Source of the DNA: a virus
DNA: 64,000 nucleotides
Reading direction: 5' to 3' (one strand)
IMG/VR virus record: IMGVR_UViG_3300037755_000305
Coordinates: 64,001-128,000 of that record
Shown here: one piece after another, positions 1-64,000 of the stretch
Layout of the letters: each line of letters begins with the position of its first letter
Position numbering within the stretch: the stretch's first letter is position 1
The notes under the pieces: model-generated
The model's database searches: none
The model's input: only the letters and a program-made list of their open reading frames with translations
What the model was told of the DNA's origin: nothing
Translations under genes and position numbers: made by a program

Positions 1-2
1 TC

Positions 3-557
3 AGCGTTCCTCCTGAGCCGCTGTTGGTGTCTTCCATTCGTGTACAGGCAGCCATGTCGTCTGATCCTGGGAACTGGCAAGGCTTTGAACCGGTTGCTTT
101 GGTTTCCAAGAATCCAAATTACGCAGTATTCGAGCATGACTTCGGAGAGCCTATTGATAAGGTCCAATTAGAAATGTTCGGCATCTTTACTGATTATGCG
201 TTGGCCGATGTTACCAACGTAGGCGTAATTGGTCAGGGTCCGACGGGAGCCGCCGGTGCTGCTGGCGCCACGGGCGCTTCGGGTGCTGCTGGAGCCACGG
301 GTGCTGCTGGATCTGATGGAGCAACTGGTACACAGGGCGCAACTGGACCTGCTGCGAACATATACTCGCAAACCTTCCCGTCGTCCAGTGTATGGACAGT
401 TACACACAATCTAGGTACTACAGATATTACTTGGGCGGCATACGATACCTCTGGCGTGGCGCAATTCCCTGTCATGGACATTGTTGATGCCAACACTGTA
501 ACCATGACCTTCGCGCCCGCCTTGGCTGGTACGGCTGTCATTGTGGGGGTTAGCTAA
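3..557 (+). CDS. Collagen-like virion fibre protein, C-terminal part (5'-truncated by window start)
   Basis: Frame is open from base 3. Gly-X-Y run (GPTGAAGAAGATGASG...) followed by a W-x-V-x-HNLG...D-x-NTV-x-x-x-F C-terminal domain typical of phage fibre proteins. Confidence 0.7.
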   Translation, partial: SVPPEPLLVSSIRVQAAMSSDPGNWQGFEPVALVSKNPNYAVFEHDFGEPIDKVQLEMFGIFTDYALADVTNVGVIGQGPTGAAGAAGATGASGAAGATGAAGSDGATGTQGATGPAANIYSQTFPSSSVWTVTHNLGTTDITWAAYDTSGVAQFPVMDIVDANTVTMTFAPALAGTAVIVGVS

Positions 558-1153
558 TGACTACTAGGTATCAAACACCTGATTTTCGAGATGAAAATGG
601 AAACAGGCTCGTACCTCGGACACTGCTTCAAACAGTCACGCTAAGTGTTGCGCAAAATACAGTCGAATTGGTTCTTCCTTCCACACCTTGGAAGCGTTTT
701 GAAATTCAGGTTGACAACATGGCGTCTGTTCAAGATAGAGTAGGTGGCAGAATTAGGTTTCGTATGAACGGTGGAATACAAGCTGGGGTATCGGATTACT
801 CTTTTCATGTGGCCGGTTATCCGTCAACTGCTGGAGAAGCTTCGGACTTTGATGATAGTCTATCGTATATCAAGCTAACCAGAGACGACACCAATTTACA
901 GTTCGGAAGCCAAAATAACGAGTCCTACTCATTTAACCTTTTCATAGATCCTGGAGAAGACGCAGCATATCTTCCACGAATCTGGGGCCAAGGTATGGGT
1001 CTGTCCGACCAGCCGATTGGCAACGGTATTTCTATATACGGCATCTATAGGGGTGTAACTTCACAGGAGTTCGGACGAGTAGAGGGCATCGAATTCAGCA
1101 TGGTATCTGACAACATTAAGAGAGGCGAATTCCGTCTATACGGAACGGAGTAG
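557..1153 (+). CDS. Putative fibre-associated structural protein
   Basis: 198 aa ORF with ATG overlapping the upstream stop; beta-rich, ends in F-x-LYG like many phage fibre accessory domains; context only. Confidence 0.45.
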   Translation: MTTRYQTPDFRDENGNRLVPRTLLQTVTLSVAQNTVELVLPSTPWKRFEIQVDNMASVQDRVGGRIRFRMNGGIQAGVSDYSFHVAGYPSTAGEASDFDDSLSYIKLTRDDTNLQFGSQNNESYSFNLFIDPGEDAAYLPRIWGQGMGLSDQPIGNGISIYGIYRGVTSQEFGRVEGIEFSMVSDNIKRGEFRLYGTE

Positions 1154-1157
1154 TATT

Positions 1158-2090
1158 ATGGCACAGACACGTTATATAAATTTTGGGGATACCGTCCTCG
1201 CCCAGAGAATCAACGAAATTTCTACAGCTATCGTCGTCCCTGCGGTTCTTTCTGGTGCCGAGATGACTGTTGGATTGGGCGGGAAAAGTGTGAATATAGC
1301 CCCCCACAAAGTGATGCTTGACGATGTTCTACTGATTGAGAACTCTACAATCAATTTGGTAGTGTCAAACCCTTTGCCTGTAGATGCCACTGATTACACT
1401 ATAGTCTATGAGCACTCAAACCAGCAGATTCAGGGCGGTGTACCCGCTTTGTTGCTAATCAAAGAAGGTTTGTTGTCTTTTGACTCCCTATCTAACACAG
1501 TTGTCGTAGGTTGGATTCGATGGACTGGATCAGGTACACAGCTACAGCCCGAGATGTTTATTGAGGCCCCTAAGCTACAGATCAGGAATCCTTCCGAGTT
1601 CTTTGCGGATACTATAGTTCCTCCATTTGTTCCTAGAATCTACACTAGAGATGAATCTCCAGTAACCGGAGCCACTGTAGTTACAGATGTATTTGATGTT
1701 ACAGCTTTCGATAGCGGGCAAATAGGATCAGCTCATCTGAAATTAGACAATGTGTCTGCCTCTATCAACACCATTACTCACCTATTTCCGTTCGTGTCAG
1801 GATTGCAACCCCCAAATAGAATAATCATCGAAGCAAACGCTCCTTTAGGAGGCTCTGTATCTGTATCTTTGATTGACGAAGAGGGCAACGAGTACGCTGC
1901 CGTAGCAGACGGAACTATCACCAATACGTCATCGCAGTTCGAGTTTCGAGAGGTGCAGATCCTAAATGTTGACACAACGAAATTTTCGCAGAATCGTCCG
2001 TACTACGTACAGACTGTCACACAACTTAACCCAGGGAAGCAGGCGCTAATTTCCATCATTGGAACCTCCTCCAACTTCCTACCAGTATAA
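1158..2090 (+). CDS. Putative baseplate/tail structural protein
   Basis: 310 aa beta-rich ORF tightly packed behind fibre genes; no diagnostic motif. Confidence 0.35.
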   Translation: MAQTRYINFGDTVLAQRINEISTAIVVPAVLSGAEMTVGLGGKSVNIAPHKVMLDDVLLIENSTINLVVSNPLPVDATDYTIVYEHSNQQIQGGVPALLLIKEGLLSFDSLSNTVVVGWIRWTGSGTQLQPEMFIEAPKLQIRNPSEFFADTIVPPFVPRIYTRDESPVTGATVVTDVFDVTAFDSGQIGSAHLKLDNVSASINTITHLFPFVSGLQPPNRIIIEANAPLGGSVSVSLIDEEGNEYAAVADGTITNTSSQFEFREVQILNVDTTKFSQNRPYYVQTVTQLNPGKQALISIIGTSSNFLPV

Positions 2091-2101
2091 GAGATCAGAT
2101 T

Positions 2102-2539
2102 ATGAAAACTGTAACAGGACTACGAACAGTCGTAAAGTTCTTCAACAACGGGCAAGTTCAAGGTGGTGGTACTATCGGTGATAAGCCGAAAATCCACAAT
2201 CACTTGATTACCAGAACATTGGGTAAGCTTGGCGTTATTGACTCCAAGTGGGAACCCACGGAAGAGTCCCCGAAGGATGGATCTTTTTGGCTCGTAGAGA
2301 TACTTCGAGAAACCAGCCCCTCGAAAGCGCAAGGTGTTTTCGTTTTGTCCCCCATTCGCCCTGTAGAAGTCGGCGAAGTACAGAAACTTTCCCCGGGGAT
2401 GTACGAAGAGGAAAGCGATGAGGGTACGGTTATTATCACCCCCAAGTTGCGTGAAGACTTCTACTGGATGTTGCCCTTGTCTCTACGCAAGTCTATGACG
2501 AATGTCAACGCAGTTGTCGTTAAGTACCTCTGGGAGTAG
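2102..2539 (+). CDS. Hypothetical protein
   Basis: 145 aa ORF filling the gap before the polymerase. Confidence 0.6.
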   Translation: MKTVTGLRTVVKFFNNGQVQGGGTIGDKPKIHNHLITRTLGKLGVIDSKWEPTEESPKDGSFWLVEILRETSPSKAQGVFVLSPIRPVEVGEVQKLSPGMYEEESDEGTVIITPKLREDFYWMLPLSLRKSMTNVNAVVVKYLWE

Positions 2540-2547
2540 GTTCGTAG

Positions 2548-2554
2548 ACTAAAG
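2548..2554 (+). promoter_or_regulatory. ACTAAAG motif 7 nt upstream of the polymerase start codon
   Basis: Same heptamer with identical 7-nt spacing precedes starts at 10462, 13894, 39006 (-) and 54282 (-). Confidence 0.45.
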
Positions 2555-2561
2555 AGGTCGC

Positions 2562-5500
2562 ATGGATTCAGGGATTCTACCCTTCACATGCGCTCAAGAG
2601 TCTTGTCCTGCTTACGCGGACTGTTCTCTCATTCCTACGCAATTTCGCCGTGGCAAAAAGCACCCGGACGAGGTGATCCTTTTCGTAGGAGAAGGCCCCC
2701 GGAGGTCCGAGTCTGAGAGCGGCCTTCCGTTCCAAGGCAAGGACGGGGATCTGCTCCGCAAAAATGTCAATAGATTCAACGTCAGAGGCGTCTCAGTCGC
2801 TTATACGTCACTTGTTAGGAACTGGGATGAGCTGGGTGGAGCAGGGCAAACTATCTCTCCAGAGACCGTTCAGGAGTGCCTCAAGCACCTAAAAACGGAC
2901 ATAGACACTCTGAAGCCCACCAAAATCGTCGTAATGGGCAGTGTTCTTAAGAGTTTGGTGCCAAGCACCCCCCACATCTCAAAGGCTCGTGGTCAGCACT
3001 ACGATCATCCGGTCCTGGGCAAGATCTTTGCCACCTACGATCCGGCTTACGTAATGAAACGTCCTGGGTTTTTCGAACAATGGAAGAACGACATCCAGTT
3101 GTCCCTGGGATCAACAGCGGCCCAGAAAAAGGCGGACAAATGGGCCAAGCCATCCGCGTTCCGAATTCTGACGAAGGTAGAGGACGTTGAAGAGTACGTT
3201 GAGCACCTTCTGACTGATCCCAAAATCAAGATTATCGCCTGTGACACGGAAACCAAGAACCTAAATAAGCGTTATGGTAACGTGCTTGGCACCTTCCAGT
3301 TTTGTGAAGACGGAAATACCGGTACGGTAATTCCCTATATGCACCCGCAAGCGCCGTGGTGGCCGGATGACAAGAAACGTCTCGATAAGGCACTGATTCG
3401 TCTCTTTACAGAGCCTAACCCCAAGTTTCGTTACTGGGTCTTCCACAACGTTGCCTTCGATTTTCGTATGATGATGAACTTCGGTCTGGGGATCTGCAAG
3501 TTCAATAGACCTTTGTTGGATACCGGCATGATGGCTTATTGCCAGGACGAGAATCGCGGAAAATCTGGCATCGACAAGCCGTATTCTCTGGACTCGCTGC
3601 TTAGAGATTATCTGAAGGTCGCAAAATACGAAGATCCTGAAATCGAGCGCCTGAAGAAACAGGGCAAGCTTCTAGAAATTGCTATCGAACGTATTGCCAA
3701 ATATGGTGCCAGCGACGCTGTTTACACTTGGCGATTGTTTTGGTTCATTCTGGAGAGGGCTGACAAAGAGCAGTACAAGCAGAAACTACTCAAGCTGGTA
3801 GAACACTGGTTCGAGCCAGTTAATCGCATGATTGGCATCATGGGTTCGAACGGATTCTGGGTAGACATGCACCAGTTGCGTGAACTGAAGAATCCCAAGA
3901 CCAGTCCTATTGTCGCTAGAATGAGCGAGCTTACGGAAGAATGGAAGAGTAGCCATCCTACGCAGGAGGCAAACAGGAGGCTTTTGCGTAAGCAACTCGG
4001 CGGAAAGATGAAGCCGGTGTTTGGCGGCGGAAAAGATGCCTGGATGTTCAACATCGACAAAATGGACCACAAACAGTGCCTATTCTTCGACGTAATGGGT
4101 CTCGCACCTATTGACTTCGGAAAGAGCACAAGGATTCCTATTGTAGGCGCAGTAGAGTCTGGGCAAGAGGTAAAGCCAACACCGACTGGTAAGCTCGATA
4201 AGGCGTTCCAAGAACGTTACATGCACATACCAGAAGTGGAGAGATTGCACGAACATTCTGGACTGAAGAAGCTCAAGACATCCTATGTGAAGTCCATCTA
4301 TGAATTCCTAGATCCGAAGAATGGACAGGAAGGGGCTATCGACAGCCGCGTGCGTCCTAGCTTTTGGGTCACCACTACGGATACAGGGCGCTCTTCCTGT
4401 TCTGACCCCAACCTTCAGCAAGTTCCTAGAAGTGATAACTGGGCCAAGAAAGAGATTAAGAACATGTACGCGGCTGAGCCCGGGTGCGCCCTAATTCAGC
4501 TAGACTTCATGACATCAGAGGTCCGGTGGTGGGGAATCTTATCTGGCTGTCCGAGCCTTGCAAAGGCGTTCCTTGACGGCAAGAAAGCGCGCGACGATTA
4601 TTCTAGTGCAGCAGAGGACTACGTAAAACGAAAGCCTAAGATGCACTACGCGATCTTGTCTGCTGGTGCTGACATGTTGAATCCTGAGGATGAAGACGCT
4701 AACGGTCTGTTCACCTTCAAACAAAAGGAGGGACCTAACGGATTAGAAATTTTGAATGGCAAACATTCGACTAAGGCTATCAAGATCGCCTGGAAACTTT
4801 TGCACACAGATCCGCTATTTCGTGCCCTGTGTCAGGCTAAGGTATTCGCGGGAATTGCTGGCGACATCCACAAATCAACTGCCAGTCAGATGTACAAAAC
4901 CCCGATCACACAGGTAACCAAGAGTCAGCGTACAGATACGAAGTCGATTGTGTTTGGTACCATGTTTGGTCGTGGTGTGAAGGCCATTGCCGCACAGCTT
5001 CAGATCGAAGATATTGCAGATGTTCAAAACAGGATAGATAACTTCTTTGCCCAGTTCCCTGCGGCGGAAAAGTGGATGTTCGATATTGAAGAAGAAGGTG
5101 AAGAGAAAGGTTACGTAGAAAGCCCCATCGGTCGTAGGCGACGGTTGTTGACGTTCCAGATGGGTTACGGTGATGACGGAGAAATAGCGAAAGCAAAGCG
5201 CATCGCAAGAAACGCTCCGATTCAGGGCATTTCCTCCGATGGTGCTTTTCTGGGGGCCGCTATGTTCTGCGATTGGTTGATCGAAAAAGGCAAATGGCAT
5301 CCGCACCCCACCAAAGAATGTTGGCAACTTCAGGACGTAGTTCACGACTCTCTAGTGCTTCAAGTTCCGATCGAAGACGTGCCGAAAGCACTGCGCGAAG
5401 TCAAACCCTGGTTCACTAACAAATTGATGGATCGAATGGTTGAAATTTGGAACGTGGATTTCAACATACCTTTGGAGATTGACTTCGAAGTGGGGCTGAA

Positions 5501-5609
5501 GTGGGGCGAGATCGAGGCATGGGACGGTACGCAGCTTCATCTCGATTACTTGATGAATCGTCTTCGTAAAGCGGAAGCGGAACGAACATTGGAAACAGAA
5601 TGCTTGTAA
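2562..5609 (+). CDS. polA: Family A DNA polymerase with N-terminal uracil-DNA-glycosylase-like (family 4-like) domain and 3'-5' exonuclease
   Basis: UDG-like ILFVGEGP...GLPFQG; exonuclease CDTET, HNVAFD and YGASDA motifs; TGRSSCSDPNLQQVP; motif A DFMTSEVR; motif B RTDTKSIVFGTMFG; motif C VHDSL. Confidence 0.93.
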   Translation: MDSGILPFTCAQESCPAYADCSLIPTQFRRGKKHPDEVILFVGEGPRRSESESGLPFQGKDGDLLRKNVNRFNVRGVSVAYTSLVRNWDELGGAGQTISPETVQECLKHLKTDIDTLKPTKIVVMGSVLKSLVPSTPHISKARGQHYDHPVLGKIFATYDPAYVMKRPGFFEQWKNDIQLSLGSTAAQKKADKWAKPSAFRILTKVEDVEEYVEHLLTDPKIKIIACDTETKNLNKRYGNVLGTFQFCEDGNTGTVIPYMHPQAPWWPDDKKRLDKALIRLFTEPNPKFRYWVFHNVAFDFRMMMNFGLGICKFNRPLLDTGMMAYCQDENRGKSGIDKPYSLDSLLRDYLKVAKYEDPEIERLKKQGKLLEIAIERIAKYGASDAVYTWRLFWFILERADKEQYKQKLLKLVEHWFEPVNRMIGIMGSNGFWVDMHQLRELKNPKTSPIVARMSELTEEWKSSHPTQEANRRLLRKQLGGKMKPVFGGGKDAWMFNIDKMDHKQCLFFDVMGLAPIDFGKSTRIPIVGAVESGQEVKPTPTGKLDKAFQERYMHIPEVERLHEHSGLKKLKTSYVKSIYEFLDPKNGQEGAIDSRVRPSFWVTTTDTGRSSCSDPNLQQVPRSDNWAKKEIKNMYAAEPGCALIQLDFMTSEVRWWGILSGCPSLAKAFLDGKKARDDYSSAAEDYVKRKPKMHYAILSAGADMLNPEDEDANGLFTFKQKEGPNGLEILNGKHSTKAIKIAWKLLHTDPLFRALCQAKVFAGIAGDIHKSTASQMYKTPITQVTKSQRTDTKSIVFGTMFGRGVKAIAAQLQIEDIADVQNRIDNFFAQFPAAEKWMFDIEEEGEEKGYVESPIGRRRRLLTFQMGYGDDGEIAKAKRIARNAPIQGISSDGAFLGAAMFCDWLIEKGKWHPHPTKECWQLQDVVHDSLVLQVPIEDVPKALREVKPWFTNKLMDRMVEIWNVDFNIPLEIDFEVGLKWGEIEAWDGTQLHLDYLMNRLRKAEAERTLETECL

Positions 5610-5733
5610 ATTTCGGTGAAAAAGTCCGCAAATTAATGTTGTTCTTTGTTGTCGGAGGGTATTGGAAGGGAGCAGGTGCATACCTTCTGCTCTTCTTATG
5701 CAATGCCTACACGTTTGAGACGAAAAGGAGAAA

Positions 5734-6321
5734 ATGATGACAAACCAAAAGGCTGAGCGCACCAATGAAAGATTTGCAGTGTACTTATCAGGTGGTATGG
5801 AGTTCAAGAAAAATTTAGGTAGCAAATGGCGAGAGTGGATAACAGAGCGCTTGGCGGAACAGGACATCTTCGCTCTTGATCCAGTTAAGTTGGAAGCTAC
5901 TGGTGTTTTCGGCGCGCCGACACAGCAGAGGCTATCCGAACTCAAGGAAACCCCTTCTAAAGAGAACATGGAAATTATCAGGAATATTGCAAGAGACCAA
6001 TTCTTCCGAAAAGACATTCACGCTATCCAGTTGGCGGACGCTATCATTGTATTGTACGACAAGTCTGCACAGCTAGGAGCAGGAACACTTTCCGAAGCAT
6101 GGGAAGCTTTTCGAGAAGGAAGACCGGTGTACCTCATGTCAGATTTTCCGATTGAAGAGATTCCGGTATGGCTCATTGGAGAGACAACAGAAATCTTCTA
6201 CAACTTTGAAGACCTTTTGGAATACACTAAAGACCACAGCAATATCCTACGTGATATCAAGAATGCCAGAGCAATCAGAGAATCTGTGCTTGGCGACCTA
6301 TACTTGAAAGAGGTACAATGA
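5734..6321 (+). CDS. Nucleoside 2-deoxyribosyltransferase / nucleotide N-glycosidase family protein
   Basis: VYLSGGM strand, D-x-x-x-I-x-x-AD-x-I-I-V and GT-x-x-E motifs typical of the NDT/RCL/MilB fold; strong SD (aaggag). Confidence 0.7.
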   Translation: MMTNQKAERTNERFAVYLSGGMEFKKNLGSKWREWITERLAEQDIFALDPVKLEATGVFGAPTQQRLSELKETPSKENMEIIRNIARDQFFRKDIHAIQLADAIIVLYDKSAQLGAGTLSEAWEAFREGRPVYLMSDFPIEEIPVWLIGETTEIFYNFEDLLEYTKDHSNILRDIKNARAIRESVLGDLYLKEVQ

Positions 6322-8117
6322 GCAACGAGCAAGCAGGTAAAGATCTCAAGTGGAAGCAGTTCAACGTGGGTACGGGCGGAACTATATGTCTTGTAGATTG
6401 GATGGGGGAAGATTACTCCATCGTAGAGGCAGCCCGAGTATCTTACGGTGAAGGCACTCGACACACCAGCGATGACCGGCAGCTAATTCGCTACCTTATG
6501 CGGCACTGGCACTCTACGCCTTTCGAGATGGCGGAGCTAAAGTTTCGTGTTCGCGTGCCGATGGACACATGGCGGCAGTGGATCAGGCACCGCACCGCCT
6601 GCCTTTCTGGAGACACAACTTTGGTGTTTAACCGGCCCGATGATAACAAGGCGTACAGGATCACAGTAAAAAGCGTATTTGAAAAATTCCAACCTACTGA
6701 GAATAGACATAGACCAGATAAACAAAAAAACCCTATCTTCAAGAGAGAACGTGTCGAAGCTATGCAGCTACGTTCTGTTAACGAAGAAACAGGTGAGATT
6801 ATTCATTCAAACATAGTGGATATTTGGGAATCCGGGATCAAGGACGTATACAGAGTTACAATCAATACGTCCCAAGGCGTTAGGCACGTTAGGGCATCAA
6901 AAGATCATAGATTTTTTACCCCGGATGGATGGAAAACCCTAAGTTGGTTAAATGTCAATGATGAAGTCATTACTATTACTCCCCGAAACGGCACAGCTCC
7001 TCCCGTGTTCAATAATATTGATCCAGATTCGGAAGAATGGGCACCTATAGTTGGGTGGGAAAATTACTACACCATCTCTACACAGGGGAGAGTAAAGAGA
7101 ATTATGGGCGGCAGGGGTTCTCGCTCTCATGGACGCTGTAAAAAGTTAACGGTGAGTAATGGTAGGGCGGTAACGAGTCTTAATCGTCCAGGCGAACAGA
7201 CTGTAATTTTAGTACATAAAGAAATGTTAAGAGCGTTCGTTGGCGAACCAAAATCCGCCGGACAAGAGTCGTTGCACAATAACGGTAATTCTCTTGACAA
7301 TAGAATAGAAAATCTACGCTGGGGATCAAGTCTTGAAAACAGTCAAGACATGGTAGATCACGGGCATTCTTCTTTTTTGTGTGCGCAACCGAAGAAAATA
7401 GTCGCCATTGAACATGACGGCAGAGAAATGACTTACGATCTTGAAGTATCAGGTGATTGGCATAACTTCTCTGCAAACGATTTCGTTGTACACAACTCTG
7501 TAAACGAGTATTCCACTCGGTATTCTGTGGCGATTGACGAATTTGCAGCCACTCTCCCAGGAGAATGGAGAATGCAAGCGGAAAATAACCGGCAAGGATC
7601 TGATGGGCTATTGGAAGCTACAAAAGGCGGAGCGATGCTATCCGCCCAGGAAGATAAGTTTCACCGAGATGCCCGCGCTCTGTACGAAGAGCGGCTAGAA
7701 ATGGGAGTTGCCCGAGAGCAGGCCCGCAAAGATTTGCCGCTTTCCAATTACACGGAGGCATATTGGAAGGTAGACTTACACAATCTTTTCGGCTTTCTTC
7801 GACTCAGAATGGATTCCCACGCCCAGCAAGAGATTCGAGAATTTGCTGAGATTGCAGGGAAAGAGATCGTAGCCAAACTATTTCCCCTTGCATGGGAAGC
7901 TTTTGTGGACTATCGTCTTGAGGCAATTCAGCTCACCAAGCTGGAGATCGGAGTCGTACAGCGCATGATGATAGCAGCTAGAGTGAATCGCACGCGCACA
8001 TTGCTTGAAAATTTTGAAGAATCTCAAGATCCGTCGTGGAAAACACTAAAGAAGTGCCGCGAACGTGACGAATGTAAAGAAAAGCTGATCTTGCTAGGAG
8101 TGATCCCGAATGGGTAA
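6318..8117 (+). CDS. thyX: Flavin-dependent thymidylate synthase ThyX, intein-containing
   Basis: AARVSY, HWHSTPFE, RHRTA|SVNEYSTRY (the RHRX7S motif is restored after intein removal), AREQARKDLP, LRMDSHAQQEIR. Confidence 0.95.
   Translation: MSNEQAGKDLKWKQFNVGTGGTICLVDWMGEDYSIVEAARVSYGEGTRHTSDDRQLIRYLMRHWHSTPFEMAELKFRVRVPMDTWRQWIRHRTACLSGDTTLVFNRPDDNKAYRITVKSVFEKFQPTENRHRPDKQKNPIFKRERVEAMQLRSVNEETGEIIHSNIVDIWESGIKDVYRVTINTSQGVRHVRASKDHRFFTPDGWKTLSWLNVNDEVITITPRNGTAPPVFNNIDPDSEEWAPIVGWENYYTISTQGRVKRIMGGRGSRSHGRCKKLTVSNGRAVTSLNRPGEQTVILVHKEMLRAFVGEPKSAGQESLHNNGNSLDNRIENLRWGSSLENSQDMVDHGHSSFLCAQPKKIVAIEHDGREMTYDLEVSGDWHNFSANDFVVHNSVNEYSTRYSVAIDEFAATLPGEWRMQAENNRQGSDGLLEATKGGAMLSAQEDKFHRDARALYEERLEMGVAREQARKDLPLSNYTEAYWKVDLHNLFGFLRLRMDSHAQQEIREFAEIAGKEIVAKLFPLAWEAFVDYRLEAIQLTKLEIGVVQRMMIAARVNRTRTLLENFEESQDPSWKTLKKCRERDECKEKLILLGVIPNG
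6600..7496 (+). mobile_element. Intein (299 aa) with NUMOD4 + HNH endonuclease inserted in ThyX
   Basis: Starts CLSGDT, ends VVHN followed by Ser; contains EEWAPIVGWENYYTISTQGRV (NUMOD4-like) and H-x-N-G-N-x-x-D-N-x-x-x-NL (HNH); visibly AT-richer than the flanks. Confidence 0.93.
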
Positions 8118-8304
8118 TAGAATGGCTCGACTCGAAAAATATGAAGCGAAGGATGGTTTCCGCTGGCGTTTGCTTGCCGCAAACGGTAAAATCATCGCCG
8201 ATAGCGCCGAAGCCTATTCCAGCTCTTACGCCCTGGACAGGGCTGTAACTTCTGTCATCAACGCCTTTCGCACGGGTGTCGTGGAGGTTACGAACAAGGG
8301 TTGA
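8110..8304 (+). CDS. DUF1508/YegP-family small protein
   Basis: KDGFRWRLLAANGKIIADSAEAYSS matches the YegP-type repeat pattern. Confidence 0.8.
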   Translation: MGNRMARLEKYEAKDGFRWRLLAANGKIIADSAEAYSSSYALDRAVTSVINAFRTGVVEVTNKG

Positions 8305-8663
8305 TGGATTGGCGAGTGCTAAAAAATCTTGAAGGGATTCTTTTTTACATCTTGTACGACTTGAGGGAAGACCCGTCGATATCAAAGATTCATCTGCCAA
8401 TGCCCAACGAAGACGGACCTGTTCTTCTTCTCATAAACCAAAAGGACTACACCAATATCTACAGCGAATTGAACGAGATGAACTACAACGAAGGATTCCA
8501 GTGGATGACTTCTCTCGTGTATAGACCGCTGGGTTCAAATAACGCTTCAGACTTGATTCCAGATACGCCATATATTCTAATCGCACACATGGCTCTGGTA
8601 GAAGAAGACATAGAGGAGTTTTTCGACAAATTGACAACTATGCGTCGATGGCTCCCAAACTAA
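8301..8663 (+). CDS. Hypothetical protein
   Basis: 120 aa ORF overlapping the upstream stop codon. Confidence 0.55.
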   Translation: MMDWRVLKNLEGILFYILYDLREDPSISKIHLPMPNEDGPVLLLINQKDYTNIYSELNEMNYNEGFQWMTSLVYRPLGSNNASDLIPDTPYILIAHMALVEEDIEEFFDKLTTMRRWLPN

Positions 8664-8788
8664 CTTATACAGGCAAGTAGCCTGTGTGGGAACACTAAAG
8701 GTCGGCAGTACCGGTCTTAGCGGGTGGATGTTCCACCAAATGATCGAATGATCGAATGATGAAAATTGAAAATTGAGAAGGAACTACA

Positions 8789-9550
8789 ATGCGTAATTTC
8801 GGTATTGCTCTGATCGCGGCGGCGGCACTCTGCGTCGCTAGTCCGGCTGTTGCCAACCTGTTTGGTGGTGACACTACGGACAACAGCATTAACAATTCTG
8901 CCCAGGGTGGGCAGGGCGGCAACGGTACGGGCGTCGGTGTCGGCATTGGACAGGGCGGCAACGCTGGTGCCAATTCGGATTCTGGCGTCTTTGGTTCGGG
9001 CAACAGCCGCGTTGGTGTCGGCCCGGTCGGTAACAACAGCGGCAACAGCCACACAGATGTGAACAACCGCAACAGCAACGCGGCGTTCTCTGGTGTCGAT
9101 TTCGAGGATGCCACGTTCGGCAACAGCAGCAACTCCAATAGCAACACTCTCGGCCAACAGCAAGGGCAGATTCAGGGCCAAAAGCAGGGTCAGATCAACG
9201 CCCAGGGTCAGGACACGGATCAGGCCAACAAGCAGACTACAAAAATCGACGCTTCTGATCGCTCGGTGACCACGATCGAGGCTTCGGACATTCCGGTTGC
9301 TTCGGCTGCTCCGGTCTTCGCTTCGGCTTGTTCCGCTGGCGTGTCCGGTCAGTCCATGGGTTTTGGTGGTTCGCTCGCCACGACGAACCCCATGTGTGAC
9401 ATGGCTCTCGCCGCAGAGATGGCTCGCGCCGTCGGCAATGACGAGCTGGCCTACGAACTGACCCTCGAAGCTGCTAGATTCGCTCGTGCTCGCACGAACG
9501 TTGTTCGCCGCTTCGGTCAGTGGATTCCCTTCGTCGGCTCCCTCTGGTAA
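8789..9550 (+). CDS. Secreted low-complexity (Asn/Gly/Gln-rich) protein
   Basis: Signal peptide MRNFGIALIAAAALCVASPAVA; NNS- and QGQ-repeats; C-terminal two-Cys domain; good SD (aaggaac). Confidence 0.75.
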   Translation: MRNFGIALIAAAALCVASPAVANLFGGDTTDNSINNSAQGGQGGNGTGVGVGIGQGGNAGANSDSGVFGSGNSRVGVGPVGNNSGNSHTDVNNRNSNAAFSGVDFEDATFGNSSNSNSNTLGQQQGQIQGQKQGQINAQGQDTDQANKQTTKIDASDRSVTTIEASDIPVASAAPVFASACSAGVSGQSMGFGGSLATTNPMCDMALAAEMARAVGNDELAYELTLEAARFARARTNVVRRFGQWIPFVGSLW

Positions 9551-9577
9551 GATCGAGTAGCAAACGAAGACAGTTTA

Positions 9578-9601
9578 GGCGGAGGCCGAGTGGCCTCCGC
9601 C
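9578..9601 (+). promoter_or_regulatory. GC-rich intergenic hairpin lacking a U-tract
   Basis: ggcggaggcc-gagt-ggcctccgcc, perfect 10-bp stem between the secreted-protein and OmpA genes. Confidence 0.55.
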
Positions 9602-9624
9602 GCCTAACTGAATAGGAGTCCAAA

Positions 9625-10377
9625 ATGTTGAATGTACGAAATAGTTACTGGGTTGTTCTGCTTGTTACTGCCCTGCTTTGCTGGGGCAGCGGAGCTGTAG
9701 CGCAGACGGGTGTACACGGGTACACCATCCCCACTGCTGATGGTCCACGGGCTCCCAGCATTGCGGTGTGTGGCTCTACAGCAAATCCCATCGAGGATGG
9801 TCGGCAGGGTCGTCTTGCTGATCGTCGCATGACTGGTCTCGATAGTCGCCGATACACAGCTTCGGTATGTCTTCCTGTCGGTGGAGATACCGGTCCGCGT
9901 GCTTTCTCGGTGCCGATCGAAGTGGCCGAAGCCATCGAAATTGTCGAACACAGTCTTGTCGCGCACTTTGAGCACGATTCTGCTACATTCGATGATGTAG
10001 AGGTTTTGCCAGCGATGGACGTTATCGTGTCATGGATGATCGTCACCCCAGAAGCAGGCTTGAAGCTCCAGGGTCATACTGACTCTACTGGAGACGCCGA
10101 CTACAATATGGAACTTTCTCATCAAAGAGTTGAGGCCGTCAAGTCCCTCTTCGTAAAGAGGGGTGTAGTTGCTGAGCGAATTCGAACCGAATGGTTCGGA
10201 GAGAACAACCTTTTGTTGGCAGTTCTCGGACGACAACGTGATAACCGTCGCGTGGATATCGAGGTCTACCAGATCGTAGAAGGTAAGGTTCTAGACGAAT
10301 TCGTTCCTCCGGTCCCGGTCGATGCTTCGACTGTGATCGGTGTGGTTGATACTCCGGTCTCGACCAAGAGCGAGTAA
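9625..10377 (+). CDS. OmpA/Pal C-terminal peptidoglycan-binding domain protein with signal peptide
   Basis: F-x-x-DSA, QGHTDSTG-x-x-x-YN-x-x-LS-x-x-R, G-E and NRRV-x-I motifs; hydrophobic N-terminus. Confidence 0.88.
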   Translation: MLNVRNSYWVVLLVTALLCWGSGAVAQTGVHGYTIPTADGPRAPSIAVCGSTANPIEDGRQGRLADRRMTGLDSRRYTASVCLPVGGDTGPRAFSVPIEVAEAIEIVEHSLVAHFEHDSATFDDVEVLPAMDVIVSWMIVTPEAGLKLQGHTDSTGDADYNMELSHQRVEAVKSLFVKRGVVAERIRTEWFGENNLLLAVLGRQRDNRRVDIEVYQIVEGKVLDEFVPPVPVDASTVIGVVDTPVSTKSE

Positions 10378-10382
10378 GATCC

Positions 10383-10417
10383 GGGCGGGGACTTCGGTCC
10401 CCGCCCAATTCTTATTT
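10383..10417 (+). terminator. Intrinsic terminator
   Basis: gggcggggac-TTCG-gtccccgccc 10-bp stem with cUUCGg tetraloop, then a U-rich tail, directly after the OmpA stop. Confidence 0.8.
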
Positions 10418-10418
10418 C

Positions 10419-10449
10419 AATCTCTGCTCTGCGGGTTGGAAGTAGAGAC
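10419..10449 (+). promoter_or_regulatory. Conserved 31-nt upstream element, copy 1
   Basis: AATCTCTGCTCTGCGGGTTGGAAGTAGAGAC; 3 mismatches to the five-copy consensus; 12 nt before ATG 10462. Confidence 0.7.
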
Positions 10450-10461
10450 TAAAGGGTAATC

Positions 10462-11607
10462 ATGACCAAGCTACTTCTGACGGTGTGCGCCTCTACTGAT
10501 GACATTGTACAGCTTGAGCCCACCATCGAGGCCCTGTACTACCAGTACGAAGATTGCCAAATTACCCTTCGCACTTTTAACGGATATCAGCCGTTTTTCG
10601 AACATCATCCGTATGTTTCTGAGATCATCGTCTTCGACGAAAACAATGAAGATATTGAGGGTTTCGATGTTTGTCTAGAAATTCCAGACATCAATAGCTG
10701 GTCCTTGGCCTTGCCAATCTCCACTGTAGAAAAGTTCGCTTGCGCCGCAGGGGTCCAGCTTCTACGCAAAACCCCCAAAATCTTCCTTGAGGAATATCCT
10801 GCCGACGAAAATTACATCCTTCTAGCGAAGGTAATCCATAGCGTACCAGAATGTCCCGTTTTTACCGAGAGTCTACACCACGCTTATGAAACGAAAGAAG
10901 TAGGTATTGCTACGGATTCTGACGATCTTCGGCGCATCTTGAAATTGATGGCAGCAGCAACCCTGGTAGTCGGTCCAGATAGTTGGGCCACACAGGCGGC
11001 TGCCGCCCTTGACGTTCGTGTCATCATGTCTATGGACGTTACTAACGAAGCACTGCGCGCTCCCTTTAATGTGGTAGTGGTGCCCGGAACCAAAGAGTCC
11101 ATTCTGCGAGCTGTCGAGGAAACCTTGTTCGAGAAGCGTTACCCGGATTACCTAAATTGCGGAAACGCTGCTGAGTTCATCAAGTGCCTCGCCAAAAAGT
11201 ACATGAAGGCACACTTCGTAGATATCGGCTGTAGCGCGTGGCCCATCCCGAACGGGATTCCGGTAGATAAAGACAACAGGAATGTCATTGAGGATGCCCC
11301 GGACGAATATTTCGCCGGTGTTTTTAGTTCCCACTGTCTTGAACACATTACAGAATGGGCTCAAGAACTTACCCTATGGCATCGTGTAATGAGGACTGGG
11401 GGCGCTATGGTTCTGTATCTTCCACACCCACGGGCCGAAGTATGGCACGCTCGCACAGGCTCCTGGGTAGGCAACGAGCACGTATGGAACCCGGAGCCAG
11501 TACAACTGGTACGATTCCTAAAGGAAGTCCTGGGAATGCACATTGTGGAGTACACGTCCAGGCGAGATCCCCTTTGGAGTTTTCACGTAGTTGCGAGGAA
11601 AATATGA
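10462..11607 (+). CDS. GT9-like glycosyltransferase fused to a class I SAM methyltransferase
   Basis: GT9-like LVVGPDSWATQAAAALDV; MTase-like VDIGCS, FSSHCLEH and W-x-RVMRTGG-x-MVLYLP. Confidence 0.75.
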   Translation: MTKLLLTVCASTDDIVQLEPTIEALYYQYEDCQITLRTFNGYQPFFEHHPYVSEIIVFDENNEDIEGFDVCLEIPDINSWSLALPISTVEKFACAAGVQLLRKTPKIFLEEYPADENYILLAKVIHSVPECPVFTESLHHAYETKEVGIATDSDDLRRILKLMAAATLVVGPDSWATQAAAALDVRVIMSMDVTNEALRAPFNVVVVPGTKESILRAVEETLFEKRYPDYLNCGNAAEFIKCLAKKYMKAHFVDIGCSAWPIPNGIPVDKDNRNVIEDAPDEYFAGVFSSHCLEHITEWAQELTLWHRVMRTGGAMVLYLPHPRAEVWHARTGSWVGNEHVWNPEPVQLVRFLKEVLGMHIVEYTSRRDPLWSFHVVARKI

Positions 11608-11623
11608 TGCCAAGTAAGGGAGT

Positions 11624-12022
11624 TTGAAGATGCCGACAGAAAACAATTATGGACTCTTGCCCGATACTGAGCCAGAAGAAGTAAAAGAAACCGAGGAACT
11701 CAATGAGTTCGACCAGCTCATTGCTTTGATGCTGGAGCTTGATCCGGCTAAGTACGCTTCGCACTGGGAGCCTGTAGAGCTTCGGAAGATGCGTGAGGTA
11801 TTGACTGCTGGTAACGGAAAATTCCCAAAGAAAGTGGTGCCCTATATTCACCTCATCCGAAAGTTCCTCTTCGCCAACGCCCAATTGATCGCCATGGCAG
11901 CACTGGCACACCAGACAGCTACCCAGAAGCGCGAAAAAGAAGAGTCTCTCATTAAGCCCGCCTCATTTGAGGAATTGGGCAAGATCGAATCTAGTCGAAT
12001 CCGAGGAGGTGGTGATGCGTAA
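11624..12022 (+). CDS. Hypothetical protein
   Basis: 132 aa ORF with SD (aagggag). Confidence 0.6.
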   Translation: MKMPTENNYGLLPDTEPEEVKETEELNEFDQLIALMLELDPAKYASHWEPVELRKMREVLTAGNGKFPKKVVPYIHLIRKFLFANAQLIAMAALAHQTATQKREKEESLIKPASFEELGKIESSRIRGGGDA

Positions 12023-12725
12023 AACATGGGACTCTAAAATTGTTGAGGAATTAAGGAATAAAGCTCTCTTACATAAAGAAGACATTGTACTAACGAAGGC
12101 AGAACATGATGACACTGTTTGCAAAATTAAGCACCATGTTTCACAGCTTGACAAGCAGGTGAATGGTAGCCAAGAGTTATATACAAAAAAACGGTCGGCT
12201 ACCAAGGCCAGTGATGACATATTATTAGGAAAATATGGGGAATACCTCGTGTCTCACTGGCTACACAACGGGAACGGAAAGTTACCTTTTCTAGAGCCTG
12301 ACATGAAGGTTTATGCGGCAAGTAAAAAAACTTGGGAGCCCGATTTACGTTTTTCTTCTATGGACAAAAGACTTCCTGATTTCGCAGTCAAAACATGTAG
12401 TCCCATTGCTGCAAAGCTAACTAGAAAGGAGAAAAATGACGACTACTCTTGGACTTTTCAGAATAGCAATAGTAATGGGAATGGTGGAACAGATAAGCTT
12501 GTGTGGGATAAAACTAACGAAGTCATTGTTGTTTTTGTATATGCGGATACCAAAAATAGAGGTGGCACGATTGTAGCCTCTTCTCCTTGGCGCAAGGTTA
12601 GCTGTCTTTTGGGTGAGCCTATTATAGAAAAGTATAAAGGCATAAAAAAATGTATATATTACAGTGACCTAGAAACAGTAGCGCGCGGCGAGCTACGGCG
12701 ATTGAAACAACAGAGGAAAGAATGA
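12015..12725 (+). CDS. AT-rich hypothetical protein, possible PD-(D/E)XK nuclease
   Basis: Start moved to ATG 12015 after SD gaggaggt. GKYGE...PD...DFAVKT resembles a PD-(D/E)XK core. Lys-rich and AT-richer than its neighbours. Confidence 0.4.
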   Translation: MRKTWDSKIVEELRNKALLHKEDIVLTKAEHDDTVCKIKHHVSQLDKQVNGSQELYTKKRSATKASDDILLGKYGEYLVSHWLHNGNGKLPFLEPDMKVYAASKKTWEPDLRFSSMDKRLPDFAVKTCSPIAAKLTRKEKNDDYSWTFQNSNSNGNGGTDKLVWDKTNEVIVVFVYADTKNRGGTIVASSPWRKVSCLLGEPIIEKYKGIKKCIYYSDLETVARGELRRLKQQRKE

Positions 12726-13849
12726 ACCCCACCAAGATACTTGTCACCCGCTATGGAGGTTGTGGAGATATGGTCATGATGGAGCCGGTACTGGAGGCTC
12801 TATTTTACAAGTACGCCCCGGCGGAGGTATATCTGCGAACTCATCCAGTCTACGCTGATTTGCACGAGTTTCATCCTCTTCTAAGTGGCGTCATCAAAGG
12901 TATCCTAACTGCCAGCTATACGCTTCCTGGTTACGACAGTGATGAGAAGAAGCCCCAAGGTTTTGATCGGTTCTACAATACCACTGGCTGCGTAGAAATG
13001 AATCGTGGAATACACGGCATCGACAGTTTTGCGTTCTCTATGAGTGCCGTCCCGTTTCGTAGAACTCCCGTGATGTATCTTGATCCTAGCCGCACTGTCG
13101 AGCCTTTGGATATCGTGATCCATACTCCGAAGCGGTCTCCTGGCTCTCCCAGAAATCACGATTTCCGACATTATGACATTCCTGAGATCGTCGGAAAGCA
13201 CTTCGACTCACAGGGTATCAAGTATCGCTCCATCACCTCTTTTGGTCAAGGTGAGGAGGTAGAGGGTGGTCTCCAGCATATCGCCCAGCAAATAGCAGGA
13301 GCCAAACTCTTCATTGGACCAGATTCGTCCGGTTTTCACATGGCTTCGGCGCTTGGGGTGCCCCATATTGCCGCTTTCACCGATGATTTCCCTGCGGGTA
13401 TAAGGGCTTATCCGAATACTGTCTCCACACGAGATATGGACCTGCCATCTCTTCTACAAAAGGCTACGGCTCTATACACGGCTCCACAAGGTCCTAAATC
13501 GTTTGGGTCGGAGCGGGTAGACCTGTTGAGCGAAAAGTATGCTTATGGGCGAACCCTGGAGCTGGGGAGTCCCATTGAAGGCGGAAACTATGATTTGATT
13601 CGTCTCTCGGGGCTCCTTGAGAACGAGGACTGGAGACAACAACTCTGGGACTATTCGGAACGACTTTCCCCAGGGGGAACCATCTTCATGTACGAACGCT
13701 ACGGGAGTTTTGACCCATTGTTGCTCACCAAGTATTTGATGCTCACGGCAGGGCTGAATGTTGTGGAGTACACAGCGACACCGGACGCCTACGGGCATTT
13801 CTTTGTGGCAGCACAGAAGACACAGCGTCCTCGAACAAGGGCGTTGTGA
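12722..13849 (+). CDS. GT9-like glycosyltransferase with degenerate C-terminal methyltransferase-like domain
   Basis: RYGGCGDMVM N-terminal motif and LFIGPDSSGFHMASALGVP; tail (LSPGGTIFMY...LNVVEY) parallels the C-terminus of 10462-11607. Confidence 0.75.
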   Translation: MNPTKILVTRYGGCGDMVMMEPVLEALFYKYAPAEVYLRTHPVYADLHEFHPLLSGVIKGILTASYTLPGYDSDEKKPQGFDRFYNTTGCVEMNRGIHGIDSFAFSMSAVPFRRTPVMYLDPSRTVEPLDIVIHTPKRSPGSPRNHDFRHYDIPEIVGKHFDSQGIKYRSITSFGQGEEVEGGLQHIAQQIAGAKLFIGPDSSGFHMASALGVPHIAAFTDDFPAGIRAYPNTVSTRDMDLPSLLQKATALYTAPQGPKSFGSERVDLLSEKYAYGRTLELGSPIEGGNYDLIRLSGLLENEDWRQQLWDYSERLSPGGTIFMYERYGSFDPLLLTKYLMLTAGLNVVEYTATPDAYGHFFVAAQKTQRPRTRAL

Positions 13850-13850
13850 T

Positions 13851-13881
13851 AATCCCTGCTCTGCGGGTTGATAGCAGAGAC
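13851..13881 (+). promoter_or_regulatory. Conserved 31-nt upstream element, copy 2
   Basis: GTGAT-AATCCCTGCTCTGCGGGTTGATAGCAGAGAC; 1 mismatch to consensus; 12 nt before GTG 13894. Confidence 0.75.
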
Positions 13882-13893
13882 TAAAGGAATATC

Positions 13894-14172
13894 GTGATTA
13901 CTCTATTCCTCGAAGGACTAGTTTTTGGAATCTGGCTCTTGGGGGCCATGACACCGTTGCTTTTACTGGCAGCGGTCGTGGGTGCCACACTGTATCGACT
14001 TTTTAGGGAAGAATACATAGACGCAGCCACATTCATTGAGGATTTTCCACCGGAAATCCCCACGTCAGAACCCGAACCAGAGCCGCCAAGACATAGGTTC
14101 ATTGCGAGCACTATTGTCCGGCCTCCTAACATCCATAAGGTATCAGATGAAGATTCGGAAGAAAAGCCTTGA
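13894..14172 (+). CDS. Small membrane protein
   Basis: Hydrophobic N-terminal ~33 aa followed by a Pro/Glu-rich tail. Confidence 0.55.
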   Translation: MITLFLEGLVFGIWLLGAMTPLLLLAAVVGATLYRLFREEYIDAATFIEDFPPEIPTSEPEPEPPRHRFIASTIVRPPNIHKVSDEDSEEKP

Positions 14173-14404
14173 AGGTCCGTTCGCAAAAGCCCGATTGTGG
14201 TTGATAGAATTTGCTGATTCGCACAAGCTAAAGAACGAAACCCTGTTAGAACCATTGGAGGCAGATTGGTCAGCCTACGATAAGGTTCGCGCTGCCTACG
14301 TGCTGGGTGTCATTTGGGGACGGTTCCGTCAAATGGAAAGCAAGCTGGAACAAGCCACAGACTACGCCAATCTCGTCAATAAGGAACTTGACGACGATGA
14401 ATGA
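14147..14404 (+). CDS. Hypothetical protein
   Basis: In-frame ATG at 14147 within ORF 14036-14404 minimises overlap with the upstream gene. Confidence 0.5.
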   Translation: MKIRKKSLEGPFAKARLWLIEFADSHKLKNETLLEPLEADWSAYDKVRAAYVLGVIWGRFRQMESKLEQATDYANLVNKELDDDE

Positions 14405-15032
14405 CGATTTTAGGATAATCGAGAATTGGCTACCTCTTGATAAGGCTAATCTGATTGCTGACAAGATTGAGACGATCCAAGACTGGGATGCACGTATCTG
14501 CGACAGTTCCGGCGGTCCACGAATCATAGAAAACAGCGCCCTGAAATCTCTAGGCATGACCGCTGAAGAGTACGCCCGCTCTCATCCTGAGAGCCTGGAG
14601 TCTCTGGCTCGGGGCGGCACAATGGCTTACTTGTTCTTTGTCAAGAGATTGGCTACCTTTGATCCTGAACTTGCACATTGGTTCGATACCGACGTGTTGC
14701 CTATAGGTAACATGTTCACGGACCAAGACAACAACTACATTGAAGAACCTCAGGTTACAATGTATTCATCCGGTTGTTTCCTGGGACAACATACCGATGG
14801 TGTGGGCAACAGACAAGTTGCCTTTATTGCCAATTTCACACGTAACTGGCAACCAGATTTCGGTGGCTGCCTGACTGTTTTGTCTAAAGGCAAGTGGCAA
14901 GTTATTACTCCAACTTTCAATTCCCTGGTTCTGATGAACGTTAGATCAGCGAATAGTCACTACGTTAGCCAAGTGGCCAGTTGGGTAACACACAGAAGAA
15001 CAGCCATTACTGGCTGGTTCGGAAGGAGATAA
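14397..15032 (+). CDS. 2-oxoglutarate/Fe(II) dioxygenase (prolyl-hydroxylase-like fold)
   Basis: Y-x-x-G-x-FL-x-x-H-T-D, W-x-x-x-x-GG-x-L, distal H (NSHYV) and R-x-x-ITGWF; start moved to ATG 14397. Confidence 0.85.
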   Translation: MNDDFRIIENWLPLDKANLIADKIETIQDWDARICDSSGGPRIIENSALKSLGMTAEEYARSHPESLESLARGGTMAYLFFVKRLATFDPELAHWFDTDVLPIGNMFTDQDNNYIEEPQVTMYSSGCFLGQHTDGVGNRQVAFIANFTRNWQPDFGGCLTVLSKGKWQVITPTFNSLVLMNVRSANSHYVSQVASWVTHRRTAITGWFGRR

Positions 15033-15033
15033 A

Positions 15034-15798
15034 ATGCCTAAGCCTAAGAATTTCGTACCCAAGAGACTGCTGGTAGGAATCGTTCTCGATCGCAGTAGCT
15101 CCATGAGTTCCATCTTGGAACCCACCATCAGCGGCACCAATGAGCAGTTTTCTGCTCTGCGGGATTCCGATGATGCCGCCAACACGTTCGTTGCCTTCAA
15201 CACCTTCAGTAACGTGGTGACGCCAGTCTTCCACGATGGTACCCCAGAGAAGAATCCGACTCTGGTTCCAGTCACCAGCCTGAAAGACATCAGCGATGCT
15301 GATTACCGCCCGAGCGGTATGACAGCCATGTTCGATGGTGTCAATGCCATGATCGACTTTCTCTCCGCAGAAGCATCTCATGTTGATGATGTTCTCATTG
15401 TCGTTATCAGCGACGGAGGTGAAAACGCCTCCACAACCACTTCCGAGAATCTTGCTTCCAAAATCAAGGAGCTTCAGGACGCTGGGTGGAACTTCACCTA
15501 CATCGGGGCCAACCAGGATCTTACACAGGTCCAGTCGCAGCTTGGTTTCCACAAGGGAAACATGATGACGTTCGATGCTAATGTGGTAGGAACACAGGCT
15601 ATGCAAGGTACTGTAGCAAACGCTCTATCCACCTACACGGCAACCCGGTCCGCCGCACTCAGGGGCGGAAACACGGGACGTCTTTCAACCCAGGCTCTCT
15701 ATGCCATGCCTGATCCGGACGACAAGTTCGCTGTAGATGTTGATCTCACCAATGACGTTATAGAGACCACTACAGACGTAGAGGAAACGGTTAGTTAA
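15034..15798 (+). CDS. von Willebrand factor A (MIDAS) domain protein
   Basis: IVLDRSSSM (DxSxS), T-A-M-F-D and VISDGGENAS. Confidence 0.85.
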   Translation: MPKPKNFVPKRLLVGIVLDRSSSMSSILEPTISGTNEQFSALRDSDDAANTFVAFNTFSNVVTPVFHDGTPEKNPTLVPVTSLKDISDADYRPSGMTAMFDGVNAMIDFLSAEASHVDDVLIVVISDGGENASTTTSENLASKIKELQDAGWNFTYIGANQDLTQVQSQLGFHKGNMMTFDANVVGTQAMQGTVANALSTYTATRSAALRGGNTGRLSTQALYAMPDPDDKFAVDVDLTNDVIETTTDVEETVS

Positions 15799-17082
15799 GT
15801 GTCCGACGAGATGAGCACAGAACAGAAGATCTGCTTCGACGAAGCCATGAGCGGCCAGAACCTATTCATATCGGGTCCTGGAGGTGTGGGTAAAAGCTTC
15901 GTCGTAAAGCATATCATAGAAGAGTTCAAGGCTCGTGGACACAAGTTTCGAATTGCTGCTTCTACCGGCGTTGCTGCTCTCAACGTCGGTGGAAGCACCA
16001 TCCACTCCCTTCTCGGAACACGCTTAGCTGGCAACATAAAAGAAGCAAAAGAGTACCATGGTACCGGTGCCATGCAGAAGGCGCAAGCCCGACTAAACTT
16101 CGTCAAGACGCTAATCATTGACGAAGTGTCGATGCTATCGGGCGATTACATTACTATGATGGATTGGTGGCTACAGCAAGTTAGAAGTTGCCCAGAAGCC
16201 TTTGGCGGTGTGCAGATCATTTTTTGTGGAGACTTCCTACAGCTACCGCCTGTTGAGAAAGGCGATACTGCCGAATACCGTTTTGCCATAGATTCCCCTT
16301 CCTGGGAACGCGCCAACCTGAAAACGATTGATCTACAGAGGTCATTTAGGCAAGATGACGCTGTTTTCGTTAATGCACTAAATCGCGTGAGGTTCGGAGA
16401 ATACACGAAAGAAATTAGGAAGGTTTTTCGACCCTGCGTTGGTAGGGAACTGGAAGAACCTACGCATCTGGTCGCCACCAACAAAGAAGCCGATCAAATA
16501 AATTTCGATAAGCTGCGAGCACACCCTGGTGAAGAACTTTATGCCAAACCTAATTTCTCAATCTTCACCAAGTACCCTGATGGCGTTAAAGAGAAAATGG
16601 TCCGCGATAGCTTGACAGATTCTCCTCTATGCTTGAAGACAGGCGTTCCTGTGCTTTTGTTGAAAAATCATCGAGAAGGAATGTATGTCAACGGAAGTCG
16701 AGGTGTAGTCAAGCGCCTCAACCAGAGCGGTGACGGGGAAATCGGTAGTATTTTGGTTACCTTGGACACAGGAGAGGACGTTCTCGTAGAAAGAGTTGAG
16801 TGGGAACAACTTGACGGGGACGGCAGAGTGTTGGCTATTATGACGCATTTCCCTGTACGTCTGGGCTGGGCCTTGACCATACATAAAAGTCAAGGACTTA
16901 CACTAGATAATGTAGAGATTGATCTTTCCCGGGGGTTCGCCTGCGGACAGGCGTATGTGGCACTTTCCCGAATGCGTTCCCTGGAGGGACTGTCTCTAAC
17001 GATACCTATCGACCCTAGCATTGTCAAAGCTGAGCCCCGTCTAGTGGAATTCTACGATAAGGCGAGAGTAAACGAGCTGTAG
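15799..17082 (+). CDS. PIF1/RecD-like superfamily 1B DNA helicase
   Basis: Walker A GPGGVGKS, IIDEVSML, GDFLQLPPV, HKSQGLTL, GQAYVALSR. Confidence 0.93.
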   Translation: MSDEMSTEQKICFDEAMSGQNLFISGPGGVGKSFVVKHIIEEFKARGHKFRIAASTGVAALNVGGSTIHSLLGTRLAGNIKEAKEYHGTGAMQKAQARLNFVKTLIIDEVSMLSGDYITMMDWWLQQVRSCPEAFGGVQIIFCGDFLQLPPVEKGDTAEYRFAIDSPSWERANLKTIDLQRSFRQDDAVFVNALNRVRFGEYTKEIRKVFRPCVGRELEEPTHLVATNKEADQINFDKLRAHPGEELYAKPNFSIFTKYPDGVKEKMVRDSLTDSPLCLKTGVPVLLLKNHREGMYVNGSRGVVKRLNQSGDGEIGSILVTLDTGEDVLVERVEWEQLDGDGRVLAIMTHFPVRLGWALTIHKSQGLTLDNVEIDLSRGFACGQAYVALSRMRSLEGLSLTIPIDPSIVKAEPRLVEFYDKARVNEL

Positions 17083-17150
17083 CACAACATACCGTCGTAA
17101 ACTAAAGATTAGGTAGGAAACACCCCTTATTTCTACGCAGGAGGTTCCTC

Positions 17151-18719
17151 GTGACTGACGACAACCAAGTTTGCCCTCATTGCCACAGCGACTCGCTACA
17201 GAAGCGCGGTCTTACCAAGGCAGAAGAACCCAAGCAACAGTATGCCTGTAACGAATGCGGTAAATGGTTCCTTGTTTCCCTCGTAGAGATTGATGACGAC
17301 AAAGAGTTTACACTCACCAAATCCCAAATCGCTGCACTTGAGCGCAAGGACCGATTCTTCGTTACGTGTTCCCAGAACAATACCCCTGTTGATAGAGGGT
17401 TTTGGTCTGCTATCGAGCATTATCGCGCCGAAAACGGTTCCGAACTTCTGATTCCTCCCATTAGGTACAAGAATCCTACCTCTCGCTTCGACGCTCAAGA
17501 TGACGACAATGATGTGTGGTGGCCGGATGAAGTTGTTCCGTTCCTGTGTGAAAGCATCGTCAAGATTCACCCAGAATTGTGGGTCATGGGTAACATGCGA
17601 ATCCAGGCAACTGCCACAAACCCGCTTACTGGTCTGGAAACCATCTCTCATAACGCTTCTGCTATCTACGGACACAACCAGCTCCAGATGAAGACCATTC
17701 CCACGCCGCAGCAGGATCTTCCTAAGCAGTTGTGGGCTTCTGGTTCGTGTTCTGTTCAAAACTACTCTAAAACCAAGGCTGGTGTCAAGGGTGAACACCA
17801 TCACACGATTGCTGGTCTCGTTATCGAGAAGAAGGGCAAGAAGTTCCACATTCGCCCTGTCATCTGGGATGGTGAGTGTTTCTACGACCTTGACAAGAAA
17901 TACACCGTAGATGGGGTAGAGCGCAATCAGCGCATTTCGGCTCTGGTTACTGGCGACGAGCACGCCCTGTTCAATTGCCCAGATGTCAAAGCAGCTACAT
18001 ACACCAACAAAGACAGCATCTCTGCGGTTCTGAAGCCTGAAGTGGTTGTGCGTCACGATGTGTTCGATGGCTACTCCATTTCTCATCACCACCGAAACAA
18101 TCCGCTCACACAGTACGTTAAGTGGCGAGAAGGAGTCAATAAGGTTGAGGATGAACTTCAAGCCACAATTGACTATATTTGCGAAACGACACCAGCCGGG
18201 ACTACGAATATCATTGTGGCGTCCAACCACAACGAACACCTATATCGGTGGCTCAAGGAGGTTGATTGGAAGCTAGAGCCATGGAATGCCAAGATCTTCC
18301 ATTGGTTCTGGTATCACATGCTCGACGAGGCTGGATTCGGGGAAGCAGGAGCTTTTACTTTCGATCCATTCGCCTATTGGGCAGAACAACACATGGACCC
18401 GAAATGTTCCACCAAATTCCTGGAGCGAGATGAGTCTTACGTAGTAAATCGGGTCGAACTGTCGTTACATGGTGATCTAGGTCCCAACGGGTCCAGGGGT
18501 TCTGCGGCCAACTTGAACAAGATCGGAATTCGGTCCATAATAGGTCATTCACATAGTCCCTGCATTGAAAAGGGGGTCGTCCAGGTCGGTACCAGCTCGT
18601 ACCTGAAGCTGGAGTACACCTCTGGTCCCAGTTCATGGATGAATTCTCACGCGCTCGTCTACAAGAATGGAAAACGAGCGCTCGTCAATGTTCTTGACGG
18701 CGGCGAATGGCGGGGCTAA
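17151..18719 (+). CDS. Calcineurin-like metallophosphoesterase with N-terminal Zn ribbon
   Basis: GDEH, HDVFDG, SNHNEH, HGD and GHSHS motifs; N-terminal CPHC...QQYACNEC. Confidence 0.78.
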   Translation: MTDDNQVCPHCHSDSLQKRGLTKAEEPKQQYACNECGKWFLVSLVEIDDDKEFTLTKSQIAALERKDRFFVTCSQNNTPVDRGFWSAIEHYRAENGSELLIPPIRYKNPTSRFDAQDDDNDVWWPDEVVPFLCESIVKIHPELWVMGNMRIQATATNPLTGLETISHNASAIYGHNQLQMKTIPTPQQDLPKQLWASGSCSVQNYSKTKAGVKGEHHHTIAGLVIEKKGKKFHIRPVIWDGECFYDLDKKYTVDGVERNQRISALVTGDEHALFNCPDVKAATYTNKDSISAVLKPEVVVRHDVFDGYSISHHHRNNPLTQYVKWREGVNKVEDELQATIDYICETTPAGTTNIIVASNHNEHLYRWLKEVDWKLEPWNAKIFHWFWYHMLDEAGFGEAGAFTFDPFAYWAEQHMDPKCSTKFLERDESYVVNRVELSLHGDLGPNGSRGSAANLNKIGIRSIIGHSHSPCIEKGVVQVGTSSYLKLEYTSGPSSWMNSHALVYKNGKRALVNVLDGGEWRG

Positions 18720-18949
18720 TGCCCACCGTCTACGGACACAGACTACGCTGGGTCGAGGATCAGGTTCCCTGTACTGAGTGTGGTGCGCCTCACGACGAAA
18801 GCTGGTTCATGGTCTCTGTAATGCCCGGAGACAAGCTTTTGTGCCGAACCTGCCTCTCAGTGTGGAAAGAACAAGAAAAGTCTGAACAGGACGTTGACGA
18901 GCTTTTCGCTAATGTTCCTCGGCGAGCAGGGCGACGGGTTCTTTCCTAG
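18707..18949 (+). CDS. Small Zn-finger protein
   Basis: CTEC and CRTC pairs; last + strand gene before the strand switch. Confidence 0.45.
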   Translation: MAGLMPTVYGHRLRWVEDQVPCTECGAPHDESWFMVSVMPGDKLLCRTCLSVWKEQEKSEQDVDELFANVPRRAGRRVLS

Positions 18950-19166
18950 TCCATCTGTAGAGTCCAAAGGCATCCATACAAAGAAATAGGGCTCCCCACC
19001 CCCAGATCGAAGACATACCCATTTCGATTCCAATCCAGAGCCATCCCGCTTCTCCAATGAAACGGAATACCCAACCCCAACTGCTCTTTCTAGCAAGCAT
19101 AAACATACCAAAAGCTAGAGAGGCATAGAATACATGACCGAAGACATCGAGTATTTCTAGGGTCAT
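18909..19166 (-). CDS. Small multi-pass membrane protein (PnuC-like)
   Basis: Three hydrophobic, Trp/Gly-rich segments, LARKSSWGW pattern. Confidence 0.5.
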   Translation of the reverse strand: MTLEILDVFGHVFYASLAFGMFMLARKSSWGWVFRFIGEAGWLWIGIEMGMSSIWGWGALFLCMDAFGLYRWTRKEPVALLAEEH

Positions 19167-19885
19167 GGGACTACCGGCTTCTTGGCTGGAGTTCCCCAGA
19201 TTTCGTCAACAACGCCGTTGGCAACCATTTCCTTAGCGTCCATCCACAGTTCCCCGCCCCCACGGGCATTGAAGCCCCAAAACGCTACACGGTCCTTGTG
19301 GGTGCGAATCTTCTTCCCTGTCTCGGGGTTTAGTGGTGTTGTTCTACGCGCCATCTGATCGAGCCAGCGGTCGTTCTCGCGCTCTTCCCACGCCATTCGG
19401 TCCTTGGCGTCTGGCCAGTGCATGTCTTCCGAAACGTCTGTAGTGCCAGCGTGCCACATGAAGGAGGCGTGCGGGAGAGCATATCGGCTTCCGGTACCGG
19501 AAGCCAGAAGCAAACAAGCTGCCGAGGAACAATTTCCATAAGCGACTGTGTGTACTGGATTATCCATGATGGACATTATGTCGATGATAGCCCACATTTC
19601 GTGCAGCCAACCACCAGAATTGTTTAGCCACAGCTCGATCGGTCCTGGACTTTTGTCTAGGTGCATCAAATTTCTGGAGACGTATTCAATACCTATGTCG
19701 TGACTTTCTTCGGACGGACCCATCCAGTGATGGTTGTATATTCTTCGTGCTCGGAGATCGCAACCGTAGTCGTGCAGGAAATTGAAAACGGTAGGATTGT
19801 CGTACTTGGGTCCGGCCATTTGCGTGTATCTCCAGGGAGTTAGGTGTGTACCTAGAGATAATTTGGTCCTTCCTAGGATCGGCAA
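19163..19885 (-). CDS. ClpP-like serine protease
   Basis: LWLNNSGG, CSSAA (nucleophile Ser), SFMWHAG (His), LWMDAKE...GVVDEI; the true start may be ATG 19819. Confidence 0.82.
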   Translation of the reverse strand: MPILGRTKLSLGTHLTPWRYTQMAGPKYDNPTVFNFLHDYGCDLRARRIYNHHWMGPSEESHDIGIEYVSRNLMHLDKSPGPIELWLNNSGGWLHEMWAIIDIMSIMDNPVHTVAYGNCSSAACLLLASGTGSRYALPHASFMWHAGTTDVSEDMHWPDAKDRMAWEERENDRWLDQMARRTTPLNPETGKKIRTHKDRVAFWGFNARGGGELWMDAKEMVANGVVDEIWGTPAKKPVVP

Positions 19886-19949
19886 ATCTAATACCCTGGG
19901 GGATCGGCAACATAAAGAAAGGCCCTCCCAGGGGTCTTATTTATTAGCT

Positions 19950-20110
19950 AGACTAAAGAATAGTCTCAGGCTCCACGAGAGCCCTACATCAGACTTACAC
20001 CCCGCTGTCCGGCGAGAGGGTGGCCGCGACGGACAGACCCCATATCCCACAGAGTCGCACGGACTCGTCCTGTCCGTCGCGGTAATTCTGGCTGTGTAAG
20101 TCTTGAAGAT
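19950..20110. ncRNA. Candidate structured non-coding RNA
   Basis: Perfect stems 19991-20000/20094-20103 (10 bp) and 20024-20036/20070-20082 (13 bp), plus hairpins 19950-19966, 19969-19983 and 20052-20066, in a gene-free gap. Confidence 0.55.
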
Positions 20111-20111
20111 C

Positions 20112-20450
20112 TTAGTAGAAGCCTTCACCGATGGGCATACCCAGCCAGCCGCCTTCTGAAGATCCGTGAATTCTCTTGATGATAGTTTCCCGATCAGGAG
20201 TGGGCATGAGCCACGGACTCTTTTTGTCACCTAAGGATTCGAACAAAAGTGTCCGTTCCTCTACCCATTTGTAGAGTTCTTCCCATTCGCTATCAGACGC
20301 CGAAGCATTGATTGATTTAGTCGTCGCTGTCATCGCTGCCAGTATCCCAGTGCAGTAGAGGAGCCAAGGAATGGTTATCCTGTCCGACTTCCTTCTTGTC
20401 TCCCTTGTCTGGCAACTGAGTAAAGTCCTTCTTTTCTTCCTTATCTGCAC
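20112..20450 (-). CDS. Hypothetical protein with one hydrophobic segment
   Basis: 112 aa ORF; start uncertain. Confidence 0.4.
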   Translation of the reverse strand: MQIRKKRRTLLSCQTRETRRKSDRITIPWLLYCTGILAAMTATTKSINASASDSEWEELYKWVEERTLLFESLGDKKSPWLMPTPDRETIIKRIHGSSEGGWLGMPIGEGFY

Positions 20451-20467
20451 CGCTCTGCGGTTGCAGA

Positions 20468-20674
20468 CTAGTCTTCTTGTCGGACATCTTTGTTCTCCCC
20501 AAGAACTTTGCTAGAAAGGTCTACGACGGCCCATTTGTCGTCGCGAATCTCAACCAGCGAAAGCCCCGATGCTTGCAATTGTGCCTGGGTAGTTACCGGA
20601 TCGAAATCTTCGCCTCCACACCAAACCAGGGTTTCTCCTGTCTTATTATCCATTCGCGAGATAAGTCTCATCAT
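20468..20674 (-). CDS. Hypothetical protein
   Basis: 68 aa ORF overlapping the upstream stop. Confidence 0.5.
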   Translation of the reverse strand: MMRLISRMDNKTGETLVWCGGEDFDPVTTQAQLQASGLSLVEIRDDKWAVVDLSSKVLGENKDVRQED

Positions 20675-21132
20675 TTACCTACATTTGGGTACACATTGCG
20701 AATGTGTGCCTCTATAATTTTTCTGGTGTAGTCTGCCATCGACAATTTTCTGTCCCGTGCTATTACCTGTAGGGCATCACGGTATGGCTTCTTCAGCTTT
20801 AGCCCAACGCCGATTTCTCGATCTTCATCGACGGCTTTTTGCTCAGCACTCATTACGGTACTACGGTTAGCTAAATTGGCAAGTTCCACGCATCTGGATT
20901 GAACATCTCCTTGCGGAAACATGCTTTGTACGGCTGATCTGATTTCTCCGACTCGCTTCGGGTTCCTCATCATTCTGGCTACCGTGTGCATATCAGCGTG
21001 GCACCCGGAACATAAGCTTACCAAGTTATCTGGTCCGTCTGAGCCTCCAAGAGACTTTGGAATCTTGTGATGCTTATGCACAAAATCCAACGACTTCTGG
21101 GCGTGGCAGATATAGCAGACGAAACTTCCCAC
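20671..21132 (-). CDS. HNH domain protein with C-terminal ribbon-helix-helix-like segment
   Basis: CYIC...HHKIP-x-x-x-GG-x-D-x-x-x-NL-x-x-LC-x-x-CH; C-terminal LKLKKPYRDALQVIARDRKLSMADYTRKII. Confidence 0.8.
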   Translation of the reverse strand: MGSFVCYICHAQKSLDFVHKHHKIPKSLGGSDGPDNLVSLCSGCHADMHTVARMMRNPKRVGEIRSAVQSMFPQGDVQSRCVELANLANRSTVMSAEQKAVDEDREIGVGLKLKKPYRDALQVIARDRKLSMADYTRKIIEAHIRNVYPNVGK

Positions 21133-21356
21133 TAGCTCTTCTTTCGTACAGCAATCACTGTTCCAGCTAGAGTGAAGACACCAGCAATAATAGCAGCAAC
21201 AATCACACCGTTTCCATCTCCGGTCGGAACATGGTTTTCGATGACGATAGTCTTTTGGGGTGCTGTATTCTGCTCGTACTGGTAATCTCCTCCACCTCCA
21301 GCAAGGGCAATAGTCGGAACCAGAATCAACATCGTTACAATCAGCCTAGCGACCAT
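21132..21356 (-). CDS. Small membrane protein (two hydrophobic segments)
   Basis: N-terminal signal/TM helix and C-terminal TM helix ending in RKKS. Confidence 0.55.
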   Translation of the reverse strand: MVARLIVTMLILVPTIALAGGGGDYQYEQNTAPQKTIVIENHVPTGDGNGVIVAAIIAGVFTLAGTVIAVRKKS

Positions 21357-21358
21357 GA

Positions 21359-21622
21359 TTATAGGACCTCTAGTACACCCGCCCGAACGAGCTTCTCGAT
21401 ATTGGACTGCTTTACGGCTTCCCGATCGACATCCTTACGGCTGAACATGTCAATGGTCTTTCCATTGGCAATTCGGACCGGCTTGACTTCAACGGAATAC
21501 TTTACACCGTCGTCGTCAGTCTTTAGGACAGGGTTTCGGAACACAACGATAGCTTCACCCGAAGCCGAGTTGCGTACCTTCAGGGACCCTGCCGATAGTG
21601 CGCGATTCAATGTTGCAGACAT
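21359..21622 (-). CDS. Hypothetical protein, similar to the N-terminus of 34853-35554
   Basis: Shared pattern V-[RK]-N...QSN...L...G-[VI]-L. Confidence 0.55.
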   Translation of the reverse strand: MSATLNRALSAGSLKVRNSASGEAIVVFRNPVLKTDDDGVKYSVEVKPVRIANGKTIDMFSRKDVDREAVKQSNIEKLVRAGVLEVL

Positions 21623-21639
21623 TACGTCCTCCTTGGCCG

Positions 21640-24078
21640 CTACGCGGCGTCGTTCACAGACTGGGCGTAAATCGAGTCCCAGTTCGTTACTTCCAAAATA
21701 AGAGACCTACCTGATACCGAACCTGTGGCTCTGGCAGCTCCAGCACCGCTGTCCCCGGCGGCAGCACTTCCTGAAACTGGGGTGTCTGTCACTACAGATT
21801 TAGCATTGCTGGCTTTGGGAAGTGCTCCCCGCTCTCGTAGCATCTTTCTATGCTTAGCTACAGCATCTTGGTCAATTTCGCTGTCAGCCTTGGTGGGAGC
21901 CAGAGGATCTTCTCCCAGACCCACCAAATTCTTCATCCATCCGCCAACATCCAGAGACGTTTCTGCGGCCTCTTTGGCGTCAATCAAACCAAAAGTCAAA
22001 GCACTGATGGCTTGACCCACACCAGCAGCAGCGTATTCCGCCATACTGGGATCAACTTTGCCAAAAATCTCAGATGCGTTGTACACTCCATAAGCAAATC
22101 CACCAAGCGCCGTAATAGCAGCACCAATGGGACCGGCCTTGCCAGCAATTCCAAGGATTCCCTTCATGCCCGTCATGGCACCACGTCCTAGCATTCCGGC
22201 TCCTTTGCCCATCATAGCGCCAGCTCCCCTAGCAAATGTGGGCATAGACTTAGATAGTCTGCCAACCATGCCAGCGCCTTTGCTCGTGCCGGGAAGAGGA
22301 ATGTTACCCAGGAGTCTTCCTAAGCCTTTTCGAGCCATCAATCCAGCAATAACCACACCAAGACTAATAGGAAGACTGGCCAACAGCGCGGGAATGGTCT
22401 TCACAGAATTAAGCATGCCACCCATCCAGGCCGTTACTTGGTTAGCGGAAGCCCACTCTTCCCAAGCGGGCTTCTTACCGGCACCGGCCTCTTCAGCTAA
22501 AGCCTTTTGTGCGGCTGTTCCAGCCCCTCCCATTTCGTAAAACTGCTTCTGTAAGTCCCGCATGCTAACCTTGCCAGATCTAGCAGCGTTGACCATAGCA
22601 GAAGCGTCTTCGTCTTCCTTCCACTTTTCTCCAAAAAGAGCAGCCGCTTGCTGGTTACCTTTGTCTCCAGACAATCCCTTAATCTTGGTAGCTAGCAAAT
22701 TCGCTTCTGCAACCATGTACTGCGCATCTTGGATAGAAAGTCCCTTGGCAAGCAGGTCACCAACGTTACCTGTGGAGGCAGAAGCTCGCATGTCTTCCAA
22801 CATCTTCTGACTAAGAGCCGAAGAGTTTTCAACTGCTTTCTCGAAGGCAAACAAACTGTCGGAAGACATCAAGCTGCCTCGTTTTAGCAAATCAGCAATA
22901 ATCTCGCCTTCACTGCCGAATTCCTCCTTCAACTTCTCTAAGTGAGCTGTACGCTCGTCATCAGTCTTCAGCGCGTTCCACTCTGCCTGCATTGCATCAC
23001 GGAACTGCGTTATACCGACGATGTTGACCTTACCAGCCATTTCCATGTTCTTCTTGGCGCTAGCCAGTGCTGCTTCAGGTGCCTTACCCAAAGCAAGTTG
23101 CATCTGTAGTTCACGTCCCAGTGTCTCGGTCAACATGCGAGAGTTCTGATTCATGAAGCTAGCACCATAAGCCATTTCTTGGATAGCCGAAGCGAAAGCT
23201 TTAGAGTTCACAGAACCTTCACCGAATCTGTTGTTAAGTTCCCCTGTAATTTCCGTCATGTCCTTGACAGTATTCAGGGTATCGTCTAGTGTTTCCCCAA
23301 GCTTCTTATAGCCCTGGTCAGCCAAAGTTGCAATGTCCACCATACCCAAACCGCTTAGCTTGGACATAGCAGCCATACCGCCCCATTTCCGGGACATCTC
23401 GTCTACCTTGTCGCCAGTACCGCCGTAAGTTTCGGTAAGTTTGGCGAACGCTGCGTTAGAGTCTTCTGCCACGACGCCAAATTGTGCTGCTTGCACAGAG
23501 CCTAGCCTCATGGCCGCCATATATTTTCCGGTAGAAGTGGCCAGCTCTCCCATGGTTTTGTTCTGAATTTGCCCAGTACGTGCCATGATATCGAAACCTT
23601 GATTCATGTCACCAAGCACGATTCCAGCATCTCGAATAGCCGCCGTAAAGAGAGACAGTCCGGCAGGCATCTCGTTCAAAACATTTTGAAGACGTCCCAT
23701 CATACCACGGGACTCGTTTAGTTGTTTGTTGTATTCTTTTGTATCGTCAATAGCTTTTTTTCGAGCATCAGCGAGCTTTCCGTACTGGCTGATGCGTTCG
23801 CGCATCGAAATGGTGCCAGACTTCATAGTTTTGTCAAAGACTTTTTGTTGCTTTTCGAACGCTGCTAGACTATCCTTGGCCTTCAACAAAGACCGGGTAG
23901 CGCTCATTTTTTCCCATGCTTTGTCTGTACTTTTGACTAATTTTTCGATGGCACTAAGGCGTTTTGCCATCTCGCCTGCAAGCTTCACATCGGTCTTGGA
24001 GTAGCCTCCACCAAGACCGATATCGGGAGATGCTTTATGTCCTCCTCCAGCGCCCTTTAGAATATCAAGAATGCTCAT
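21640..24078 (-). CDS. Tail tape measure protein
   Basis: 812 aa, Ala/Gly/Lys-rich helical protein with a hydrophobic Gly-Ala segment, directly downstream of the chaperone/frameshift pair and the tube/sheath genes. Confidence 0.75.
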   Translation of the reverse strand: MSILDILKGAGGGHKASPDIGLGGGYSKTDVKLAGEMAKRLSAIEKLVKSTDKAWEKMSATRSLLKAKDSLAAFEKQQKVFDKTMKSGTISMRERISQYGKLADARKKAIDDTKEYNKQLNESRGMMGRLQNVLNEMPAGLSLFTAAIRDAGIVLGDMNQGFDIMARTGQIQNKTMGELATSTGKYMAAMRLGSVQAAQFGVVAEDSNAAFAKLTETYGGTGDKVDEMSRKWGGMAAMSKLSGLGMVDIATLADQGYKKLGETLDDTLNTVKDMTEITGELNNRFGEGSVNSKAFASAIQEMAYGASFMNQNSRMLTETLGRELQMQLALGKAPEAALASAKKNMEMAGKVNIVGITQFRDAMQAEWNALKTDDERTAHLEKLKEEFGSEGEIIADLLKRGSLMSSDSLFAFEKAVENSSALSQKMLEDMRASASTGNVGDLLAKGLSIQDAQYMVAEANLLATKIKGLSGDKGNQQAAALFGEKWKEDEDASAMVNAARSGKVSMRDLQKQFYEMGGAGTAAQKALAEEAGAGKKPAWEEWASANQVTAWMGGMLNSVKTIPALLASLPISLGVVIAGLMARKGLGRLLGNIPLPGTSKGAGMVGRLSKSMPTFARGAGAMMGKGAGMLGRGAMTGMKGILGIAGKAGPIGAAITALGGFAYGVYNASEIFGKVDPSMAEYAAAGVGQAISALTFGLIDAKEAAETSLDVGGWMKNLVGLGEDPLAPTKADSEIDQDAVAKHRKMLRERGALPKASNAKSVVTDTPVSGSAAAGDSGAGAARATGSVSGRSLILEVTNWDSIYAQSVNDAA

Positions 24079-24527
24079 TTCTTAGTGTTTGTAAGGCCCG
24101 CAGAGGCAACAAGTCCGAAAAATTCTTCTTTCGGCAAGTCTCCCATGTTTACGACCTCAGCTCCTTCAGGCATAGCCATTTCTGTGTGCAGTCCGTCGCC
24201 CTTGTTGGGGCTACCATGTTCCCCAGGGGATGTTGTCCGCCCCTTCGATTTTCCAAGGAGAGCATCGGGCAATTCCGGGTTTATACTAAGAGATAACGGC
24301 ACGAAGATTCGATTTTGGGGCGTGCCGGACCCCGAAACCTCTGATTGTAGCGCGAGCAGTGCTTCTCTGTCCCATAGGGTGCCTAAATGGTTGCCCAAAC
24401 GATTCCACGTATCCTCTTCCACTTTGGATAACCAATGGTAGGCGAAGAGCAGGTGCATCTCCGGGAGACTATTAATGTACTCCAGAGTCCAACCAGTTTT
24501 GGCTAAAACGAAGCCACGGACCGCCAA
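24075..24527 (-). CDS. Tail assembly chaperone frameshift extension (T-type ORF)
   Basis: Only a TTG start; its frame stays open upstream into the -1 frame of the slippery site at 24557-24563. Confidence 0.7.
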   Translation of the reverse strand: MAVRGFVLAKTGWTLEYINSLPEMHLLFAYHWLSKVEEDTWNRLGNHLGTLWDREALLALQSEVSGSGTPQNRIFVPLSLSINPELPDALLGKSKGRTTSPGEHGSPNKGDGLHTEMAMPEGAEVVNMGDLPKEEFFGLVASAGLTNTKK

Positions 24528-24550
24528 TTGAGGATCATCTTCCGTGGCTT

Positions 24551-25453
24551 CTAGGGCAAAGGGACATCACCCTCGTTTTCCCCATCGAGGATGGAAGTCA
24601 TGAGATTATCTAGGGCTCCCTTAGGATCAACCTTTTTGTTGTAGCTCTCCCACAGTTCCGCCAGCAAGGTCGAAGACGCTTGGCCACTCAAGAAATCCAT
24701 CATCATGGTGGCACCAATCACGCGAATTTCAGGAGGCGGGCTCATAGGAGCGAAAACTGGGCGCTCTTCGCCCTCAACCACAATAAGGTGGGCTTTAGGG
24801 ATAGGAACCTCGAACACTTTCCATACCGGTTCCCGATCAATCGCTACAACAGCGAAGGAAGTCAGAGCAATCTGAAGGTTGATTGCGTTTTCTCGCTGTG
24901 AGCCGGGCATAGAAAGAGTGTCTGCAAATCGCAGCGCTTGGGTAACTGCCCCAACGTCCAGAACCTTCATGGTGAAGACGTGATCGTTTACCTTAACCTC
25001 TTCCAGTGGAATGCGATCAATTCCGAAATCTTCTCGAAGTTTGGACAGGATAGAGTTTGTATTTTTGGCGGAAGTCGGAGCCGGAGCCGTCTGGTCGGGA
25101 GCCGTCTGCGCTGCTATCCCCTCGGGGAGTCTCGGTTCTACCGGGGTATACTTGGGCTGAGCCAATGATGGGTCCACAGTGATCCCTGTACCCTCTTGTG
25201 GCTCCGCAGGAGGCGTTCTGGGAGGAACTTCGGTTCGGGGTAGGGGTTGGGGGGCAATCGCCTGAGGGACTCCCTGGCGAACGCTTGTGAGCCTATCGCC
25301 CAGTGCAGCGTGTGCGGGATCAGACATTACTGCCGTTTCAGCTTCTCGCGTCTGGGCGTCTCTGTGCTCAGCCAATTTTCTATGGTATTCCGGGTTATCC
25401 GCCGGAGGCATCATTTGATCTAAGGGATTGTTTGGGTCTCGTTCGTCCGCCAT
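24551..25453 (-). CDS. Tail assembly chaperone (G-type) with Pro-rich N-terminus
   Basis: Lies between tube and tape measure genes; slippery site at its 3' end. Confidence 0.65.
   Translation of the reverse strand: MADERDPNNPLDQMMPPADNPEYHRKLAEHRDAQTREAETAVMSDPAHAALGDRLTSVRQGVPQAIAPQPLPRTEVPPRTPPAEPQEGTGITVDPSLAQPKYTPVEPRLPEGIAAQTAPDQTAPAPTSAKNTNSILSKLREDFGIDRIPLEEVKVNDHVFTMKVLDVGAVTQALRFADTLSMPGSQRENAINLQIALTSFAVVAIDREPVWKVFEVPIPKAHLIVVEGEERPVFAPMSPPPEIRVIGATMMMDFLSGQASSTLLAELWESYNKKVDPKGALDNLMTSILDGENEGDVPLP
24557..24563 (-). other. -1 programmed ribosomal frameshift heptamer C CCT TTG
   Basis: X XXY YYZ pattern in the zero frame two codons before the stop; the -1 frame runs without a stop into 24075-24527. 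Confidence 0.75.
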
Positions 25454-25464
25454 AAGTGATCTCC

Positions 25465-25495
25465 GTCTCTGCTACCAACCCGCAAAGTAGGGATT
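25465..25495 (-). promoter_or_regulatory. Conserved 31-nt upstream element, copy 3
   Basis: ACGTAAT-AATCCCTACTTTGCGGGTTGGTAGCAGAGAC; 2 mismatches; 11 nt before ATG 25453. Confidence 0.75.
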
Positions 25496-25535
25496 ATTAC
25501 GTCTCTGTTGCCAGAGGTTTAGCCTGGATATGCCT

Positions 25536-25766
25536 TTAGTGAATTGTACAGTTTTGCCATTCGGACTGCCCATTTAGGTCCGTCCGTAGCGCCCGTAACA
25601 TGAGGTCTATATCGGTATCTTCGACCAACCCAGACGACAAGATATCTCCACCACGAACCAGCGCCCAAGCGCAAACAGGAATGGATATTCTGTAGACTAG
25701 ACAGTGGTAGCTAAAGGCTCTACCGTTTTCGAATACCGGAAGCGCGTATAGATTTTTGTCCAACAT
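25536..25766 (-). CDS. Hypothetical protein
   Basis: 76 aa ORF with ACTAAAG 10 nt upstream. Confidence 0.45.
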   Translation of the reverse strand: MLDKNLYALPVFENGRAFSYHCLVYRISIPVCAWALVRGGDILSSGLVEDTDIDLMLRALRTDLNGQSEWQNCTIH

Positions 25767-25786
25767 TCTTGGACTACTTTAGTCCA

Positions 25787-26377
25787 CTATAGACGGGGAG
25801 TTAGGGAAAGGCTGTCCCAATCGAATTTATTTCCCGGGTCCATGGGATTGGTGGGACCTACATCATCGCCGCTGCCCTCGACACCGCGACCGGCGCGTTC
25901 TTTTTCTTTAGCCTTTTGTTGAGCGGCGGGAGGTGCAGACGGCGCAGACAATCCAGGCCGATAGCCGTTCGTGTCTTTACCAATCATCTGGGATTGACGT
26001 GCAGCCTGTTCTTCAAGCTGTTGCTGCTGTTGTTGAGCAGCCAACGGATCTGGAGGAGTTCCGTCAGTAGGGACACCGGCCGTATCAAGAAGAGCATCCC
26101 AGTTTGTAGCGAAAATTTCTGCGCTGGTGTCGTGTGCTTTAGTGCCGTCCGAATGGTCCACGGCGTCATCATGATCTGTAGGATCATCCATAAGTGTGCT
26201 GGGGAATTCTACATCAGGAGTAAGAACGTCGGGGACCTCTTTATCGGGAGTAGGGGTAGCACTCTCGCCGGTCGTCCAGTTCAACGTAGCAGCAAGGGAT
26301 CTAGAGCCACGAAGGTATTCTTCATGACTCCTGATCCTATCCTGCGTAGTCCAGTTGATCTGATCGACTTTTGCCAT
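25787..26377 (-). CDS. Hypothetical acidic, Pro/Gln-rich protein with LAATLNW motif
   Basis: 196 aa; start overlaps the tube stop codon. Confidence 0.6.
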   Translation of the reverse strand: MAKVDQINWTTQDRIRSHEEYLRGSRSLAATLNWTTGESATPTPDKEVPDVLTPDVEFPSTLMDDPTDHDDAVDHSDGTKAHDTSAEIFATNWDALLDTAGVPTDGTPPDPLAAQQQQQQLEEQAARQSQMIGKDTNGYRPGLSAPSAPPAAQQKAKEKERAGRGVEGSGDDVGPTNPMDPGNKFDWDSLSLTPRL

Positions 26378-26898
26378 TAGCCAGCTACTCGTACTCGGGA
26401 GACGTAAGCAAGCTCACACTCGACCGTTACGATCGCGTCGCCGCCGGATTCCCAGTTATTGTTGTTCTTGGTCTGGAACCAGCAACCGCTGTATTGCCAC
26501 AGCTTGTTAAGTTCTGAACCTCGGAACAAATATTCCTGAGTAACCCACGGTCTAGTCTGGTCCATAAGGTCATCGAAGACCGACCCGAAGCCCAGCGTAA
26601 GCTCAAGCTCCTGATTCCAGACTTCCACGCGAGTGAAACTAACGGTGTAGCCAGTAGCCTGTCCCGGAACATAGTCGATCGGGCGACCCCAGGTTACGTG
26701 AGAAAGCTCACGAACATGGGCACCTTCACGGGTATAGGCATTAGGCTGCCATGACTGAATACGACCGATGATGTTACCGTCTACTACGATAGACATACCG
26801 TGGTACGTCTTGGTCGTAGGGGCACCAGCAGCACCCTGTTCGAGCGGCTGCACGGTAACGTCAAAGGCATTTGTCGCAAAAGGCGATGGGTTCGGCAC
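26377..26898 (-). CDS. Tail tube protein (contractile type)
   Basis: IVVDGNIIGRIQSW...E...P-x-DYVPG...RVEVW...Y-x-GCWF...ECELAY pattern; downstream of the sheath gene. Confidence 0.8.
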   Translation of the reverse strand: MPNPSPFATNAFDVTVQPLEQGAAGAPTTKTYHGMSIVVDGNIIGRIQSWQPNAYTREGAHVRELSHVTWGRPIDYVPGQATGYTVSFTRVEVWNQELELTLGFGSVFDDLMDQTRPWVTQEYLFRGSELNKLWQYSGCWFQTKNNNNWESGGDAIVTVECELAYVSRVRVAG

Positions 26899-26925
26899 TG
26901 GTTACTCTCCCTAAACGAAGTTGGA

Positions 26926-27309
26926 TTACGCTCCGAATTCGGACCTAAGGGCCCGAGCAAGAACGAACTCTCCATGACTTTCCAGAGCTGCTGCTGCTTC
27001 ATTGACGCCTGCGAGCATGTCACTCTTAGGCTCAGGCATGCGCTCTGAGGAAGGGTCTAGGAAAGGGTCTCGCTTCGTCTGATAATCGGCTTCCGGAACG
27101 TTATCGCCGAATTTTCCTACCTCGAAGTCTTGTTCTCCGTTTATTCCAAATCCGAAGAAGTCTTGAAGCAGTTTCTTACCCTCGGGCGACAAATCTACTT
27201 GCGTCGCAAGAACGTCGTAGATCTGGGCTGCAAGGGCGTGTTTTCCAACCTTTTCAGAATCAAGGTGGGCAGCAATACGACAGAGTGTGACAAGTTTTGA
27301 ACCTTGCAT
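26926..27309 (-). CDS. Hypothetical helical protein
   Basis: 127 aa; two L-x-x-x-A-x-x-L-x-x-x-G...LA helices. Confidence 0.55.
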   Translation of the reverse strand: MQGSKLVTLCRIAAHLDSEKVGKHALAAQIYDVLATQVDLSPEGKKLLQDFFGFGINGEQDFEVGKFGDNVPEADYQTKRDPFLDPSSERMPEPKSDMLAGVNEAAAALESHGEFVLARALRSEFGA

Positions 27310-27332
27310 TGTTTAGCTCCTTGCTAAGTGGG

Positions 27333-30300
27333 CTAGTTGCCCGAACCAAAATCATTGGTGTTTACGGTAAACAGACCAAACACACGCTTGATCGGGAATC
27401 TAAGGAAATAAGCATAGAACATGTGATATAGGGTAGGATCTGCCGAATCTCGGAAGACCACCACGTCCGAATCAGGGTCGAACTTCCTTACGTTCTGAGA
27501 AGCGTCCTCATACTGACCGATGATACCGCGACCAAGAAGGCCGAGCAAAATAGCAGAGAGGCTAGCCTTGATGATGCCAACACCGGCCTGAGCGCTTGGT
27601 ACAATCAGAGCGACAACCGAGTTAGCCATCTCTCTACGTACAACCTTGGTAACGAACTGCTTCTGAGTCATGGCTGAAATGAGGTAGAAATCAATGGCGA
27701 ATGTATCAACTGTTGTATCCTCTTCGATACGAACAACTCCGTTACCCAGATCCGTTACGTAGATACTACCAGCATCACCAAGTAAAGCGCTTTCCTTAGG
27801 AGTGTACGTTTGCACACTTGTGAAGCCAGACAAGTTTTTCTTGAGAATGGTGTTTGCCGGGTCGGAGAAACTGGCTGTAAGAGAGGCCAAAGCCGCCGCG
27901 ACAAACGAACCATCCACTGTAACCGATACGGTATCTCCAGACTGTAGAACGATGTTAACCGTAGCCTGCGTAGGCCCTGCTAGAATTCTGGTACCGTGAG
28001 ACGGAGAGCTACCATAAACCCTCAATGTTTTATCCGAAATGTATCGAAGTGTGTCCGGAGTCTGGCGATCTCCAATCGGAGTACCGATCGGCGCACCAAA
28101 CCAATCCAAAGACTCGCGACGTGCGAATGGATCGTTGGCTCTCTCGTTAACTGCAAGTTGGTCGCCCCACGCATCCTGTCGAGACAGAACCACGCGATCC
28201 GTGATGTTGTTTACATTTTCGGTTGAAAGTAGCGCTGTCTTGAAGTCTGTCTGTTGGTACACACCATCTTCATCGGCGTCTGCTACCTGAATGTAGTAGG
28301 CACCAAACACATTGTTATCAAACGCAAGTTCGTTAACAATGTGTAGATGATTGTTGATCGCCGCAGGACCCAAAAGAGTGCGTCCGTCATCACGGTCCAG
28401 AACTAGAATCGGGTTGTTGTACAGTTCAGCACCTCGCAAGAAATTTCCTGTGAAGTAGTAAAGCTGCCCCGGATCGGGCTCTGCCCCCTTAGTTTCGTAG
28501 GTTACAGTTATTGTCTCGGTAGGAGCTACAGGTAGAGACACAAATGGAGATCCAGGGATCTCAACCGAAGATACAGACACTAGACCTGAAGTGGTAACAA
28601 CCGAAACAGTTCCATCCTCTGGAATCTCAACAAGAATGATGTAGGTAGTTCCTGGAATACCGGTAACTGTTCCATTTACATCTGTGATGAAATCGTCCGT
28701 CTCGAATTCTTGTTCTCTCTTCTGTACCAAGCTCCAGTCAATTCGATTCTGGTCATTGGCTGTGAATTCGAATTCGTCTCCAGGCTGTTCTCTATTACCA
28801 GAAAAGCCGTCTCCCCGACACTGGTTACGGAAAGCCAGCTTCACGTTATTCGGGAAGAGAAAGTGCCCGGTGCGCGCGTCAGGGTTCAGTGGATCGAACC
28901 AGTTTTGCTGGCTAGCTTCGTAAACTCCGAAACCGCCTTCTGGCGTATCAGTATTAAACTCACCGACCACAGTACCAACAACATGAGGAACAGCAAGAAC
29001 AGACCCGGTTAGAGGGTCCGTCTGGGCAACTGGTAGACTTACGATGTTGGATGTAGATCCGTGAGTCAGAGTGTAAGTTCGATTATCTTTGCCGCTGTAT
29101 CGTAGGGCGGGAGCCTTGGCAATGAAAGCAAAGTCATCCCCAACTGCGAAGTTAGAAGAGCCAAAGTCGATATCCACATCGACTCCGAAAGCCAAACTCT
29201 CCGTAAGAGTGTTCGGAACAGCTTCGTCAGCGGTAAAAGTTCCATTCGGACCAAGTTCGATGAACGTTGACCATGCGAAAGTTACCGTCCGTGTGGGAGA
29301 CACACCTGCAACACCAACAACCCGCAAAGAGTATCCGGTGTTGAAGTCACGATTGAAATCCGTCGTACTGGCCACAGAGATAGAACCAGAACCGGTATTG
29401 TCGTCACCAACCACAATACCTGTAGTTTCCGCAAACTGGTTCTCGTTCTCGTAACGAGCATCTTCTTCTACCAAGCCTGGGCCAAAGCCGTGGAATGAAA
29501 AGTCGTCCGCAACTGCGAAGTTTCCAGCTCCACCAGGGAATGCAAAATCAAGTTCGATTCCAAGCTCAATTTCAATACCAAACTGATTCGTGCCTTCCAC
29601 AATGTTAATTGTTGGGGCAGACTCAACAGCGTGCAGAGGTCGCGGCGGAAGAGCGTCATTACCACCACCAGTAGGGGTACTGGTGTATGTGAAAGAAGCC
29701 AATCGGTTAGGCGAAGAACCAGAGGCGCTAATGCACGAAAGCTGATAGTATCGGTTGTAGTTATGGTCAAATTGTGAAGACGATGCCTGCGTGATTACAC
29801 CAGCTCCGGTGTTGCCTCCGTCCGCCGTGATAGCTGTAACAACAGAATCAGTGTTCACGTTTCCGTCAACAAGAACCGGAGAAGTTACATCTGTTACAAT
29901 GAAGAAGTCGAGATTCTCTCGGAACTGCGGAGCATCTTCCGCCAGACCTACGTTAACAACTTCTCGAAGCTCCTCGACAGGAATTATGTCCTGCGGGGTG
30001 CGCTCTACTGACTGGTAATCCAAAATGTATGTTGCTGTTGGATCGAAAGCTTCCAGAGAAATAGTTACCTGATTGAATACTCCACTGCCGGGGGAGCTTT
30101 CGGTAAAGCTCCAAAAGTCTGCTCGTACAATCGTACCGTCTTGCTTGTACAGCTTGATGCCGGGAGCATTTTGATCCTGGTCAGCAGCATATTGTAGTGT
30201 AGCTACGTGAGGCGAAAGAGACGTAAACGCGAGCGACTCTTCGAAAATGAAGGATCGACGCATCGCGATGTTCTTGCCAACAGCCAACCGATTACCTACA

Positions 30301-30428
30301 CCAACGAAGGCAGGCAGCCGTGCGTCCGCCGTGAGGTTCGTGGGCCTAGGGATAATGAGCTGCCCAATGTAAACACCGGGCGGCACGTATCGCGTATTAA
30401 CCAGTCGAAAACTAGGATTTGATGCCAT
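27333..30428 (-). CDS. Tail sheath protein
   Basis: 1031 aa; N-terminal Y-x-PPGVYI...LPAFVG and C-terminal sheath-like domain (EEDTTVD...YFLRFPIKRVF); upstream of the tube gene. Confidence 0.82.
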   Translation of the reverse strand: MASNPSFRLVNTRYVPPGVYIGQLIIPRPTNLTADARLPAFVGVGNRLAVGKNIAMRRSFIFEESLAFTSLSPHVATLQYAADQDQNAPGIKLYKQDGTIVRADFWSFTESSPGSGVFNQVTISLEAFDPTATYILDYQSVERTPQDIIPVEELREVVNVGLAEDAPQFRENLDFFIVTDVTSPVLVDGNVNTDSVVTAITADGGNTGAGVITQASSSQFDHNYNRYYQLSCISASGSSPNRLASFTYTSTPTGGGNDALPPRPLHAVESAPTINIVEGTNQFGIEIELGIELDFAFPGGAGNFAVADDFSFHGFGPGLVEEDARYENENQFAETTGIVVGDDNTGSGSISVASTTDFNRDFNTGYSLRVVGVAGVSPTRTVTFAWSTFIELGPNGTFTADEAVPNTLTESLAFGVDVDIDFGSSNFAVGDDFAFIAKAPALRYSGKDNRTYTLTHGSTSNIVSLPVAQTDPLTGSVLAVPHVVGTVVGEFNTDTPEGGFGVYEASQQNWFDPLNPDARTGHFLFPNNVKLAFRNQCRGDGFSGNREQPGDEFEFTANDQNRIDWSLVQKREQEFETDDFITDVNGTVTGIPGTTYIILVEIPEDGTVSVVTTSGLVSVSSVEIPGSPFVSLPVAPTETITVTYETKGAEPDPGQLYYFTGNFLRGAELYNNPILVLDRDDGRTLLGPAAINNHLHIVNELAFDNNVFGAYYIQVADADEDGVYQQTDFKTALLSTENVNNITDRVVLSRQDAWGDQLAVNERANDPFARRESLDWFGAPIGTPIGDRQTPDTLRYISDKTLRVYGSSPSHGTRILAGPTQATVNIVLQSGDTVSVTVDGSFVAAALASLTASFSDPANTILKKNLSGFTSVQTYTPKESALLGDAGSIYVTDLGNGVVRIEEDTTVDTFAIDFYLISAMTQKQFVTKVVRREMANSVVALIVPSAQAGVGIIKASLSAILLGLLGRGIIGQYEDASQNVRKFDPDSDVVVFRDSADPTLYHMFYAYFLRFPIKRVFGLFTVNTNDFGSGN

Positions 30429-30564
30429 GAAGGGTTCCCCTCAGTTCAGAACTTGTTCTATCTCTAAGTCAGCGCCCGAGGCGTTAGCCATGGCGGAATA
30501 AACCTTCTCTAACTACTTAGATAATACCTAAAGTTAGAAATCTCCGACAGACCACAGGTTTTCA

Positions 30565-31620
30565 TTATAGGACCACATTCACGGTCTTGGTTGCAGCGAC
30601 TACCGGTGCCAGAGCGGCTCCCTCACTTTGGCGATGTCTGCGATCCAAAACCTGAATTTCGAAGCACCCCAGTTTCTTGGGGGTCAAAAGCAGGCTTTCA
30701 GGGTCAAAAGTGGCTATTTTTCCATCAGATAGGACAATACGTTGCCTATCTTGTAACTGTGTTACACGAATGTAATAGTTCTCGTGAAGTTTTATTTCAT
30801 CTGGGAAATCAATAATCGGAGACAAATTCGTGCTCAGATCATATTCTCCGGTGGTGAAGTTACGGGCGTTAAAAGCCACGTCAGCCATCTCCTGTTCCAA
30901 TATAATCCTATCTTCGTATTGAACTAGGAGATCTATTGTCATAGCCCAGACAGAATCTTTGGGATCGTCAGCGATAGCGCTATTCGTAGTGGGGGACGGT
31001 ACAAAATCCAGTGGCAGGCGAACTTCCCACGTATCTCCCTTGTCGTCTCGTCCTGTAATACGTTGACCACCGCTCAAATTTCGCAGAGGCCCGAATACGA
31101 GGCACAGGAATGCTCCCAAAGCATCAGCGGACTCTTGGTCCGCAGCGGCGCAAATGATGGTGATAGGAATGTTGAATGTGATCGGGAACTGTCCCTGCCA
31201 CTTTAGAGGATTGCCTAACTCTCCTTCCTCTCCCCAAGAAGTAGCGTTATCAATTGTGTTAAGCCCCGGATCGACATATTCCATACCGGAATCCACGATC
31301 AATACGGCTGGCAAGCGCTCACGTATATCCTGATAGTATCTGACAAGTTGTGTGGGGCGCAAAGTAGGATCTGTGGTCAAAGTGTCAGTATCGGTGATGA
31401 ATAGTTTCGATAGAGATCCTACGGATTCTGTGATGGATCTCTTAACACCCGTAGTGTTCATGAACTGCTCTATGTAGTGTTGTATAGCCTGCTTAGTAAT
31501 CGACTTGATACGGTCGTGACTGGCACGAGAAACGGCTTCCTGCACCGACTGTGGAGCAGCCCGAAATATGTAACCTTTGGGGGGTGCTTCTTCTGGCATT
31601 ACGCTCTCCTGCACTTCCAC
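30565..31620 (-). CDS. Putative neck/tail terminator protein
   Basis: RLPAVLIVDSG strand and position immediately upstream of the sheath gene; context-based call. Confidence 0.45.
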   Translation of the reverse strand: MEVQESVMPEEAPPKGYIFRAAPQSVQEAVSRASHDRIKSITKQAIQHYIEQFMNTTGVKRSITESVGSLSKLFITDTDTLTTDPTLRPTQLVRYYQDIRERLPAVLIVDSGMEYVDPGLNTIDNATSWGEEGELGNPLKWQGQFPITFNIPITIICAAADQESADALGAFLCLVFGPLRNLSGGQRITGRDDKGDTWEVRLPLDFVPSPTTNSAIADDPKDSVWAMTIDLLVQYEDRIILEQEMADVAFNARNFTTGEYDLSTNLSPIIDFPDEIKLHENYYIRVTQLQDRQRIVLSDGKIATFDPESLLLTPKKLGCFEIQVLDRRHRQSEGAALAPVVAATKTVNVVL

Positions 31621-31638
31621 CCTTTGTAAGTCTCAGAG

Positions 31639-32106
31639 TTAGTCTGATTCGACACTGAAATCCTTTCCGGGCAAAATTAGTAAATCCCGGGGGTCGGGCA
31701 CGTTGAGCCCACCATTTCTAGCCATTTCTTCGACCTGTGGAAGCATCTCTTCCATCCTGGCCATAATCTCTTCAGAAGTCAAAGCCCCCTCGGGGAGTAT
31801 GGGACTCAAGTCTTCGGCAAACGTGAATTCCGGGTGTACTACCGGAGGGTGAAATTTCCAAACTCCAGATAGTCTGTGGGCCTCACCCAGGATAACTGCC
31901 AGATTGTCATTGACGAAGTACGGAACATTCTTGGGACGCTTCTCTGGATCTGGATCCATAGATTCTTTTTCGCATTCCAGACACATGATTCGAGGACAAA
32001 TTTCCATATCATACTTTCGATTGAAATCGGGTTCGTAAGATCCATGTTTACCGCATCGGTATTCGTAGTCACTCATCTTTGCAGTCCTCGGATTGTAGGA
32101 TTTCAT
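31639..32106 (-). CDS. Hypothetical protein
   Basis: 155 aa, Cys/His-containing N-terminus. Confidence 0.55.
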   Translation of the reverse strand: MKSYNPRTAKMSDYEYRCGKHGSYEPDFNRKYDMEICPRIMCLECEKESMDPDPEKRPKNVPYFVNDNLAVILGEAHRLSGVWKFHPPVVHPEFTFAEDLSPILPEGALTSEEIMARMEEMLPQVEEMARNGGLNVPDPRDLLILPGKDFSVESD

Positions 32107-32329
32107 TGGCTTTCTTTAGTGCAACACGCTTCAACTTCTCAGAGGAAATGAATTTTTGTCCCAAGTATAGCTCCCATTCTTCCCCAACGAGGTCGATTCG
32201 TACCCTTTTACCTGTTTTTCTACAGACGCCCTCATAGCGCCCAGCACGCAGTCGTCTCATAAGGCGCTGGGGTGCATCTGCTTCGATTTTCCAATTTAGT
32301 TCTGCTGCTAGCATTCTATTGTATCCCAA
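32069..32329 (-). CDS. Small basic protein with LAAELNW motif
   Basis: Likely start ATG 32314 (MLAAELNW). Confidence 0.55.
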   Translation of the reverse strand: MGYNRMLAAELNWKIEADAPQRLMRRLRAGRYEGVCRKTGKRVRIDLVGEEWELYLGQKFISSEKLKRVALKKANEILQSEDCKDE

Positions 32330-32339
32330 TTAGAGATAA

Positions 32340-32588
32340 TTACTCGCCGCAGAAGTCTATACCTTGCTGGAGAGCCAGATCTACATAGCTCAGTAGAGCC
32401 TTGCCTTCACAACAGCATACTGCTGCGTTGTCTGACATCATAGATCTCAGATTCTCTGACATCCAGCGAATATCTCTACGCCGCGCCGCCGGTACTTTGA
32501 CCGCTTCCGCCAGCTTTTCAATCTCTGCCATAAGAGTGTTTCCAGCAGGTCGTGTTTTCCAGTTAATGTCCCTAATGTCCACTTTCAT
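32340..32588 (-). CDS. Hypothetical protein
   Basis: 82 aa ORF with SD (gaaagga), directly after conserved element copy 4. Confidence 0.6.
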   Translation of the reverse strand: MKVDIRDINWKTRPAGNTLMAEIEKLAEAVKVPAARRRDIRWMSENLRSMMSDNAAVCCCEGKALLSYVDLALQQGIDFCGE

Positions 32589-32597
32589 TTCCTTTCC

Positions 32598-32628
32598 GTC
32601 TCTGCTACCAAACCGTAGAGCAGTGATT
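32598..32628 (-). promoter_or_regulatory. Conserved 31-nt upstream element, copy 4
   Basis: ACGTAAT-AATCACTGCTCTACGGTTTGGTAGCAGAGAC; 3 mismatches; 9 nt before ATG 32588. Confidence 0.75.
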
Positions 32629-32756
32629 ATTACGTGGTGTCACAGAAGAGATAAGGTAAGAACCTCAGAATTGTCGATCTTACTCCTGTTCATACAGTCC
32701 AGTCTATTCAATAAGTTCTGCTCATACAGTAGATCAGCACTAATCCGATATTTAGT

Positions 32757-33314
32757 TTAGACTGTCCAGTTTAGTCTAGCTGCAATACCTATATCCAAGG
32801 GAATGTTTGTTTTTTCCTCGTCACTGGAAGAGAAAACAACAGTGTCGAAAGTTATCTCTGTTCCCTCAAAATCATCAGCACCAGAATAAGAACTGCCGCA
32901 ACCAGGATTCACGTAAGCAATGGTCACATGAGGCTTGTATTCTGGATAGTCAGATTCGTGGTCTACCTCATCCCATAGAAGTTTTTGTAGATCGCCCAAA
33001 TCTTCAGACTCTACAGATATTTTGACGACATCGTAATCATCGTTTTCGAAAATAGACACTTTCCCAAGAGTAGCCCTAATCTGTGGCTTTCCCTGCAACA
33101 AGTCAATTACTTGTTGTGGTGCGTCATCTACAATGCCGTACAAAATGGTTATGTGGGGGTTGTCTTCGCGACCTTGATTTCCATCCTTATCGAAAATTTC
33201 TTCGTCAGGGATGTTCGTTTTTCCCCAATCCATTATCCGCTTAGCTATGTTTTTAGGAATGTTGACCTGCGTAGAGGCGTAATCATAATCCGCCGTTATC
33301 CACCGGAGTTTCAT
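32757..33314 (-). CDS. 2H phosphoesterase (T4 gp57B/Acb1-like)
   Basis: Two H-x-T motifs (PHITILY, PHVTIAY); DYPEYKPHVTIAY resembles the second motif region of T4 57B. Confidence 0.8.
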   Translation of the reverse strand: MKLRWITADYDYASTQVNIPKNIAKRIMDWGKTNIPDEEIFDKDGNQGREDNPHITILYGIVDDAPQQVIDLLQGKPQIRATLGKVSIFENDDYDVVKISVESEDLGDLQKLLWDEVDHESDYPEYKPHVTIAYVNPGCGSSYSGADDFEGTEITFDTVVFSSSDEEKTNIPLDIGIAARLNWTV

Positions 33315-33679
33315 TTTTGTCTCCTACGATCGTGCGGAAAGACATACCGCATCTCAGTTTTCTTTGTAGATACACCTAGAGCTTTCAATATCTTTCGTTT
33401 GGTTCTCAAGTGTGGCGCTCTCCTGCCTTGGGAAATTAAACGTACAGTCCTCCACTCAAGGTTTGCTTCGCGTGCAAGCATTCTAAGAGAGTAACCATTC
33501 TTTACTGTAAGATATCGTACTCGATTAGGGTATGGAGGAACACCTTGTCTCTTGCAATGCGGACAAGGGTCATTCTTGGTGAATACTGGAACATGCCACC
33601 GTAAACAATCGGAGCACTCGATTCCGTGCTCAATTGTTGCGCGGTCCATATAAATCCGTCTTGAACGGTTAAAGGTCAT
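33311..33679 (-). CDS. XRE/Cro-like helix-turn-helix regulator with N-terminal Zn ribbon
   Basis: CSDC/CPHC pairs; GYSLRMLAREANLEWRTVRLISQGRRAP...ILKALGV. Confidence 0.75.
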   Translation of the reverse strand: MTFNRSRRIYMDRATIEHGIECSDCLRWHVPVFTKNDPCPHCKRQGVPPYPNRVRYLTVKNGYSLRMLAREANLEWRTVRLISQGRRAPHLRTKRKILKALGVSTKKTEMRYVFPHDRRRQK

Positions 33680-33749
33680 TTCAATGTCCTACCCTGGGTA
33701 AACTACAGTCCTGAGTAGGAAATAATACCGGATTCTCTATTGGGGTCTT

Positions 33750-34835
33750 TTAGAACCCTGCGGCACGAGGAGCAGCAGGAACGCCAGAAACAGCAAGAGC
33801 GGCTGCGCCTGCTGCTGCGCTGGCCGCGCGAGTCACAACTCTTTGGCTTGCTGCATTTATTGTCGCTCTGGCGGCGGCAGGTACATCTCTGGGAAAGACT
33901 TGCCCGGTTACAACAGCCTGTGTAGAAATCGCAGCGTCCTGAAGAAGTCCAAAAGTTTCACTTCTTTTGTTGGAATAAGTGAAACCTGAGCGATGGTTGT
34001 ACTGCTGTCGAAGAGAAGATCCAGCCAAACTACCGTCCGTTATAGCATCATTGGTAGTTGCAATATTACGTCCAAGTTCGGGAAAAGATTTGTAAACAGT
34101 AAACGAAGCTGTCCATTCATTTACCTGAGCATGGTTTGACGCAGAATCCGTGAACGAAATGCCCGCAGGTTGCCAGAATCCCCATAGAGTAATCTGAGGG
34201 AAAATGAGACTGTTGTAGTTAATGTAGCATAGATTGGCTCTTCCGTCATCGAGGACTTTGATCTCGTCTACCAGACTCATGAACTCGTAGAAGTTGTTAA
34301 GTCCATCAGGCACAACACCACGAGGATTAAGGATACTTCGGGTGGGAAGAATGTTACCGCTTTGAAGTTTGAACGTAAGAACAGGCTCATCAAAATACGT
34401 CTTGCGCACATTGTCGTTCCACGCATGTAGAACTGTACCAGCTTTGGTCTTTTGCTCAACAGAACGCTGTGGCATTGTCCAGCTTACGTCGGAAGGATTA
34501 CACCTAAATTTTATTGACTTAGGTTCACTAATTCGTTCTGCTGGGAACGGATTCACAAAGTCAGACAAATCAGATCCAGCAGCAGCCAAAGTATCCTGGA
34601 AAGGATACTCGGCTTTTGCTGGAGGTTGGGCGATTTGCTGCCAAGAAAGGCAACCCATTTCCCACTCGAAATCAGTTCGATTCTCGGTAAGTCCTGCATT
34701 GGGGAAAAGACCCCCTCCGAGACCTGTGCTGCCAGCCAGGGCAAACACAGGATTCCCGGAGGTTTTGGGGCTTCGAAGGAGACCTGGGCCGTTTTTCGGA
34801 TCAACTACGTTAGAAATGTATTCGAATCCGGCCAT
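33750..34835 (-). CDS. Putative baseplate hub / tube-initiator-like structural protein
   Basis: F-x-x-NP-x-x-x-S-W...R...KT-x-AG-x-V-x-x-x-W pattern seen in contractile tail proteins; context. Confidence 0.4.
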   Translation of the reverse strand: MAGFEYISNVVDPKNGPGLLRSPKTSGNPVFALAGSTGLGGGLFPNAGLTENRTDFEWEMGCLSWQQIAQPPAKAEYPFQDTLAAAGSDLSDFVNPFPAERISEPKSIKFRCNPSDVSWTMPQRSVEQKTKAGTVLHAWNDNVRKTYFDEPVLTFKLQSGNILPTRSILNPRGVVPDGLNNFYEFMSLVDEIKVLDDGRANLCYINYNSLIFPQITLWGFWQPAGISFTDSASNHAQVNEWTASFTVYKSFPELGRNIATTNDAITDGSLAGSSLRQQYNHRSGFTYSNKRSETFGLLQDAAISTQAVVTGQVFPRDVPAAARATINAASQRVVTRAASAAAGAAALAVSGVPAAPRAAGF

Positions 34836-34852
34836 ATTGTTCTCCGTCCCTG

Positions 34853-35554
34853 TTAGACTTCCTGTTGTGCCCTCGCTGCCTCAATCTGGGCGGGATCTTC
34901 GGGCGGTTCGAAACCGTCTTCTACCACGTCAGATTCCACCTTGGCGGAAATTTCTGACAAACACGCGAGAGCGAACCGCTTTAGCGGTCCATCACTATCT
35001 GTCTGAGAGATAATATAGGTAAGATCGTGACTGGAAAGCTCACCCTGCATGATGCGGAATTCCGCTACTGCGTCTCGCTCCGTGATATCTTTAGATTCGA
35101 CTCGAAGAATGGTAGACTTAACGCGATTGTTCACAGGATCGGACATGCCTTCGGGACCCTGCGGGTTCAAGGGGTTTGCTGCGGGGGTGTACTGATTTTC
35201 CAACGTAAGAGTTCGCTGGGTGGCTTCCGCCTTGTTGGAGAAATCCGAAAGATTCAGGCGTCTGGCCTCTTCAGCGGCGTCCGTAGTCTTCAGTTCCGCG
35301 AGAGCCTCGTTTGGGTCAACGAGAGCCAGAATTCCCTTGTTAAGGAACTGGCGAAGTTCATTGCTCTGTGTGATGATATCAGGAGACAGGGTGTCCGTCA
35401 AGCAAATGGGAATCCACGTTCGGGGAATGTTACGCGGCACAGCCTTACCGTGAGCAGTAACGAACGTCAGCACGATGTGGCCCATCGGGCGGGACGTATT
35501 CTTGACGTAGATTTTCTTTCCGTCATTAAGTAGTGAGTCAAGATCGAGCGACAT
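34853..35554 (-). CDS. Hypothetical virion-module protein
   Basis: 233 aa; N-terminus similar to 21359-21622. Confidence 0.55.
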   Translation of the reverse strand: MSLDLDSLLNDGKKIYVKNTSRPMGHIVLTFVTAHGKAVPRNIPRTWIPICLTDTLSPDIITQSNELRQFLNKGILALVDPNEALAELKTTDAAEEARRLNLSDFSNKAEATQRTLTLENQYTPAANPLNPQGPEGMSDPVNNRVKSTILRVESKDITERDAVAEFRIMQGELSSHDLTYIISQTDSDGPLKRFALACLSEISAKVESDVVEDGFEPPEDPAQIEAARAQQEV

Positions 35555-36220
35555 TTAGTTCTCCTGAGGTGTGAAGTCTTGGTGCAACAATTTGAACGTA
35601 AACTCCAACACAGCCTTGTTTGTTAGTGAGACCGCAACTCCGGTCTGTTTGTTTCGTCGTGTAAGAGACTGTAGTCCCTTTAGCAAAGTTACTTTTGTGA
35701 GCTGATTCCACATCCACAAAAGTTCAGCTTCAGCGTGCGCCATCCCAAGTTCTCCCGGTACCTCCGGGACTTGTAGGGATTTGAGTGTTTCTTCGGCCCT
35801 GAAGATTGGCGCACCGTAGATCTCTATTTCGAAATCTGCGGACTCTCCTGGGATTGTCTTCGCGATTGTCGTCTTGGGCAAGAAAGGGAGAGACTCCATC
35901 CATGCTGCACTCACCGGCTCCAGATTCGTGATGAGAAAATTCTGTGGATTTCCATCCACAATGTTTACCCCCTCTGCTGGTGCTCCAGTATAGACGCATG
36001 TTTTTTCTCCATGGAAATGATCCACAATGGTAGCCACATCAATCGGCTGCGGCTTTCCATCCCCACCAACAAGTCGGGGGTAGCTCGGGCTCATGACGCC
36101 AGCAGGCAAACCGTTGATTGTAAACCCGCCGCCTTCAATCCCCTGCGGATCGAATATAAGAGATTTGTAGTTCATAGGTATTGTGCTAATCATAAAAGAA
36201 TCTCCTTGACGTATTTCCAT
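35555..36220 (-). CDS. Hypothetical protein with degenerate HNH-like segment
   Basis: CVYTG...VNIVDGNPQNFLITNLEPV resembles HNH but lacks the catalytic His. Confidence 0.5.
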   Translation of the reverse strand: MEIRQGDSFMISTIPMNYKSLIFDPQGIEGGGFTINGLPAGVMSPSYPRLVGGDGKPQPIDVATIVDHFHGEKTCVYTGAPAEGVNIVDGNPQNFLITNLEPVSAAWMESLPFLPKTTIAKTIPGESADFEIEIYGAPIFRAEETLKSLQVPEVPGELGMAHAEAELLWMWNQLTKVTLLKGLQSLTRRNKQTGVAVSLTNKAVLEFTFKLLHQDFTPQEN

Positions 36221-39006
36221 ACCAATTCCGGGGTGTTAGCAACTACGCAGCTATTTATAGTATTCTTCGGATACTCCTCTTCCGGTAGCGTAGTTATTGG
36301 GTGTGATACTAAGTTAGAACACGGGGGCTTCGGGTGGGCGCTCATGTGGTTGTATTCTCTGTAACATGGCTGACAGGACTTTGTGGGTCCGCCATTGCCC
36401 ATATCTCTAGTCCAAAGCCCTCCGTTCACCAGATTGATGTTCTGATCGTAACCAGAGCCGCAAGGATGCGTGGAGCCCCAGAGAATCACAGATTTCTTAG
36501 CAACTGCCTGAGAGGTGTGGTTGAAAATAGAGTCTCCACCAATGAAGAGTACAGAAAACCGCTGTACGGCAGCGGCGTGCTTGATCGAGGGCGTATCCAA
36601 GCGCTCGGCACCCGGAACAAGAGGTTCACTTGGAGTACCGATCTGTACTACTTCATAGCCAGCTTCCTTGATGCGACCCACAAGATCTTCCCATGCGTCG
36701 ATAGGCCAATTCTTTAGAGGAGACCAGCCAGCCCGAGTGTGGATTACGACTTTACCTGTACCATGTATAGCACCGTAATCAAGGTGTTCCTGCCTGAACC
36801 CGATAGATAGATCCGTAGATACGGGAACCCCAGCGTCTTCACAGAAGAAGTGCGCCAAATGCTGTCTCATAGGCTTCTCAGGATACTGCTCTTTTAGGGG
36901 ATACTGGAAAGCCACAACCTTGTCTGCCTTAGGTAGGTCTTCCGTCCGCTTCAAAATCTCTTGCCAGTTGTTCTCCTCTACTGTAACTATCTCGTCAACG
37001 TAGGGATTATCTTCGATAGCGGAAATTGAACTAGGGTGGCACACATATCGAACATGGTACCCCTGTTGCTTTAGACCTTTGCACGCTGCCGTGGACATTA
37101 GGATGTCGCCCAAAGCACCTGGACGCATGACTTGTGCAACTTTCTGTGTAGGGGACCCGGAGCGTTCCTGTCCGCGTCCGGAACGCAAAGCGGTAAGGCG
37201 CGCCTCCCAATCTTTGTCTGGTCCACCAATTCTTTGGGCCGCAGCTTCACCAAACTGGATAGCCTTGTCAATTTCCCCAAGATGCTCCCAGCACCAGCTA
37301 ATCAATCGGAACGGTTGGTCCTTGTAAGCTCCCGTATTCAAGAACATCAATGTGTTTGGCATTGTCTGAGAAGCCGCCTGTACCGCCCAAGATATACAAG
37401 CTTTGTAGTCTTTCTGTATATATTTCAGCCTAGCAATGGCCAAATAGGGTTCAGCCCAGTGGGAATTGGTAGCCAAAGCGTTGCAGTATGAACGTAGAGC
37501 TTCCGGCAATTTTCCTAGATTTTGATTACAGTACCCCTGATACATCCAGGCCCAAAATCGTTCATCGTGCCAACCAAGATTCTCGTCTAGATACACTTGG
37601 TAACGCTCCAAAGCCTCTTCGTTGCGCCCTCCCTCACGAAGACCGTTACCCAAGTAAAATAGGGTGCGTCCCTTATCGTCGTGGGTTCCAGGGCAATACG
37701 AACAAGGTTGAGGACCTGCGGCCTCGGCTTCCAACAAAATGCGAATATTTCGCCCTGCGGCGTCCTTAGGTTTAGGCAAATGTCGAAGAGTTATATCGTC
37801 ACACTTCAACTTCATGCCCTGGTAGCCACCCAGTGAAACATACTCGTGACATTTATCGTGAAAATGCGGCTTGAAAATTTCGCCCTTGTGGTTTGGACGG
37901 GCTTCGTTTCGCCAAAGTCGAAGATGGAAGAAAGTATCGCCTCCGTATATTAGCCTCCAATCCTGGGGATGGTCCGGTTTCTCGTCTAAAAGAGCTAAGA
38001 TCTTGGCGGGGGCGTCCCCAGATAGAACATCATCACAATCCATCCAAGCTACGTGAGTTCCTGTACATGCCATGACAGCTTCGTTCTTGGCTCGGGCGAA
38101 GTTATCGTCCCAAAACCCTTCGATGATTTTTGTCTTGATACCTGTACGATCTCCGAACGCTTTGATGATATCGGGGGTAGAGTCGTCGCAGTTGTTTAGA
38201 TAAACGACAATCTCCCAAGCTAGTGGCTCGATACTATCGAGCATTCTTCCAATGACCTCTTCCTCGTTGCAGGATACAACGGCAAAACTGATGCGAACAT
38301 CTTCTGCAATACGGCATTGCCAGTCTATTTGTCCTACCTCCGGCTGTTCCCATTCGTCAAAAATGCGAAGCCCCTCCTGCTTCGCTAGTCTGTGGAAAGA
38401 TGCTTTGGAGAGAAGAATTGGATGAACTTGGTAGTGCTCATCCGTGAGGTGAATGTCGATCCCCTCTGTATTGACTTCCGGTGTTCTAATGTATAGGACA
38501 CCTTTGTCCGACAACAATGTGCGAATCTTATGCAACGCAGCGGCAGGATCAGCAAAGTGCTCAATACAGTGAACGAGGGTGATAAGGTCAAACTTCTTGT
38601 CGCCAAAATCGTGCTCAAGAAAGTTGTCGATAATCATCGGGACGCCCAGCTCGTGCCCAAACTCAATAGCCTCTGGAAAACCGTCAATCCCTACAACTTC
38701 ATCGACACCCAAATCTTTGAAACACTTCAAAAGATAGGGGTACTTGGAGCCAACGTCCAGCACAGATTTAGGCTTATGGGCGCGAGTTAGCCTTGCGGCC
38801 AAGTCCTGATTCAGGAGACAGGCAACCTCAGTCATAGCCTCCCGTCCCGTTTGGGGCTGGAGATCAGATTCATACCTGAAAACAGGCGGCGGATACTGTG
38901 CCCATAGGCCACAGGTATTGCAGGATAGGTAGGGGGTCAGGCCAGCCGTGGAGCTTTCAGTGCTGGAGAATTCCCCGCCACCGCAAACGGGGCAGATACT
39001 TGGCAT
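36190..39006 (-). CDS. Multidomain enzyme: Zn ribbon + SAM methyltransferase + GT2 + TPR + GT9
   Basis: CPVC/CNTC; VLDVGS, ITLVHCIEH; ISFAVVSCNEE, WMDCDD (DxD); TPR-like YLGNGL/YQGYC/EPYLAIA; RPGALGDILM, FIGGDSIFNH, LWGST. Confidence 0.85.
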   Translation of the reverse strand: MPSICPVCGGGEFSSTESSTAGLTPYLSCNTCGLWAQYPPPVFRYESDLQPQTGREAMTEVACLLNQDLAARLTRAHKPKSVLDVGSKYPYLLKCFKDLGVDEVVGIDGFPEAIEFGHELGVPMIIDNFLEHDFGDKKFDLITLVHCIEHFADPAAALHKIRTLLSDKGVLYIRTPEVNTEGIDIHLTDEHYQVHPILLSKASFHRLAKQEGLRIFDEWEQPEVGQIDWQCRIAEDVRISFAVVSCNEEEVIGRMLDSIEPLAWEIVVYLNNCDDSTPDIIKAFGDRTGIKTKIIEGFWDDNFARAKNEAVMACTGTHVAWMDCDDVLSGDAPAKILALLDEKPDHPQDWRLIYGGDTFFHLRLWRNEARPNHKGEIFKPHFHDKCHEYVSLGGYQGMKLKCDDITLRHLPKPKDAAGRNIRILLEAEAAGPQPCSYCPGTHDDKGRTLFYLGNGLREGGRNEEALERYQVYLDENLGWHDERFWAWMYQGYCNQNLGKLPEALRSYCNALATNSHWAEPYLAIARLKYIQKDYKACISWAVQAASQTMPNTLMFLNTGAYKDQPFRLISWCWEHLGEIDKAIQFGEAAAQRIGGPDKDWEARLTALRSGRGQERSGSPTQKVAQVMRPGALGDILMSTAACKGLKQQGYHVRYVCHPSSISAIEDNPYVDEIVTVEENNWQEILKRTEDLPKADKVVAFQYPLKEQYPEKPMRQHLAHFFCEDAGVPVSTDLSIGFRQEHLDYGAIHGTGKVVIHTRAGWSPLKNWPIDAWEDLVGRIKEAGYEVVQIGTPSEPLVPGAERLDTPSIKHAAAVQRFSVLFIGGDSIFNHTSQAVAKKSVILWGSTHPCGSGYDQNINLVNGGLWTRDMGNGGPTKSCQPCYREYNHMSAHPKPPCSNLVSHPITTLPEEEYPKNTINSCVVANTPELVWKYVKEILL

Positions 39007-39013
39007 GAAAGTT

Positions 39014-39020
39014 CTTTAGT
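39014..39020 (-). promoter_or_regulatory. ACTAAAG motif 7 nt upstream of the MTase-GT fusion start
   Basis: actaaag-aactttc-ATG; no SD present, same spacing as the other copies. Confidence 0.45.
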
Positions 39021-39031
39021 GTAGTTGGGCT

Positions 39032-39571
39032 TTATGGGGCGGTGTAATCCGCAATATCTGAGGGCGTCATCGGTGGTCCTGTGGGTCCCTCGGTTACGAT
39101 GAGAATTCCACGCGAGATGTAATCCTGTAAATTAGCCCGGAATTGCATCCCAACAGGCTCCTTTAGAGCCGTCTCAAATACGTCGCTTTGAAGCGAAATT
39201 CCCGCCACCCCAACATCAAGACCGTAAGAAGGATCAAATTCCGCCTGAGCGGGGTCCCAGGCGCTACCTCCACGAACAATCGAAGATCCGCTCGTGGGGG
39301 ACACATGTACAACAAGATCTCTAACAGTAGATGTGGGCTCTGGCGGCTCAAAAGCGCCCGTGGCCCCTTCTGCCAGTGGAAAAGTACCATTCTCTAGTAT
39401 ATTTGAGGACCCAGAAAGTCGCGGAGCGCTGGCTATATAGCCTGGACCGGCACTAGAAAGGCGCGTCTCGTGGTTCTTAGGATAAATGTTTGGCGTTTCC
39501 TTGGATGCGAATTTAGCCAACGGTCCGTTTGGTTCATAAGCCGCAGGATCAATCACGATTTCGATTGCCAT
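39032..39571 (-). CDS. Hypothetical protein
   Basis: 179 aa ORF following the collagen cluster. Confidence 0.6.
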   Translation of the reverse strand: MAIEIVIDPAAYEPNGPLAKFASKETPNIYPKNHETRLSSAGPGYIASAPRLSGSSNILENGTFPLAEGATGAFEPPEPTSTVRDLVVHVSPTSGSSIVRGGSAWDPAQAEFDPSYGLDVGVAGISLQSDVFETALKEPVGMQFRANLQDYISRGILIVTEGPTGPPMTPSDIADYTAP

Positions 39572-39587
39572 TTAAGTCCCCTTGTCG

Positions 39588-41486
39588 CTAGATTGCCAGC
39601 GATTCACCGATATCTGTATAGATAATCATGGCCTGTGTCCAACTGGCACTCGGGCTAACCTCTCGTGCCTGTATATTGACGACGCAATTGGCTGCCGGTA
39701 CATTCAGCCAAAAGAAGTTCCAGCACGAGAACGGTTCGTCGCCTCCGCGACGGGTAGAATTGAAAGAGCTAAGACCGAAAGTGTTGAAACCGCCACCAGA
39801 ATCTAGTTGCATTTGTTGTTCAATACTCACACTATCATCTCCATCAGCAACATAATTACCTTGCCCGATGATTAGAACACGGGACGAAGAAGAGCGCCCA
39901 GCGAAATTCAAATTGATTGTGTGCATGGTCTGGAACGTATTTACCAACGCAGTGCTTCCAGAGGCACTACTAGAGTTTCCTCCAAGCTGTACAGTGTTTG
40001 GAAAACCGTTCAAAGCTGGCATAAACAGAGAAGGGTTAGCAGCTTGCAGGTTTGCTGCCCAGTCTATAGCGTCTTCTCCGCCAATACTGTGTCGAGCGGA
40101 ATGCGCATGAATATCCATCGGGTCAGCATTATTTTTCTCAAAACGAGTAGCTGCACTTAGATCTACAACATGATTTGGACGAAATGTAACATGCGGAGTA
40201 CCATCTGGAACATATTGCAAGAACAAAGTATTATCGGGCGGCTTACATAGTAACCACTGTTCGTTGCCACGATCTGCGAACACAAAATGAGAATGTTGAG
40301 CAGCGGCCTGACCAGAGTCGATTGTGACTGTAGTGTCCGCGTCTGCATTATTATCAATACGCAGATCATTACCTTGGATTCTCGCACTCCCCAAAACATG
40401 CAATTTGTTTGCAGGAGTTGCAGTGCCTATACCAACACGACCCGAAGCGTCGATTACTAGAGAAGACGCTGTAGCAGTCTTGTTCATCGACATTACTGTA
40501 TTTCCAGTAGCGTTAGACTGCCAATACAAGTTGTTGCTGGTGTTCTTTCCTGCGGTCCATGCTGGATTTCCGCGATCAAGATACACAAGATTTGTTATCT
40601 GGGCGGAGGCAAGTCCAGAATCCATGACGATGTTCAAAGTAGCATCGGCATTGTTCTCAATAAAGCGAGATCCGTCTGCCAAGAAGTAGATTGTGTGGTC
40701 GTCAGACAGCAGCCCAGTCAACCCACTATGTACTGTGACTGCTCCGGTCGGTCCTTGAACGCCTGTGCTTCCAGTATTACCCGTTCCGCCGGTATTTCCG
40801 GTAGGAGCACCAGCCGGACCCACAGGTCCAGTGGGCCCGACAACACCATTGAAACCTGTTGGACCTATAGCGCCAGGGTGTCCTGTCTCTCCCTGAATAC
40901 CTTGAGTTCCGGGAGCACCTTGTATTCCTGTGGGACCTGTTGCACCAGGAATACCCAAAGAGCCTGTGGGACCCGTTGCACCAGTAGACCCAGAAGTTGC
41001 CCCCGTGGGACCTACTAGTCCAACGCCCGTGGGACCTGTGGAGCCCGTTTTTCCTACAATACCCTGTATGCCCGTGGGTCCCTGAGACCCCGTAGGTCCG
41101 GACGGCCCAGTGGTACCGGTGAGTCCAGTCTTACCCTGTACACCAATTCCTTGAGGGCCAGGGACGCCTGTAAGACCAGTGGGCCCCGTAATTGAGTAAC
41201 CCTGGACTCCAATGGGACCTGTTTTTCCTTGGATGCCTTGAGGTCCTGTAGAGCCTATATTACCAGCAGGACCAGTGCTACCAGATGGGCCTGTGGTACC
41301 GGTCGGTCCTGTAATGGACGCGCCCGGAGCGCCAGTTACACCGGCAGCACCCGTGGCACCAGTAGTACCTGTCTGTCCGGCTCCAGACGCACCTTGGAGT
41401 CCAGCACCAGTTAAGCCAGTGGCCCCAGTGCCGCCTGTTGCGCCTGTGGGTCCTGTTTCGCCTGTGGGTCCTGTAATATCGGCCAT
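39588..41486 (-). CDS. Collagen-like fibre protein with beta-rich C-terminal domains
   Basis: About 250 aa of Gly-X-Thr repeats, then VGIGTATP-type repeats; start moved to ATG 41486 after SD gaagg. Confidence 0.85.
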
Positions 41487-41538
41487 TTGTACCTTCGTCT
41501 GCCAGTGGTGGTGCAACTTTGCACTGTATTCGTATATA

Positions 41539-41569
41539 ATCTCTGCTACTAGCCCGCAGAGCAGGGATT
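41539..41569 (-). promoter_or_regulatory. Conserved 31-nt upstream element, copy 5
   Basis: ACGTGAT-AATCCCTGCTCTGCGGGCTAGTAGCAGAGAT; 3 mismatches. Confidence 0.75.
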
Positions 41570-41594
41570 ATCACGTCATGTTGTCTAATGACAT

Positions 41595-43888
<2,294 letters not shown>

Positions 43889-43889
<1 letters not shown>

Positions 43890-44215
43890 TATTCTCCTGC
43901 CTTTGCCTTTTTGATGTCCCAGTTTGAGGCGTTCTGAATCACTTCGACATTGAAGTCAAATAGAGCGGCAACAGCAAACACATGAGACAAAAATGCCTTA
44001 GTGTCCAGCCAAAGCTGGGGCGGCACGCGAAGGGCTTCAGTTGCGTGCCGAAGCATATTTGTTGGTCCTGATAAGATCACACTTGGCCTCTTAGGGTAAA
44101 CGTCAGCAGTCCTTAGAGCCTGCCCTAGATTACCAACCACTTCGCTGGGACGAGTCCCGTGTACTGGCAAATGAACTACTACTAGGTATCGCTTTTCCAT
44201 TAGAACACCGACCAT
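43889..44215 (-). CDS. Hypothetical protein (possible fibre chaperone)
   Basis: 108 aa ORF between two fibre genes. Confidence 0.5.
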
Positions 44216-44255
44216 TTATCGCCAAAGTAATAAGACATTAGACACCTGTAAATCC

Positions 44256-52075
<7,820 letters not shown>

Positions 52076-52083
52076 CTATTGTT

Positions 52084-53019
<936 letters not shown>

Positions 53020-53048
53020 TGTAGTCTCCCTTTAGGGTGGCAGACCTA

Positions 53049-53369
53049 TTACTTGGCTGCGTTGGCAATGGCTGCTGCGATCTTGGGAAGGCCGTTCTTG
53101 TGGGCCTTCTCCGCGATTGAGAGTAGCTGCTCGCTTCCCTTACTACTAAAGATACTACCCTTGGTAGTGGCTTCAGCAGCCCGGAGCGTAGCTTCAGCAC
53201 GCTCAACCTCGGTAAGTTTCCCAGAGGCTTTCTCAGCATTGATTTTCTCGAAAAGTTGTGCTGAATCAGGCTCCGCAAAAGCGAAAGCAGTGATGCGAGA
53301 TGCAATTGCCTCTTCGCCGCGCTGGTGGGCCTTGTAGGCCAGTGTAAGAAGTCTTTGTGCCCGTGTCAT
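53049..53369 (-). CDS. Hypothetical protein with internal helical duplication
   Basis: LLTLAYKAHQRGEEAIASRI and LLSIAEKAHKNGLPKIAAAI. Confidence 0.65.
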   Translation of the reverse strand: MTRAQRLLTLAYKAHQRGEEAIASRITAFAFAEPDSAQLFEKINAEKASGKLTEVERAEATLRAAEATTKGSIFSSKGSEQLLSIAEKAHKNGLPKIAAAIANAAK

Positions 53370-53379
53370 TCTGGGTCTC

Positions 53380-53622
53380 CTATACCATGGATTTCATGTT
53401 GGTGCGTAGTGTGCGAAGCTTGTCCAAAGTGGAACTTAATTCTGTTTTTATCTGTTCGATTTGTTCCGAAATGTTATCAGGTGTCTTTATTTTCTTGACA
53501 GCTTTAAGAAGTTGAACGGCGTCTGAAAGTTTGTCTTCCGATTCTTCAATTCGAACTTTCCACGAGTCGCTTTTGCGTTCAAACTGATTGAAAGCTTCTA
53601 TTGACCAGTCAAATTTTTGCAT
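53380..53622 (-). CDS. Small coiled-coil protein
   Basis: 80 aa with heptad-like Leu/Ile spacing. Confidence 0.55.
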   Translation of the reverse strand: MQKFDWSIEAFNQFERKSDSWKVRIEESEDKLSDAVQLLKAVKKIKTPDNISEQIEQIKTELSSTLDKLRTLRTNMKSMV

Positions 53623-54282
53623 CGTACTGTAACTTCCCGGGCGCTTTTCTTTAAGTGTTCTTCTACACTAAGAGGCTGCAAATTCGTGTAGTGGCATGCC
53701 TCTAAAAATTGTTTCCTGTCTGTAAGATCAAAATTTGCCAAGGGCTGAATATGATCTATTTCCCAATATGTTCCGTGATTCTCCCAGCTCATTTCCGGGG
53801 TGAATTGCACCTCTAAACAAGAGATAAGATGCTCTACAGAACAACCCAGGTCTGTTACTGCTGAGCCAGCTTTCTGCCCTTTCTTGTCTTGTCTTAGGTC
53901 TAAGGCTGTGTATATTCGGTTTCTAAGCAGTTTTCGGAGACGATAATTAGGATCGCTTTGGTATCTCTCTAATTCGTATTTTCTCTGGTTGTCTCTGGTT
54001 CTTTCTTTGTTGTCTTCGTACCAACGCTTTTGTTGCTTAGCTGTTTTTTCTGGATTTCTTTTAGCCCATCTTAAATTCTTTGCGCTATGCTTTTCCGGAT
54101 TGTCTTTGGCCCATTTTAGGGATCTGTCTCTATCTTTTGCAGCAAATTCAGGATCTTGGTACTTCTGCCTTAGATCGGAATTCATACATTTCCGACATCT
54201 GCTTTTCAGTCCACTAGGTCTGTCAGAACGTTTGCCGAAATCAGATTTTGGCAAATCCTTTACAAAACTTAAGCGTTTTCAT
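53598..54282 (-). CDS. HNH homing endonuclease-like protein, N-terminus apparently frameshifted
   Basis: SWENHG-x-x-WEIDHIQP...CHYTNLQPL; AT-rich. The ATG at 54282 is one base out of frame with the body (ORF 53598-54254). Confidence 0.8.
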
Positions 54283-54306
54283 ACAATTGCTTTAGTCTTT
54301 TGCAAC

Positions 54307-54338
54307 AAAAAGAGGCCGGAGGCACTGCCTCCGGCCTC
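54307..54338 (-). terminator. Intrinsic terminator after the major capsid gene
   Basis: 12-bp stem gaggccggaggc/gcctccggcctc with 3-nt loop, followed by a U5 tract on the - strand. Confidence 0.85.
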
Positions 54339-54417
54339 CTCTTTTCGAGATGTTCAACTATCGCCGTAACTAAAATTGAACTAATGCGCAATTTTTAGCT
54401 ACAAGTTAGCAGAATCC

Positions 54418-55551
54418 TTAGACTCTGTTACCTCGTGTAACGGCGCGAGAGTTAACAATACTCATTCCTTCGATCGTTTCCATAAACCAACCGCGTTCCG
54501 GCTTGCCCTGGTTGTACTTGTTGATCGACTCGGTAGCAAGTTCCTTACGCTGTGTGATACCACCAAGGGTCTGCGGAGCACCTACGAAGTAAACTTCGCC
54601 GGGCTGTAGAACCTGCAAGGTATCGTGGCGGAAGGCGTCCGTGATGAGGTTAACACCAAGGATGCTGCCGAGACTACCTTCAAGAACGATCTCGTGCTTC
54701 GATACCGGATCGAACCAAGTGCTGAACTCGGTGTCAGCAATGATGTCGTCCCAGAGGTCGAACGCGATGACCGCACCAGTTACCGGGATACCCCACCGAG
54801 CGATCTGCGTTCGCATGGTGGAGAACACCGTAGGCGTGAAGGTGTTGAACAGGAACAGGTCGTTGGAGGCACCGGCTGCGGCGTTAACTAGGTTACGCCA
54901 CACGTTATCCTCGTTGACCATGATCTGCTCAAGACCGTCCTGGTACTTGTCGTCCAGAAGATCGCCAGAAGCCTGCTCGATCTCCTTGTCCTCGATCGTG
55001 ATGTGCGCGATCATGTAGAACTCGGGCGGGTAGATGTAGTATTGGCGAACCGAGGAAGCAATGACGTTCGGATCGCTTGTAGCGAAGAACGAAATTACAT
55101 CCTTGCGTCGGACGCGCAATCGACCAGTCTCACCCTTACCAAGGGGCTTGATGAGAAGGGTCTTACGGGCGAAGCCTTCACGACCCAGGGTTTCCCAGAT
55201 CTCTTCACCGATTACCTCGCCGAGAACCTGCCAACCTTCACCGTTCTTGTCGGCGTAGGCAGCCTCGACCAGCTCACGACGAGCAGAAACGACATCGCCG
55301 TACTGCTCCTGAGCTGAAGCCTGTCGGACATCACCGACGGCTACTGCGCGCTGAAGCGAGCTAATTGCCTGCATCAGTTCACGCTTACTTCCTGCGTTGA
55401 TCTCGCCATTACCTGCAACGGCAGACTCAGTGTTTGACTGAATCACGGTGCCTGCTCGGGTCGTTCGGCCAGCCTTGTGGCCACCGTCCGTGAGCGCGTC
55501 CCCGTTGCGACCGACATAAGCCGGGCGAGCAAGATAGGGATTCTTAGACAT
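54418..55551 (-). CDS. Major capsid protein
   Basis: About 377 aa after SD aggag. GFARKTL...I-x-x-x-EI-x-Q-x-x-x-DLL...EQI-x-x-x-ED pattern; follows scaffold and decoration genes; strongly biased codon use; terminator downstream. Confidence 0.8.
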   Translation of the reverse strand: MSKNPYLARPAYVGRNGDALTDGGHKAGRTTRAGTVIQSNTESAVAGNGEINAGSKRELMQAISSLQRAVAVGDVRQASAQEQYGDVVSARRELVEAAYADKNGEGWQVLGEVIGEEIWETLGREGFARKTLLIKPLGKGETGRLRVRRKDVISFFATSDPNVIASSVRQYYIYPPEFYMIAHITIEDKEIEQASGDLLDDKYQDGLEQIMVNEDNVWRNLVNAAAGASNDLFLFNTFTPTVFSTMRTQIARWGIPVTGAVIAFDLWDDIIADTEFSTWFDPVSKHEIVLEGSLGSILGVNLITDAFRHDTLQVLQPGEVYFVGAPQTLGGITQRKELATESINKYNQGKPERGWFMETIEGMSIVNSRAVTRGNRV

Positions 55552-55599
55552 TTGTTTTCTCCTATTGTAGTCCAAGAGTGAATAATAACTGGAGTTCTT

Positions 55600-55666
55600 T
55601 ACACCGTGAGCGTTCAGGTAATCCGAGATAAATCAGCCTCCCCCGCTCAGGGGAGGTAAAGGTGTA
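55600..55666 (-). ncRNA. Candidate pseudoknotted RNA element in the capsid gene leader
   Basis: Three complementary pairs: 55600-605/55661-666, 55637-643/55650-656, and loop 55644-649 with 55607-612. Confidence 0.5.
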
Positions 55667-55669
55667 TCA

Positions 55670-55697
55670 AGCGGGACGGCCTTCCGACCGTCCCGCT
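55670..55697 (-). promoter_or_regulatory. GC-rich hairpin after the decoration gene stop
   Basis: agcgggacgg/ccgtcccgct perfect 10-bp stem; no clear U-tract. Confidence 0.55.
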
Positions 55698-55710
55698 GTC
55701 ATGCTACTTC

Positions 55711-56451
55711 TTAGTTGCCGCCGATATTGAAGGCGACACCCAGAAGCGGGTTGTTCACGTTCGGAACACTGACGACGCGAGCGTCAAGAGCAGTACCACC
55801 AGAACCCGTAAGGATACCGGCGTCACCCGAGTGGATGGTTCCCGGAGCAGCACTCCAGTCTACAGCAGCGTCAAACTGGTCGGTGAAGATTTCACCGACG
55901 CCGTGACCGACGCCAACCTGACTGAACAGAGTGGAAGCTTCGTTGTTGATGTTGCGCTGGTAGAACTTGAGTCGAGCCTCAGCAACCGTGAGGTTGTACC
56001 GATAGATTACGACAATCGTCTTACCAGCTTCGTCCGAGTGGAAGGCCAGAAGACCAGTAGAAACATTTACGTTTACGTCACCGGATACGGCAGCGCCTAC
56101 GTCAATGTTGTCCATCTTGGTCGAGCCGTCCATGGCAGTTAGCTGTGCCGTGGAACCGGTACCGTCACCCGAAACAAGGTTGTTGTTACGGAGCTGTACC
56201 TCGTAGGGAGCCGTGGACGGAACCGTCACACTCTCTACTTCGGACGTGGTGGCGTTGTCAGCGTTATCGCGAATTGCGAAACCGGCAATCAACAGAGAGG
56301 CGTCGTTAGTGGCAGGAATTACTGCCTCGGCGCCGGTTGCTGCGTCAAGAACCGACTGAAGAAGAACACCTTCTTCGGTGATGACAGAACCAGCCTGGAC
56401 TGGCTTCTCCAGCACGATGCTGAAGTGGGATCGCTTTAGGTCGAAAGACAT
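55711..56451 (-). CDS. Putative capsid decoration/cement protein
   Basis: 246 aa beta-rich ORF between scaffold and MCP, with the same biased codon use. Confidence 0.6.
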   Translation of the reverse strand: MSFDLKRSHFSIVLEKPVQAGSVITEEGVLLQSVLDAATGAEAVIPATNDASLLIAGFAIRDNADNATTSEVESVTVPSTAPYEVQLRNNNLVSGDGTGSTAQLTAMDGSTKMDNIDVGAAVSGDVNVNVSTGLLAFHSDEAGKTIVVIYRYNLTVAEARLKFYQRNINNEASTLFSQVGVGHGVGEIFTDQFDAAVDWSAAPGTIHSGDAGILTGSGGTALDARVVSVPNVNNPLLGVAFNIGGN

Positions 56452-56482
56452 TGTTTAGTTTCCTTTTGTCTTGTGGTCTAGC

Positions 56483-58777
56483 TTAGCTGGACCGGAAGGT
56501 TGACAATCGAACCCGCTGTCGAAGAGATGCTGTCACATCGTCGCGGGAAGCCTTCACCGGCGAAGCCGGGTTCGTGAAAGGCATGTTCCCCGCTTCGAGC
56601 TGCGAAGCAAAGTCTTCGTGCATGGGAAGTCGGTTCCCGGTAGAGGCACTCGCCTCAACTAGGGAGTTGCTCTCAGGGATTGCCTTGGCGATTGCGTCAC
56701 GCGCTTCGTCAGGCAGGTCCATGAGTTCTTCAGCCTTGGCAAGAACAGCAGCGAAGAACGGTACGGAACCCTCTTCGAAACTGGCCTCAATGAGCCCAGC
56801 AGCGTCTCGGACGCCGATGCGTCCAAGTTCACTCCAGAGCGCAGCCTTGAGCTGATGATCCTCGCCACGGAAGAAGTTGTTGTTGTAACCGGCTAGAGCA
56901 ATTCGTGTTGCGGCCATGAAGCGGTCACGGAGATTGCCGACTGCTTCAGCCAACTTCTCGTCCATTTCTGCTTCTACCTTAGCGCGAATCTTCTCAGCCA
57001 ACTTACCAGCTTCGATCTTTGCGGCGTAGGGCTTTGCGTTGATGGCACTCAGAACGTCAACAACTCCGACCTTTGCCATTGCCTGAGCGATGTTCTCAGC
57101 GTAAGGACCGGAAAGGAACGTCGAGCGTACCTCTTCGGGCTTCGGCTGAGAAGCAAGCTCGACTCGGGCGACGGGGCGGCCGTTGATGTCGATGTTCCAG
57201 TGCGGATTGTCTTGATCGGCGTTGTAGAGGGACATTACTACGTCCTCTGCTGCGACGATACCGATGTCCTCGAAATTCGAGAGCATTTCTACATGAGCGG
57301 ATTCTGCTGGGTCCATACCGTGCTGAGGCTCCATAAGCTCCTGCTGGAGCCACTCTTCGAGTGATTGTTCCATACCTGCATCGGGACCGGCAGCCGGAGC
57401 CATCGGCGCCGGAGCGCCGCCGCCGAGATCGCCACCCGGCATACCCATGCCTTCAGACGGAATCTCGGGCTCGTTTTCCGGCAGAACCGGAGGAATCCCA
57501 GGTACCATCTCGTCACCCAGTGGCATTTCCTGTGGGGCTTCCATGCTTAGAGGATCGACTGGAGCCTCGGGAAGTCCAAGCGGATCGGCCGTCGGGTCTG
57601 GCATTCCAGGAACCGGAGGAGCCTCTACAGGAGCAGGGCCCCCCATCGGGTCCACTGGAGGCATTGCTGTAGCCTTCTTACGTGCAGCAGTAGGTGTGTT
57701 GCTCTCCTTGGCTCGATCGTCATCCTTGGCGGAAAAAGAATCAGAATCGACAGCGTTGCTATCTACCGAGGGAGAACCAGTCTGCTCGTCCGTCTCTGAA
57801 CCTGCCTGAGCAGGGTGACGCTCCGGGTCAAGGAAGGGAACGTCGTCCAGGCTTACAACCTTGGGCTCTTCAAAACCATCGTCAGAAGAGGCGGGCTTGT
57901 GGGACGGGGAACCGTTCTGGGGTCCATACAAGGTGATGTCGTCAATGCCTACCTCTTCCTTGTTTTCGTTCACCTGATCGACAGCCTGTACATACCACGC
58001 CTTGATCTGCTTGGCGAGCTTCGGGTTTGACTTGGCTTCAGCACTGTTCAGGAAGTTCTTAGCAATCGTCATCTTGCGGGCCGTGACGAATTTCTTGAGC
58101 CAAGAAAGAACTTTGGTCGTCTGCTCAGCCTTCTCGGGAGCAGCGGCCTCAGCCGTGTGAAGATAGGCAAACCCGTAACGGGCCTGGGCCTCACGAGCTG
58201 CCTCAGGGGTGGGCTTCCATGCGTCAAGACCGGCACGAACCTGCTTGCGCTGTGCGTGCTTGGGGTTTCGGTCGAGCCACTGAAGAACCTTGACTGCCTT
58301 CTCGATGTTGGCATCAGCGTCTTCCGCCATGATCTTTCGTAGGTCGGCAATGTCGTCGGTCGTAAGAGCGTGTACAGAAGCGTGCGGGTCCTTAGGGGCC
58401 ACAGAAAGCTCCTCCTCTAGTGTGTCGGGAAGCTGAACACTGGGGCCACCGCCGCCATTGTTCTTCTGCTGCTCACCGGCGTCATCGTCGGCAGCAGCCA
58501 GGGTCTCAGGAATCTCTGGGTTGCCTTCTACGGCGGGCTTACCGTCGTAAGGAGGACCAACTTCGCCAGCTTCCTCGTTAGAACCCTGCTCATAAGCTCG
58601 GGTTTCGAGATCAGGCGTGTCGGGGGAGTTGGTGTCAACCAGCTTTACCACGTCGTCTGCAATCTCGACATCAGTATCGTGCGTGCCGCCGCCGGGTCCG
58701 ACTGCGGGATCAAGAGCGCCAGGATCACCGGCTGTTGCCTTGTGGCCAAGAGCCTTACGTACTTTGTTCAAATCCAT
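56483..58777 (-). CDS. Putative prohead scaffolding/core protein
   Basis: 764 aa; acidic, Pro-rich disordered blocks and a C-terminal coiled coil; lies between protease and MCP. Confidence 0.6.
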   Translation of the reverse strand: MDLNKVRKALGHKATAGDPGALDPAVGPGGGTHDTDVEIADDVVKLVDTNSPDTPDLETRAYEQGSNEEAGEVGPPYDGKPAVEGNPEIPETLAAADDDAGEQQKNNGGGGPSVQLPDTLEEELSVAPKDPHASVHALTTDDIADLRKIMAEDADANIEKAVKVLQWLDRNPKHAQRKQVRAGLDAWKPTPEAAREAQARYGFAYLHTAEAAAPEKAEQTTKVLSWLKKFVTARKMTIAKNFLNSAEAKSNPKLAKQIKAWYVQAVDQVNENKEEVGIDDITLYGPQNGSPSHKPASSDDGFEEPKVVSLDDVPFLDPERHPAQAGSETDEQTGSPSVDSNAVDSDSFSAKDDDRAKESNTPTAARKKATAMPPVDPMGGPAPVEAPPVPGMPDPTADPLGLPEAPVDPLSMEAPQEMPLGDEMVPGIPPVLPENEPEIPSEGMGMPGGDLGGGAPAPMAPAAGPDAGMEQSLEEWLQQELMEPQHGMDPAESAHVEMLSNFEDIGIVAAEDVVMSLYNADQDNPHWNIDINGRPVARVELASQPKPEEVRSTFLSGPYAENIAQAMAKVGVVDVLSAINAKPYAAKIEAGKLAEKIRAKVEAEMDEKLAEAVGNLRDRFMAATRIALAGYNNNFFRGEDHQLKAALWSELGRIGVRDAAGLIEASFEEGSVPFFAAVLAKAEELMDLPDEARDAIAKAIPESNSLVEASASTGNRLPMHEDFASQLEAGNMPFTNPASPVKASRDDVTASLRQRVRLSTFRSS

Positions 58778-58926
58778 TTTGAATATCCTCTTTTTAGAAC
58801 TTTGGTTCTCTGGGCTCGGGATCGCTGTTTATTAGATGAGGAATCAATGGACCCACACCCGAGCCTTATTCATAGCAGGTGGATTTTGCTGCTGGTAACA
58901 TATATATAACCACTCAAAAGGATGAA

Positions 58927-59379
58927 TTATCCTCTGTTTTTTCTACCGCGCATCAAAGCGCTTCCATAATCACTTAGAGCACCGCAAGCAGGGCAATGAC
59001 AATTATTGGCGTGATCCGAAGACGTTATATAGGAAAAGGCACAAGAATCGCAAGAATGCAGCAATTTCGAGAACTTAGAGGTAGACAGAGCCTTCTGTAC
59101 ATCCTCGTAAGAGATAGGCCCTTGGTATTTCATGGGCTTACCGTTTAGCGGGCTGAAAATCTCGCTAGTCATGCGCGAAGAGATGGTATTTTCTCCGTCA
59201 GAGAACAATCCATAACTGAAGCCGCCATCCGGGGGCGGACCGAAATATGAATAACCACCTTCTTCACCGATAGGTTCGAGGGCAACGGGTTTTGAAACAT
59301 GTGGGTTATAGTGGTACCCTCCGTGACCGTAACCAACGACCTTCCAGTTAAGCGATTCTGCTAGCTTCTTAGTATACAT
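58927..59379 (-). CDS. Hypothetical protein with LAESLNW motif and C-terminal Zn ribbon
   Basis: CDSC and CPAC pairs. Confidence 0.6.
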   Translation of the reverse strand: MYTKKLAESLNWKVVGYGHGGYHYNPHVSKPVALEPIGEEGGYSYFGPPPDGGFSYGLFSDGENTISSRMTSEIFSPLNGKPMKYQGPISYEDVQKALSTSKFSKLLHSCDSCAFSYITSSDHANNCHCPACGALSDYGSALMRGRKNRG

Positions 59380-60137
59380 TACCAGTTAAATTCTCCCACC
59401 ATAGAATAGGACTTGAAAGACTTACCGGGAATGCTGCGCTTCGTAACACTGTTTTCGGCGTCTTCAATGCGCTTAGCGCCCTTGGGTTTCTCGTGTGTCT
59501 TTACGCCCCTGTCTATGATTGACTTTAGACCCCAAGCCGGGTGCTCGCCGTGCTCGCCGTGCTCGCCGGTGTCGTCAAAAGTTTCAGACTTGTGCGTAGA
59601 CCAATTCAATTTTGCTGCTACACTTCCCATCATAGTTCTCTCGTAGTAGTCTCTGTCTCCGCCTCGTTGCCACTGTGGAGGAAGAGGTGCGGTATACTCG
59701 CTAGGGCTATCAATCAAATTTAACAACTGGTCATTAGGAACGTACTCATCGTCCAACATGATTTCGTTTTGGTCATCTTGCATCCAACCCTGGTTATCGG
59801 GTGTTGTGTTCGGGTTGCATTTGCCAATCTTGGGATCTTCTCCCTCTTCGCACGGTCGGGCCTCGGAAACGTCAGTACGCCAGCTCAATAGCTCAGCCAT
59901 AGGAAATCCTACACCTCGATAAGTTTCGTCTATTTGTGTAAGCTCTTCACTGACTGTGTGATCCGTCTTGTGCTTTTCCTTACGATTATAACCTTTTCCG
60001 CCTTTTTTACTGCTTTGTGGTCCGGCACTATTTTGGTTCACATCCTTATGCACTTCACGACTGGCTCGTCGAAGATCCTTAGAGATTTTCGGAGTCTTCT
60101 GTCCGCTGCCTTGTCTTCGTGTAGGTCCCTTTCCCAT
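59379..60137 (-). CDS. Hypothetical hydrophilic protein with VAAKLNW motif
   Basis: 252 aa; basic N-terminus, acidic middle; lies in the head module. Confidence 0.6.
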   Translation of the reverse strand: MGKGPTRRQGSGQKTPKISKDLRRASREVHKDVNQNSAGPQSSKKGGKGYNRKEKHKTDHTVSEELTQIDETYRGVGFPMAELLSWRTDVSEARPCEEGEDPKIGKCNPNTTPDNQGWMQDDQNEIMLDDEYVPNDQLLNLIDSPSEYTAPLPPQWQRGGDRDYYERTMMGSVAAKLNWSTHKSETFDDTGEHGEHGEHPAWGLKSIIDRGVKTHEKPKGAKRIEDAENSVTKRSIPGKSFKSYSMVGEFNW

Positions 60138-60143
60138 AACATG

Positions 60144-60884
60144 CTACCGGATAGAATCTGACAAGGCTGTCGGATCTGCCGGGTCCTCTACGGAACTCTG
60201 CTCAAAGAACTGCACGCCAGCGCAAAGCTGATAGACAAGTCGACTATCCACGATAGATCCCTTACCCATTGCCATGCACCGACATGGCTTCTTGATGACT
60301 TCGACCTCGCCACAGTTGGAGCACACGAAGTTCTGCACCAAAGCACCCATAGAGTAGCCGTTTCGGCGACCCGACAGGATGTCTGCTACAAGTTTCTGGT
60401 CCTTTGTGCGGTCGAAACCAGCAAGAGTCCTAATCTTCCATACGTTGTACGCTGGCACAAACTGGAGGGTAGAGTCGAAATGAACGCCCTTAGCCTCCAG
60501 TGGGTCAGAGTTTTTGTGGTCGATGTGCGTCGGGCGTCCTGTGAAGGTCTGATAAACCAGCGAACCTTGCATGTTGTCGAAGAAAGAAACCTCTTCGTAG
60601 GGGAACGCCTGAAGATTCCGGTTCGGGATATCAATCGTCACAGACGGAATGTCAACAATTACGTAGTCGTTGATGTCTCCGCTGATCTTGTAAGTGTCCG
60701 CAGCAGCCTGAAGCCAAGAAACATCAATGTCTCGCTTGAAATTGCTGGAAATTTCCTTGCCTTCTAGAACACTGGCAGTTACGCCCCTACCTTTGTCGTA
60801 CTGGTAGGACTTATTACGTGCTTCGACCTTGTGCTCCGCCGAAACAACGGAGCCGTGTACAATATGGGGTGAATGTTCTGCCAT
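60144..60884 (-). CDS. Prohead maturation protease
   Basis: PNRN-x-x-AFP-x-EE, TF-x-GRP-x-H-x-DH, GYSMG and CSNC motifs typical of large-phage prohead proteases; head-module position. Confidence 0.7.
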   Translation of the reverse strand: MAEHSPHIVHGSVVSAEHKVEARNKSYQYDKGRGVTASVLEGKEISSNFKRDIDVSWLQAAADTYKISGDINDYVIVDIPSVTIDIPNRNLQAFPYEEVSFFDNMQGSLVYQTFTGRPTHIDHKNSDPLEAKGVHFDSTLQFVPAYNVWKIRTLAGFDRTKDQKLVADILSGRRNGYSMGALVQNFVCSNCGEVEVIKKPCRCMAMGKGSIVDSRLVYQLCAGVQFFEQSSVEDPADPTALSDSIR

Positions 60885-60918
60885 TTTCCCTCCTAACGGC
60901 CGGTACTTAGAATATAAG

Positions 60919-61869
60919 CTACGAATTCAGCCTTTCCCACAGAGAAGCTGTGCAGATCTTTTGATTAACTTGAGAACTTACCGCTTTGCGCAACACTTCT
61001 TCGTTCACAGGGATACTTGAAATAGTGCGCTCGTAAGACTGTTCTGTCAAAGGCAGAACCACATTCGGAAGTGTATTAGCTCCCAGGCGCATGAAAGCAT
61101 AACATTGTCCGTAATCGTCCCACTCACCAAGAAGCTCGCCATCGCGAGAAAGAGCTAGTTTTCCACCACGGGCTTCAAACTTAAGACTTCCAGTAGGGTC
61201 GGAGTCTCGAAAATTCTCTGTCTTACTGATTACTTGACCCCTCTTACTGTTGAGGAAATCCAGCCACTTTCCAATATGGGTCTGTGCTACTGTGTATTGT
61301 ATTTCGCAGTTGGTTCGAAGCTTCGAACGTAAACGATCGGCAACAGCCGCCGAAACCGGAGACGGCTTGGCGGGATTGGCAGGCATTTCTGGCATTGCTT
61401 GGTCAGCCTTAGCAAGGCGAGACAGTACCCCTCCTGCCTGTTGCAGGTAAGAATCTTCCATCATCTTAGCTCGATCTTTATGTGCCTGTTCTTGGGCCTC
61501 TTGTGGGTATAGCTGACTGAACAAGTCACACTTACGACAGAACTGCTTGATGAGACCAGCCTGCTCCTTGGCTTGCGTGGCAACGTTCTCCAGAGTAGAC
61601 ATGTATGCCTTCTCTTCGCCCAGAATCTTTCCTGCAATGTCTCCGCCTACGTGATAGCGCTTTCCATCCCGCTTAACTACCTCGAAATTGCATCCATTGA
61701 TAGGCACTTCAAGCATGTAGATAGCAGCTAGCTTGGGGTGACGTAGGTTAAAGCGCATGTCGAAAGCCAACACCTCGTTCAGCTTTACGATGTCTTCCGC
61801 AAAGCCGTGTACGATAGCCGATCCCGCCAACGCAGTAATTTTCTTGATGCTGTCAGATTGATTGCTCAT
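60919..61869 (-). CDS. Hypothetical protein
   Basis: 316 aa ORF between SOD and protease. Confidence 0.6.
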   Translation of the reverse strand: MSNQSDSIKKITALAGSAIVHGFAEDIVKLNEVLAFDMRFNLRHPKLAAIYMLEVPINGCNFEVVKRDGKRYHVGGDIAGKILGEEKAYMSTLENVATQAKEQAGLIKQFCRKCDLFSQLYPQEAQEQAHKDRAKMMEDSYLQQAGGVLSRLAKADQAMPEMPANPAKPSPVSAAVADRLRSKLRTNCEIQYTVAQTHIGKWLDFLNSKRGQVISKTENFRDSDPTGSLKFEARGGKLALSRDGELLGEWDDYGQCYAFMRLGANTLPNVVLPLTEQSYERTISSIPVNEEVLRKAVSSQVNQKICTASLWERLNS

Positions 61870-62840
61870 TACTCGTCCTCTCGAAGCTTTTCCCAGAGAC
61901 TCTCTCGGAAACGCGCGTTCTTACCGCGCACTTCTTCGTCAAACATTTCGTCTTCAGACTTGAAAGTGATTTTGGCTAATGCTTTAATTCTATCTCGTGC
62001 AGCTTCCAGATCAGCTCTCGTTACTCCTCCCTCAACAGAGCTTTGTACTCTGGGATTGGGAGAAATAGACTTTTCATTTCTGGAATCTAACCCTTCAACA
62101 TGCGGTCCGCCATTTTCGTTATAGAAGTTTTCATCAGGGAAACCAAAATCATCTCTCTGCTCACTAAGCAGGTTTCTTACGTAATCTTCTGCCTGCTCGG
62201 GAATAGCTGTTCGCATAAGCTCAGAAGCATTTTGGATGACTCCAACTCTGTGCTCAATGATGCTCCAGTTGATGCTCTTGGCTATGTGTTCAAGATACGT
62301 ACCCTTATCAATTCCGTACTGCTGGGCGTATGCGTGCTCGTGACAGTCAATAACCAGAATAGGCCACAGACCTACCAAACACGGTCCAGCGTCGTTATCC
62401 ATCATAGTAACGTCTAGTTTGCCACCTACAGTGTCCCAACCAACAAGGCACCACCCGCGAGCCGCCTGTGCCGTAGGCTTGACAATATGCGACCAAAAAT
62501 CAGTAGCCTTTACGTGCGGGAACTGGGATTGTACCAAAGAAGTAAATTGCGAACCGGCAGGCATTGGAGCACTCTTAGGCGGCAATATAATGTTCTCGAA
62601 GAACAGCTCGTGTAGCATGACAGAGTTCGATAGGGATGTCTTATCGTTTTCTATGTCCCGCCATTCTCCAGAAGTGTTGGATGCTGACCTAAGTCTCTCG
62701 GGATCATACGGATTAGAGAGCTTGCCCATAGTGTCGTTCAATTTATTCACGGACATCTCGTAAAGTTTCCAATGGTCCTCGAACATCTTGGTAGACAACT
62801 CGGGAGCGAGATTAGCGAATCTGTAATGTTTCGGCTGCAT
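61869..62840 (-). CDS. sod: Fe/Mn superoxide dismutase with acidic C-terminal extension
   Basis: Metal ligands in EDHWKLY, LHELFFEN and DCHEHAY; GWCLVGWD and INW motifs; about 120 extra C-terminal residues. Confidence 0.85.
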   Translation of the reverse strand: MQPKHYRFANLAPELSTKMFEDHWKLYEMSVNKLNDTMGKLSNPYDPERLRSASNTSGEWRDIENDKTSLSNSVMLHELFFENIILPPKSAPMPAGSQFTSLVQSQFPHVKATDFWSHIVKPTAQAARGWCLVGWDTVGGKLDVTMMDNDAGPCLVGLWPILVIDCHEHAYAQQYGIDKGTYLEHIAKSINWSIIEHRVGVIQNASELMRTAIPEQAEDYVRNLLSEQRDDFGFPDENFYNENGGPHVEGLDSRNEKSISPNPRVQSSVEGGVTRADLEAARDRIKALAKITFKSEDEMFDEEVRGKNARFRESLWEKLREDE

Positions 62841-62841
62841 G

Positions 62842-63999
62842 CTATATCCCCGTTATGGCTGAGGGGGAGAACGGGCTAACGTCCTTTCCTGCCTTCGATA
62901 GAAGACTCTCTTTTTCGTCAGTAGAGAACTCTGGTGACATCATCTTGGCCAACGTCTCAAATTCTGCGTGTACGGCCTTCTTTTTCTTGCTGCTTTCCGT
63001 TTCTGTTCCAATCTTGAACAGGTGCTCAGAGATGGACTCATAGGTGGATTCCTCCATTGGGAGGACAGTAGAAACGCCAAGCCGTCTTAGAAGATAAGCC
63101 ATAAGCTCTGTCTTCACTGGGTTTCCATCTACCATACCGCTGATAGTGCGTAAGGTTTCTCCGGGACTACTGAGTTTGGAAAGGTTGCGCTTGTTCTCAA
63201 CAAAATGCTCGATAATATCTAGAGCTTCGTCGGAAGAAAGGCTCAAGAACCTATTATTTCGATCCCAGACAGGGATTGCTCGAAGCCCCAAGCTGGACAT
63301 GACTTCCTGCTCTAGGGCTTGATCGCCTGTGAATTGCTTGCGCCACTCTGCTATACGGGTGCGATATCGAGAATCTTCTCCCAGCTCTTCCATCATCTCT
63401 TCGAGATTCAGACCGGCACCAGAGGCCCATTGCTTCAAGGTGACGGGAACGCCTGCTTCGTCAACGGATTGAAGCATCTCTAGGAAGTTCATGTCGCCTT
63501 CAGGTTGTAGCTTCTTATCCCATACGATCTTTGGCATCAAGAGATCTTCTCTGGGAATCTCGTGCGCTTGTTTCCAATTTACCGTGTTGCCTCTGCGAGG
63601 TCCTCTGCCGTGGCTCCTGGAACCGGGCTTGGTGAAACCGTGTACTCTGGCAATAGTGGCGAAGATCTTCTCGTAAAAAACTCTTCGGTCCATATAAGCT
63701 CTCAGGGTCCGCAAGGACTCCATGAACACTGAGAGCGCTGTTTCCATGTTGTTATACGTATTGGAAACCATGATGGAATTAGCCGCAAAAAGGTGCTCGG
63801 AGCCATCTTCCAAAGTCAAGCAATAAGTGTTTTTCTCTCCAACATCTTCGATACTTTCTACAGGGGTAAAGAAATACCGATTACTAATCAGGTCCGCGCA
63901 AAAAGCAGAACGATCTTCACAGATTTCCAAATCCTCATAAGAAACGGCAGAGTAATTGAACTTCTTTCGAGTAGTGGTTTTGTATATCCCAGAAACGTA
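62842..63999 (-). CDS. Probable portal protein, C-terminal part (5'-truncated), intein-containing
   Basis: Frame open to the window end. After the intein junction come LSVF-x-E-x-L, PKIVW-x-K-x-L and G-x-PV-x-L-x-x-W helical segments; first gene of the head module. Confidence 0.6.
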   Translation of the reverse strand, partial: YVSGIYKTTTRKKFNYSAVSYEDLEICEDRSAFCADLISNRYFFTPVESIEDVGEKNTYCLTLEDGSEHLFAANSIMVSNTYNNMETALSVFMESLRTLRAYMDRRVFYEKIFATIARVHGFTKPGSRSHGRGPRRGNTVNWKQAHEIPREDLLMPKIVWDKKLQPEGDMNFLEMLQSVDEAGVPVTLKQWASGAGLNLEEMMEELGEDSRYRTRIAEWRKQFTGDQALEQEVMSSLGLRAIPVWDRNNRFLSLSSDEALDIIEHFVENKRNLSKLSSPGETLRTISGMVDGNPVKTELMAYLLRRLGVSTVLPMEESTYESISEHLFKIGTETESSKKKKAVHAEFETLAKMMSPEFSTDEKESLLSKAGKDVSPFSPSAITGI

Positions 64000-64000
64000 T
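63760..64000 (-). mobile_element. C-terminal part of an intein
   Basis: I-E-x-VGE-x-x-TYCLTLEDGSEHLFAANSIMVSN|T is block F/G-like, with penultimate Ser and +1 Thr. Confidence 0.85.

Follow-up and report, generated by a model that had tools for sequence, protein, structure and literature searches.

Copies of a short peptide in otherwise unrelated phage proteins

Why should proteins with no mutual similarity carry the same short peptide, and what could it do for them? The question is raised by a 64,000-nucleotide window (positions 64,001 to 128,000 of IMG/VR record IMGVR_UViG_3300037755_000305), which is part of the genome of a 184-kb uncultured jumbo phage from marine sediment. The major capsid protein of this phage (gene 54418..55575, minus strand; phrog_2522, E = 1e-64) is 37% identical to the major head protein of Pseudomonas phage PaBG. 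A first-pass annotation had listed five copies of the peptide, and all five were confirmed, coordinates included, on the minus strand, which also carries the further copies of the window described below.

LAATLNWTT (26270..26296) forms residues 28-36 of p196 (196 aa; gene 25787-26377), and its orthologs retain phi-A-x-x-L-[N/C]-W-[T/A]-T. The same protein has a half motif at its N-terminus (INWTT, 26345..26371; FNWTT in G1) and a second one close to its C-terminus (FDWDS, 25811-25837). A Thr/Ser/Pro-rich stretch follows the full p196 copy. LAAELNWKI (32285..32311) occupies residues 7-15 of the 86-residue product of gene 32069-32329 (p86), or residues 2-10 if counted from an internal ATG at 32314, which is the probable true start. 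In full-length members of the p86 family the Leu and Trp are invariant (0 bits of entropy) and the x positions vary. A conserved 82-aa ORF (p82; 32340-32588) bears a degenerate N-terminal copy, DIRDINWKT (32553..32579), of which orthologs in G1-G3 retain D-L-[N/S]-W-K. The next full copy, IAARLNWTV (32760..32786), constitutes the last nine residues of a 185-aa 2H/Acb1-like phosphoesterase. An N-terminal half motif, FDWSI (53599..53613), is found in an 80-aa protein (gene 53380-53622) and appears in relatives as FNWSI (G1) and FNWEI (G2).

The remaining copies lie between the capsid gene and the gene for a head maturation protease (60144..60884, minus strand; phrog_18299, E = 7e-55), whose homologs in an Erwinia phage and other jumbo phages are annotated with that function. 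LAESLNWKV (59338..59364) forms residues 6-14 of p150 (150 aa; gene 58927-59379) and is represented in orthologs by LAHRLNWKV, IAKTLNWSV and LAGGLKWSV. The adjoining gene, 59379-60137, sits directly downstream of the protease gene and encodes p252 (252 aa), in which VAAKLNWST (59595..59621) spans residues 173-181. The same protein has an additional full copy, MAELLSWRT (59874..59900, residues 80-88), that was absent from the original list. p252 ends in FNW (59382..59390), and the family consensus at the extreme end is A-F-[N/D/Y]-W. The weaker echoes reported in p196, p82 and the p252 C-terminus were also found to be genuine.

A PSSM scan yielded no strong copies beyond those described. One look-alike, IAKSINWSI (62259..62285, minus strand), was rejected because the stretch is ordinary homology within an Fe/Mn superoxide dismutase domain (Sod_Fe_C, E = 7e-15, residues 119-198 of the SOD-like protein encoded at 61869-62840), namely the conserved helix at its C-terminus. 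Carrier genes fall mostly within morphogenesis operons, as had been proposed, but the generalization to virion-module genes does not hold throughout: in relatives the gene for a further carrier with a SAM-lyase-like domain is in a non-structural region. The p196 gene, with the tail tube gene immediately before it, belongs to the tail module and lies outside the head module.

The motif is under selection at the level of the peptide

A consensus built from 185 metagenomic homologs and from the orthologs on four related phage contigs extends the motif to the 9-mer phi-A-x-x-L-[N/S/H/D/T/C]-W-x-[V/T/I]. Leu5 and Trp7 are invariant, with zero column entropy, while nearby linker residues and the codons are free to vary. 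Per-position counts over eight independent sites show the pattern typical of a short linear motif, with few fixed positions and variable neighbours.

In the four related genomes the strict 9-mer was observed 7, 8, 6 and 3 times, against expectations of 0.41, 0.63, 0.41 and 0.12. Two more distant relatives, G5 and G6, whose capsid protein is ~54% identical, contained no motif copies, no enrichment and no carrier orthologs; the motif is restricted to a single clade of uncultured jumbo phages. In the 58,500-residue proteome the pattern specified beforehand occurred 5 times versus 0.006 expected (P = 8e-14), a statistic that overstates the case. The bare four-residue seed A..LNW (p = 10^-5.4) fell within the shuffled range, performing no better in a de novo search than the best seeds of shuffled proteomes, and the flanking columns, judged by identity alone, added only P = 0.02. 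A log-likelihood comparison scaled with copy number and was uninformative. Since naive significance fails the de novo control, the case rests on conservation in orthologs.

That conservation is extensive. All orthologs of every carrier family retain the motif, down to ~50% protein identity, while x positions, flanks and codons change around it, and further copies turned up in proteins outside the set from which the motif was defined. The carriers themselves have no similarity to one another beyond the motif. Between genomes with capsid proteins at 92-97% identity, they reach 38-79%. As the first-pass annotation had stated, codons differ between copies, and they differ between orthologs as well, so the constraint acts on the peptide: the motif is under purifying selection at that level. 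A DNA-level repeat or regulatory element is excluded by the same codon differences in paralogs and orthologs, with six codons in use for Leu5. An N-glycosylation sequon (N-x-S/T) is likewise excluded, as Lys often follows the Trp and the Asn is replaced in orthologs by S, H, D, T, C or K.

The motif is an add-on to protein ends and disordered segments

The 2H enzyme (gene 32757-33314) provides the clearest view of how the motif is attached. It is a single-domain protein of 185 residues with Pfam matches to 2_5_RNA_ligase2 and Acb1. Among 102 homologs compared, a C-terminal tail of 10-12 residues is present only at identities of at least 52%; the motif is readable in 33 of the 35 tailed homologs listed. 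At identities of 47% or below the tail is absent and the protein stops right behind its last strand. Within the tail the motif does not vary, whereas the linker is hypervariable. Several tailed homologs have an additional full copy at the N-terminus, where the enzyme in the window has a half motif only. In the AlphaFold model, blocks within residues 11-170 have mean pLDDT values >90, with the exception of residues 41-50 (78). Confidence is low at the termini, which lack secondary structure (residues 1-8, pLDDT <50; 171-180, mean 70; 181-185, mean 52), and the two ends are not paired with each other.

The SAM-lyase-like carrier, a single-domain protein of 148 residues, has an N-terminal copy only within this clade. 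Of the domain's 150 best representatives in the library, only P0186 (50% identity) has a recognisable copy, SAHALSWKI, whose initial Ser departs from the strict 9-mer; none of the 150 matches that pattern. Homologs of this domain occur in fusions, either with Phage_portal and Mu_F together or with Mu_F by itself. In another carrier, a CCA-adding enzyme, an internal copy is located close to the start of a G0-specific insertion that bears Fic.

p252 is predicted to be disordered over its whole length (AlphaFold, mean pLDDT 52.6), and its copy VAAKLNWST has pLDDT values <50. Across 62 homologs this copy lies inside a strongly conserved block; at the other copy, MAELLSWRT, the family alignment has P79, A81 and W86 invariant or almost so. 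No p252 homologs were found in cultured phages, and an ESM Atlas search with p86 and p150 gave no usable lead. In both modelled carriers, at the 2H termini and in p252, the motif thus lies in segments predicted to be unstructured and flexible, as is characteristic of short linear motifs. Overall it occurs in at least seven unrelated protein families, at flexible N-termini, at C-termini or in disordered loops, and it is a terminal add-on.

A probable portable docking peptide and its possible role in virion loading

We consider it probable that the motif is a portable docking peptide. The earlier suggestion of a transferable tag under selection at the protein level is well supported, the peptide being appended to the ends of enzymes whose distant homologs lack it. 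Each copy would dock into the same site of one common receptor, and the alternating L-x-W-x-[V/T/I] arrangement suggests binding by addition of a short strand to that site. The likeliest receptor would be a part of the assembling particle, either the core of the prohead or the inner face of the capsid, and the major capsid protein is a candidate. Other clade-conserved proteins assigned to the virion are a 246-aa structural protein (55711-56451), a 764-aa protein (56483-58777) and the tube and sheath proteins.

If so, the likeliest role of the peptide is that of a virion-loading tag, a proposal to which we assign somewhat less than an even chance. Such a tag may load cargo for injection together with the DNA, and this cargo would include the 2H/Acb1-like phosphodiesterase, the SAM-lyase-like enzyme and the Fic-bearing insertion. 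The case for a head-packaging tag whose cargo includes an anti-defence enzyme, as originally put forward, is circumstantial: the 2H and SAM-lyase-like carrier domains are of types present in polyvalent proteins that are predicted to be packaged (PMC5512222), the latter domain is elsewhere joined to portal/MuF, p150 and p252 are encoded between the head protease and the capsid genes, and T4 offers a precedent in the short targeting sequence of its diverse internal counter-defence proteins (PMC3012670, PMC7411985). The tag would be a non-covalent counterpart of the covalent portal/MuF fusions in polyvalent proteins. p252 may be a multivalent core protein sharing the same receptor site, being disordered, encoded directly after the protease and equipped with two copies and a terminal FNW. 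Extended further, and more tentatively, the motif could be a position-independent nine-residue 'postcode' that loads any protein into the virion in place of portal/MuF fusions, with stand-alone counter-defence enzymes (2H/Acb1-like, SAM-lyase-like, Fic) being swapped by gain or loss of the tag and p252 serving as a core scaffold on the same site.

Some observations weigh against a loading role. The SAM-lyase-like carrier is encoded among non-structural genes, p196 belongs to the tail module, p252 (the carrier for which this was examined) has no cultured-phage homolog, and the copies differ from the T4 targeting sequence in being neither uniformly N-terminal nor followed by a consistent protease site. 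Phylogenetic profiling did not single out a virion protein, because 68 G0 proteins share the clade specificity of the motif, a TPR-containing glycosyltransferase among them. PDB sequence searches with the 764-aa protein and with the head protease returned no matches, a related-locus search with the 764-aa protein as sole query found none, and the EncFtn-like match of this protein was weak and under threshold. The paper on PaBG describes no portal, scaffold or protease of use for comparison.

Were the virion-loading role correct, the T4 peptide would be joined by a second well-defined capsid targeting peptide, and one that is the first to work from either end of a protein or from within it. Giant phages would then be able to equip ordinary enzymes for injection as counter-defence cargo, with no gene fusion needed. 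The motif would also allow the proteins injected by an uncultured phage clade to be predicted from a simple sequence rule, and would offer a small handle for putting foreign proteins into phage particles in the laboratory.

Comparison with known targeting systems

The T4 capsid targeting sequence (CTS) is a short peptide on diverse internal proteins, many with counter-defence roles, that directs them to the prohead core for injection with the DNA (PMC3012670, PMC7411985). In both systems unrelated, fast-evolving carriers (IPI-III and Alt in T4) have a conserved tag in common. The CTS, however, is always N-terminal, spans 10-20 residues and is removed by gp21 at its end. The motif described here is not confined to N-termini: p86, p150, p82 and the SAM-lyase-like protein bear it at the N-terminus and the 2H enzyme at the C-terminus; p252 (twice), p196 and the CCA/Fic protein have it at internal positions, and a protein sometimes has two or three copies. 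Orthologs have no conserved Glu-containing site after it. The T4 sequence and the 9-mer are presumably dissimilar as peptides.

Polyvalent proteins include 2H and SAM-lyase-like effector domain types that have been proposed to be packaged and injected (PMC5512222). These effector types are shared with the present carriers, and homologs of the SAM-lyase-like domain occur in fusions with Phage_portal and Mu_F. It is only such homologs that are joined to an anchor; the carriers themselves are small stand-alone proteins in which a nine-residue tag takes the place of a covalent virion anchor and of a multi-effector architecture.

Encapsulin and microcompartment peptides are short, terminal and flexibly linked, and they dock diverse enzymes inside a protein shell, which in encapsulins has the HK97 fold. 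They differ from the present case, in which the peptide may bind the inside of a capsid, in serving cellular compartments rather than virions. We take their consensus to be unlike the 9-mer. The only HK97-type shell gene here is that of the phage capsid protein. In Staphylococcus phage 80alpha, the capsid and scaffold proteins have an N-terminal motif in common that is cleaved by the host L27 protease Prp. This resembles the present motif as a short element common to unrelated head proteins near their N-termini, but it is strictly an N-terminal cleavage site, whereas the motif here is also C-terminal and internal.

Alternative explanations for the motif

Docking need not be to the virion. The peptide could instead bring its carriers to a non-virion hub, either a host factor (a chaperone, a protease adaptor or a clamp-like protein) or an intracellular assembly of the phage, for example a tRNA repair or processing complex uniting the 2H and CCA-adding enzymes, both of which have RNA ends as their target. 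Such a hub would account equally well for the signs of a portable, flexible docking peptide, and one carrier gene lies outside the structural region. We nonetheless regard this explanation as doubtful, given that most carrier genes are in morphogenesis operons, that the multivalent p252 adjoins the head protease and that the SAM-lyase-like domain occurs elsewhere in fusions with virion anchors. To our knowledge the motif resembles no known bacterial hub-binding motif, including those of the clamp, SSB tails and ClpX tags. Should the receptor lie elsewhere than in the particle, the carriers would still define a previously unseen interaction network, with the 2H/Acb1-like enzyme, the SAM-lyase-like enzyme, the Fic-bearing CCA enzyme and several orphan proteins as members.

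Virion loading must also be weighed against a signal for protein modification. A 938-aa enzyme encoded at 36190-39006 has a methyltransferase-GT2-TPR-GT9 architecture, and its TPR region could bind the motif for glycosylation of a nearby Ser or Thr. TPR and glycosyltransferase domains are indeed combined in this one protein, which is encoded in the same operon and is clade-specific like the motif; Ser or Thr is frequent after the Trp, and in p196 a Thr/Ser/Pro-rich stretch lies behind the motif. Positions 8-9, however, are not always Ser/Thr, being KV in p150 and KI or KV in many p86 members; soluble 2H and SAM-lyase-like proteins would be odd targets for glycosylation, and collagen-like fibres, the obvious substrates, lack the motif. 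We find this explanation improbable.

We give little credence, too, to a homotypic zipper, in which self-association of the copies would bring p252 and the single-copy carriers together in a condensate or core, no separate folded receptor being needed. The disorder and multivalency of p252 and the presence of a copy at both ends of some 2H enzymes would suit such an arrangement, but four or so fixed residues in a 9-mer are a weak basis for self-association, and the two ends of the 2H enzyme are unpaired in the AlphaFold model, although the protein of the window has no more than a half motif at its N-terminus.

The suggestion that the prohead protease encoded beside p252 recognizes or cuts the motif draws on that adjacency and on the processing of many head proteins at short motifs by T4 and phiKZ-like phages (PMC7411985). 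It is very unlikely here. An invariant Glu, required at P1 by the T4-like and SPN3US proteases (PMC7411985), is lacking from the motif, and orthologs show no consistent site after it. In one case a copy stops two residues short of a C-terminus, and several others start at residue 2; cutting at such positions would be pointless.

The motif is extremely unlikely to be due to chance, or to convergence on an ordinary structural element that lacks a common function: the four-residue seed taken alone does stay within the range of shuffled proteomes and one look-alike is plain SOD homology, but there are no copies in the more distant relatives, the peptide is a terminal add-on split from its domain by hypervariable linkers, new copies appeared in proteins that had no part in its definition, and all orthologs of all carrier families keep it.

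A nonapeptide motif is conserved across five carrier families

All five copies of a short LNW-type peptide reported by the first-pass annotation are present where it placed them (26276-26296, 32291-32311, 32766-32786, 59344-59364 and 59601-59621), in frame within minus-strand ORFs, and their codons differ between the window's copies, as it had claimed. Across the whole proteome of 58,500 residues, the fixed pattern was seen 5 times versus 0.006 expected. In a check for post hoc bias, the four-residue seed A..LNW (5 proteins, p = 10^-5.4) was matched by the top seeds of shuffled proteomes, and identity at the free motif columns added only P = 0.02. Because the seed is no better than shuffled seeds and the free columns add so little, the window taken alone makes a case that is suggestive, not overwhelming.

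Related IMG/VR contigs were found with sheath and capsid queries. They comprise G1 (267 kb), G2 (210 kb), G3 (78 kb) and a 28-kb fragment, with capsid identities of 97%, 94%, 92% and 97%, respectively, and G5 (240 kb) and G6 (392 kb), each at about 54%. The motif is kept in every ortholog of all five carrier families, with variation at the x positions. Orthologs of p196 (carriers are named by length in residues) have LAASLNWTT, IAHHLCWAT and VAYNLCWAT; those of p86 have LAETLNWKV, LASELNWNI and LAKNLNWNT; those of the 185-aa 2H phosphoesterase have LAARLSWSV, IAARLNWRI and IASNLNWKV; those of p150 have LAHRLNWKV, IAKTLNWSV and LAGGLKWSV; and those of p252 have IAADLTWST, IVADLSWST and IAADLSWST. 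Since these positions are kept while the x positions change, we defined a 9-mer consensus, phi-A-x-x-L-[N/S/H/D/T/C]-W-x-[V/T/I]. Codons for its invariant Leu include CTT, CTA, CTC, CTG, TTA and TTG across copies and orthologs. Our per-position table was built from patterns that demanded [L/F/M]-x-W, which partly forces the invariance seen in it; independent support comes from the family alignments of the carriers. The pattern [LIVM][AV]..L.W.[TVI] occurs 7 times in G0, the genome containing the window (0.41 expected), 8 times in G1 (0.63), 6 in G2 (0.41) and 3 in G3 (0.12), and 0 times in G5 (0.57) and G6 (1.0), where no orthologs of any of the five carriers were detectable. The motif pattern is robust.

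The motif as an appended, flexible element

Family comparisons identify the motif as an add-on to its carriers. Of the 102 2H homologs compared, the 35 at identities of at least 52% carry a 10-12-residue extension beyond the last strand, which ends in the motif in 33 of the 35; homologs of 47% identity or less terminate directly after that strand. In the tagged clade, the three linker residues have entropies of 1.9-3.1 bits; for the motif Leu and Trp the value is 0 bits, matching invariant positions of the fold. AlphaFold models the window's enzyme with confidence overall (mean pLDDT 89.5; 150 of 185 residues reach 90 or more), but residues 1-8 fall below 50, blocks 171-180 and 181-185 average 70 and 52, and nothing past residue 172 is assigned a secondary structure. 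Several 2H homologs have a full copy at the N-terminus too.

Further copies turned up in proteins outside the set from which the motif had been defined. N-terminal ones (LAYQLLWKT, IVQQLLWKT) occur in a 148-aa SAM-lyase-like/DUF3293 protein that G1 and G2 encode and G0 lacks. When 1.84 billion representatives were searched in full with HMMER, 352 matched its residues about 42-148; among the best 150, a single representative, at 50% identity, retains the N-terminal segment and its motif copy (SAHALSWKI), and no motif was found in the other 149. In G0, the 1490-aa CCA-adding/Fic protein (G000:C1:144519-148991, outside the window) has a copy, LADGLDWTV at residue 508, early in an insertion, specific to G0, that carries its Fic-containing tail; the G1 and G2 orthologs have neither insertion nor motif.

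p252 is predicted to be disordered throughout (mean pLDDT 52.6, pTM 0.17), with both of its copies in segments below 50. These copies and a C-terminal A-F-[N/D/Y]-W are nonetheless conserved in 62 homologs, some of which start exactly at the second copy. At MAELLSWRT (59874-59900), the p252 copy additional to the one in the first-pass annotation, a family alignment of 27 sequences shows little or no variation in Pro, Ala and Trp. The N-terminal copy of p86 is retained down to 58% identity. Degenerate or half copies (phi-polar-W-x-[V/T/I]), all kept in relatives, lie at the N-termini of 82-aa and 80-aa proteins and at both ends of p196. The 82-aa minus-strand ORF (32340-32588) has G1-G3 orthologs at 62-74% identity and is probably a real gene; the longer plus-strand ORF overlapping it (32401-32760, 119 aa) is probably spurious.

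Genomic setting and proposed function

The window covers bases 64001-128000 of an IMG/VR viral contig of 184,111 bp that CheckV rates 69% complete. Its major capsid protein shares 37% identity with that of Pseudomonas phage PaBG and ~35% with those of other jumbo phages. Gene calls were greedy ORF picks made for this analysis. The morphogenesis operons of the window are on the minus strand and comprise genes for the head maturation protease (60144-60884; phrog_18299, E = 7e-55), p252 followed by p150, a 764-aa protein followed by a virion structural protein of 246 aa, the major capsid protein (54418-55575; phrog_2522), collagen-like fibres, a methyltransferase-GT2-TPR-GT9 enzyme, the 2H enzyme followed by p86, sheath (27333-30428), tube (26377-26898), p196 and the tail chaperone/tape-measure region.

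The motif has few fixed residues, sits in flexible surroundings, does not depend on position and is multivalent in a disordered protein, which makes it probable that it is a docking peptide binding one common site. The alternating L-x-W-x-[V/T/I] half, with its beta-branched end residue, suggests possible strand addition.

What the docking would serve is a more tentative matter. The first-pass annotation placed most copies in virion-module genes, which holds for most carriers: their genes lie within morphogenesis operons, with p252 and p150 between the head protease and capsid genes. The SAM-lyase-like gene, however, is in a non-structural region. Its tagged domain has homologs within classic polyvalent proteins, where they are joined to Phage_portal plus Mu_F or to Mu_F alone; further fusions bring in RelA/SpoT, Zeta toxin and ParB-SNF2 modules. 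The metagenomic proteins P0217 and P0195 are natural portal-MuF-SAM-lyase-like and MuF-SAM-lyase-like fusions, and suggest that such domains may commonly be delivered from virions. 2H domains also feature in polyvalent proteins, among the domains for which packaging and injection against host nucleotide signalling are predicted (PMC5512222), and the window's 2H enzyme matches Pfam Acb1. In T4, diverse internal counter-defence proteins share a short capsid targeting sequence (PMC3012670, PMC7411985). Given operon position, the fusions, the polyvalent 2H domains and the T4 precedent, our preferred reading is that the tag would stand in non-covalently for the covalent polyvalent-protein fusions to portal/MuF, and that p252 would be a multivalent core protein. 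We rate this virion-loading reading slightly short of an even chance because the SAM-lyase-like gene is non-structural, p196 is in the tail module, and 68 proteins match the motif in clade specificity.

In its logic the motif resembles the T4 sequence, as a tag that unrelated, fast-evolving proteins have in common. The T4 sequence is strictly N-terminal and followed by a cleavage site, whereas the copies here also lie at C-termini and internally, and no consistent cleavage site follows them in orthologs. The tagged carriers have the same effector repertoire as polyvalent proteins, but not their fused architecture. No paper describing the motif was found, and searches on DUF3293 and on PaBG head assembly turned up nothing relevant.

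Alternatively, the motif may dock its carriers to a non-virion hub, as the location of the SAM-lyase-like gene outside the structural region would allow, or may be recognised by the TPR enzyme, a TPR-bearing glycosyltransferase that is one of the 68 equally clade-specific proteins. A further alternative is motif-motif association. A protease cleavage site is unlikely, with copies at residue 2 and others ending two residues before the stop, and chance, contradicted by the ortholog data, is effectively excluded.

Other features of the structural genes

The p252 orthologs of G1 (L012:15019-15786) and G2 (L032:3858-4730) are extended at the N-terminus by about 45-60 residues, beginning MPWQSKKQQRW or MPYKSEKQRRW, that are missing from the window's ORF (59379-60137); either the start is a different one or the window copy has a shortened N-terminus. 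In G1 (L012:16498-17388) and the 28-kb fragment, the p150 ortholog contains a mini-intein (Pfam Intein_splicing, E = 5e-11) directly after a conserved GYGHGG-HYNPHV segment that follows the motif, and the G2 and G3 orthologs have frame breaks in the region of the insertion (window gene, 58927-59379). The presence of an intein points to an important conserved site in this orphan protein.

The head operon also encodes, two genes upstream from the protease, a 323-aa protein (61869-62840) that carries the C-terminal domain of an Fe/Mn superoxide dismutase (E = 7e-15) and is kept in G1-G3 and not in G5 or G6. A motif look-alike in it was rejected because the Sod_Fe_C domain normally ends in this C-terminal helix. 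Among G0-G3, capsid proteins share 92-97% identity and tube proteins 88-97%, versus 74-86% for sheath and 40-80% for most other structural proteins, a contrast in evolutionary rate that is unusually steep.
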